Below are positions 1-32,000 of a DNA stretch of 32,000 nucleotides, piece after piece. Location of the stretch: NCBI RefSeq assembly GCF_000012905.2, contig NC_007493.2, positions 1,380,001 through 1,412,000 on the forward strand, given 5' to 3'. Position 1 is the stretch's first letter. The number at the start of each line of letters is the position of its first letter. The translations under genes were made by a program, and so were the position numbers. The notes below the pieces were generated by a model. That model made no database searches and was not told the origin of the DNA. It worked only from the letters and a program-made list of their open reading frames with translations. Origin of the DNA: Cereibacter sphaeroides 2.4.1 (GTDB lineage Bacteria; Pseudomonadota; Alphaproteobacteria; Rhodobacterales; Rhodobacteraceae).

Positions 1-155
1 CGAAGACCCTGAAGCAGGCGGGGATGCGCCTTGCCCGCATCCCGCGCGAGCCCACGCCGGCCGAGATGCAGCGCCACGGCCAGCGCTTCCCGCCGAACCA
101 TCTGCACGACAGCTGGCTCGACTATCTCTACTGGGACGCAGAGCTCGAAGCCTGA
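1..155 (+). CDS. 3' end of an unidentified CDS entering from the left edge
   Basis: The frame starting at nt 3 is open from the window edge to TGA 153-155 (...EMQRHGQRFPPNHLHDSWLDYLYWDAELEA*). Third positions are G/C rich. No family recognised. Confidence 0.35.
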   Translation, partial: KTLKQAGMRLARIPREPTPAEMQRHGQRFPPNHLHDSWLDYLYWDAELEA

Positions 156-393
156 GCGCGCGGGGCGGTTGACCCTGCCAAGGTCAGTCGGTTTCCACGG
201 AAGCGGCTGTTCTGCTTGCGCGGTGGAGGGCGCGACGAGCGGTCCGATGGAAGTGCACTTTCGTCCTGCACGCCGTGCGCTCCCCCTCACAGTCCGCCCA
301 CCCTCGAAAGCGCCGTGCCGACGGGGCGGCGCGAGCCCTGGCGGAGGAACGGGCCGGGCGCGGGGATCCGGGTCGGGGTGTGTGTCCCGGCGC

Positions 394-437
394 TTGACGG
401 TGCGCGGTTCCCGGATCTAACAAGACAACCAGTCTTG
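394..437 (+). promoter_or_regulatory. candidate arsR promoter with overlapping inverted-repeat operator
   Basis: TTGACG (394-399), 17-nt spacer, CTAACA (417-422). The inverted repeat CAAGAC-N5-GTCTTG (421-437) lies just upstream of the arsR ATG at 450. An operator overlapping the promoter is the usual ArsR/SmtB autoregulation layout. Confidence 0.35.
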
Positions 438-449
438 AGATGTTGAGAT

Positions 450-776
450 ATGGACGACCGCACCGCCCTCACCGCCTTTGCCGGCCTCGCGCAGGAGACG
501 CGTCTGCAGATCCTGCGGCTTCTGGTCCGTGCGGGCCCCGAGGGCCTGCCTGCCGGCGAGATCGGCGCGGCGATCGGCGCGAGCTCCTCCCGCCTCTCGT
601 TCCATCTGACCCAGCTCGAACAGGCGCGCCTCGTCACCTCCCGCCGCGAGGGACGCTTCGTGATCTATGCGGCGGCCTATCCGGTGCTGTCGGATCTCGT
701 GACCTTCCTGATGCGCGACTGCTGCGCCGACCGGCCCGAGATCTGCGCACCGCTGTCCGAGGCGCGCCATGACTGA
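450..776 (+). CDS. arsR: ArsR/SmtB-family metalloregulatory transcriptional repressor
   Basis: 108 aa. The wHTH signature (LAQETRLQILRLL...GEIGAAIGASSSRLSFHLTQLEQARLV...REGRFVIY) and a C-terminal Cys pair (DCCADRPEIC) are typical of ArsR. It lies upstream of arsH. Confidence 0.85.
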   Translation: MDDRTALTAFAGLAQETRLQILRLLVRAGPEGLPAGEIGAAIGASSSRLSFHLTQLEQARLVTSRREGRFVIYAAAYPVLSDLVTFLMRDCCADRPEICAPLSEARHD

Positions 777-1062
777 AAGCCGAGACGTCCGCCGCACCCC
801 CGGATGGAGCGCGGCCGTGACCGAGGCCGGGCTTCCCGTCGATGACCCCACCGGGCCGGGCCGACGCTTCTTCTCCTGTCGCATCGCGGAGGAAGCGGCG
901 GGCTTCGGCGGGATCGAGCGGCACGGCGCCCACGGGCTGCTGCGCTCGCCCCCCGTGCCCGAGACGCGGCGGGGGGCCGCGGTCACAGTCCCTCCTCCGG
1001 TCGAGGTGCCGGTTCTCGTCCTGCAGGCGGCGCTCCGGCGCTGGTTCGAGGCGCGGGCATGA
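769..1062 (+). CDS. hypothetical protein, translationally coupled between arsR and arsH
   Basis: 97 aa. Its ATG at 769 overlaps the arsR stop (774-776). Its stop overlaps the arsH ATG (ATGA at 1059-1062). Third positions are strongly G/C. No motif recognised. Confidence 0.4.
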
Positions 1063-1772
1063 GCGACCTGCCGAACCTCGATCCTCGCGCGCTGCAGCTT
1101 CCCGATCCGGCGGCGCTGGCCGGGCCGCGCTCCGCCCATCCGCCGCGCATCCTGCTTCTTTACGGATCGCTGCGCGAGCGGAGCTACAGCCGCTTCCTCA
1201 CGCTCGAGGCCGAGCGTCTCCTGCGCCTCTTCGGCTGCGAGACGCGGATCTTTCACGCCCACGGCCTGCCTCTGCCCGACGATGCCGAGGCGAGCCATCC
1301 CAAGGTCGCCGAGCTGCGCCAGGCCTGCCTCTGGTCCGAGGGACAGGTCTGGTGCTCGCCCGAGCGGCACGGCGCGATGACCGCGGTGATGAAGGCGCAG
1401 ATCGACTGGATCCCCCTGAGCCTCGGCGCGATCCGGCCCACGCAGGGGCGGACGCTGGCGCTGATGCAGGTCTCGGGCGGCTCGCAGAGTTTCAACGCGC
1501 TGAACCAGATGCGGGTGCTCGGGCGCTGGATGCGGATGGTGACGATCCCGAACCAGTCCTCGGTGCCGAAGGCCTATGCCGAGTTCGACGAGGCGGGCCG
1601 GATGCGGGCCTCGCCGCTCTATGACCGCGTGGTGGATGTGATGGAGGAGCTGGTGAAGTTCACGCACCTCACCCGCGACGTCTCGGCCCATCTGACCGAC
1701 CGCTACTCCGAGCGGAAGGAGGCGGCCGCGGCCGCCGAGGCGCGCCTGAACCTTCCCTCGGCCGTCCGGTGA
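1059..1772 (+). CDS. arsH: ArsH, NADPH-dependent FMN reductase / organoarsenical oxidase
   Basis: 237 aa. The ArsH-type flavodoxin fold motif ([25 protein letters not shown]...[23 protein letters not shown]) and ars context support the call. Confidence 0.85.
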
Positions 1773-2932
1773 GCCCGCAGGCAAGACTCGCTGCGGCGCT
1801 GGGGGTGGTGCAGATCCTCACCTGGGGCAGCAGCTATTACCTGATGGCGGTGCTGGCGCCGGCCATCGCGGCCGACACCGGCTGGCCGCTGCCCTGGGTG
1901 GTGGGCTCGCTCTCGGCGGGGCTCCTCGTGGCCGGGTTCGCCTCGCCGCTGGTCGGCCGCACCATCGCGCGCCACGGCGGGCGGCCGGTGCTGGTGGCGG
2001 GCTGCCTGCTGATCTCGTCCGGCCTGATGATGCTCGCGCTGGCACAGAACCTTGCCGTCTTCGTGGCCGGCTGGGCGCTGATGGGGGCGGGCATGGCCGC
2101 GGGCCTCTACGATCCCGCCTTCGCCACGCTGGGCCGGATCTACGGACGCGAGGCGCGGCGGGCGATCACGCTGCTCACGCTCTGGGGCGGGTTCGCCAGC
2201 ACCGTCTGCTGGCCGCTCTCGGCGCTGATGCTCGACCAGTTCGGCTGGCGCGGCACGGCCGCCGCCTATGCGGGCCTGCATCTGGCGATCTCGGTGCCGC
2301 TGCTGCTGCGCGCCCTGCCGAAGACACCGCCGGGCGCCGCGCCTCATGCCGCGCCGCCGGCCGAGCTTGCGGGCTGCGAGCGCGCGGCCTTCCGCATCAT
2401 GGCGACGATCCAGACGCTCGCGGGCCTCGCGGTCACCATCGTCGCGGTGCATCTGATCGCGCTCCTCGGCGCACGGGGGTTGCCCCTGGCGGCAGCGGTG
2501 GCCCTCGGCACGCTGATCGGCCCGTCGCAGGTCGGCGGGCGGCTGATCGAGATGGCGGGAGGCACCCGCCATCACCCGGTCTGGACGCTCATCGCGGCCA
2601 CGACTGCCACGGCGGCGGGGCTTGTGCTGCTGGCGGGCTCGGGCTGGCCGGCCCTGGCCCTGATCCTCTATGGCGCGGGCAACGGCGTCTTTTCCATCGC
2701 GCGCGGCGCGCTGCCGATGGCGCTGTTCGGCCCCGATCGCTATCCGCGCATCATGGGGCGTCTGGCCCGGCCGTCGCTCGTGGCGCAGGCCGCGGCGCCG
2801 CTGGTGGGGGCAGGGCTGATCGCCCTCGCGGGCGCCGAGGGCACGCTCGCCGTGCTGGCAGGGATTGCCGCCACCAACCTTGCGCTGGCGGCCCTCCTGC
2901 TGCACCGGACGGCGCCTCTGCGGGCCGCGTAA
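1769..2932 (+). CDS. MFS transporter (arsenical efflux suggested by context only)
   Basis: 387 aa. GTG start overlaps the arsH stop (GTGA). About 12 hydrophobic segments. MFS-like loop motif ([13 protein letters not shown]) between TM2 and TM3. Confidence 0.8.
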
Positions 2933-3114
2933 CGGCATGCGGGCGGCCGGATCGGCCCAAATCGATCTGCTGCGCGCAAGAACGCACGCCCGCGGGTTCG
3001 AGACGGGAGAAGCGGCCGGGGCAGCCGGCGAAAATCTGAAATCCGGGCGTCTTTCCACATTTACCCCGGCGGGGGGCGCGCTAGACTCGGGCCACGGCAG
3101 CCGCTAGAACGGCC

Positions 3115-3126
3115 GTTAGCGCTAAC
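3115..3126. promoter_or_regulatory. perfect 12-bp palindrome GTTAGCGCTAAC upstream of zwf (candidate LacI-type operator)
   Basis: Exact palindrome with a central CG, 23 nt upstream of the zwf ATG at 3149. It resembles the LacI-family half-site pattern. Confidence 0.35.
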
Positions 3127-3148
3127 AGGCGAGGCAGCGGGAGAGCCC

Positions 3149-4600
3149 ATGGTTTCGAGAGTCATTCCGGTGGACACGTTCGATCTGGTCATCTTCGGCG
3201 GCACGGGCGATCTGGCACGCCGGAAGATCCTGCCCGGCCTCTATCGGCGCTTCACCGGCGGGCAGATGCCGCCCGACAGCCGCATCATCGCTGCCGCCCG
3301 CTCGGAGATGGACGACGCGGCCTATCGCGCCCAAGTGCGGGCCGCGCTCGAGGAATTCGTGCCCGCGGGCAAGCGCGACGAGGGCGGGATCTCGGCGTTC
3401 CTCGAGCGGATCCACTATGTCGCCATCGACGCGACCGGAACCTCGGGATGGGCGGACCTCAAGAAGATGATGCGCCCCGACGTGGTCCGGGCCTTCTATT
3501 TCTCCGTGGCCCCCTCGCTCTTCGGGGCGCTGGCCGAGCGGCTGCACGAGAACGGCATCGCCGGGCCGCAGAGCCGCATCGTGGTCGAGAAGCCCTTCGG
3601 GCGCGATCTGGAATCCGCGCGGGCCTTGAACCGCGTGCTGGCGCTCCATTTCGCCGAGGAGCAGATCTACCGGATCGATCACTATCTCGGCAAGGAGACG
3701 GTCCAGAACCTGATGGCGGTGCGCTTCGCCAACATCCTCTTCGAGCCGCTCTGGAAGGCTCAGTATATCGACCATGTGCAGATCACCGTAGCCGAGACCG
3801 TGGGCGTAGGCGGGCGCGGCGCCTATTACGACACGTCGGGCGCGATGCGGGACATGGTGCAGAACCACCTGATGCAGCTTCTCTGCCTGATCGCGATGGA
3901 GCCGCCCTATCACTTCGATCCGAACGCGGTGCGCGACGAGAAGCTGAAGGTGATCCGTGCGCTCGATCCGGTCCCGCCCGAGGATATCGTGCGCGGCCAG
4001 TATCTCGCGGGCGGCGGGCAGGAGAGCTATGTCGATCACGCCGGCAACCCCCGCAGCCGCACCGAGAGCTACATCGCGCTGAAGGTCCATATCGCCAACT
4101 GGCGCTGGAAGGGCACGCCCTTCTATCTGCGCACCGGCAAGCGGCTGCGCGCCCGCGCCTCCGAGATCGCCATCACCTTCCGCGAGCCGCCGCATTCGAT
4201 CTTCGACGATGCCGAGGACTGGCGCGAGAACGTGCTCGTGATCCGGCTGCAGCCCGACGAGGGGATCAATCTCAAGGTGATGATCAAGGAGCCGGGCCCG
4301 GGCGGCATGCGCCTCACGCAGGTGCCGCTCGACATGTCCTTCGCCGAGGCGCTGGGGCCGGACGGCGAGGACATTCCCGACGCGTATGAGCGGCTCATCA
4401 TGGATGTGATCCGCGGCAACCAGACGCTCTTCATGCGCGGCGACGAGGTCGAGGCCGCCTGGGCCTGGGCCGATCCGATCATCGCCGCCTGGGAGCGGCG
4501 CGGCGACAGGCCCAAGACCTACGAGCCGGGAACTTCCGGCCCCGAGGATGCGCTGATGCTCATGCACCGTGACGGCCGCCGCTGGCGCGAGATCCGCTGA
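3149..4600 (+). CDS. zwf: glucose-6-phosphate 1-dehydrogenase
   Basis: 483 aa. Contains the NADP-binding motif GGTGDLARRK and the active-site motif RIDHYLGKE. Full-length G6PD architecture. Confidence 0.95.
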   Translation: MVSRVIPVDTFDLVIFGGTGDLARRKILPGLYRRFTGGQMPPDSRIIAAARSEMDDAAYRAQVRAALEEFVPAGKRDEGGISAFLERIHYVAIDATGTSGWADLKKMMRPDVVRAFYFSVAPSLFGALAERLHENGIAGPQSRIVVEKPFGRDLESARALNRVLALHFAEEQIYRIDHYLGKETVQNLMAVRFANILFEPLWKAQYIDHVQITVAETVGVGGRGAYYDTSGAMRDMVQNHLMQLLCLIAMEPPYHFDPNAVRDEKLKVIRALDPVPPEDIVRGQYLAGGGQESYVDHAGNPRSRTESYIALKVHIANWRWKGTPFYLRTGKRLRARASEIAITFREPPHSIFDDAEDWRENVLVIRLQPDEGINLKVMIKEPGPGGMRLTQVPLDMSFAEALGPDGEDIPDAYERLIMDVIRGNQTLFMRGDEVEAAWAWADPIIAAWERRGDRPKTYEPGTSGPEDALMLMHRDGRRWREIR

Positions 4601-4638
4601 GAGGCCGCCGGGCGGTCGCGACCGAGGAGAACCTTCCC

Positions 4639-5310
4639 ATGAAATTCGTCGAATATCCGGATCGCGAGTTCCTGATGCTGTCGCTCGCGAACAAGATCGC
4701 GGGCGAGCTGGCCGACTTCCTGCGCCGCGAGGACCGGGCCAGCCTCTGCGTGCCGGGCGGCACCACGCCCGGCCCCATGTTCGACACGCTCTCGGGCGTG
4801 GACATCGACTGGTCGAAGATCGCGGTCTTTCTCAACGACGAGCGCTGGGTGCCCGAGACGAGCCCGCGCTCGAACACGCGGCTCCTGCGCGAGCGGCTGC
4901 TGACGGGCCGGGCAGCGGCGGCTCAGTTCCTGCCGCTGCGCGCCGATACCGACACCCCCGAGGAGGCGCTGGAGGGGCTCGCCGCCGCCATCGAGCCGCA
5001 TCTGCCGATTTCGGTGCTGCTCCTCGGCATGGGCGACGACATGCATACGGCCTCGCTCTTCCCCGGCGCCGACCGGCTCGAGGAGGCGCTGGCCGACACG
5101 GCGCCGCTCCTGATGGCGCTGCGGGCCGAGGCCGCGGGCGAGCCGCGGATCACGCTGACCGCGCCCGCGCTCAAGGGCGCGCTCGCCATCCATGTCCTCA
5201 TCACCGGCGCGGCCAAGCGCGAGGCGCTCGAGCGGGCCCAGGGCTTGACGCCCCTCGAGGCGCCGATCAAGGCTCTGCTCGCCAACGCAACCGTGCATTG
5301 GGCGGAATAG
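4639..5310 (+). CDS. pgl: 6-phosphogluconolactonase
   Basis: 223 aa. Pgl/NagB-fold motifs ([39 protein letters not shown]) are present. It sits between zwf and pgi. Confidence 0.9.
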
Positions 5311-5329
5311 GATTACAGGCATTCTTGCA

Positions 5330-6931
5330 ATGAAACAGATCTGGCAGGCGCTGAAAGCGCATCAGCAGGCGGTGGAGCACCGCGCAATTCTCGATCTCTT
5401 TACCGACCCCCGCCGAGCCGAGACCTTCTCGACCCGGCTGGGCGACATGCTCTTCGACTGGTCCAAGACCAACATCGACCATACGGCACGCGATCTGCTC
5501 ATCGATCTGGCGGGCGCGGCCGGCGTCGCCGAGAAGCGCGAGGCCATGTTCTCGGGCGCGAAGATCAACGAGACCGAGGGCCGGGCGGTGCTGCATACGG
5601 CGCTCCGCAACATGGACCGGCCGGTGCGGGTGGACGGTGTCGACGTGACGCCCGCGCTGCGCGAGACGCACGCCCGGATGCAGGCCTTCGTCCGCGATCT
5701 GCGCTCGGGGCGCTTCACGGGGCAGGGCGGCCCGATCACCGATGTGGTGAACATCGGCATCGGCGGCTCCGACCTCGGCCCCGCGATGGCCTGCCTCGCG
5801 CTCGCCCCCTATGCCGACGGGCCGCGCTGCCATTTCGTCTCCAACGTCGATGGCGCGCATATCCACGACACGCTGCAGGATCTCGATCCCGCCACCACGC
5901 TCGTGATCGTGGCCTCGAAGACCTTCACCACCATCGAGACGATGACCAATGCCGAGACGGCGAAGCGCTGGATGGCCAAGCGCGTCTCCGATCCCGCCGC
6001 GCAGTTCGCCGCCGTCTCGACCGCGGCGGACAAGACGGCAGCCTTCGGCATCGACGCTTCGCGCGTCTTCGGCTTCGAGGACTGGGTCGGCGGGCGCTAT
6101 TCCATGTGGGGGCCGATCGGCCTCGCCCTGATGATCGCCATCGGCCCCGAAGCATTCGACGCCTTCCTGGCCGGCGGCGCCGAGATGGACCGCCACTTCC
6201 GCGAGGCCCCCTTCGCCGAGAACCTGCCCGTGCTGCTGGCGCTCGTCGGCCTCTGGCACAACCAGATCTGCGGCCATGCCACCCGGGCCGTGCTGCCCTA
6301 CGACCAGCGGCTCGCGCGGCTTCCGGCCTATCTCCAGCAGCTCGAGATGGAATCGAACGGCAAGCGCGTGGCGATGGACGGGCACGAGCTCACCCATCAC
6401 TCCGGTCCCATCGTCTGGGGCGAGCCCGGCACCAACGGCCAGCACGCCTTCTACCAGCTCATCCATCAGGGCAGCCGCATCGTGCCCTGCGAATTCCTCG
6501 TCGCGCGTGAGGGCCACGAGCCCGATCTCGCGCACCAGCATCTCCTGCTGGTCTCGAACTGCCTCGCCCAGTCCGAGGCGCTGCTGCGCGGGCGCTCGGT
6601 CGAGGAGGCGCGGGCGATCCTCGGCAAGAAGGGCCTGACCGGCTCCGAGCTCGAGCGGCAGGCCCGCCACCGCGTCTTCCCGGGCAACCGCCCCTCGACG
6701 GTGCTGGCCTATGAAAAGCTCACCCCCGCCACGCTCGGCCGGATCGTCGCCCTCTACGAGCACCGGGTCTTCGTCGAGGGCGTGATCCTCGGCATCAATT
6801 CCTACGACCAGTGGGGCGTCGAGCTCGGCAAGGAACTGGCGCTGGCGCTGCAGCCCATGCTCGAGGGCCGCGCGGGCACCGAGGGCAAGGACGGCTCGAC
6901 GGCACAGCTCGTGGCCTACCTGCGCCGCTGA
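5330..6931 (+). CDS. pgi: glucose-6-phosphate isomerase
   Basis: 533 aa. PGI signatures are present ([47 protein letters not shown]). Confidence 0.95.
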
Positions 6932-6936
6932 GGGAT

Positions 6937-6991
6937 CCTTCCGCTTTCACTCTGCCCGGATATCCCGGGGTCCCGAGGGCCGCGCCCTCGG
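6937..6991. repeat. REP-like intergenic repeat, copy A, ending in a GC hairpin
   Basis: CCTTCCGCTTTCACTCTGCCCGGATATCCCGGGGTCC followed by hairpin CCGAGGGC-cgc-GCCCTCGG (6973-6991). It is paralogous to copy B about 130 nt downstream. Confidence 0.55.
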
Positions 6992-7068
6992 ACCTTCGGG
7001 CCCGGGCCCCCTGCCGCCGGGCGCCGCGGGCTCCGTCACGTCCCGCCCGCGAGCTGCGCTGCTGGACG

Positions 7069-7126
7069 CCCTTTCCGCTTTCATTCTGGCCCAAATATCC
7101 CGGGGGTCCGGGGGCAGCGCCCCCGG
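7069..7126. repeat. REP-like intergenic repeat, copy B, ending in a GC hairpin
   Basis: CCTTTCCGCTTTCATTCTGGCCCAAATATCCCGGGGGTCC followed by hairpin CCGGGGGC-agc-GCCCCCGG (7108-7126). It lies between the convergent pgi and ridA-like genes, so it may also act as a terminator. Confidence 0.55.
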
Positions 7127-7157
7127 CTTCTTCGCGGCCGGCCGGGAGGGTCCGGGA

Positions 7158-7505
7158 TCAGAGAACCGCAGTGACGATCACTTCCACCCGGTAGTCGGGC
7201 GCCGCCAGCTTGGCCTCGCCGGTCGCGCGGGCGGGGCAATTGCCCTGCGGCACCCACTCGTCCCAGACCGCGTTCATCTCGGCGAAATCGGCCATGTCGG
7301 CGAGCCAGATCTGGGTCGAGACGATGCGCGTCTTGTCGGTGCCGGCGAGGGCGAGCAGCCGGTCCACCTCGGCGAGGCAGGTGCGGGTCTGATCGGCCAC
7401 GGACTCGCCGGGGTTGCCGACCTGCCCTGCGAGCCAGACCATGCCGTTGGCCGTCACGGCCTGGCTCATGCGGGCGCCGGTCTCGAAGCGGGTGATTTCG
7501 GTCAT
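7158..7505 (-). CDS. RidA/YjgF/UK114-family enamine/imine deaminase-like protein
   Basis: 115 aa from the ATG at 7505, which has AGGAGG 6 nt upstream. The ORF-track start at 7508 is a TTG. Family pattern: ...NGMVWLAGQVG...QTRTCLAEVDRLL...IVSTQIWLADMADFAEMNAVW...PARATGEAKLAAPDYRVEV. Confidence 0.85.
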   Translation of the reverse strand: MTEITRFETGARMSQAVTANGMVWLAGQVGNPGESVADQTRTCLAEVDRLLALAGTDKTRIVSTQIWLADMADFAEMNAVWDEWVPQGNCPARATGEAKLAAPDYRVEVIVTAVL

Positions 7506-7823
7506 CAAAGCCTCCTGAAGTGACGCCTCCTGTTAGCCCACGGGCGTCGGGCGCGAAACCCTCTCCTGCGGCGCGCGCTTGGGATGCACCGGACGGACAC
7601 TCATCGTGAGACAAATGACATCCGTCCCGCTCCGGCGCGCGGCGCCGCGCCGATAGTCTTCGCCTGTCGCCAGTCCCGGAACGATGGTCTCTTCCCGGGC
7701 CACAGGCGGAAGAACGTTCCGGACTTACGCACCCTCCGGCGGGGATCTCCGGAACATCCTGACTTGATTTTTCCGCTCCCGCGGCCGATCTGAGGAGCGA
7801 CCCCAGATTCAGGATGTGACGCC

Positions 7824-8771
7824 ATGCGACTGATCCCGCTCGCCGCCGCGGCTCTTGTGGCCGTTTCCGCCCCCGCTCTCGCCCAGACGGGCTTCGGGCC
7901 GCTCCTCACGCCCGAGCAGGCAGCCGAGGCCCAGGCCTCGGGCGAGGCGCTGTTCCTCGACATCCGCTCGGGCGACGAGGGCGCCGCCACGCCCTACGAG
8001 ACGGGCCATATCGCCGGCGCGGTGCCTGCGCCCTACGCCCTCTTCCGCGGTCCGAAGGAGAACCCCGGTCAGGTGCCCGAGGCCGCGAAGCTGACCGAGA
8101 TCCTGAGCGGGCTCGGCGTGACCGCCGACCGGCCCACGGTCATCGTGCACGAGGGCAAGGACGCCTCCGACTTCGGCGCCGCCGCCCGTGTCTACTGGAC
8201 CCTCAAATCGAGCGGCGTGAGCCAGCTTGCCATCATCAACGGCGGCATGCGCGGCTGGCAGGAGGCGGGCCTTCCGCTCAGCACCGAGGCCGTGACGCCC
8301 GAGCCCAGCGCCTTCACCGTGACCTTCTCCGACCGCTGGCTCGCCACGCAGGACGAGGTGCAACAGGTGGTCGAGGGCAAGGAAGAGGCCAAGCTCATCG
8401 ACGCCCGCCCGCAGGAGTTCTGGGAGGGCAAGAAGGCCGCTCCCGCCGCGGCCCGTCCGGGCACGCTGCCGCAATCGGAATATTTCACCCACGACCGCTG
8501 GTTCGGCTCGAACCCGGCGCTCATCGACGCAGACCGCGCCCAGAGCCTCGCCACCGAGGCGGGCTATACGGACGGCGAAGAGCTCATCTCCTTCTGCAAC
8601 ACCGGCCACTGGGCCGCGACCAACTGGTTCGCGCTGAGCGAGCTCGCGGGCGTCGAGAATGTGAAGCTCTATCCCGAATCGATGGTGGGCTGGTCGAACG
8701 CGGGCCTGCCGATGGAGAATGTCCCGGGACCGATCCGGAACCTCTGGAACCAGATCTCCGGCGTCTTCTGA
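7824..8771 (+). CDS. periplasmic tandem-rhodanese sulfurtransferase (thiosulfate/3-mercaptopyruvate type)
   Basis: 315 aa. Sec signal peptide (MRLIPLAAAALVAVSAPALAQ). Two rhodanese domains. Active-site loop CNTGHWAA in the second domain. Confidence 0.85.
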   Translation: MRLIPLAAAALVAVSAPALAQTGFGPLLTPEQAAEAQASGEALFLDIRSGDEGAATPYETGHIAGAVPAPYALFRGPKENPGQVPEAAKLTEILSGLGVTADRPTVIVHEGKDASDFGAAARVYWTLKSSGVSQLAIINGGMRGWQEAGLPLSTEAVTPEPSAFTVTFSDRWLATQDEVQQVVEGKEEAKLIDARPQEFWEGKKAAPAAARPGTLPQSEYFTHDRWFGSNPALIDADRAQSLATEAGYTDGEELISFCNTGHWAATNWFALSELAGVENVKLYPESMVGWSNAGLPMENVPGPIRNLWNQISGVF

Positions 8772-8781
8772 GGATCGCGAC

Positions 8782-9909
8782 ATGACGGACACCATGGCGG
8801 CCGCCGGGCCGGTCCCGGCGGGCCCCGGCGGCAGGAGCCTCCTCGTGGGGGCGGCGCTCTTCGCCGTCTGCGCGGTCGCGGTGATGGCGGGGGCGCGCTA
8901 CGGGCTGCTGCTCGCCCTCGGCCTCGGCTTCGGGATCACGCTCGAGGGGCTGCGCTTCGGCTTCGCAGGCCCTTGGCGCGCGATGATCCTGCGGCGCGAA
9001 CCCGCGGGTCTTCTGGCGCAGCTTCTCGCCATCGGGCTCGTGGCGGTCGTGGCCATCCCGCTTCTGGCCGCCCATCCGGCCGAGCTCACGGGCGCCCATG
9101 CGCCGGTCGGCTGGTCGATGGTCGGCGGCGCCTTCGTCTTCGGCATCTGCATGCAGCTGGTGCTGGGCTGCGGCTCGGGGACGCTCGTCAACGCGGGCAG
9201 CGGCAATGCGGTGGCGGCGGTGGCCTTGCCCTTCTTCGCCGTGGGCAGCTTCCTCGGCGCCTACAACATCGACTGGTGGAACGGCTTCGGTCTGGCGCCC
9301 CTCGTCGTGCTGAGCGGGACGAGCGGCCTTGCGGTGACGCTGGCGGGTCTGGCCGCGGTGGCGCTTCTGGCCGTCTGGCTCGGCGTTCCGGGCGGCGCGC
9401 GGCTGCCACGGCGGCTCTGGATCGCCGCGGCCGCGCTCGCCGCGCTCGCGCTTCTGAACCTCGTGGTGGCGGGCCAGCCCTGGGGCGTGGTCTACGGCCT
9501 CGGCCTCTGGGCCGCCAAAGGCGCCGTCGCGATGGGGGCGGATCTCTCGGGCTCGGCCTTCTGGAGCGCGCCCGCCCAGGTCGAGCGTCTGCGCGAGAGC
9601 GTGCTGACCGACGTGACCTCGCTCACCAACATCGGCATGATCGCGGGCGCGGTGGGGGTGAGCCTCTGGCGCGGCGGCCTTGGCTCGGCCGTGCCCGGCC
9701 TTCCGGCCAGGGCCTGGATCGCGGCCATCGTCTCGGGTCTGCTTCTGGGCTATTCCTCGCGCCTGGCCTTCGGCTGCAACGTGGGCGCCTTCTTCAGCGG
9801 CATCTCGACCGGCAGCCTGCATGGCTGGGTCTGGTTCGTCGCCGCTTTCGCGGGCTCCTGGCTGGGCATCCGCCTGCGGCCCGGCCTCGGACTGGAGGGA
9901 CCGCGATGA
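8782..9909 (+). CDS. YeeE/YedE-family sulfur-compound (thiosulfate) transporter
   Basis: ATG at 8782 with GAGGA upstream. The ORF-track start at 8719 overlaps the rhodanese gene. Polytopic membrane protein carrying the two conserved Cys motifs LGCGSGTL and FGCNVGAFFSG. Confidence 0.85.
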   Translation: MTDTMAAAGPVPAGPGGRSLLVGAALFAVCAVAVMAGARYGLLLALGLGFGITLEGLRFGFAGPWRAMILRREPAGLLAQLLAIGLVAVVAIPLLAAHPAELTGAHAPVGWSMVGGAFVFGICMQLVLGCGSGTLVNAGSGNAVAAVALPFFAVGSFLGAYNIDWWNGFGLAPLVVLSGTSGLAVTLAGLAAVALLAVWLGVPGGARLPRRLWIAAAALAALALLNLVVAGQPWGVVYGLGLWAAKGAVAMGADLSGSAFWSAPAQVERLRESVLTDVTSLTNIGMIAGAVGVSLWRGGLGSAVPGLPARAWIAAIVSGLLLGYSSRLAFGCNVGAFFSGISTGSLHGWVWFVAAFAGSWLGIRLRPGLGLEGPR

Positions 9910-10073
9910 CCCGCAAGCCCGTGGCCCTCGTGGTGGTGCTGGCCGTCGCCTGCGTGCTGGCCCTCGACCGGGCGGTCAGCGCGCCGCCCAATCCCTATCA
10001 GGCGCCGCCGCTTCTGGCGCTCGGCTCGGGGCTCGCCCCGGGCGGAGCCCATTGTTCCGCCGCCGGATCCTGA
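9906..10073 (+). CDS. small membrane/secreted protein coupled to the YeeE gene
   Basis: 55 aa (MTRKPVALVVVLAVACVLALD...). The ATG overlaps the YeeE stop (ATGA at 9906-9909). One N-terminal hydrophobic segment. It is in frame within the spurious 8973..10073 track ORF. Confidence 0.35.
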   Translation: MTRKPVALVVVLAVACVLALDRAVSAPPNPYQAPPLLALGSGLAPGGAHCSAAGS

Positions 10074-10112
10074 CCGACCGCCCCCCTCGGGGGCGTGCTG
10101 CCGCCCGACAGA

Positions 10113-10144
10113 AACGGCGCCCTCCGGGGCGCCGTTCGCGTTTT
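10113..10144 (+). terminator. rho-independent terminator after the rhodanese-YeeE operon
   Basis: 10-bp stem AACGGCGCCC-tccg-GGGCGCCGTT (10113-10136) followed by cgcgTTTT. A second hairpin, CGCCCCC-ctc-GGGGGCG, precedes it at 10079-10095. Confidence 0.6.
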
Positions 10145-10201
10145 CGGCACCCCCCGGCCGCTGTCTCCGCCGCACCCGACCAAACGGCTACGGAATTTTC
10201 G

Positions 10202-10230
10202 TTGACAGATGCGTGAACTGGTTAGCTATT
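10202..10230 (+). promoter_or_regulatory. candidate sigma-70-type promoter for the dehydrogenase/cytochrome operon
   Basis: Consensus TTGACA (10202-10207), 17-nt spacer, GCTATT (10225-10230). It lies ~120 nt upstream of the ATG at 10348. Confidence 0.4.
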
Positions 10231-10347
10231 CTGACCGCACGGCGCCGTTGGGAGGCGGAGCCGTTTCTGCACGACAGTCCGGATCCCTGCTGCGCCGTCC
10301 TCGGCCGCGGCCTCTCCGGGTGTGACGGTTCAACAAGGGAGGAAAAC

Positions 10348-11604
10348 ATGAAGCGACTGATGACGTCCCTCGCGGCCCTTTCCCTGACCGCGGGACTGGC
10401 CCATGCGCAAGCGGCGGATGTGCCGGACAATCTCGAGAAACTGTCGAATTTCCAGAGCACCGGCGCCACCGACTTCACCTTCGTCGAGCAGGGCGGAGAC
10501 TTCGCCGACGGCATCAAGCGCAATCTCGAGCGGATCAAGCTGCCGCAGGGCTTCCGCATCGGCCTCTATGCCGTGGTCCCCGATGCGCGCCACATGGCTG
10601 TGGGGCCGCAGGGCATCGTGACCTTCGTGGGCACCCGCAAGGACAAGGTCTGGGCCGTCACCGACCGCAACAAGGACCGCGTGGCCGATGAGGTGAAGGA
10701 TTTCGCCCCCTCGCTGCGCTTCACCATCCCGAACGGCCCCTGCTTCTCGAAGGACGGCTTCCTCTATATCGCCGAGCAGAACCGCGTGCTTCTCTTTCCC
10801 GCGGCCGAGTTCTTCTATGAATCGGGCGATGTGGCGGCCTTCAACCTCGTGAAGCAGGGCGAGCTGATCCCGGTCGAGGAGGAGAGCTTCAACCACACCG
10901 CCCGCGTCTGCGACATCGGCCCGGACGGCATGATCTACATTACGCTCGGCCAGCCCTTCAACGTGCCCGCGCCCGAGAAGCGCGAGCTCTACGACAAGTG
11001 GGGCATCGGCGGCATCGTGCGGATGAAGACCGACGGCACCGGGCGCGAGGTCTTCGCCCGCGGCATCCGCAACTCGGTCGGCATGGACATCGACCCCGAG
11101 ACCGGCAACGTCTGGTTCACCGACAATCAGGTGGACGGGATGGGCGACGACATTCCGCCGGGCGAGATCAACCGCGCCACGGAACCGGGCCAGAACTTCG
11201 GCTTCCCCTGGTATGGCGGCGGCAGCATCCGCACCAACGAATACAAGGACGAGGAGCCGCCGGCCGATGCCGTGATGCCCGTCGTCGAGATGGACGCCCA
11301 TGCGGCCGATCTCGGGATGATGTTCTACACGGGCTCGATGTTCCCCGAGGAATATCGCGGCGCCATCTTCTCGGCGCAGCACGGCTCGTGGAATCGCACC
11401 ACGCCGGTAGGCGCGCGCGTCATGGTCACGACCCTCGCCGAGGACGGCACCGCCACGACGAAGCCCTTCGCCGAGGGCTGGATCGACGAGAACGGGGAAT
11501 ATCTCGGCCGGCCCGTCGATGTGGCGCAGCTCCGCGACGGCTCGATCCTCGTCTCGGACGATCTCGTGGGCGCGATCTACCGCATCTGGTATCAGCCGGA
11601 ATGA
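10348..11604 (+). CDS. PQQ-dependent sugar (sorbosone/glucose-type) dehydrogenase, periplasmic beta-propeller
   Basis: ATG at 10348 with AAGGGAGGA upstream. Signal peptide MKRLMTSLAALSLTAGLAHAQA. Family-like motifs: HTARVCDIGPDGMIYITLG, RNSVGMDIDPETGNVWFTDNQVDGMGDD, INR...GQNFGFPW. Confidence 0.75.
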   Translation: MKRLMTSLAALSLTAGLAHAQAADVPDNLEKLSNFQSTGATDFTFVEQGGDFADGIKRNLERIKLPQGFRIGLYAVVPDARHMAVGPQGIVTFVGTRKDKVWAVTDRNKDRVADEVKDFAPSLRFTIPNGPCFSKDGFLYIAEQNRVLLFPAAEFFYESGDVAAFNLVKQGELIPVEEESFNHTARVCDIGPDGMIYITLGQPFNVPAPEKRELYDKWGIGGIVRMKTDGTGREVFARGIRNSVGMDIDPETGNVWFTDNQVDGMGDDIPPGEINRATEPGQNFGFPWYGGGSIRTNEYKDEEPPADAVMPVVEMDAHAADLGMMFYTGSMFPEEYRGAIFSAQHGSWNRTTPVGARVMVTTLAEDGTATTKPFAEGWIDENGEYLGRPVDVAQLRDGSILVSDDLVGAIYRIWYQPE

Positions 11605-12197
11605 GACGGCTTGGCTTTCTGGCCGGTCTGGGCGGGGTTCTCCTCGCCCAGGCCGTCGCCGCCGAGCAGCCGGCGCCTCCCGAGGGCAATCCTGCCGCCG
11701 GCAAGGTGGCGGCGGGTCTCTGCCGCACCTGCCACGGGCTGAACGGCTTCGCCCGCATCCCCATCGCCCCCCATATCGGGGGCGAGCACCCGTCCTACAT
11801 CCGCCACCAGCTCGAGGCCTTCCGCTCGGGCACCCGCCAGCACGAGATCATGTCGGTGGTCGCGGCCTCGCTCAGCGACGCGCAGATCGCCGACCTCTCG
11901 GCCTGGTTCGCGATGCAGAAGATCCATGTGGCGCTGAAGCCCGGCGTCGATCCCCATGCGGCGCCCGAGGCCTGCGCGCTCTGCCACGGGGCCGACGGGG
12001 TGGCCGTGCTCGAGGATGCGCCGAACCTTGCGGGCGAGAACTCGGTCTATCTCGAAACCCAGCTCAAGGCCTTCCGCACCGGCAAGCGGACGCACGAGAT
12101 CATGTCGCCCATCGCGGCAGAGCTCACCGACGCCGAGATCCGGGCGGCCGCCGACTGGTATGCGGCCGTCCAGCTCGAGATCGACCCGCCGCCGTGA
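11601..12197 (+). CDS. di-haem cytochrome c (c4-like)
   Basis: 198 aa. ATGA overlap with the dehydrogenase stop. Signal peptide. Two CXXCH motifs (CRTCH, CALCH), each followed by an HEIMS Met-ligand region. The two halves are clearly duplicated. Confidence 0.85.
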   Translation: MRRLGFLAGLGGVLLAQAVAAEQPAPPEGNPAAGKVAAGLCRTCHGLNGFARIPIAPHIGGEHPSYIRHQLEAFRSGTRQHEIMSVVAASLSDAQIADLSAWFAMQKIHVALKPGVDPHAAPEACALCHGADGVAVLEDAPNLAGENSVYLETQLKAFRTGKRTHEIMSPIAAELTDAEIRAAADWYAAVQLEIDPPP

Positions 12198-12201
12198 CGC
12201 C

Positions 12202-12221
12202 GCCGGCCCCGACGGGCCGGC
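12202..12221. terminator. GC hairpin between convergent genes (possible bidirectional terminator)
   Basis: GCCGGCCC-cgac-GGGCCGGC lies between the cytochrome c stop (12197) and the stop of the minus-strand gene (12223). There is no clear T tract. Confidence 0.35.
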
Positions 12222-12222
12222 C

Positions 12223-12552
12223 TCAGGCGAAAGCGGCGCCGCGGCGCATGGCCTGATCCTCCAGCGCCACGCGCTCGGAGGTCTTCTGCAAGCCATGGAC
12301 CAGCGAGACGCCCATGAAGAAATGGTAGAGGATCGTGCCCGGCAGCAGGTGCAGCAGGTAGCCCCAGCCGCCCCAGACGGTCGCCAGCGCCACGACCACG
12401 AGCGAGCCCACGAAGGAGAGCGTGAAGCAGCAGAGGATCGCGAGCCCGTTGACGCCGGTGTAGCGCCCGACGATGGCGCGCCGCTCGATCTCGGTCGCCC
12501 CGAAGAGGAGGGCCAGCGAGGCGGCGAGCGACAGGGTGAGAAAGAGGAACAT
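12223..12552 (-). CDS. small integral membrane protein, unknown function
   Basis: 109 aa. ATG with GGAAGGA upstream. Three hydrophobic helices (FLFLTLSLAASLALLF, LAILCCFTLSFVGSLVVVALATVW, LLHLLPGTILYHFFMGV). Confidence 0.6.
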   Translation of the reverse strand: MFLFLTLSLAASLALLFGATEIERRAIVGRYTGVNGLAILCCFTLSFVGSLVVVALATVWGGWGYLLHLLPGTILYHFFMGVSLVHGLQKTSERVALEDQAMRRGAAFA

Positions 12553-12822
12553 GGCAAATCCTTCCGATCCGGCCCCGGCACGAGGCAGGCTCCGGCCGGG
12601 GACAGACCCTGCATAGATCCGGCGATCCGTCCGGACAATGAGACGAGATGACCTCCCCGGGGCCAGAGAGAGGTCCCGGGAAGAAGGGCGGGCGACGCTA
12701 TGCAGCAGGCGAACGCCCCCGCGCCGAGTGGCGGTGCCGGTTCTCTTGCGCTAGGTGCGGGGGGCAGCGGCTCGGGGCGCGCGGCCCGAAGCCCAGGTCG
12801 CAGGCCCGAAGGAAGTGCCGTC

Positions 12823-13914
12823 ATGACGACGCTGAGACTGAGCCAGACCGGCAACCGCATCGAGCTGAGCGGCGGCAACAGGTCGGTCGCCTACGCCATC
12901 GCCGGCGTGGATCTGCCGGAGCTCACCGACATGAGCTTCGCCGTCTGGCACATGCTCCCGCTCGCTATGAAGAGCGGGACGGACCTGCATGTCGACGGTC
13001 CCGTGGACCCTCTCACCTGCGAGAATGCCGAACGGATGTCGCGGACGTGGGAGCTGTGGCGGCCGCAGGACTTCAGGGCGGTGAAGGTCACGGCCCTTCC
13101 GGGCGGCCCGCGGAGGACGGGCCGCAAGGAAGAGCTCGTGATGTTCTCGGGCGGCGTCGATTCGACCTACATGCTGCTCGAGCGGGGGCGAAGGCCCGAG
13201 CCCGTCGCGGCGCTCACGGTGCAGGGCATGGAATACGGCCACGGGGCCGACGCGCAGTTCCAGCGCTCCCTGCGCCATTCCCAGCCCCTCCTTGACGCGC
13301 TGAATTACCGACGCATCACCGTGACCTCCGATCTGCGACGCAGCGTCAAGGGCTACCACACCTACGCCTCGGTGATCGCGGGCTATGCCTTCCTGTTCGG
13401 CGACCTGTTCGAGGCGGGCCTTTTCGCGGCCGATCTCAGCTGGGAGCAGGACCTGCTCCTGTTTCCCTGGTCGCTCAACCATGTCACGAACCGCTATTTC
13501 GTGTCGGGCGACTTCTCCTGCCGGGCGGTCAACGACGATGTGACCCGCGCGCAGAAGGTGGAAGCGATCGCCGAGAGCCCGGTGGCTCTCGCCTCGGTGT
13601 CCTTCTGCATCGACAAGACCATCCGGCCGCAGAACTGCGGCAAATGCCGCAAATGCATGCGCACCAAGGCCATGTTCGCGGGTCTCACGGGCGGCGTGCC
13701 CGAGGGCGTGTTTCTCGATGCAAGTCCGCCATACATCACCCACGCGGACATGCTGGGCGACGAGCGCGCCTTCATCTTCGACCTCTACCAGCGCGTCCGG
13801 GACAGGGGCCGGCTCGACGCCGTGCCGGGTCTTCAGGAAGCCGTGGACGGATTTCTCGCGCGCGGCCGGTGGCAGCGGCGCTGGGACCGGCTCCTCAAGC
13901 GCCGCTCTCGCTGA
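12823..13914 (+). CDS. PP-loop (adenine-nucleotide alpha-hydrolase) superfamily enzyme with an unknown N-terminal domain
   Basis: 363 aa from the ATG at 12823, with GAAGGAAG 7 nt upstream. PP-loop motif ELVMFSGGVDSTYML at ~res 105-119. C-terminal Cys cluster FCIDK...QNCGKCRKCMRTK is reminiscent of QueC-type Zn sites. The opposite-strand ORF 12751..13932 is an R/H/A-rich shadow ORF. Confidence 0.65.
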   Translation: MTTLRLSQTGNRIELSGGNRSVAYAIAGVDLPELTDMSFAVWHMLPLAMKSGTDLHVDGPVDPLTCENAERMSRTWELWRPQDFRAVKVTALPGGPRRTGRKEELVMFSGGVDSTYMLLERGRRPEPVAALTVQGMEYGHGADAQFQRSLRHSQPLLDALNYRRITVTSDLRRSVKGYHTYASVIAGYAFLFGDLFEAGLFAADLSWEQDLLLFPWSLNHVTNRYFVSGDFSCRAVNDDVTRAQKVEAIAESPVALASVSFCIDKTIRPQNCGKCRKCMRTKAMFAGLTGGVPEGVFLDASPPYITHADMLGDERAFIFDLYQRVRDRGRLDAVPGLQEAVDGFLARGRWQRRWDRLLKRRSR

Positions 13915-13947
13915 GACGCGACGGCCCTCCATCCTGCCGCGCCGCGG

Positions 13948-14715
13948 TCAGTCCGCCTCGAGATGCCGGCGCACGTTGCGCCCGAGGATCACGCGCGGCG
14001 CGTGGGGCAGGGCCAGCCGCTTCCGCAGCAGACGCTTTTCCGACAGCGGCTCGTGCGCGCCGCGCGCATCGACCCAGGCCCGCGCCTCCGCGCCGCTCCG
14101 GATGGCATCGTTGTAGCCGCTCGCATAGCGGGTCTCGAAGAAGGTGAAGCCGTGGATCGCCAGCTCGGAGGCGGGGGTGGCGAGGAAGAACAGGATCGCC
14201 GAAATCCCCACGGTGGGCGCGCGATTGCCCAGATCCGCCCGGATCTCCTGCATGATCTCCGGCGGCAGGATGCTGAGGGGCGGCCCTCCCGCCCGCTTCA
14301 GCGCGGCGCGCTTGGCGCGGTAGGCCCGCCGGTCCGCCGAGCGGCGCCAGTGCGGATAGACCAGCATCGAGACGCCCTTGTCGGTCAGAAGGCTGGCCGG
14401 GATCTCTCCGGCATTGCGCGGCCCCGTCTCGCGCAGGTTGTGAACGAGGATGTCGGTGCGCCGTCCGAACAGGTCCGGACGGGTGTCGGCGAGGCTCAGC
14501 CCGTTGTTGAGCCGGACGACCACATCGAACCCGTCGACCACGGTGCCTTCGAGATCGTCCGCCAGCGTCTCGGCAGGGCCGATCACGATGACCCGGCGGC
14601 CCGCGAAGCGCTCAGGGTCGAGGATGTCGGGCGCGCCCGGAAGTCCGGGCCAGAGCGCGATCCGGTTGCGCAGGCTGCGCTGATGCCGCTCGAGCGAGCG
14701 AAGCAGGGTCATCAT
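13948..14715 (-). CDS. GT29 (sialyltransferase-like) family glycosyltransferase
   Basis: 255 aa. Sialyl-motif-like elements appear in order: L-like RRVIVIGPAETLADDLEGTVVDGFDVVVRLNN, S-like PTVGISAILFFLATPASELAIHGF, VS-like HEPLSE. Confidence 0.6.
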   Translation of the reverse strand: MMTLLRSLERHQRSLRNRIALWPGLPGAPDILDPERFAGRRVIVIGPAETLADDLEGTVVDGFDVVVRLNNGLSLADTRPDLFGRRTDILVHNLRETGPRNAGEIPASLLTDKGVSMLVYPHWRRSADRRAYRAKRAALKRAGGPPLSILPPEIMQEIRADLGNRAPTVGISAILFFLATPASELAIHGFTFFETRYASGYNDAIRSGAEARAWVDARGAHEPLSEKRLLRKRLALPHAPRVILGRNVRRHLEAD

Positions 14716-14916
14716 CGCGCTGCAACCTCGGCCGGAAGCTCAGCCGGGCACCGCCGCCTGCGCCCTCTGCCCGTCGAAATCTGCACCCGATCCTCCTTCC
14801 GGTCCCGGTTCGCCGTCCTGCGTCTCTCTTGCGCATCCGGGCCCTCCGCGCAATCGCGCGCTTGCATCGATTGGGGGGGCATGGTCTCACTCCGAACGAG
14901 CAACAGAGGGATCGTC

Positions 14917-15849
14917 ATGATCGATGCCGTCGTGACCTGGGTGGATGGTGCCGATCCGGCCCATCACGCCAAGCGCCTGCGTCATCAGGGGGAGGCGGGC
15001 GTTCATCAGGCGGCAACCGCTCCGACCCGCTTCGCCCATTCCGGCGAGATCCGCTTCTGCGTCCTGTCCCTCCTGCGCTTCTGCCCCTTCGTCGAGCGCA
15101 TCCACATCGTCACCGACGACCAGCATCCCGCCGTGCTGGACCCGATCCTCGACGATCCGCACTGGCGGGACCGCATCGCGGTCGTGGATCACCGCGCCAT
15201 CTACGGCGAGCATGCCGATCTGCTTCCCGTCTTCTCCTCGCGCTCGATCGAGACGATGATCCACCGGATCCCGGGCCTCGCGCCGCGCTTCATCTACCTC
15301 AACGACGACATCTTCGTCGGGCGCCCGCTGGACGAGAGCCATTTCTTCGACGGAGACCGGGCCGTCCTGCGCGGCCGGATGCAGCCCTTTCCCAATCCGC
15401 TCGTCACCCGGCTGAAACGCTGGCTGAAGCGCGAGCGGCCGGGCTACAAGACCGCGCAGCAGGCGGCCGCGCGGCTGACGGGCCGGACGAGCGACTATTT
15501 CCTGACCGAGCACCAGCCGCATCCGATGCACCGCGACAGGCTTGCCAGCTTCTATGCGGGCGATCCGCAGGCGCTGCGCCGGCAGGCGGGCCACCGTTTC
15601 CGCTCGGCAGATCAGGTCTCGCCCATCGGCCTCGCGAACCATCTCGAGATCGAGGCCCGCGCCGTGATCGCGCCGCCGCTCGACGTGGGCTACATCCGCC
15701 CCGGCCGCCCGACCGGCACGGCCCTCGCCCGGACGATGGAGCGGCTCTGCGCCAACGGCTATGCCTCGTTCTGCGTCCAGAGTCTCGACGCCATGTCCGA
15801 GGCCGACCGCCGCTGCGTGCTGGAGGGGCTGGAGCGCCATTACGCCTGA
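14917..15849 (+). CDS. Stealth-family capsular polysaccharide hexose-1-phosphate transferase
   Basis: 310 aa; an alternative ATG lies at 14881. Stealth conserved regions are present: CR1 IDAVVTWVDGADP, CR2 IRFCVLSLLRFCPFVERIHIVTDDQHP, CR3 LPVFSSRSIETMIHRIPGLAPRFIYLNDDIFVGRP. Confidence 0.8.
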   Translation: MIDAVVTWVDGADPAHHAKRLRHQGEAGVHQAATAPTRFAHSGEIRFCVLSLLRFCPFVERIHIVTDDQHPAVLDPILDDPHWRDRIAVVDHRAIYGEHADLLPVFSSRSIETMIHRIPGLAPRFIYLNDDIFVGRPLDESHFFDGDRAVLRGRMQPFPNPLVTRLKRWLKRERPGYKTAQQAAARLTGRTSDYFLTEHQPHPMHRDRLASFYAGDPQALRRQAGHRFRSADQVSPIGLANHLEIEARAVIAPPLDVGYIRPGRPTGTALARTMERLCANGYASFCVQSLDAMSEADRRCVLEGLERHYA

Positions 15850-16847
15850 GCGCCCCGCAGGACGGCGGCATCCGTCCGGCCCACGATTCCGTCGAACAGG
15901 GTGGCACGGGCGCGCGCCGCCCCCTCGCGGTAGCGGGAGAGGGCGGCCCTCTCCGCCTCGGTGAAGGACAGGCCTCCGTCGAGGCGGCGGAGGAAGGCCG
16001 GATCGGTCAGATCCTCCTCGCGGATCAGGCGGTCGGTGTGGCCGAAGACATCCATCAGCACCGCCTCGGTTTTGCCCGTGTTCGAGGCCAGCGCCACGAA
16101 GGGCGTGTCGGTCAGGATCGCCAGCAGGACGCTGTGGAACCGGCCCGTCACCACCAGCTCGGCCCCCGCAACGCGCCGGATGAAGGCGCAGGGATCCGAG
16201 ATCGGCCGCCACTCGCGGATCGCGGGGCTGCGCCGGACCAGACGGCCCATGTCCCGGCGCAGCTTCTCCCACCGGCCGATCCGGGGCTTCATCCGCTCGT
16301 GCCCGGCCCCGACCGCTGCCGCAAACTCGCGCAGGCGGCGGGCGGCCTCGCCCAGCACGCTGTCGGTGACGAGGATGCCGGAGCGTGCCACAGCGGCAGG
16401 CGCGGGCTGCCCGAGCGACAGGTCGGGCGCGCAGCGGGCGGCGATCCCGTGCTGGGCCAGATACCTGAGGCTCCCGGTCTCGCGCACATGGATGGTCGTG
16501 AACTGCCGCAGCCCCTCCAGCGCCGGCAGGTCGAGCGCCTCGAGCGAGGCATTGATCAGATGCGCCGGCACCTGCAGCTTCCGCGCATGAGCGGCCAGAT
16601 CGATCAGGTCCCGCGTCCGCTTGCGCTCGGCCGAGTGATGGATCGTGCCCTCGCCGTTCACGACGATGAGGTCGGGCCGGACCCGGTCGAGCCGGGCGGC
16701 ATGCGGCTTCCAATCCTCGGCCACCGGCCAGAGATAGGCGGGCGCCACATCGCGCGCCGCCAGTTCGCGCAGGATCGTGCCCATCACCGCGGTGCACCCG
16801 TAATGGCCGCTGATCGACGTGTCGTTGAAGATGCCCGCGCGTCGCAT
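15840..16847 (-). CDS. polysaccharide pyruvyl-transferase-like protein
   Basis: 335 aa. ATG with AGGAGAGGG upstream. N-terminal FNDTSISGHYGC and C-terminal VVTGRFHSVLLAILTDTPFVALASNTGK resemble PS_pyruv_trans family members. The 3' end overlaps the Stealth gene by 10 bp, tail to tail. Confidence 0.5.
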   Translation of the reverse strand: MRRAGIFNDTSISGHYGCTAVMGTILRELAARDVAPAYLWPVAEDWKPHAARLDRVRPDLIVVNGEGTIHHSAERKRTRDLIDLAAHARKLQVPAHLINASLEALDLPALEGLRQFTTIHVRETGSLRYLAQHGIAARCAPDLSLGQPAPAAVARSGILVTDSVLGEAARRLREFAAAVGAGHERMKPRIGRWEKLRRDMGRLVRRSPAIREWRPISDPCAFIRRVAGAELVVTGRFHSVLLAILTDTPFVALASNTGKTEAVLMDVFGHTDRLIREEDLTDPAFLRRLDGGLSFTEAERAALSRYREGAARARATLFDGIVGRTDAAVLRGAQA

Positions 16848-16895
16848 TCCCTCTCCTGTTACATTCGTCCGTTCCGGCCCGGCCTCGGCCTCGCC

Positions 16896-18143
16896 TCAGG
16901 CCCGGGCCATCACTCCGGCCCGCCACGCCCGCAGGGGCTCGGCCAGATGCGGGCGCCCGACGCCCTCTCCGTCCTTCAGCCTGCGGAGGAGGCTCGGCGT
17001 GCAGTAGAGCGCGACCGCGAGATCCCGACAGGCCGAGAGATAGGCGAGGCGGCCGGCGTCGTCCTCTCCCAGCCGCGCGATCAGCCCGCGGACCTCGTCG
17101 GGGCGGCAGTAGAAGGCCAGATCGCCGAAGGTCGCCTCGAACCGCGGCGGCAGCAGGACCGGAACGCCCGCCAGATTGGCCTCGACGACGGTCCGGCCGA
17201 AGGCCTCGTGCCGCTCGGGCGAGGGGAAATTGACGAAGACATCGAGCGTGTCGAGATAGGCCTGAACCCCGTCCGTGCCGAAGGGCAGCACCTCCCAGCC
17301 GGCCGGAACCCGGCCCAGCACGCGCGCGGCCGCCGTGGCGCCGCCGAGGATGCGCACCCGGATCGCCGGATCCTCGGCCGGATAGGCGGCCAGAAGCTCC
17401 GCGGGATCCTCCAGCCACTTGCCCGGATGGTCGCGGGCATGGCGGCCGATGACCGTGGGCCGGCCGAACCGCGGATGGGGCGCAAACCGGAAGGCCTCTT
17501 CGTCCAGGACGGGCGGCCAGTCCCGCTCCGACAGCACGTCGGTCACATCGGTGCCGGCGAGATCGCGGGCCGATTCCTCCCGGATGATCGGGCTTGTGGG
17601 GCAGAGCTCCTTCTGCGGCCAGTCGAGATCCGCCACCCGCCGGTGCAGGGCCGGCCAGGAGAAGATCGCGCCGCCGTCCTCGCTGTGCGCCGAGTTGTTG
17701 ACGACGAAGATGGCCCGCTCCGGCCGGATCTTCGGCACCAGCCGGGCGAAGGCCTGTGTCATCATCATCCGGGGCGCGCGCACGATGACGGTCCGGCAGG
17801 AGATGCGCTCGACCCAATGGGCCGAGATCATGCGGCCCAGGACCGGCCGGTAGCGCACGCTCACCCGGTTCCATTTCCAGGGCGAGCTCTTGATGCTGCA
17901 ATGGACGATGGCCACCGACAGGCCGGCCGCCTCGAAGGCCAGCGCCTCGGTCAGCGTCGTCGCCGCATTGCCGCCGGGAAAGGTGCAGTTCGTCACGATG
18001 CAGACATCCACATCGCGGCTCCGCGGAGCCCCGCGGTTGTCGAGCACCAGCACCTCGTCCCCCGTGCCTCCGGCAAGACGCCCTGCCGCAGACCAGAGCC
18101 TGTCGTGCAGGACGAGCTTCCTTGCATCCTTCGGGAGCTGCAT
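16896..18143 (-). CDS. GT4-family (group 1) glycosyltransferase
   Basis: 415 aa from the ATG at 18143, with GGAGG ~12 nt upstream. The ORF-track start at 18224 is further upstream. C-terminal retaining-GT motif NFPSPERHEAFGRTVVEANLAGVPVLLP (EX7E type). Confidence 0.75.
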   Translation of the reverse strand: MQLPKDARKLVLHDRLWSAAGRLAGGTGDEVLVLDNRGAPRSRDVDVCIVTNCTFPGGNAATTLTEALAFEAAGLSVAIVHCSIKSSPWKWNRVSVRYRPVLGRMISAHWVERISCRTVIVRAPRMMMTQAFARLVPKIRPERAIFVVNNSAHSEDGGAIFSWPALHRRVADLDWPQKELCPTSPIIREESARDLAGTDVTDVLSERDWPPVLDEEAFRFAPHPRFGRPTVIGRHARDHPGKWLEDPAELLAAYPAEDPAIRVRILGGATAAARVLGRVPAGWEVLPFGTDGVQAYLDTLDVFVNFPSPERHEAFGRTVVEANLAGVPVLLPPRFEATFGDLAFYCRPDEVRGLIARLGEDDAGRLAYLSACRDLAVALYCTPSLLRRLKDGEGVGRPHLAEPLRAWRAGVMARA

Positions 18144-18458
18144 TTCAGACGTTTCCCCTCCTCTGGGGCGCGGGGGAGAGACTGGTCGAGACGCCTCGTC
18201 CCGCCGCCGGCCGCGGACGCACATGTGGCATCCTTCGGGATCAACCGGAAGGGGAGAGAGAGGTCCCGCCCCCCGTGTCGGCGCCTTCGCAGCGCTTCTC
18301 CGCTCAGGGCACCGGGGGGCAGGGGCGTTCCGCCCCGGGAGGCTTCCCGATGGGGTCAGCCTGCAGCGGCGCTCGGCCTGTCCCGCGCGTGGCGGGCAGC
18401 GCCATCCGCGGTCGCCGGCCGATCGGGCGAGCCCTCCCGGCCCGAACTGCCGGGGACT

Positions 18459-18854
18459 TCAGAAGCCTGCAATCTCGCGCCGGGCCACCATGGCGATGAA
18501 GGCCGACCGGGTCATCCCCCGCGCCGAGGCTGTGGCGTCGATGGCGCGCAAGAGGCCCCGGTCCATCGAGATGTTGACCCGTTCGAGCTTTCCGTCTGCA
18601 GGGACATAGGCGAAGGTCATCAGCGAAGCGCCCTCGGACAGCGCCTTCCGAACCTCCTCGCGAGACCGGATCGCGTCTATGGGGGAGGGCTCGACGGCCG
18701 GCCCGTCCTCGAACCAGAGGTCGAGCGCCTCCACCGCCTTCGCCGAGATGTCGGACCAGTCGTCGGCAGCGGCGAAACATCCCGGCATGTCCGGGAATGT
18801 GAGGCCATAGGACGAGTCCGGCTCTTTGTGAACGACGGCCGTGATCAGCTGCAT
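18459..18854 (-). CDS. hicB: HicB-family antitoxin (HicB fold + C-terminal RHH/CopG-like domain)
   Basis: 131 aa from the ATG at 18854; an alternative ATG lies at 18866. N-terminus MQLITAVVHKEPDSSYGLTFPDMPGCFAAADDWSDISAKAVEALDLW is typical HicB. C-terminus RVNISMDRGLLRAIDATASARGMTRSAFI is RHH-like. Confidence 0.75.
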   Translation of the reverse strand: MQLITAVVHKEPDSSYGLTFPDMPGCFAAADDWSDISAKAVEALDLWFEDGPAVEPSPIDAIRSREEVRKALSEGASLMTFAYVPADGKLERVNISMDRGLLRAIDATASARGMTRSAFIAMVARREIAGF

Positions 18855-19182
18855 GGGGCGCTCCATCGGAGGGACAGGCTAAGGATGGGATTCGGTCGGG
18901 CTCAGAAGAGGCCGGATCGTCGGTATATGCGTCGGGCGGTGCCCGGCGGAAGGTCCGTCTTCGGCTGCGTCAGGATCCTCGTCCTGTCTCCCTGCGGACG
19001 GGGCGGCCCATGGAGCGCGGGCGCGGATGGTTGCCGAAGCACTCGCGGCCGCGGTCCGGAGATTGCAGGGGGTCCGGCGCCCACGTCATGCCGAACGCGC
19101 CGATGAAACAAACCCGGCCCCGGCCTCATTCGCCGAGGGCGGCAAGCACCTGTAGCAAAAAGGAATTTCGGGGGGTAGGAGA

Positions 19183-19198
19183 TGGAGCGGGTGAAGGG
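19183..19198 (-). other. tRNA 3'-end fragment (tRNA-Gly-like CCCTTCACCCGCTCCA), probable att core at the island edge
   Basis: The minus strand reads CCCTT-CACCCGC-T-CCA. That is half a T stem, the 3' acceptor strand complementary to GCGGGTG, discriminator U and CCA. This matches my memory of alphaproteobacterial tRNA-Gly. The rest of a cloverleaf is absent, because TTGGC cannot pair with AAGGG. It lies 210 nt from the integrase start. Confidence 0.35.
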
Positions 19199-19409
19199 CG
19201 CCAAATTGGCGTGGCCGTCCGTATCAACCCGTAACAGCCGGCCTTGTTTTACTGGCAATTCATCGTCCGCGCAGTCTCATTCTGTTGCAATCTGCAGCAT
19301 CCAGTCGCATTCCTTTTGGTAAGTAGGCTGGTAAGTCCGCGGCGACCCACGGGCAGCGGCCGGCCGCCGGGAACGGCTCGGCCGGCCTCGGGATTAGGGA
19401 GGAGGGCGG

Positions 19410-20729
19410 ATGCCGAAGAAGGCGAGGGAATGGGGCGCGCTCGACGTCAAGCGGGCGGCGCATCCGGGCGACGGTGCAAACGTCTGGCATGCGGTCGGCG
19501 GCGTCGCCGGTCTTCTCCTGCAGATCACCCCGACCGGGGCGAAGAGCTGGCTTCTCCGCACGACTGTGGCAGGGACGCGGCGGGCCATGGGTCTCGGCTC
19601 CTATCCCGAGGTTGGGCTCGCCGAGGCGCGGGAGCGCGCCCGGGAGGCGAAGCGAAAGATCGCGGCGGGGGTCGATCCGATCGAGGAACGCAAGGCAACG
19701 CGCGCCGCCCTGGCGGCGGCGCAGCGGCGCTCCCTGACCTTCGCCGATGCCGCGGACAAGTGGATCAAGGCGAAACTGTCAGACCGGCCGGAGAAGTCTC
19801 AGAAGGCGGTGCGGGCCACCTTGACAGCCTATTCTTTTCCCGAGATCGGGGCGCTGACCGTGCAGGAGTTGACCCCGCAGGACGTGGTGCGCGCCTTGAA
19901 CACGATCTGGACGGCGAAGCCGGACACCGCCACGAAGATGAGGGGATATCTCGAGGCGATCCTCTCGTGGGCCACGGTCTCGGGCTATCGGACGGGCGAC
20001 AATCCAGCCCGATGGGCGGGCAACCTGAAGGAGTTGCTGCCGGCTCCGTCTGTCGTCGCCAAGGGCCGGGCAGGCAACTTCCCGGCCGTGCCGGTCGCGC
20101 GGCTGGCGGACTGGTGGGAGGAGCTGGGGCAGCGCGAGGGCATGGGCGCCACGGCCCTGCGCTTCGCCGCCCTGACGGCCGCCCGCTCGGGCGAGGTGCG
20201 CGGGGCTCTCTGGTCCGAGGTGGATCTCGATGCCGCCCTGTGGGTCGTGCCGGGCGCGCGCATGAAGATGGGGCGCGAGCATCGCGTCCCGCTCTCGGGC
20301 CCGGCCGTGGCACTCCTCCGGGGCCTGCCCCGCCTTGCCGGGACCGGCGACCTGATCTTCCCCGGGCCCCGCGGCGGGATTCTGTCCGACATGAGCGTGA
20401 GCGCCGTCATGCGCCGGATGCAGGAGGACGCCGAGACCGAGGCCAAGATGGCCGGTCGGCCGGTCAGCGCCGCGGGTTGGCGGGACACGCGGACCGGCCG
20501 CCCAGCCGTGCCCCATGGCCTGCGCAGTTCATTCCGCGATTGGGCTGCCGAGGTCGGCTATGACCGGGACATGGCAGAGATAGCCCTCGCGCACCTGGTC
20601 GGGTCCGAGGTCGAGCGTGCCTATCGGCGCTCCGACATGCTCGAGCGCCGGCGGGCCATGATGGAGCGGTGGGCCGACGTCCTCGCAGGCCGGTCTGGCG
20701 CGTCCGTGGTGGAGTTCCGGCGGGCTTGA
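19410..20729 (+). CDS. int: tyrosine-type site-specific integrase, P4/DUF4102-type
   Basis: 439 aa. GGGAGGAGGG upstream. The N-terminal arm-binding domain pattern (GLLLQITPTGAKSWLLRTTVAGTRRAMGLGSYPEVGLAEARERA) is present. Catalytic region has R (LTAARSGEV), HGLRSSFRDW and LAHLVGSEVERAYRRSD. Confidence 0.9.
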   Translation: MPKKAREWGALDVKRAAHPGDGANVWHAVGGVAGLLLQITPTGAKSWLLRTTVAGTRRAMGLGSYPEVGLAEARERAREAKRKIAAGVDPIEERKATRAALAAAQRRSLTFADAADKWIKAKLSDRPEKSQKAVRATLTAYSFPEIGALTVQELTPQDVVRALNTIWTAKPDTATKMRGYLEAILSWATVSGYRTGDNPARWAGNLKELLPAPSVVAKGRAGNFPAVPVARLADWWEELGQREGMGATALRFAALTAARSGEVRGALWSEVDLDAALWVVPGARMKMGREHRVPLSGPAVALLRGLPRLAGTGDLIFPGPRGGILSDMSVSAVMRRMQEDAETEAKMAGRPVSAAGWRDTRTGRPAVPHGLRSSFRDWAAEVGYDRDMAEIALAHLVGSEVERAYRRSDMLERRRAMMERWADVLAGRSGASVVEFRRA

Positions 20730-20930
20730 TCGACGCACCTGAGGGGCCGCGCCCATAGGCGTGCCCCCGGCCCTCGGTGGAACAGGAGGGCGCCGGTCCG
20801 CATGGCACGATAGGGGCGCGGCATACGAGAGGCCGCGGTGAACCGGTGGGCGGCTTATTGCGGGGGAGGCGTCACAGGGCGACGATTGTAGCAACGCGTA
20901 TCAATTAGTTGCGCGCGTGTTTCGCGGCTG

Positions 20931-20966
20931 GTTTCTGCTTGTTTAAGCAGAAACGCTCCCTACAAA
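20931..20966 (+). promoter_or_regulatory. 24-bp palindrome overlapping a candidate promoter for the island operon
   Basis: GTTTCTGCTT-gttt-AAGCAGAAAC (20931-20954) has perfect 10-bp arms. TTGTTT (20939-20944), 16-nt spacer, TACAAA (20961-20966). This is the locally AT-richest stretch of the island. A second small inverted repeat, CTCCCT-N9-AGGGAG (20956-20976), follows. Confidence 0.4.
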
Positions 20967-20995
20967 ATGCAGGGAGTTGCATGAAAGGACACGGC

Positions 20996-21454
20996 ATGTC
21001 TCTCGCGAAAGCAATTCCCGGCGTGCTGGCGGGCGCAACCGGGAAAAACAGCGGCTCGGAAAAACCACAAGTTCAGAATGCCACCGCTGGAGAAAATCCG
21101 CAACCCATTTCCTTCCCCGATGGGGACCGTTTCCGGTGGATCCTTAGCGTTCGCGATGCGCTCTGCGCGATGCCGGACGGGACGGCCTCCGATCTGACGA
21201 TCGCGGTGAAGATGGCGGAGTGGGCGGATGGTGACGGAATTCTCGTCGTGAAGCTGGACGATTTGGGCGCCGCGGTGGGGATGCGATCCGATTACTCGAG
21301 ACACGGGGTGTGGCGTATCGGCCGCGCCGGCTTTGTCCGGTCGTGGGCCCGGGGACAAGGGCGCGCGGCGGGGCGGATCCTCACCTTCCCGAACGATCCG
21401 CGCGACGTTGAGAAGTTGATTGCTCGGCACCAGATCGGCGGGGGTGCGGCATGA
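20996..21454 (+). CDS. hypothetical winged-HTH-like protein (first gene of the island operon)
   Basis: 152 aa from the ATG at 20996; an alternative ATG lies at 20981. The track start at 20909 is a TTG inside the regulatory region. The segment TASDLTIAVKMAEW...VKLDDLGAAVGMRSDYSRHGVWRIGRAGFV is laid out like the N-terminal domain of the next gene. Confidence 0.5.
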   Translation: MSLAKAIPGVLAGATGKNSGSEKPQVQNATAGENPQPISFPDGDRFRWILSVRDALCAMPDGTASDLTIAVKMAEWADGDGILVVKLDDLGAAVGMRSDYSRHGVWRIGRAGFVRSWARGQGRAAGRILTFPNDPRDVEKLIARHQIGGGAA

Positions 21455-22626
21455 GTGTCGATCGCAAGCCGGAGCGTTCCCCGTTCGACAAAGAGCGCGA
21501 CGCCTTCCTTCTGGAAGTTTCAGCGAACCGGAAGCTCAGCGCTGCCGCCAAGTCGATCGCCATCCAGATCGCGGTCAAACACGCAAACCGGATGCAGTTC
21601 AACAATGGCGCGTGGGACCTCGCTTGGCCGTCGTTCGAGACGCTGGCCGAGGCGACAGGATACCAGCGAAACGCCGTGATCGTGGGCGTCAACCAGTTGG
21701 CGACTGAAGGACACCTCGATGTGCGGCGACAAAAGGGCGGGTCTGGCAGGTCGAACCGCTATCGGTGGATCATCAAGGGGACCGTCACCATCGACGCGCA
21801 GGACGCAGTTGATGACGGGGAAAACAGTATCGTGGACGATACCGTTTCTGACGAAAACAGTATCGTGGAGGATACTCGAACAGTATCGTCCACGATACCA
21901 GAACCGCTAGAGGAACCGCTGGGCGGCGCGGGCGCTCACGCGCCTGCGCCTGAACCGCCGAAGACGGCACCTAGCCCGGATACCGTAGAGTCCTTGAATA
22001 ATGTTCAAGACGCGAGCGCGGGCGCGCGTGACCGCGCCCGCTCGGACGACGTTCAAGGTCGAGATCATCCCGCGTCGGATCCAGATATGGATGGACGCGT
22101 GTTCGACCTCGTGCCTGAGTACGCGCCGGCCGACGGCATCGCGCAGCTGCCAGTCCTTCGGCGGGGACAGCACATCTCGCTCGCCGAACGCGACGCGCTG
22201 TCGGCGGGATGGCACGGCCTCGGTCCCTCGGTCTCTCCGCCGGATGCGGTCGAAGAGGACGGGCCCCTCCCTACGGCGGTAGCCGCGGCAGCGTTCGCCC
22301 GTTTGCACCGGGACCTTGGCGACGCAGAAGCATTCGCGGCCGACGTCCTGGACGGCTTTGCGGGAGGCGATGGCGACGCCGCAGCCCGTGCCGCCCGCAT
22401 CGCCGCGAAGGTCCTCCGTCAAGCCGTGTCTCAAGGCACTGGGCCGGAGGTGCTCGAGGCGCACCTTGAAATTGCCCAAGCCCTCCTGCGCGACGGCAGC
22501 GGCAGCGACCGCCTAGCACGGTCGGCCGTCCGGGCATTCGATCGAGCCGCGCGGGCAGCCTCGGCGGCCATCCGGGCAGCACATAAGCTGAGACCGCAGC
22601 CCGATGAGGAGGAAGTAACATGCTGA
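21451..22626 (+). CDS. replication-initiator-like protein (N-terminal wHTH, Ala/Asp-rich C-terminal half)
   Basis: 391 aa. ATGA overlap with the upstream gene. N-terminal LSAAAKSIAIQIAVKHAN...WPSFETLAEATGYQRNAVIVGVNQLATEGHLDVRRQKGGSGRSNRYRW is typical of phage/plasmid wHTH initiator domains. An iteron cluster is embedded in the linker. Confidence 0.5.
   Translation: MSVDRKPERSPFDKERDAFLLEVSANRKLSAAAKSIAIQIAVKHANRMQFNNGAWDLAWPSFETLAEATGYQRNAVIVGVNQLATEGHLDVRRQKGGSGRSNRYRWIIKGTVTIDAQDAVDDGENSIVDDTVSDENSIVEDTRTVSSTIPEPLEEPLGGAGAHAPAPEPPKTAPSPDTVESLNNVQDASAGARDRARSDDVQGRDHPASDPDMDGRVFDLVPEYAPADGIAQLPVLRRGQHISLAERDALSAGWHGLGPSVSPPDAVEEDGPLPTAVAAAAFARLHRDLGDAEAFAADVLDGFAGGDGDAAARAARIAAKVLRQAVSQGTGPEVLEAHLEIAQALLRDGSGSDRLARSAVRAFDRAARAASAAIRAAHKLRPQPDEEEVTC
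21821..21898. repeat. iteron-like repeat cluster (3 copies of ~21 nt) inside the Rep-like gene, candidate origin
   Basis: AAAACAGTATCGTGGACGATAC (21821-21842), AAAACAGTATCGTGGAGGATAC (21854-21875), GAACAGTATCGTCCACGATAC (21878-21898). The 16-nt core of copy 3 is the exact reverse complement of the core of copy 1. Confidence 0.6.
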
Positions 22627-23117
22627 TCGATCTCGAGGCGGCGCGGGCCGCGCGTGCAGCAGACCACAAGCCTGTCGAGCCGCGCCAACCGGAGGAACCT
22701 CGCGGCCCGTCCAAGCGAGGGACGGTTACACCGCAACTGGCTACCTCTTTCGACGCCTTCATTCGTTGGCATCCGCATCTCGATCCGCGCCTCATCGCGG
22801 CCGAGCTCCGGGCGGCCATGAAGGTTGACGCAACCACAGCAGGGGCTATGGCCCGGGATCGGCGGGCAGCGGTGCGAGCGGCCCTAGCCGCCCTCGGCCT
22901 TGCTGAGCGGCGCGTCGAAGCTCTGAGCTCTGAGCACTGGCTCTGCACGCGGCTCCATGCTCGGGCCATGCGCGAGCTTGAGCGCCAGGAGGCGGAGGTG
23001 CGCGAGACCGCCTATCGCCGCGCCCTTCAGCAAGCACGGTATCAGTTTGAGCGGGAGCTGGATGCACGGCTCGCCGCGATCTTCGCGGCAACTGAGATCG
23101 GCGGGGGTGAGCGATGA
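22620..23117 (+). CDS. hypothetical protein
   Basis: 165 aa. The ATG overlaps the upstream stop (ATGCTGA). Helical, Arg/Glu/Ala-rich C-terminus. No family recognised. Confidence 0.5.
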   Translation: MLIDLEAARAARAADHKPVEPRQPEEPRGPSKRGTVTPQLATSFDAFIRWHPHLDPRLIAAELRAAMKVDATTAGAMARDRRAAVRAALAALGLAERRVEALSSEHWLCTRLHARAMRELERQEAEVRETAYRRALQQARYQFERELDARLAAIFAATEIGGGER

Positions 23118-23467
23118 ACGCGGAAGTCGAGCTCATGTGGGGGGTGGCAGAACGGCTTCTCCCCGCGTTCGATCCCGAGGCGTTCGCAGAGATGTTGACC
23201 CCGATCCTTGATCGCAGCGATTTCGATACGGGGGTGGCTGTCTGGCGCGCTTGGCGGGCGCGGGCGGACCGGCAACTCATCCGGCAGAACGTGCCGGAGG
23301 CAACCCGGCGCATGATCCTGGGCTATCTCCGTGCGGGTGTGCATCTCCACCTCTACGCGATCCGCGGGAGCGTAACGTGCGGACCTCGTCCGGAGCAGGT
23401 CGCCACATCGGCCGAGGTGCTTTCCTTCCGCCCGCGTGCGGCCGTGGCAGGGGATGACCGTGGCTGA
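23114..23467 (+). CDS. hypothetical protein
   Basis: 117 aa. ATGA overlap with the upstream gene. Balanced composition including W/F/Y. No family recognised. Confidence 0.5.
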   Translation: MNAEVELMWGVAERLLPAFDPEAFAEMLTPILDRSDFDTGVAVWRAWRARADRQLIRQNVPEATRRMILGYLRAGVHLHLYAIRGSVTCGPRPEQVATSAEVLSFRPRAAVAGDDRG

Positions 23468-24047
23468 CCTCCCCGCCCCCGCCCTCGACCCCGAAGGCCT
23501 CTGGCGCGGGCCGTGGCCGGATGCCAGCGACCCGGCGCCCGACCTGCGCCGCTTGGGCGCCCGCGAACGGGCGCACCTGCTCGCCTGCGTCGCGGAGTGG
23601 ACCGGCGCCTGCCCGGTGCCTGCGATCCAGATGGGCGGAGAGCTCCTGCTTCGGGCGCTGGCCGAGGCCCTCGCGGGCGAGCCGATCGGGCGCGCCCTCG
23701 GGATCGAGCCACCGGCCGGTTTGACCCTTCGCCGAGCGGCGCTTCTGCGCGAGCGGGACGAGCTGCTCCATCGCGCCCGCGCCGCCCGGCCGGAGTGGCG
23801 CACCGCCTCGGCGCGGCGGGCGGCAACGCTGATCCATGCGGCCCTCGATCGCTACCGCGCGAACGTCTGGCCGCGCGAGCGGGGCCGGGAGGCAGCGCCG
23901 GCCGCAGAACCGGCCGCGAGTTTCTGGCGGATCTGTCGTCTCGAGGCCGGGGGCGGGCCCAAGGCGGTGGGCAGCGAGCGGATCGCGCAGATCTTCGAGC
24001 TGGCGGACGGTCCAGCGGAGCGACCGGAACAGCTCGATCTCCTCTGA
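23454..24047 (+). CDS. hypothetical protein
   Basis: 197 aa from the ATG at 23454, which overlaps the upstream gene end. An alternative GTG lies at 23436. No family recognised. Confidence 0.45.
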   Translation: MTVADLPAPALDPEGLWRGPWPDASDPAPDLRRLGARERAHLLACVAEWTGACPVPAIQMGGELLLRALAEALAGEPIGRALGIEPPAGLTLRRAALLRERDELLHRARAARPEWRTASARRAATLIHAALDRYRANVWPRERGREAAPAAEPAASFWRICRLEAGGGPKAVGSERIAQIFELADGPAERPEQLDLL

Positions 24048-24159
24048 CGAGGCACCGGGGCGGCCACCCGCCCAGGTGCCGTTCCGGCAAATCTGCCGCC
24101 GCTTCGGAGTTGGGATCACCCGCGCGAAATATGGCTCAGGAACAGAACCCGGAGCCGTC

Positions 24160-24627
24160 ATGCCCCCGAAGTCCCCGCCCCTGATCTTCGACCCCGCGCG
24201 CTTGGACGCGCTGGCGCGGATCGCCGATCAGAAGACCGCCGCCGTCCGTTCGCAGACCGACCGCCGGCACGATCTGCGCGAGAAGCTCAGCGACGTCGAT
24301 CTGCGCCGCCGCCTCCATGCCGACAAGATGACCGAGGCCCAACCTGCGCGCGACGCCCGCGCCTCCTATGCCGGCTTCGACGGCGAGGGCGCACGGCTCG
24401 ACCGCGAGGCCGCCGACCTTCGCCGGCAGATGGACGATCTCGACGCCGAGATCAGCGCCACCAGCCGCGAGGCTGGCGACGCGCGCGCCACCTACCGGCG
24501 TGCCCTCGAACTCGCCTGCGCCGAGGGCTTGCCGCTCTCACTCGCGCACATCGAGGCGGCGCGGGTCGCGAAATTCGATACCATGGCGAGCGAGCTCGCC
24601 GCCTTCTCGGCGGAGGTGGGCCAATGA
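24160..24627 (+). CDS. hypothetical coiled-coil protein
   Basis: 155 aa from the only ATG in the frame, with GGAG 5 nt upstream. Heptad-like charged helices (DLRRQMDDLDAEISATSREAGDARATYRRALE). Confidence 0.45.
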   Translation: MPPKSPPLIFDPARLDALARIADQKTAAVRSQTDRRHDLREKLSDVDLRRRLHADKMTEAQPARDARASYAGFDGEGARLDREAADLRRQMDDLDAEISATSREAGDARATYRRALELACAEGLPLSLAHIEAARVAKFDTMASELAAFSAEVGQ

Positions 24628-25208
24628 TCGGGAACCTCCTCAGCGCCCTGCGCGGGCAGCGTGAGGCCGCCGTGGGCGCCCTCGATGCCCTGGAAAGCGT
24701 GCGTGCCCAGATCGATGATGCGAGGACCGAGATCCGGCGCATCGCGTCCGCCCCGCAACCGCTCGAAGACGCGATGGCCGCGTTCGACCGGTGGGCGGAT
24801 CAGCAGGTCGTGGATGCCATCGACGGGCTGCCGACCGGCCGGCTCCTCGATCCGATCGAAGCCCGCCGTGGGCTCACGCGTGAGGCCGTGCGGGTGGATG
24901 GGATGACCCTCCTCGCGCCCGAGATCGACGCCGTGCGCGGCGTATTGCTCGCTTCCCCGACCGTCCGCGCGGAGATCCGCGCCGTGGTCGAAGGCCAACT
25001 TCGCGACCGCCTACAGGGCAAGGAAGCGATGAACCCGGACACCCGTGCGAAGAAGCTGACCCGCGCCCAAGCCGATCTGCTCGCGCTCGAGCTGGCCGAG
25101 GAAGCCGCCATTCGCGCGCTGGAAGCCGCCGGGCTGCCCGTGATGCGTCGGCCCGATGCTGACCCGCGGGTGCTGCTCGCGAGCGACACCAGCCTGCCCG
25201 AGGCCTGA
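24624..25208 (+). CDS. hypothetical protein
   Basis: 194 aa. ATGA overlap with the upstream gene. Helical N-terminus. No family recognised. Confidence 0.5.
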   Translation: MIGNLLSALRGQREAAVGALDALESVRAQIDDARTEIRRIASAPQPLEDAMAAFDRWADQQVVDAIDGLPTGRLLDPIEARRGLTREAVRVDGMTLLAPEIDAVRGVLLASPTVRAEIRAVVEGQLRDRLQGKEAMNPDTRAKKLTRAQADLLALELAEEAAIRALEAAGLPVMRRPDADPRVLLASDTSLPEA

Positions 25209-25559
25209 CGATGAACACCTGCTCGGTCCTCCTTGGTGTTCTCGGGCCGGGCATGGGCGACGGGGCAGGGCTCCCTCCTTCGTCCGCAATCCGGCGCGTT
25301 CGCCGCGATGCCCCGTCGTCCCGTCGCCCGTCCCCGGGTGCCCCTGCACGCGGGGCGGGCGGCAAACCTTCCCACGCCGGCCCGCCAGCAATCCCGCAGA
25401 CCAGCGGCCTGCCGGGAGCGCTCAGGACAGCCGCCCCCACCCCCCCGGATAGGGACCGTGTTTTTGCCCGCCGGGAGCGGCGGTTCGACGGCCCGGCTTC
25501 CGCCCGATTTTCGGAAGCGCAAATCGCAATTTTTCTTTGAAAGGTGGAACGTGGTTCCG

Positions 25560-25751
25560 ATGAATGACCGCATGGAAGAACAAGATCGCGGCCCGAGGTC
25601 GATCCGCGCTGCGCTACAGGATCGCCAAGCGGCGGCCCAGCCGGATCTTGCCGCAGTTTTTGCCGCGCGACCGGCCGTTGCCGCGCTCTGCGCCCGCGCT
25701 GCCGCGGGGCTGATGGCTGGCACCCGCACTCCCAGCCCGAACGAGGAATGA
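25560..25751 (+). CDS. small hypothetical protein preceding the scaffold-like gene
   Basis: 63 aa (MNDRMEEQDRGPRSIRAALQDRQ...). AAAGGTGG upstream. Its stop overlaps the next ATG (ATGA at 25748-25751). Only the 3' part of the 25233..25751 track ORF looks coding. Confidence 0.35.
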   Translation: MNDRMEEQDRGPRSIRAALQDRQAAAQPDLAAVFAARPAVAALCARAAAGLMAGTRTPSPNEE

Positions 25752-26536
25752 CCATGACCAACAACGCCACCCACGAGCGCCGCCGTCTCGCCGCCATCAC
25801 GCGTGTTGACGCGAAAGGCATCACTGGACAGGCGCGGTATGCGGCCATCCGGCAGGCCGAGGAGGAGATCGAGCGCGAGGAGCTGACTGCAGCCGCGGCC
25901 CGCCAGAAAGAACAGTCGGCCGCAGAACAGGCCAAGGCTGAGCGCCAGCGCGTCGCATCGTGCATTGAGGCGGGCCGGGCTACCGGCCGCGCCCGCCAGC
26001 TCGCCCGCATCGCCCTCAGCAGCCCTCTTGACGCCGCAGGAGCCAAGGCCTTGGTGGCGTCCCTCCCACCGGACGCCGCGGCTCAGGCAGAGGCGCTGCG
26101 GATCCCGACCGCCGCCGCCACCTTCGGCACTGCGGAGGCTCAGGCCGAGCGCACGCGCATGGCTCAGATCCTCGGGGCCGAGGTGGCGGCGGATCGTTTC
26201 GCCGCCGCAGCGGCCTTCGCTCTCGAGACGCCTCTTGGGGTGGCGGATGCGCTGGCGGCGCTTGCGCTGGTTCCTGCCGCCGCAGCCGCGTCGCGCATCC
26301 CGACCATCGCCGAGCGTGCCGCCGAAATGGCCGAGTTTGGCGGGTCGGATGCGGCGTTCACGAGCCGGATCGACGGCAAGCCGGACGTCGATGCCATGTG
26401 GAAGAAAGCCGTCCACGAGGCAAACATTTCCATCGGCGCGGTCGACCCGACGCCGAGGCCCGCGGCCGGGCCGGGCGCACCGTCGCCGACGGGTGCCGAG
26501 CATCTGGCGCGGCAGCACTCGCGCCACAACTTCTGA
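25748..26536 (+). CDS. scaffolding-like protein (Nu3 / protease C-terminal-repeat type) without a protease domain
   Basis: 262 aa. Two ~44-aa internal repeats: AERQRVASCIEAGRATGRARQLARIALSSPLDAAGAKALVASLP (res 64-107) and AERTRMAQILGAEVAADRFAAAAAFALETPLGVADALAALALVP (res 133-176). This is the ER.RI..IL...EA.GRE.LA..LA pattern I recall from the C-terminal scaffold regions of lambda-like head proteases. It lies directly upstream of a decoration-protein gene. Confidence 0.45.
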   Translation: MTMTNNATHERRRLAAITRVDAKGITGQARYAAIRQAEEEIEREELTAAAARQKEQSAAEQAKAERQRVASCIEAGRATGRARQLARIALSSPLDAAGAKALVASLPPDAAAQAEALRIPTAAATFGTAEAQAERTRMAQILGAEVAADRFAAAAAFALETPLGVADALAALALVPAAAAASRIPTIAERAAEMAEFGGSDAAFTSRIDGKPDVDAMWKKAVHEANISIGAVDPTPRPAAGPGAPSPTGAEHLARQHSRHNF

Positions 26537-26550
26537 AGGAGAAGGGACAC

Positions 26551-27204
26551 ATGACCGTTTTCACCCAAGGCAAGCGCGCCTGCGAAGGCCTGATGAGCGA
26601 GGCGCCCGGGCAGCGCAGCCGTGAGGGCATCGTGATCTCCGCAGGCGCCGGGATTATTGCGCCCATGACCGTGCTCGGGAAGAAACTCCACAGCTCGCTC
26701 GCGGCGACCGCCAGCGCATCGCCCGCTGGCAAAGGGACCCTCACGCTGGCTGCACCCCCTGTCGGCCCTGGCGCCAAGGCGGGCGTCTACAAGGTCGTGA
26801 TCGTGGAGCCCGCGACGAACGCCGGGGCCTTCGTGGTCGAGGATCCGAGCGGCGTGATCGTCGGGAACGGCACGGTGGGCGTCGCATTCACCGGAGAGAT
26901 CAAGTTCACCCTGGCTGACGGCGCGACGGATTGGGCCGCTGGCGATTTCGTGACTGTCACCGTGCCCGCCGGGTCCGGCGAATACATCCCGTCGGACGTC
27001 ACCGCGACCGACGGCAGCCAGATCGCCGCGGCCGTGAACCTTTACGGCTGCGACGCCACCAGCGCGGCGCAGGCGGTCTCGGCCATCGTCCGGGATGCGG
27101 AGGTCAACGGCAACTTCCTCACCTACCACGCGAGCCGTGACCAGGCATCCGAGAAGGCTGCGGCCGTCGCTGATCTGGCCGCGGCCGGCATCATCGTTCG
27201 GTGA
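26551..27204 (+). CDS. head decoration protein, lambda gpD-like, long form
   Basis: 217 aa. AAGGAGAAGGG upstream. N-terminus MTVFTQGKRACEGLMSEAPGQRSREGIVISAG and C-terminus TDGSQIAAAVNLYGCDATS...AIVRDAEVNGNFLTY...ADLAAAGIIVR match the alphaproteobacterial gpD-like pattern. About 100 extra residues sit in the middle. Confidence 0.55.
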   Translation: MTVFTQGKRACEGLMSEAPGQRSREGIVISAGAGIIAPMTVLGKKLHSSLAATASASPAGKGTLTLAAPPVGPGAKAGVYKVVIVEPATNAGAFVVEDPSGVIVGNGTVGVAFTGEIKFTLADGATDWAAGDFVTVTVPAGSGEYIPSDVTATDGSQIAAAVNLYGCDATSAAQAVSAIVRDAEVNGNFLTYHASRDQASEKAAAVADLAAAGIIVR

Positions 27205-27722
27205 CGGCGATGCCCCGCGTCCGAAAGACGCGCGCAGATGCGCCCGCATTGCCGGCGGATGCGGTGCGGTTGGCCGAGGCGGCCGAGGTTGTTGGCCTGA
27301 GCGCGGAACGGCTTCGCCAACTGTCCCGCGAGGGTCGCTTCGAGATCGAGCGCGGTCATGCCTCGTTAACCGCCGTGATCGGGGGCGTGATCGCGGCGCT
27401 TCGGGAGCGAGCGCAGAAGGACACGAAAACGGCGAGCCTGAGCCGGGCGCAGGACGCGCGGGCGGCGCTTCTGGCCGCCCGCACCCAACGACGGCGCGAG
27501 CAACTGGTGGCCCGTGCGGATGCCAATCAGGCCCTCGATGAGCTTGGCCGTCGGGCTATCGCCGCGCTGCACCGTGCGCCGGTTCAGGCGGTGGCGGAGC
27601 CGCTGCGCGCCGCCGTGCGCGCGGAGGCGGCGGACGCGGAGCGCAAGATCGGTAAGGCCGTCCGCGAGGCGAAGGCCGCATTGGCGAGCGGCGACTTCTC
27701 GAGGATTGCGCCCGATGAATAA
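27201..27722 (+). CDS. Nu1-like small terminase / DNA-packaging HTH protein, paralogue 1
   Basis: 173 aa. GTG at 27201 overlaps the upstream stop; an alternative ATG lies at 27210. N-terminal HTH (VRLAEAAEVVGLSAERLRQLSREGRFEIERG) is followed by a long helical Arg/Ala region (ARAALLAARTQRRREQLVARADANQALDELG), as in Nu1-type TerS. Confidence 0.45.
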   Translation: MTAMPRVRKTRADAPALPADAVRLAEAAEVVGLSAERLRQLSREGRFEIERGHASLTAVIGGVIAALRERAQKDTKTASLSRAQDARAALLAARTQRRREQLVARADANQALDELGRRAIAALHRAPVQAVAEPLRAAVRAEAADAERKIGKAVREAKAALASGDFSRIAPDE

Positions 27723-28116
27723 CCTTGCCGCAGCATTGCTCGAGCGCCGCTTCCCTCTCGCCGATGCAGCGGCGGCGCTCTCCGTCCCGGCCGCTGTGCT
27801 GCAGCTTGGGGCTGGTGACGACGGGGCCATTCCCTTCCGGCGCGCCGTGCGCCTCGCGCTGGCGCACCATCGGACACTGGCCTATGCCGTGCGCGGTCCG
27901 GCGCCTGCGCCTAGCGATCAGCGGGCCTACCAGCGTCACCTCCCGGCGGCCAGGCAGGCCGTGGGCACGGCGATCTCGGGTGCCTTGGCCACCGCGGCCG
28001 AGCGCGTGGCGGGTCTGCCGGCCGCCCATCCGTGGGATAAGCAGGCGCGAGACCGCGTCGCCACCGCGCTCCGCACCGCGTCGATGCGTCGTTACGGGAG
28101 GCGCGCCAATGGCTGA
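27715..28116 (+). CDS. hypothetical protein between the two TerS-like genes
   Basis: 133 aa. Its ATG overlaps the upstream stop (ATGAATAA). Its stop overlaps the next ATG. Possible HTH (LADAAAALSVPAAVLQL). Confidence 0.4.
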   Translation: MNNLAAALLERRFPLADAAAALSVPAAVLQLGAGDDGAIPFRRAVRLALAHHRTLAYAVRGPAPAPSDQRAYQRHLPAARQAVGTAISGALATAAERVAGLPAAHPWDKQARDRVATALRTASMRRYGRRANG

Positions 28117-28561
28117 CGCTCAGATCACCGTCGCCGCCTTCGGCCGCCTCGTGGGCGCCACGCGGGCAGAGTTGGAAGCGCTGATCTCGGCCGGCGCCTT
28201 GCCAAAGCCCACGGGCCGGGATCGGCGCCTCCCGCTGCGAGAGGCCGCCGCGCGCTACCTCGCGCACCTCCGCGCGGAACTTGCGACGGCCCGGGCCGGC
28301 GCCGCTGCCAGCCGGGCGCAGGAAGCGCGGGCCGGTGCTGCCACTCTCGCGCTCGCGGTGGAGAGGCGAGAGCTCTTGGACGCCCACGAGGTCGAGGTCG
28401 CGTTAGCTTCCGCCTGCGGTGCGATCAACACAGCGCTATTGGTCATTCCGGCCCGCGTCACCCGCGACAGTCGCCAGCTCCGCCTTCTGGAAGATGCTAT
28501 CTACCAGCTCCGGGCTGAGCTTGCCGCCGATCTCCAATCCGAGGACGAAAAGCAGGCATGA
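28109..28561 (+). CDS. Nu1-like small terminase / DNA-packaging HTH protein, paralogue 2
   Basis: 150 aa. N-terminal HTH (ITVAAFGRLVGATRAELEALISAGALPKP) followed by a helical region (SRAQEARAGAATLALAVERRELLDAHEVEVAL). Same layout as 27201-27722. Confidence 0.45.
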   Translation: MADAQITVAAFGRLVGATRAELEALISAGALPKPTGRDRRLPLREAAARYLAHLRAELATARAGAAASRAQEARAGAATLALAVERRELLDAHEVEVALASACGAINTALLVIPARVTRDSRQLRLLEDAIYQLRAELAADLQSEDEKQA

Positions 28562-28791
28562 CCATGACGATTTACGAAACCGTAACCGTGGCGGGCGATC
28601 GGATCACCCTGCCGCTGCTCATCTGGCGCCGGTTCAAGCGCCCGGTTCCCGGCGTGCTCGAGGCGACCCTCGAGGCGAACCCTGGCCTTGCGGACCTCGG
28701 GCCGGTGCTTCCGGTGGGAACGAAGATCCGCATCCCGATCCCGGCCCCGGAGGCCGAGAAGCGGCCGACGGAACGCATTTCGCTCTGGTGA
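28558..28791 (+). CDS. P2 gpX-like tail protein X (LysM-like)
   Basis: 77 aa. ATGA overlap with the upstream gene. Pattern YETVTVAGDRITLPLLIWRRF......LEATLEANPGLADLGPVLPVGTKIRIP fits the Phage_tail_X family. Confidence 0.55.
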   Translation: MTMTIYETVTVAGDRITLPLLIWRRFKRPVPGVLEATLEANPGLADLGPVLPVGTKIRIPIPAPEAEKRPTERISLW

Positions 28792-28842
28792 TGATGAGAC
28801 CGGGCAGGGGCGGTCCTATGCCGTTCCTGCCCGCATCGGAAA

Positions 28843-28865
28843 AGGCGGAGGCGAGCTGTCCGCCT
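28843..28865. terminator. hairpin between the convergent gpX-like and Cys-rich genes
   Basis: AGGCGGA-N9-TCCGCCT (7-bp stem), preceded by GGGCAGG-N17-CCTGCCC. There is no T tract. Confidence 0.3.
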
Positions 28866-28873
28866 CTGAACGA

Positions 28874-29134
28874 TCAGCAGGCGCAGCCCGGACCTTTCCG
28901 ACAGGACTTCGAGACCGCGATGCAGCTGTCGCCGCATGGTTTCCCCTTCCGGCACGTCTTGCAACAGGCGGCGAGAAGGACCCGCGGGCCCGATCGCATC
29001 CTCTGCACATGCTGCAGAAGGCTCTCCGAAACGGTGCCGTCCGCACGGCTCATTCCCAAGGTCCGCACAGGATCTGCCGCCGCAACGGATGAGATCATGA
29101 TCGCAAGGCAGGCGAGACGAAGGATAGATCCCAT
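28874..29134 (-). CDS. small secreted Cys-rich protein
   Basis: 86 aa from the ATG at 29134, with AGGAG 6 nt upstream. The track ORF extends to 29299. Signal peptide MGSILRLACLAIMISSVAAA. The C-terminus CCKTCRKGKPCGDSCIAVSKSCRKGPGCAC has 9 Cys in 30 residues. Confidence 0.5.
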   Translation of the reverse strand: MGSILRLACLAIMISSVAAADPVRTLGMSRADGTVSESLLQHVQRMRSGPRVLLAACCKTCRKGKPCGDSCIAVSKSCRKGPGCAC

Positions 29135-30006
29135 TGGAGCTCCTATGGTGGCGCGCGCCAATTGCGCGTGAACACCGTGGAGGAGCCTGCGCGCTGATCC
29201 GATGTGGCGCCACGCCTCCCGTTCGGAATAGCCGAGCCATGTCCGTAGGTATGCGATCAGAATTCGAAAGGTCGGCGCCGGTCGTGCTGCCGGCGGCACT
29301 CATGCGCTCTCACAGCGGCTCAAGGGAGGGGCGGCCGCAGACCTTCGGAGGAGCCTGCGGCCTATCCGTCGCAAGATTATGAGGCCGCTTCGGATGGCGG
29401 CCTGCTACTGCGCCGGCGCATGATCCGCACTGCGGCACAATGAGGCGCAGCCGACCGGGCGAGGCACCGGACGTCGCTGCTCCGGCCATCATTCCCGCCA
29501 GCCCGGAGCGTGGTGCGGTCGAGCTTTGTCAGCGTTGGTGTGACAGGTCGATCGAAGGCTGTCGCAGGCGCGGCGGAAAGGGGTGATTTGCCCGTCGGCC
29601 GTTTCCGATCTTCGACCTCCGAGGAGATGGGAAATCGGAAGTTGCCGGGCGGGCGGATCATGCCGGGGTCGCGGTGCGCGCTCACGTTTCGCTCCCGCGC
29701 CTCGTGGATCTCGTCGCGGCGGATCCCGAGGTCGGCGGCAGTGGCGGGTTTCGTGGTGGGGGCGGGCGCAACGCCCGGCTTGGAAGAGACTTCGTGATCT
29801 GCAACGTCTTTTTTCCGGGCCTCGCTGCCTGTGCGCCGCCACCTCGCCCCACTCCCGCGCAGCGTCCCCAACTGCCGGCCGCATCCTCAATCGGGCCTCC
29901 ATCCTCACGAAGGCGGCTTGCGCCCTGTAGACCACACCAGGCGCATCACGGGCCGCAGGTTTCCCGGCTGGCACGCAACGGCTCATTGGCGGCTCTGGCC
30001 GCCATC

Positions 30007-30036
30007 TTGAAATTCAGCGCAGTTTCCGCATATACA
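30007..30036 (+). promoter_or_regulatory. candidate promoter giving a near-leaderless brnT mRNA
   Basis: TTGAAA (30007-30012), 18-nt spacer, TATACA (30031-30036). The brnT ATG lies at 30044 and no Shine-Dalgarno is present in the 7 intervening nt. Confidence 0.4.
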
Positions 30037-30043
30037 AAAACTC

Positions 30044-30292
30044 ATGTTGGTGATTGTATGGGATGAGCCAAAGCGGCGCAGCAACCTGGCGAAGCATGGG
30101 CTGGACTTCGCGGACCTAGACGAGGAGTTCTTCCTGTCGTCGGTTGTCGTGCCAGCAAGCGCAGGCCGTCACATGGCGATCGGGCGCCTTGAGGATGGAA
30201 CCATTGCCGTGGTCTTCGCGGTTCTGGGGGCCGAGGGCGTTTCGATCATCTCTATGCGCCCTGCGAGCCGAAAGGAGAGGAGCCTTCTATGA
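30044..30292 (+). CDS. brnT: BrnT (DUF497) type II ribonuclease toxin
   Basis: 82 aa. WDEPKRRSNLAKHGLDFADL ... GVSIISMRPASRKERSLL matches the BrnT pattern (WD..K...N..KHG..F ... IRIISAR.A...E). Confidence 0.8.
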   Translation: MLVIVWDEPKRRSNLAKHGLDFADLDEEFFLSSVVVPASAGRHMAIGRLEDGTIAVVFAVLGAEGVSIISMRPASRKERSLL

Positions 30293-30594
30293 CGAAGAAG
30301 CGTCAACTCGACACGGAAGAGACCCGCATCCAGCGGATGATCGCGAGCGACCCGGATGCTCCCGAAGCGACCGACGCGCAGCTTGCGCAGGCCCGACCCT
30401 TCACTGAGGCGTTTCCTGTGCTGGCCGAGGCCATGCGGCGCAGCGCAGGCGGTCGCCCGAAGCTGGACGCGCCGAAAATGTCGGTTTCACTTCGCCTCGA
30501 TCAGGACGTGGTGGCGCACTTCAAGGCAGGCGGCCCCGGTTGGCAATCTCGGATGAACCGCGCCCTGCGGGAGGCGGTCGGCCTCTCCGGCTAG
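30289..30594 (+). CDS. brnA: BrnA antitoxin
   Basis: 101 aa. ATGA overlap with brnT. GGRPKLDAPKMSVSLRLDQDVVAHFKAGGPGWQSRMNRALREAV is the BrnA family signature. Confidence 0.8.
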   Translation: MTKKRQLDTEETRIQRMIASDPDAPEATDAQLAQARPFTEAFPVLAEAMRRSAGGRPKLDAPKMSVSLRLDQDVVAHFKAGGPGWQSRMNRALREAVGLSG

Positions 30595-30811
30595 CGGCGC
30601 GGCGAGGAAAAGGGGGGGGGGCGCGCGGCCAGAGAACCCCATTTCCGGGCCACCTGCGGGCGGTGACGTCTATGGCTGCCGGACACAGTGCTGCCGCGCG
30701 CTTGTGCCCGTCCAGCGCCCGCTACTTGGCTCCTGCGGCATTAAGAGGTTTTCTTGCGGTCGGGCCGGCGTCATGGCATGTCGGAAACATTCCCGCACAT
30801 AGGAGCCCCGC

Positions 30812-31395
30812 ATGAATGCCCGGACGCCCCTCGCCGCCCTTCTCGGTGCCGTCGCTGCAGACCTTGCAATTGATCGCAGCGCATGGGGCAGGGCCGCGCC
30901 AGCCGCGGCCCCGGCTCCGACCGAGCCGCGGGAGACATGGACGCCCGGGTTGGTCATGCAGACGATGATCGACGCCCAGCTGTGGGCACGGCGGACAGGT
31001 CGCCCGGTGGGGCCGGCGGGCTACACGCGGTCTCGCTCGGATTACCAAGCAAGCGATCTGGACTTCGAGCGCGAGGGCTGGGGCCTGCCCGAGGTGGCCG
31101 ATCCTGAGACGACATTCCCCCGATGCGCGTCCAGGCCACGGCCGCCCTGGTCAGCCTCTATGAGGCCGCGCTCGAATGGCCTGCGGACTATCTTTGCCCG
31201 GAGCACATCGGCTCCGCCCGGATGCTCGGCCTGTTCACCGTGTGCAAGGCCATAGGCCTGCCCGTTGCGCGCGAGCTGAAGGCGCGTGGCGTAGCGCGTC
31301 ACCACGCCTACCGGCTCCGGGATCGCGGCCTCTCCCTCACCGCCCAGGGCCTCGAGCGGGACGGGGTGCCGGTGCCCCAGCCCGAGCGGCTGTAG
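30812..31395 (+). pseudogene. island HTH-type protein split by a frameshift at a C5 run
   Basis: ORF 30812..31255 has plausible sequence to ~31120, then R/S/P-rich nonsense. ORF 31123..31395 is in the -1 frame, which is open from 31108. The junction is at CCCCC 31117-31121. The joined product is ~194 aa with a C-terminal HTH-like region (VARHHAYRLRDRGLSLTAQGL). AGGAG lies 7 nt upstream of the ATG at 30812. Confidence 0.5.
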
Positions 31396-31490
31396 AACCG
31401 CCTACGGGGCATCGCGCCGCGCAGTCTTCACCATTGAACGCCTCGCCACGATCGCGACCCACATAGCCAGCAGTTCGGCTTAACCGGGCG

Positions 31491-32000
31491 CTAAATGTGA
31501 GGGTTCTTCGGAACCCGAGGTTGCTGCAAGATATTCTCGACCACGCTCCAAGGCCAAACGATGCCAAGCTGAAGATCTTCCTTCACGTTAATCCTCCCAG
31601 AGTAAACGCCAACGATCTGTGCTGCACCGCGCTCAGCCACCACCGTATCGCCATCGCTGTTGATGTAAATTCCGCTATTAGCGACTTGGATAACCAAAGA
31701 ACCGGACATTCCTGGTCGCGAGGCGGTGTCTACATAGAAACACGGAGGACGGTGCACTTCTGCCAAAAGCGGCTCACTTGCAACGCTTGCGCGCTTCCAT
31801 ATGGGAAGTGGCTGAAACTTCAGCTTGAAGGGGAAGCCAATTATAAAAACTTCCGATCCCGTCCCGATATAGAAGCCTCGCATGACAGTGCCGTCACCAA
31901 GATCGTCATTAAGGCATGTGATCTGCAACCCATCCGGCAGCTGGCATGGAATTGCCACCACATCCACTTTCGCGTCCTCGTCTTTGTGCTCCAACCATTG
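31491..32000 (-). CDS. trypsin-like (S1/chymotrypsin-fold) serine protease, C-terminal part; N-terminus beyond the window
   Basis: The frame is open to the window edge (QWLEHKDED...). An Asp-type motif (VDVVAI) and the Ser motif SRPGMSGSLV are present; the catalytic His is expected upstream. GC content is markedly lower than the rest of the window. Confidence 0.55.
   Translation of the reverse strand, partial: QWLEHKDEDAKVDVVAIPCQLPDGLQITCLNDDLGDGTVMRGFYIGTGSEVFIIGFPFKLKFQPLPIWKRASVASEPLLAEVHRPPCFYVDTASRPGMSGSLVIQVANSGIYINSDGDTVVAERGAAQIVGVYSGRINVKEDLQLGIVWPWSVVENILQQPRVPKNPHI

Follow-up and report, generated by a model that had tools for sequence, protein, structure and literature searches.

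Head and packaging proteins have precedents among phage satellites. The PICI EcCICFT073 encodes homologues of a major capsid protein (MCP) and of head-decoration proteins together with a Nu1-like HTH protein (PMC6092414), and Rpp has a MerR/Nu1-like winged helix-turn-helix (wHTH) (PMC6739421). CpmB, Ccm, Sid and Psu provide further precedents (bioRxiv 10.1101/2022.09.08.507074). Satellites in the Alphaproteobacteria are not wholly undescribed, as is illustrated by the VEIMEs (PMC9618062). Here we describe an island of Cereibacter sphaeroides 2.4.1 that a sequence-only reading had interpreted as a satellite. We consider it probable that the island belongs to a family of PICI-like, helper-dependent satellites of about 14 kb in Cereibacter and related Alphaproteobacteria, most likely a type of satellite that has not yet been described in the latter.

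The window, that is the whole stretch of 32,000 nucleotides that was analysed, is identical to chromosome 1 of C. sphaeroides (CP015287.1) across an overlap of 11,712 nt (100% identity). The 16-nt repeat TGGAGCGGGTGAAGGG occurs once in the window (chance expectation 0), at 19183, and the same 16 nt form the 3′ end of tRNA-Gly(CCC). This gives the island a length of 14,083 bp and places its end about 1.3 kb to the right of the window. Past this edge we find the protease gene, two small ORFs and the tRNA-Gly, then the housekeeping genes RACo, pterin-binding, Ppx and FtsJ. Because housekeeping genes come next, no capsid, portal or large terminase (TerL) gene lies beyond the edge. The island is a discrete element, integrated at a tRNA gene, and its P4-type integrase is intact. 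The features are collected in Table 1.

Table 1. Features of the island, in window coordinates
Feature	Position	Strand	Evidence or remark
attL	19183..19198	.	16-nt direct repeat TGGAGCGGGTGAAGGG, identical to tRNA-Gly(CCC) 3′ end
P4-type tyrosine integrase, 439 aa	19410..20729	+	Arm-DNA-bind_3 5e-20, Phage_int_M 7e-24, Phage_integrase 8e-14
157-aa protein	20981..21454	+	varies between islands; no family match
Replication initiator, 391 aa	21451..22626	+	HTH_36; lambda-O-like PHROGs
Iterons, three copies of AACAGTATCGTSSASGATAC	21823..21898	+	imperfect palindromes; local GC dip
Five family-conserved genes, 165, 117, 197, 155 and 194 aa	22620..25208	+	kept in related islands
Conserved non-coding element ahead of late operon	25438..25560	+	alignment of six islands; motif CCCCCC-N4-RGGGACCGT
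Small conserved protein, about 63 aa	25560..25751	+	97 aa, starting at 25458, in the annotation
Stand-alone protease-less scaffold-like protein, 262 aa	25748..26536	+	C-terminal S49 match, E 7e-16
gpD-type head-decoration protein, long variant, 217 aa	26551..27204	+	Pfam HDPD 2.3e-30, phrog_49 1e-16
Small-terminase (TerS) paralogue 1, 170 aa	27210..27722	+	N-terminal winged HTH, then long helices
Conserved protein between the TerS genes, 133 aa	27715..28116	+	present in all islands
TerS paralogue 2, 150 aa	28109..28561	+	phrog_57 3.2e-11, nearly full length
P2 gpX-type tail/baseplate protein, 77 aa	28558..28791	+	Phage_tail_X 2.6e-12, phrog_46 1e-13
Second conserved non-coding element, with hairpins	29329..29447	+	3′ of packaging genes
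BrnT/BrnA type II toxin-antitoxin pair (cargo)	30044..30594	+	2.9e-16 and 1.4e-26
Family-conserved 192/193-aa gene	30812..31395	+	phrog_6836; split in this copy
Trypsin-like protease, 270 aa	31491..32000, running to the equivalent of 32303 outside the window	-	phrog_7688 1.8e-17
attR, the intact tRNA-Gly(CCC)	window equivalent 33266-33339 (L001 12978-13051), outside the window	-	

The integrase, already called P4-type from the sequence, carries the three domains listed, and is 80% identical at the amino acid level to the integrase of C. azotoformans and C. sphaeroides islands at the same tRNA. Two wHTH initiator-like proteins had also been proposed. The 391-aa protein stands as an initiator, with orthologues at L010 and L101 that additionally match RP-C, but the 157-aa protein has no family match and no similarity to the initiator. 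The suggestion of an iteron cluster within a gene is borne out by three copies of AACAGTATCGTSSASGATAC, starting at 21823, 21856 and 21879 where none is expected by chance. The island has its own iteron origin within the initiator gene. All nine start/stop overlaps are present as reported (ATGA or GTGA at 21451, 23114, 24624, 25748, 27201 and 28558, and others at 22620, 27715 and 28109), and the genes form a single co-directional, translationally coupled operon. Neither an AlpA nor a repressor could be recognised in the island described here; an AlpA is found at L010 and L106.

The head, packaging and tail genes were the core of the sequence-only reading, and profile, HMM and structure-based comparisons uphold its scaffold, decoration, TerS and gpX calls. 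The homology of the scaffold-like protein is to that C-terminal part of S49 protease-scaffold proteins which follows the protease, and to this it adds an island-specific C-terminal extension. In an exhaustive search 50 of the 53 clusters related to it are stand-alone proteins of 121-275 aa; these form a family of their own, rather than a truncation peculiar to this copy (dN/dS 0.29-0.51). The gpD-type protein contains a beta-rich insert of about 95 aa and has a dN/dS of 0.16. Its AF2 model is confident (pLDDT 90.4), with weak Foldseek matches to capsid decoration chains. The gpX is an accessory gene, found in some family members only and also in L016 and L097; its best phage match (58%) comes from Microcystis phage Mae-JY30, whose genome encodes a gpD too.

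The two TerS paralogues had been called Nu1-like. Profile comparisons support TerS for both: paralogue 1 matches the TerS found upstream of GpA-type TerL in phages (tblastn 5e-12; hhalign 99.2%, E 3e-19), paralogue 2 matches phage TerS (hhalign 99.1%, E 4e-19), and their phrog_57 scores are 0.0087 and 3.2e-11, respectively. Neither matches Pfam Phage_Nu1, and no similarity between the copies is detectable by BLASTP, their relationship being visible at the profile level only (hhalign 95.5%, E 1.5e-8). ‘Nu1-like’ is best taken as an analogy, to the HTH-type TerS that in related phages precedes a GpA-type TerL. With the model of paralogue 1 (AF2 pLDDT 81.8) Foldseek returned MerR-like matches and no solved TerS structures.

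The absence of virion genes noted from the sequence is also upheld. Among the called genes, Pfam and PHROGs reveal no major capsid protein, portal, TerL, tail tube or sheath, or lysis gene, and a six-frame tblastn of the whole island, queried with TerL, portal, MCP, S49 and baseplate proteins of phages, found no match. The island has none of the genes that a virion would need for its shell, portal, packaging motor and tail tube, or for lysis. A 1.25-kb stretch downstream of gpX holds no convincing gene.

Much of the remainder, including nine genes, is conserved without being recognisable. The five genes ahead of the late operon have no match in Pfam, PHROG, NCBIfam, PADLOC or PDB, and the dN/dS of the five is 0.32-0.56; the products of 155 and 194 aa resemble coiled coils. 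The 133-aa protein has no PDB or family match and is unrelated to TerS. The protein of about 63 aa always lies upstream of a scaffold or S49 gene; a relationship to phage gpW-like proteins was considered and rejected. The motif of the first non-coding element occurs in 0 of 85 phage loci, whereas L106 and 18 island loci have one copy each; no island has lost it, including those with proteins just 30-48% identical. This element is a candidate for a late promoter/operator, for a packaging recognition site, or for both. The comparison with phages turned up no shared cos site, and the motif is absent from the phage loci examined. The second non-coding element has no match in Rfam.

At the distal end the predicted toxin-antitoxin and protease cargo was recovered. 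The protease matches PADLOC PDC-S45 (1.3e-12) and, under the Pfam cut-off, Trypsin_2 (1.9e-4), and is a candidate for defence cargo. Sister islands host ParE, HigB, SocA_Panacea and VWA/PP2C/kinase cargo. A 2-nt insertion near 31106-31109 breaks the phrog_6836 gene into ORFs of 147 and 90 aa; the gene is intact in the sister islands, so the island described here may be partly defective.

A search for related islands, at tRNA-Gly and elsewhere, recovered a family. At least seven such islands, each of 13.8-15.1 kb, occupy five tRNA sites; they come from metagenomes and isolate genomes (C. sphaeroides, C. azotoformans and another at 65% GC). They are integrated at tRNA-Gly(CCC) (twice), tRNA-Ala, tRNA-Ser and tRNA-Arg, with exact att repeats of 15-51 nt, and have sizes of 14,083, 13,848, 14,003, 15,054 and 14,011 bp although their gene content differs. 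All share the double-TerS core and the non-coding motif, and none has a portal or TerL. The slot upstream of TerS is variable, holding a scaffold only, S49, S49 with MCP and gpD, or a scaffold with gpD, and some members have gpX, TAC and TMP, or a tail fibre. Across all tested genes dN/dS is 0.16-0.61, and the island genes are under purifying selection. Given islands of one family with near-identical sizes, a helper-dependent phage satellite is the most likely explanation.

The phage relatives bear on the helpers, which are presumed to be phages with lambda-like heads. In such phage contigs we find the closest gpD (81% identity, in a contig ordered S49-D-MCP), and the nearest relatives of the S49 and MCP of sister islands (67%) are likewise in genuine phage contigs, which fits an exchange of genes with helpers. 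No helper emerged from the phage collection, in which the gpD matches reach only 45% identity, in Pseudomonas phages, and the TerS paralogues matched no cultured phage. Of 80 IMG/VR loci with a related gpD, 79 have the order TerS-TerL-portal-W-S49-D-MCP; the lone exception is an island of the family described here. As this order is canonical, simple deletion in a phage could not have produced the scaffold-D-TerS-x-TerS-X order of the island.

This last point bears on the possibility that the island is a decayed prophage, the immobile remnant of a phage with a lambda-like head from which deletions removed the genes for capsid, portal, TerL, tail and lysis. Every recognisable late gene has phage homologues, the frameshift and the 1.25 kb after gpX could be signs of decay, and the differing phage genes of the sisters (S49, MCP, TMP, tail fibre) can be read as its stages. 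We nonetheless find this quite improbable. Besides the gene order, the same architecture, exact att repeats and a size near 14 kb recur at five tRNA sites with intact integrases, a convergence that independent decay would not produce, and the coupled genes under purifying selection, the conserved family of stand-alone scaffolds and the maintained non-coding element also argue against it.

An unlikely reading is that of a domesticated interference island, in which scaffold, decoration and TerS proteins serve as decoys that sabotage phages with lambda-like heads during head assembly and packaging, and the toxin-antitoxin and protease cargo adds abortive infection, the element being neither packaged nor transferred by phage. 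These homologues could act as dominant-negative subunits, the cargo here and in the sisters suits defence, and no cos site in common with phages was found. A purely defensive island would not need its own origin and initiator, nor an integrase whose att sites, at several tRNAs, are perfect; together with the narrow size range these point to mobility under a size constraint. Interference and hijacking coincide in known systems (PMC6739421), so that the satellite model already covers most of this reading. Finally, phage-like genes might be incidental cargo of an element moved by conjugation or by a gene transfer agent (GTA). The size is within the general range of genomic islands, and Cereibacter belongs to the Rhodobacterales, an order with GTAs. 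That said, RcGTA packages random fragments of about 4 kb in an HK97-type head without gpD, no island gene has a relaxase, oriT, T4SS or coupling-protein domain, and it is the TerS-scaffold module rather than the cargo that forms the conserved core. This makes such an origin very improbable.

The satellite interpretation is thus supported by the checks at the right edge and on the individual genes, and is strengthened by the island family. We propose that infection by, or induction of, a helper phage would trigger the cycle. The helper is expected to have a lambda-like head with TerS, GpA-type TerL, Phage_portal_2, S49 protease-scaffold, gpD and gpE-type MCP; its tail is probably contractile and P2-like. 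The island would excise, replicate from its own origin with host replication proteins, and express the late operon behind the first non-coding element. The stand-alone scaffold, which would retain the capsid-binding C-terminal domain of the helper protease-scaffold without the protease domain and with an island-specific tail, may co-assemble with helper MCP into a smaller shell that fits about 14 kb, to be stabilised by the island's own gpD. Functionally these roles would resemble those of SaPI CpmB or lambda Nu3 and of Psu of P4, respectively. The two TerS paralogues would recruit helper TerL to a satellite-specific site, and one of them may poison the helper TerS as Rpp does, while helper tails would be adapted or completed by gpX. 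The host, in turn, would benefit from the distal cargo, the BrnTA pair and the PDC-S45-like protease.

The sequence-only reading proposed that the island starting at 19183 is a phage satellite. Our analyses support this proposal in silico, and we consider it probably correct. The same support extends to the more detailed description of the island as a PICI-like satellite with a helper-derived stand-alone scaffold, a gpD decoration protein, two small-terminase (TerS) paralogues in tandem, and virion-gene cassettes that can be exchanged.

The right 11.7 kb of the window match C. (Rhodobacter) sphaeroides chromosome 1 records (CP015287.1, CP012960.1 and CP047037.1) at 100%. ARAGORN found no tRNA within the window and an Rfam scan of the window was likewise empty; on the sequence extending 10 kb past the window edge, ARAGORN identified a tRNA-Gly(CCC) gene. 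The 16 nt at the 3′ end of this tRNA, TGGAGCGGGTGAAGGG, are repeated exactly at the proposed start of the island, which is thereby confirmed, and have no further copy in the window (0 expected by chance). The repeat and the tRNA together define an island of 14,083 bp that ends about 1.3 kb past the window. The integrase adjoins attL. Capsid, portal and large-terminase (TerL) genes just past the right edge, which had been named as grounds for abandoning the satellite proposal, were looked for and are absent; housekeeping genes are found there instead (RACo, a pterin-binding protein, Ppx/GppA and FtsJ, to the right of tRNA-Gly). To the left of the island are zwf, pgi, a rhodanese, a sulphur transporter, a pyruvyl transferase and a HicB-like antitoxin, the last in the chromosomal flank just outside attL. 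A 1425-aa ORF in this flank is a high-GC artefact with a nonsense Arg/Pro-rich translation, and the real genes beneath it lie in other frames or on the other strand.

One co-directional gene string is indicated both by GC3 periodicity and by the NCBI gene calls, and all nine start/stop overlaps listed in the sequence-only reading are present. The integrase had been called P4-type, and its three domains (Arm-DNA-bind_3, Phage_int_M and Phage_integrase) are the P4-integrase architecture. Two initiator-like proteins had also been proposed. One of these stands, a 391-aa HTH_36 protein that matches lambda-O-like and other replication-initiator PHROGs; the other, of 157 aa, matches no family and is not similar to the initiator. 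The iteron cluster noticed inside one gene consists of three copies of AACAGTATCGTSSASGATAC within the initiator gene, in a local GC dip, the same placement as in lambda O, where the origin is inside the initiator gene. The island therefore has its own replication module with an iteron origin, whose initiator is of the HTH_36/RP-C type and not the usual primase-type pri-rep. In the related island L010 the initiator gene hosts 72-nt tandem repeats, compared with 20-mers here, and these differing arrays suggest that the origins are island-specific.

Family searches recognised no AlpA or HTH regulator in the window island; AlpA/HTH_17 was found in the sister islands L010, L011 and L106. A search turned up no sigma-70-like promoters, and the frequency of terminator-like sites does not exceed chance. 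Residues 51-126 of the conserved upstream gene orf194 weakly resemble residues 221-294 of a phage portal (30% identity, E 0.002-0.006 in small databases, seen twice), a similarity that is probably due to chance. Profile searches of orf194, of orf155 (a second conserved upstream gene) and of orf133 (the 133-aa gene between the TerS genes) against PDB sequences gave insignificant coiled-coil matches only.

Coordinates of the features discussed, in the window unless another locus is named
Feature	Locus	Position	Remark
ORF of 1425 aa (+)	window	14829-19106	artefact
Real genes beneath it, examples (-)	window	15840-16847; 16896-18224	
HicB-like antitoxin (-)	window	18459-18866	E 2e-24
att repeat, 16 nt	window	19183-19198	
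tRNA-Gly(CCC) (-)	L001 (extended source locus)	12978-13051	window-equivalent 33266-33339
Initiator, 391 aa	window	21451-22626	
Tandem repeats in initiator gene	L010	4141-4404	
Stretch of orf194 weakly similar to a portal	window	24774-25001	
Element ahead of late operon	window	25438-25560	
Motif of that element	L010	9685	
	L011	7455	
	L013	6183	
	L016	8298	
	L101	6601	
	L106	9447	
Scaffold, 262 aa	window	25748-26536	
C-terminal extension of scaffold	window	26450-26536	
gpD, 217 aa	window	26551-27204	
TerS-170	window	27210-27722	
TerS-150	window	28109-28561	
gpX	window	28558-28791	
Hairpin-rich element	window	29329-29447	
	L013	10745-10860	
	L016	11609-11657	partial
phrog_6836 gene, split	window	30812-31395	2-nt insertion near 31106-31109
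Head genes (S49, MCP, gpD)	L012 (= L013, L075)	7520-10381	
Tail genes	L010	7416-9122; 11994-15120	
	L101	9421-12157	
Distal cargo	L106	14557-15120	
	L109	6519-10107	

The claimed lack of capsid, portal and large terminase holds under closer inspection. Pfam and PHROGs searches of the window island gave no major capsid protein (MCP), portal, TerL, tail tube or lysis gene, and six-frame tblastn of the whole island with phage TerL, portal, MCP, S49 protease-scaffold, gpW-like and baseplate proteins returned only scaffold and TerS matches. The contiguous TerS-TerL-portal-W-S49-D-MCP head module is absent from the full att-to-att content.

The proposed protease-less scaffold is supported by homology. 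In the 262-aa protein, residues 45-259 can be aligned with residues 253-458 of an S49 protease-scaffold protein of 462 aa from a sister island (36% identity, E 7e-16), a stretch that lies after the protease domain, which the window protein lacks. The aligned part of the scaffold also matches the C-termini of such proteins from genuine phages, and a PHROG for head maturation protease matches partially (9e-7, residues 129-200 only). Among 1.84 billion representatives searched exhaustively with phmmer, 53 clusters are related. The great majority (50/53) have a length of 121-275 aa and for the most part align over almost their whole length, and the remaining three are longer and match at their C-terminus; the protease-less scaffold thus constitutes a separate gene family and not a truncation peculiar to this copy. 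The island scaffold and S49 proteins carry a C-terminal extension of about 30 residues (VDPTPRP...PTGAEHLA) that is missing from phage S49 proteins and may be the part that alters capsid geometry. The arrangement recalls lambda, where separate expression of the C-terminal portion of gpC yields Nu3: in both cases the scaffold is the C-terminal part of a head protease protein. The island scaffold differs in being a separate gene, on an element without a protease, and in having a new N-terminus and the C-terminal extension. The small protein ahead of the scaffold was considered as a gpW and rejected, as it is not a gpW homologue.

Two small-terminase paralogues had been predicted, and profile comparison agrees. 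By tblastn (5e-12 and 1e-9), both proteins match a gene of metagenomic phages that immediately precedes a GpA-type TerL, and hhalign against a phage TerS alignment gave 99.2% (E 3e-19) and 99.1% (E 4e-19). The two island families are linked to each other by hhalign (95.5%, E 1.5e-8), a link that BLASTP alone does not detect. Matches to phrog_57 are at 3e-11 for TerS-150 and 0.0087 for TerS-170, and neither protein matches Pfam Phage_Nu1. The AF2 model of TerS-170 (pLDDT 81.8) has an N-terminal winged HTH followed by long helices, and Foldseek of this model retrieved only MerR-type or MerR-like HTH proteins (E > 0.04). According to PMC6739421, lambda Nu1 and the PICI protein Rpp both have a MerR-like winged HTH. 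Judged by homology, then, both proteins have the relatives upstream of a GpA-type TerL that are expected of small terminases, and the structural model of TerS-170 adds the expected winged HTH with a helical region. The gene between them, orf133, was tried as a third TerS and rejected, being unrelated to either by profile comparison. Searches for further relatives gave no match with both TerS proteins by tblastn against 50,697 phage records, with TerS-170 in a single-protein scan of IMG/VR, or with orf194 and TerS-150 alignments in metagenome contig scans.

The calls of a gpD-like decoration protein and a gpX-like tail protein were also upheld. gpD matches Pfam HDPD over its full length (1-116 of 116, E 2.3e-30). 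At 217 aa it is a long variant, with a beta-rich insert of about 95 aa after residue ~45; short (123-126 aa) and long forms are both found in phages. Its AF2 model is confident (pLDDT 90.4), and Foldseek matches to the core (the Sf14, Bas63 and YSD1 decoration chains and lambda pD) are weak (E 0.07-0.45) because of the inserted domain, which itself resembles FlgL/Wzc beta domains. gpX matches Phage_tail_X (2.6e-12).

These two proteins also hint at the helper. The closest relatives of gpD (81%, 61% and 55% identity) are in phage-type contigs that carry TerS, GpA TerL, Phage_portal_2, a small gpW-like protein, S49 protease, HDPD and Phage_cap_E, followed by the P2-type baseplate genes gpV, gpW/gp25, gpJ and gpI. 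This canonical head-gene order is found in 79 of the 80 IMG/VR loci with a related gpD, the sole exception being an island of the present family. The best phage-record match of gpX (58%) is in Microcystis phage Mae-JY30, which also encodes a gpD. Taken together, these point to a likely helper phage whose head is lambda-like and whose tail is P2-like; no Cereibacter phage of this kind is in the phage collection.

With the scaffold and TerS proteins as queries, a family of related islands was found, and a scan of genome contigs with one narrow peptide pattern returned one locus.

Members of the island family, with hosts, integration sites and distinguishing genes
Island	Host or source	Integration site	Size	Distinguishing genes
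Window island	C. sphaeroides	tRNA-Gly(CCC)	14,083 bp	scaffold only, long gpD; gpX
L016/L097/L098	C. azotoformans KA25 and a C. sphaeroides strain	tRNA-Gly(CCC)	13,848 bp	full S49 only; gpX; TrkH-like gene
L012/L013/L075	C. azotoformans	tRNA-Ala	14,003 bp	S49, MCP, short gpD
L010/L102	C. sphaeroides	tRNA-Ser	15,054 bp	scaffold only; tail-fibre homologue (phrog_2712, 6e-27); TAC and tape-measure; AlpA
L101	C. azotoformans			scaffold only; TAC and tape-measure
L011, L015, L109	metagenomes			scaffold only
L106	genome of 65% GC	tRNA-Arg	14,011 bp	scaffold only; AlpA; ParE; SocA_Panacea

The att repeats of these islands span 15-51 nt. Every member has the same order, a small protein, the scaffold or S49 protein, TerS-170, the 133-aa protein and TerS-150, and no member carries a portal, TerL or HNH gene. 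All genes tested have Nei-Gojobori dN/dS values of 0.16-0.61. The L012-type island carries a full S49 protease, a Phage_cap_E MCP and a short gpD, in the order protease-MCP-D; by gene content it is placed between PICIs and capsid-forming PICIs (cf-PICIs). The L010 and L101 islands host a Phage_TAC_7 chaperone and a PhageMin_Tail tape-measure protein (747-870 aa), and these tail genes, with the tail-fibre homologue of L010, are unusual cargo for a satellite without a tail tube. IMG/VR lists two of the islands as viral genomes (L075/L103, UViG 640427138_000002; L102, UViG 2854681122_000007).

Two non-coding elements are also shared. The one ahead of the late operon is conserved above its flanking proteins and hosts the motif CCCCCC-N4-RGGGACCGT, which occurs once per island locus, including L011 and L106, whose proteins are just 30-48% identical. 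This element could be a late promoter/operator or a satellite packaging site. A cos site shared with phages was not established, as the motif is found in none of 85 phage loci. The other element, hairpin-rich and in each case placed downstream of the packaging genes, is shared with L013 and in part with L016. Its folding is not better than that of shuffled sequence (z = -1.7), and Rfam gave no match; apart from it, the 1.25 kb between gpX and brnT contain no convincing gene.

The distal end carries a toxin-antitoxin pair, as had been suggested, with BrnT and BrnA both matched by Pfam. Near it, a 192/193-aa gene (phrog_6836) that is kept in all sister islands is split by a 2-nt insertion into ORFs of 147 aa and 90 aa. 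The gene is intact in L010, L012, L098 and L101, and is probably a pseudogene in the 2.4.1-type lineage, so the 2.4.1-type copy of the island may be impaired. The distal cargo of L106 and L109 comprises a SocA_Panacea domain protein, ParE and HigB toxins and a VWA/PP2C/kinase trio, consistent with a variable hotspot for defence or addiction at the att-distal end of the more distant members.

An alternative to a satellite is that the island is a decaying prophage. This would have to account for a gene order that is not obtainable by deletion from the phage order, for independent integration at five tRNA genes, for a size held near 14 kb despite the swapping of cassettes, and for selection on the coding sequences and on a non-coding element. 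All four argue against decay and for a helper-dependent satellite.

Among known satellites, PICIs in the sense of Fillol-Salom 2018 are the closest fit. The island is in the ~10-15 kb range, has a specific att and an integrase at one end, and carries packaging-redirection and capsid genes (two TerS, scaffold and gpD) without essential virion and lysis genes. The Gram-negative cos-type PICI EcCICFT073 encodes homologues of an MCP and of a head-decoration protein, together with a Nu1-like HTH protein (PMC6092414), and its Rpp redirects a lambda-type terminase (PMC6739421). In its gene order, int is followed by alpA, primase, PerC, a 68-aa protein, the MCP homologue, the head-decoration homologue, a 137-aa protein, a 144-aa protein with the Nu1-like HTH and a 93-aa protein. 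Such elements are 11-14 kb, with a terminal integrase, then regulation and replication, then a co-directional late operon, a layout shared by the window island, a recognised regulator excepted. The parallel is striking, above all for L012, which shares the unusual MCP-then-decoration order, while no sequence similarity was detected between the EcCICFT073 late proteins and the Cereibacter ones. The island differs in its HTH_36/RP-C iteron initiator in place of a primase, two bona fide TerS paralogues in place of Rpp, a stand-alone scaffold derived from an S49 protease-scaffold, the gpX, TAC, tape-measure and tail-fibre genes of some members, and its alphaproteobacterial hosts.

SaPIs redirect packaging with their own TerS and make small capsids with either CpmB, an alternative internal scaffold, or Ccm, an MCP homologue (bioRxiv 10.1101/2022.09.08.507074). 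The logic is the same (CpmA/CpmB, Ccm and TerS_SP/Ppi), with a satellite roughly a third as large as the helper genome. However, the sequences are unrelated, and the island scaffold is truly homologous to the scaffold domain of the helper type and is accompanied by two TerS copies, a decoration protein and tail genes. P4 is similar in its integrase architecture, its tRNA integration, its use of a scaffold (the external Sid) and a decoration protein (Psu) as a capsid-remodelling pair and the P2-like tail component (gpX) expected of the helper. Of the P4-like core genes, however, the integrase type alone is in common: Pfam, PHROGs and NCBIfam searches of the island found no Sid, Psu, Delta, Epsilon or alpha primase-helicase. 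Its scaffold is of the internal (Nu3-like) type, and it has TerS genes of its own, which P4 lacks.

The cf-PICIs are defined by MCP, protease, portal, head-tail connectors, HNH, TerS and TerL (bioRxiv 10.1101/2022.09.08.507074). The L012/L013 island resembles them in encoding an S49 protease, an MCP and a decoration protein, and so makes part of its own head. However, no member has portal, connectors, HNH or TerL, and the window island, also without MCP and protease, has only TerS of the defining set. The Vibrio PLEs differ in having a serine recombinase, a RepA_N initiator, TcaP/NixI and the helper ICP1, as opposed to a tyrosine integrase and an HTH_36 initiator here, and the family libraries searched gave no match to PLE features. 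VEIMEs have integrase, replication, AlpA and TerS homologues, and their hosts include Alphaproteobacteria; reportedly, they have no capsid structural genes and are packaged as concatemers in full-size heads (PMC9618062). In contrast, the present family has head-morphogenesis genes and a fixed unit size of ~14 kb. SatelliteFinder covers P4-like elements, PICIs, cf-PICIs and PLEs, and its main text does not mention Alphaproteobacteria. Our literature search found no description of the island or its family.

By analogy, the parts might work together as follows. The internal scaffold would drive the assembly of small capsids, with SaPI CpmB and Ccm and P4 Sid as analogues, and the island's own gpD would decorate the shell in the manner of P4 Psu. 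The island TerS may redirect the helper TerL, as do SaPI TerS_SP and EcCICFT073 Rpp, and gpX may adapt tails.

A broader reading, which we put forward tentatively as possible rather than probable, is that the islands are a previously unrecognised alphaproteobacterial satellite lineage. This would join a fixed core (small protein, scaffold domain, TerS, 133-aa protein and second TerS) and a packaging-limited genome of ~14 kb to swapped helper-derived virion cassettes (stand-alone scaffold or full S49, with or without MCP, short or long gpD, gpX, TAC with tape-measure and tail fibre), a PICI/cf-PICI continuum and a new size device. If true, the lineage would form an evolutionary continuum between classical and capsid-forming PICIs, in which head size, tail length and host range are all remodelled. 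The new size-determination device would be a protease-less copy of the helper scaffold domain with a satellite-specific C-terminal extension.

The satellite principle itself is established already; what sets this case apart is the host clade, the model organism and the modular family. To our knowledge, the experimentally characterised satellites are almost all from Enterobacterales, Vibrio and Firmicutes, with a few from Actinobacteria. A helper-homologous scaffold and tandem TerS paralogues are not features of the described PICI, P4 or PLE mechanisms. Public virus catalogues hold these satellites unrecognised, and recognising the family will aid annotation. The toxin-antitoxin and candidate defence cargo bears on the biology of defence hotspots. 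Finally, the family is found in a genetically tractable alphaproteobacterial model, the C. sphaeroides 2.4.1-type strains, and its natural variants around a constant packaging core (scaffold only, S49, S49 with MCP and gpD, and with gpX, tape-measure or tail fibre added) are a ready comparative experiment. Such a comparison addresses satellite redirection of capsid size and packaging specificity, and perhaps of tail properties.

Follow-up and report, generated by a model that had tools for sequence, protein, structure and literature searches.

The scaffold-like gene and the head decoration gene described here lie in a window of 32,000 nucleotides from Cereibacter sphaeroides 2.4.1 (NC_007493.2). 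Both are contained in a discrete integrated island of ~14.1 kb at tRNA-Gly, and all features below are read on the forward strand in window coordinates. The left border attL (19183..19198) is a 16-nt direct repeat, TGGAGCGGGTGAAGGG, that copies the 3' end of tRNA-Gly. It has one exact match in the window, with 0 expected by chance. The right border is read from the near-identical locus L008 because the window holds no attR or tRNA. In L008, a second copy of the 16-mer lies at the tRNA-Gly 3' end, 14,079 nt further on. By this distance, attR falls beyond the window, ~14.08 kb downstream of attL, where tRNA-Gly(CCC) has its 3' end.

A tyrosine integrase of 439 aa (19410..20729; Pfam Arm-DNA-bind_3, Phage_int_M and Phage_integrase) adjoins attL at one end of the island. 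The 152-aa ORF 20996..21454 sits where relatives have HTH_17/AlpA-type genes, which are present in L009, L010 and L013. It matches no family and has no homologue in the related islands, and no homologue of the HTH_17/AlpA regulator of L009 and L013 was found in the window. The replication initiator-like (Rep) protein of 391 aa (21451..22626) matches Pfam HTH_36 with an E-value of 1.8e-6 and several PHROG families of the 'replication initiation / O-like' type; no primase domain was detected in the replication module. Within rep, a repeat search located three iterons of 23 nt each, GAAAACAGTATCGTGGACGATAC (21820..21898). They represent a putative origin of replication, and the rep gene of L009 carries an array with a period of 36 nt at the same place.

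Downstream of rep, orf165 (22620-23117), orf117 (23114-23467) and orf203 (23436-24047) are conserved family ORFs. They share 70-94% identity with L009 or L015, and with L010 the identity is 38-47%; orf203 has homologues across the wider family. The family core genes orf155 (24160-24627) and orf194 (24624-25208), the latter used as marker for collection scans, show 87-90% identity to L009 and 30-46% to other islands. No known family was matched by orf165, orf203, orf155 or orf194.

Among the reading frames of the island we detected no large terminase (TerL), portal, protease or capsid (Phage_cap_E) gene. Tail-tube and lysis genes are absent as well, and the sole virion genes besides two TerS-like genes are those for gpD and gpX. 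Since capsid, portal, large terminase, tail and lysis genes are missing, we infer that the element must borrow from a helper. The initial annotation had raised the idea of a satellite. An att-bounded island of ~14.1 kb with integrase, Rep, iterons and TerS-like genes, free of capsid, portal and TerL genes and belonging to a family of similar islands, bears this idea out, and the island is very probably of the satellite type.

The scaffold-like gene is a stand-alone homologue of a protease C-terminus

A small conserved gene of 63 aa (25560..25751) precedes the scaffold-like gene, its stop overlapping the next start in an ATGA. It shares 71-78% identity with L009, L015 and L011, and the match in L010 is weaker. 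The scaffold-like gene itself (25748..26536) is an ORF of 262 codons with GC1/2/3 of 0.74/0.59/0.81, a coding-type pattern that is even along its length. It encodes a stand-alone Nu3-like homologue that is all-helical and carries a duplicated module. The protein has no Pfam or NCBIfam match and no S49 or ClpP domain, as expected from the initial reading of this ORF as lacking the protease part.

The relation to C-terminal scaffold regions suggested at that stage is also supported. Residues 121-231 align with the final ~110 residues of the S49 prohead proteases of the phage contigs L003 and L006, with 35-38% identity over ~105 residues and pairwise E-values of 2e-5 to 5e-5. Residues 129-200 match phrog_17040 'head maturation protease' (E 9e-7), and the C-terminal segment ERA..EFG...W.KAV..AN..IGA is common to the scaffold-like protein and the S49 prohead protease C-terminus. 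AlphaFold yields a confident model that is helical throughout. It finds its best BFVD matches in prohead or S49 proteases, and neither model nor sequence has a match in the PDB. A profile of the family aligned with lambda Nu3 in hhalign at a probability of 58% (E 1e-4, 32% identity over 63 columns, Nu3 residues 104-166), which is a weak similarity. From these alignments, we assign the protein as a homologue of the scaffold (Nu3-like) end of prohead proteases.

Two copies of the AER.RI module had been noted, and the repeat is real: residues ~60-112 align with residues 129-181 at a local score of 81, while shuffled sequences score 34.7 +/- 6.4 and 0 of 500 reach 81. The accompanying reading that the protein 'keeps only two' copies as a remnant does not hold. 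In a scan of four phage-type proteases, those of L003 and L005 have one copy each and none was detected in those of L006 and L015. With at most one copy in these proteases, the two copies are a duplication and not the remainder of a longer array.

By exhaustive HMMER search, the scaffold-like family comprises 53 clusters at 50% identity, whereas a word-indexed protein search returned few relatives (6 and 9 matches). Stand-alone proteins of 121-275 aa make up 49 of the 53 clusters; nearly all of them measure 190-270 aa and four 121-150 aa. Two clusters are S49 proteases (P0163 and P0174) with the region at their C-terminus. dN/dS for the scaffold-like gene is 0.29-0.60.

The decoration gene is a long-form gpD

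The gene at 26551..27204 encodes a gpD-family head decoration protein of 217 aa in its long form. It matches Pfam HDPD (PF02924) at E 1.1e-30, scoring 106.5 bits where the cut-off is 29.1. The match runs through residues 3-214 and takes in positions 1-116 of the 116 in the profile, split by an insert, and phrog_49 'head decoration' is matched at 7e-17. About 100 extra residues had been described at the outset. Alignment with short forms (68-84% identity over aligned columns) resolves them as a clean, beta-rich insert domain of 94 residues at about residues 48-141 (nt 26692-26973). BLASTP finds no significant similarity to lambda gpD, so that the two are linked by profiles only, and a single-protein gpD scan of the genome contigs gave no match. 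The AlphaFold model has a pLDDT of 89. In Foldseek, it reaches a target-normalised TM-score of 0.49-0.53 with lambda pD (5mfd; rmsd 3.1 A over 76 columns) and up to 0.58 with the YSD1 and Bas63 decoration proteins. The probabilities of these matches are 0.66-0.99. Their E-values are just 0.05-0.6, since in a search with the whole model the insert outweighs the rest.

The long form is not particular to satellites. All ten IMG/VR long-form gpD genes whose downstream DNA is readable are flanked by a protease gene on one side and an E-type capsid gene on the other, as are those of cultured Pseudomonas phages and of metagenomic phages. Long and short forms each occur in phages and in satellites. 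Long gpD is standard in full phage head modules, an outcome that the initial annotation itself had named as refuting, and we reject it as a satellite adaptation. A special role of the long form is not supported. The window differs from the phages in the next gene: a capsid gene follows gpD in 32 of 32 IMG/VR phage relatives with readable downstream sequence and in the window there is none. dN/dS for gpD is 0.16-0.29.

Scaffold and decoration gene had also been viewed as a functional pair. A fixed pairing is not supported, since just part of the family has gpD. What is conserved as a unit is the scaffold-like gene together with two TerS-like genes. With gpD missing from most family members, the decoration protein is therefore not essential to the life cycle of the family.

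TerS-like genes, gpX and the right end of the island

As initially annotated, the gene after gpD is TerS-like and no capsid gene follows. This first TerS-like protein (27201..27722, 173 aa) shares 32% identity with the TerS of phage L003. Its match to phrog_57 is weak, while the L009 orthologue scores 9e-8, and it is present in every family member having the scaffold core. The second TerS-like protein (28109..28561, 150 aa) matches phrog_57 at E 3.3e-11. It shows 28-30% identity to TerS of the phages L003 and L005, and its counterparts in L009 and L015 are 65-73% identical. dN/dS for the TerS-like genes is 0.18-0.43. Between them lies orf133 (27715..28116), which is 43-58% identical to L009 and L015 and confined to Cereibacter-type elements. 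A P2 gpX-like tail protein X of 77 aa follows (28558..28791; Pfam Phage_tail_X 2.6e-12). It shares 58-60% identity with the gpX directly downstream of the head module in phages L063 and L075, and by this similarity we regard it as an accessory gene from a helper-type phage.

Further right, BrnT/BrnA toxin-antitoxin cargo is encoded at 30044-30292 and 30289-30594; in L008, these genes are annotated with the Pfam families BrnT_toxin and BrnA_antitoxin. At this position, other members of the family have ParE, HigBA or defence-like genes. The terminal conserved family gene (30812..31395; phrog_6836) is 180-193 aa long in relatives. In the window, a frameshift near 31105-31115 splits the gene. Compared with L009, 2 nt appear to be inserted, and the gene matches L009, L015, L010, L012 and L014 in two frames.

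Partial decay of the element in the window is possible, given the frameshift and the AlpA/HTH_17 regulator that was not found in this copy. Decay might go further, and the whole could be a remnant of a prophage or satellite in which the scaffold-like and gpD genes are functionless leftovers. The 1.25 kb at 28791-30044 without convincing coding signal and the 10 indels that separate the window from its sister assembly L008 would fit such a state. Yet the gene order is unlike that of a phage deletion derivative: TerS comes after gpD, and upstream lie integrase and Rep. This architecture is found again in many genera, combined with other integrases and attachment sites, and the stand-alone scaffold-like protein forms a family of its own. 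All ORFs of the operon are intact and translationally coupled, and the dN/dS values lie well below 1. We consider it improbable that the head genes are leftovers.

A conserved motif precedes the operon

A conserved non-coding motif lies at 25431..25540, upstream of the morphogenesis operon, with its core at 25451-25481. It is composed of a C-run, AGGGACCGT, ~20 nt, GG.GCGGCG, GGCCCG and a T-run, and all close relatives have it once per element and in the corresponding place. With 21 satellite copies as input, an nhmmer model matches the helper-type phage contig L003 at 1974-2076 (E 1.2e-7), where the motif stands at the head of the phage's late region. The motif is a probable helper-responsive regulatory site; it could instead be a packaging site or a promoter. 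A role as RNA element was rejected: the fold z-score is 0.45, no compensatory pairs were seen and Rfam contains nothing similar.

That satellite and phage L003 share this motif also speaks against regarding the element as a phage-independent, integrative mobilisable or plasmid-like island that acquired phage genes by chance. Its own Rep gene and iterons would suit such an island, and some relatives additionally carry ParB and an AAA_25 helicase. Conjugation or mobilisation genes were, however, not seen in any member, and the TerS pair and scaffold homologue that the core includes would be useless without a phage capsid and large terminase. An existence independent of phages is therefore the least probable of the explanations, and we give it very little weight.

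Related islands across Alphaproteobacteria

A scan with a hand-made degenerate DNA pattern from orf194 returned 9 loci in IMG/VR and 17 loci in genomes. Seven of the nine IMG/VR loci are contigs of 11.8-14.7 kb, and the genome loci show the core in 17 species genomes, all of them Alphaproteobacteria. The related islands are 12-15 kb long and spread over Rhodobacterales, Rhizobiales and Sphingomonadales. L009 measures 15.05 kb and is integrated at tRNA-Ser, L015 measures ~14.0 kb and is integrated at tRNA-Ala. In the three att-bounded copies, the size is held at about 14-15 kb despite very different gene content. L010 and L012-L014 keep the gene order of the window and differ in integrases, replication genes and cargo. 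Contigs L016 and L017, 14.0 kb long, end in the att repeat and so give no evidence of a circular excised form.

The core is common to these islands and the head-gene position is variable. Its commonest state is the scaffold-like gene alone. Other members have the scaffold-like gene with a long or short gpD, or a full protease with capsid and gpD. An own capsid protein is encoded in L015, L016, L017, L019 and L028, with or without protease and gpD, and the capsid-forming set of L015 is limited to protease, capsid protein and gpD. Portal, head-tail connectors and large terminase were seen in no family member.

In Firmicutes and Gammaproteobacteria, phage satellites have been studied in depth. 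To our knowledge, alphaproteobacterial satellites are known just from broad metagenomic surveys, and our literature search found no described satellite family in Rhodobacterales or Rhizobiales, which is absence of evidence only. The island may be the first recognised member of a widespread alphaproteobacterial satellite lineage, a proposal that we put forward with some reserve. Such a lineage would have a factor for size determination or assembly hijacking that duplicates the Nu3-type scaffold domain of its helper, two TerS paralogues, head genes that can be swapped from the scaffold mimic alone up to protease, capsid and gpD, and a late-operon motif shared with helper phages.

Proposed role of the head genes

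The head genes of the island and of its relatives are close to those of particular phages. The gpD of the window is 81% identical to that of phage contig L006, and the protease and capsid protein of L006 share 67% identity with those in satellite L015. In the related phages, the genes follow the order known from lambda, which is portal, protease/scaffold, D and E. As helper we predict a phage that combines a P2-type baseplate with a head of the lambda type (GpA-type terminase, portal_2, S49 protease with Nu3-like tail, gpD and E-type capsid).

We favour a PICI-like satellite whose head genes act on helper assembly and packaging as the likelier explanation. The scaffold-like and gpD genes would form part of the late ('morphogenesis') operon of an integrative satellite of ~14.1 kb. 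This operon carries diverged copies of helper genes: a duplicated stand-alone Nu3-like scaffold, gpD (in this copy), two TerS and gpX. Through the shared upstream motif, it would be turned on with the late genes of the helper. The scaffold mimic may enter helper procapsids via the shared C-terminal segment and, by analogy, probably competes there with the helper's scaffold. Such competition with the helper protease-scaffold inside the procapsid, similar to that of SaPI1 CpmB, could tilt assembly to a smaller shell fit for about 14 kb, ~1/3 of a helper genome of 40-49 kb. The TerS-like proteins would turn the helper large terminase onto satellite DNA, and gpD may provide or supplement the cement that steadies the filled shell. 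The redirection of capsid size in particular is a more tentative part of this proposal, and we rate it somewhat below an even chance.

In another reading, the element is a satellite whose head genes would serve mainly interference or defence. The mimic, perhaps with gpD, would then poison capsid assembly or exclude the protease, and the satellite would travel as multimers in full-size heads, so that small capsids would not form. EcCICFT073, which also has head-gene homologues, is packaged as DNA of phage size and hampers lambda by other means (PMC6092414). Marine satellites are commonly packaged as concatemers with no capsid remodelling. Three copies of 14.1 kb amount to about 42 kb and would fill a helper-sized head, and the cargo positions of the family hold toxin-antitoxin and defence-like genes. 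Against this, the tight size of 14-15 kb fits a size limit, which may be that of one third of a head or of a small head alike, and the kept protease C-terminal segment and the duplicated module suggest a built-in structural role. We therefore regard interference as the main function as rather unlikely, although it has more in its favour than decay, and retain the action on helper assembly and packaging as the preferred reading.

The family is found in tractable organisms, among them Cereibacter sphaeroides, Agrobacterium and Rhizobium leguminosarum. A natural series of head genes in one backbone makes it testable how much of the helper's head-assembly toolkit a satellite needs, and the system allows a test of whether capsid size can be reset by a duplicated copy of the helper's scaffold domain. 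How the satellite is timed to the helper late phase can be approached through the shared upstream motif. For annotation, a 'head decoration protein' gene that stands alone in the genome of an alphaproteobacterium can be the sign of a satellite and not a prophage.

Comparison with known satellite systems

Capsid-forming PICIs (cfPICI) encode their own capsid protein, protease, portal, connectors and both terminase subunits. The members L015, L016, L017, L019 and L028 resemble them in having their own capsid protein. Unlike cfPICIs, no member was seen with portal, connectors or large terminase, and the window has none of the listed cfPICI genes.

The island is similar in layout to Gram-negative PICIs, which are about 10-15 kb long with a specific attachment site, an integrase at the end, regulation and replication with an origin, a packaging module and cargo, and which use helpers with lambda-type heads, as predicted for the window island. 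Among the features that define PICIs, a discrete att-bounded island, a terminal integrase, TerS homologues and the absence of most virion and lysis genes are all found here; an AlpA-type regulator beside the integrase is not found in the window. Of a pri-rep replication module with origin, the island shows the Rep/O-like initiator and its three internal iterons as putative origin. EcCICFT073, a PICI of E. coli, has a homologue of a capsid protein and also a gene for head decoration (PMC6092414, Fillol-Salom et al. 2018), comparable with capsid and gpD in satellite L015 and gpD in the window. In contrast to these PICIs, the core of the island consists of a stand-alone Nu3-like homologue with two TerS paralogues, its hosts are Alphaproteobacteria, and this copy has neither a primase domain nor an AlpA gene. 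The core genes show no detectable sequence relationship to these PICIs.

Compared with the lambda genes C/Nu3, D and E, the island shares the gpD family and, weakly in hhalign, the AE.xRI...LA module with Nu3 residues 104-166. It differs in that the scaffold homologue is a separate gene with a duplicated module and is not nested in the protease gene, in the 94-residue insert of gpD, which is common in the related phage lineage, and in having no E gene.

The initial annotation drew a parallel with P4, where Sid is an external cage or scaffold and Psu a helical dimer (PMC7552001, Kizziah et al. 2020). P4 combines a satellite size determinant with a stabilising decoration protein, a satellite to helper genome ratio of ~1/3 and a helper with P2-type tail, and we propose the same combination for the island. 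The parallel proves loose: Sid acts as an external scaffold, neither Sid nor Psu is homologous to Nu3, gpD or the island proteins, and the decoration gene is optional in the island family. No island protein has a Pfam or PHROG match to Sid, Psu, Delta or the alpha primase-helicase, and homology to Psu, Sid or CpmA/B was rejected for lack of family matches in Pfam and PHROG.

SaPI1 CpmB is the nearer analogue. It works as an internal scaffold, in competition with that of the helper for the same capsid-protein site (PMC5644958, Dearborn et al. 2017). CpmB and the island protein are both small, helical and encoded by a satellite, and the CpmB competition that alters shell size is the mechanism that we propose for the island. 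No sequence or fold match connects the two. Unlike CpmB, the island protein is homologous to the scaffold domain of the helper itself, in duplicated form.

Anatomy of the island

The genes between 19410 and about 31400 are all on the plus strand. The integrase gene (19410-20729) is followed by a gene (21451-22626) that encodes a Rep/O-like initiator and contains three 23-nt iterons; six ORFs without known family also precede the late genes. The late genes start with a small gene of 63 codons, the scaffold-like gene (25748-26536) and the gpD decoration gene (26551-27204). TerS-like 1 (27201-27722) comes directly after gpD, which agrees with the initial annotation in placing a TerS-like gene rather than a capsid gene at this position; no capsid gene was detected in the island's reading frames. 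Then follow orf133, TerS-like 2 (phrog_57, E 3e-11), a homologue of P2 gpX, BrnT/BrnA and the conserved terminal family gene (30812-31395, phrog_6836), which encodes 180-193 aa in relatives and is frameshifted in the window. An apparent 2-nt insertion near 31105-31115 splits this gene, and the near-identical locus L008 (99.9% identity) has the same break.

A 16-nt sequence at 19183-19198 recurs in L008 14,079 nt downstream, exactly at the 3' end of tRNA-Gly(CCC). This puts the length of the island at about 14.1 kb and its right end just past the window. Proteins related to its products carry the annotation Cereibacter sphaeroides or C. azotoformans, which makes a Cereibacter the most likely host. 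The iterons of the rep gene (21820-21898), like an array of 36-nt period in the rep gene of the related island L009 (L009:4141-4440), are probably origins of replication. An AlpA-like gene is absent from the window copy.

Further observations concern the surroundings and the record itself. A HicB-like antitoxin gene (18459-18866, minus strand) flanks the island next to attL, in the chromosome. The 1.25 kb between gpX and BrnT (28791-30044) show no convincing coding signal; on the minus strand they contain ORF 28874-29299, whose C-terminus is rich in Cys. Near the window end, inside the island, a minus-strand ORF of 167 aa (31491-31994) has a lower G+C of 0.61. Compared with the 14 kb of 18001-32000, the public chromosome CP047037.1, which carries L008, shows 10 small indels. 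They disrupt several of the island's ORFs, and the annotation of that chromosome lacks the scaffold-like gene; the probable cause is faulty assembly of one record or the other.

A stand-alone scaffold-like protein with a doubled module

Long spurious ORFs are common in the window because its G+C is about 70%, and the coding status of ORFs needed checking. ORF 25748-26536 shows a coding pattern along its full length (GC1/2/3 of 0.74/0.59/0.81), and its start codon overlaps the stop codon of the conserved 63-codon gene. Values of dN/dS indicate purifying selection on the scaffold-like gene (0.29-0.60), on gpD (0.16-0.29) and on the TerS-like genes (0.18-0.43).

Neither a Pfam or NCBIfam domain nor any S49 or ClpP region was found in the product, so the initial annotation of a protease-less protein upstream of gpD stands. 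By sequence, phrog_17040 'head maturation protease' matches residues 129-200 (E 9e-7), and residues 121-231 align with the C-terminal ~110 residues of the S49 prohead proteases that related phages encode (35-38% identity, E 2e-5 to 5e-5). Among viral structure models, prohead or S49 proteases match it best. The two-copy helical repeat noted at the outset is real, scoring 81 against 34.7 +/- 6.4 for shuffled sequences, with 0 of 500 shuffles reaching 81. Related phage proteases carry at most one copy each, which argues that the satellite protein is a duplication and not a remnant. The model is confidently predicted to be all-helical (pLDDT 87), and no solved structure was found to match it. The family profile aligns to residues 104-166 of lambda Nu3 (hhalign, probability 58%, E 1e-4). 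Judged from this alignment, the module is predicted to be the same one as in the classical lambda scaffold.

The long decoration protein

The product of 26551-27204 is clearly a gpD-family protein (Pfam HDPD, E 1.1e-30, covering the entire 116-position profile). The extra ~100 residues that had been seen between its conserved N- and C-terminal segments are, by alignment with short forms (68-84% identical over aligned columns), a clean insert of 94 residues at ~48-141, predicted to be beta-rich with confidence (pLDDT 89). Whole-model Foldseek matches to lambda pD and other decoration proteins are weak (target-normalised TM-score 0.5-0.58) because the insert dominates the search.

The long form was initially taken as something special, a view that does not survive comparison. 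We found 509 relatives, and the majority of the best ones measure 205-225 aa. Two cultured Pseudomonas phages, vB_Pae_U5 and Haddon, encode a gpD of 210-211 aa whose gene is flanked by those for a Clp/S49-type protease and the major capsid protein, downstream of a complete terS, terL, adaptor and portal set. In each of the metagenomic relatives nearest to the window's gpD (81%, 61% and 55% identity), the order is portal, S49 protease, gpD, Phage_cap_E, with a P2-type baseplate downstream of the head module. An IMG/VR scan gave 33 loci, 32 of them phage head modules, and a capsid gene comes next after long-form gpD in 10/10 loci with readable downstream DNA. Complete phages with a short gpD exist too (L046). 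Since long forms stand next to capsid genes and short forms occur in complete phages, the insert is a common, swappable accessory domain. The gpD gene itself is accessory in the island family, because it is optional among members.

A family of related islands

A word-indexed search gave few relatives of the scaffold-like protein; an exhaustive HMMER search gave 53 clusters (50% identity). With few exceptions these are stand-alone proteins, 190-270 aa in length and alignable from end to end; four are shorter (121-150 aa), and two (P0163, P0174) are S49 proteases with the scaffold-like region at the C-terminus.

Four islands (L010, L012, L013, L014) share a common order: integrase, an optional protein of 238-251 aa, HTH_17/AlpA, a variable replication module, orf165, orf203, orf155, orf194, the small gene, the scaffold-like gene, TerS-like 1, an optional orf133, TerS-like 2, cargo and the terminal gene of 180-193 aa. 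On the short contig L011, the scaffold-like gene is accompanied by a short gpD and TerS-like 1. Cargo differs among islands (ParE; HigBA; VWA/PP2C/kinase; AAA with an S8 protease; TAC with a tape measure in L009). L009, from another C. sphaeroides strain, spans 15.05 kb between repeats of a tRNA-Ser 3' end. It appears to bring its own tail parts: a tail fibre (568 aa, phrog_2712) in a separate upstream slot, apart from the cargo, and a Phage_TAC_7 chaperone with an 870-aa tape measure (L009:7416-9122, L009:11994-15120). It lacks gpD. Tape-measure homologues also occur in several distant family members.

In L015, a C. azotoformans element of ~14.0 kb at tRNA-Ala, a full S49 protease of 461 aa takes the place of the scaffold-like gene, followed by an E-type capsid protein (339 aa) and a short gpD; the remaining backbone is that of the other islands, and neither portal nor TerL was found. 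Two gpD genes flank the capsid gene in the IMG/VR phage contigs L060-L063 (S49 protease, gpD, capsid, gpD, then gpX; e.g. L063:1754-3576), and such phages may account for the unusual gene order of L015. Contigs of 14.0 kb matching this element occur in at least 20 sequencing samples. Two of them, L016 (14,014 bp) and L017 (14,012 bp), are the entire element; they start and end in the att repeat and by themselves do not prove an excised circular form.

We scanned for the family with a degenerate DNA pattern from orf194, whose counts are lower bounds because it demands exact matches. It retrieved nine contigs from IMG/VR, of which seven measure 11.8-14.7 kb, and 17 true matches in species-representative genomes, all Alphaproteobacteria (Rhodobacter, Roseovarius, Loktanella, Celeribacter, Tateyamaria, Pseudorhodobacter, Agrobacterium, Rhizobium, Pararhizobium, Rhodoplanes, Aurantimonadaceae, Sphingomonas). 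The structural genes downstream vary among the 17: scaffold-like gene, S49 protease, gpD with capsid protein, or tape measure.

Links to helper-type phages

Several late genes have counterparts in helper-type phages. The window gpD is 81% identical to that of phage contig L006, whose protease and capsid protein are 67% identical to those of satellite L015. The window gpX shares 58-60% identity with the gpX genes that directly follow the head module of phages L063 and L075, and the TerS-like genes share 28-32% identity with TerS of phages L003 and L005.

A conserved non-coding motif (C-run, AGGGACCGT, about 20 nt, GG.GCGGCG, GGCCCG, T-run) stands ~100 nt ahead of the small gene in all close relatives, whereas more distant members carry it in front of other gene blocks. 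An RNA structure found no support. An nhmmer model built from satellite copies only, run on 89 kb, matches phage contig L003 where its late region begins (E 1.2e-7), and contig L004 opens with a partial copy immediately before terS. We read the motif as a putative late-gene control site common to satellite and helper; the alternative is a packaging site. The distant members L022, L026 and L045 have two AGGGACCGT copies each, every copy ahead of a different gene block, often with a TTGAC-like box ~95 nt downstream. This arrangement favours a promoter-associated role over packaging.

Proposed mechanism and comparison with known satellites

In the scaffold-like protein, the segment ERA..EFG...W.KAV..AN..IGA from the very C-terminus of the helper protease-scaffold is retained and the helical module is doubled. 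The most economical mechanism would be competition with the helper's internal scaffold, as demonstrated for SaPI1 CpmB (PMC5644958). The three elements with mapped ends measure 14.0, 14.1 and 15.05 kb. Their similar size despite very different gene content suggests a packaging constraint near one third of the 40-49-kb genome of the predicted helper; this is the ratio of P4 to P2 and of SaPI1 to 80alpha. Small capsids and trimers in full-size heads fit 14-15 kb equally well.

The island probably belongs to a known kind of element, the PICI-like phage satellites, and a satellite with a decoration gene has precedent. No description of this family was found in the searchable literature. Set against the definitions of P4-like, PICI, cfPICI and PLE satellites (PMC10085698), the island differs in its backbone, its stand-alone duplicated homologue of the Nu3-type scaffold, its paired TerS paralogues, the variable position of its head genes and its shared upstream motif.
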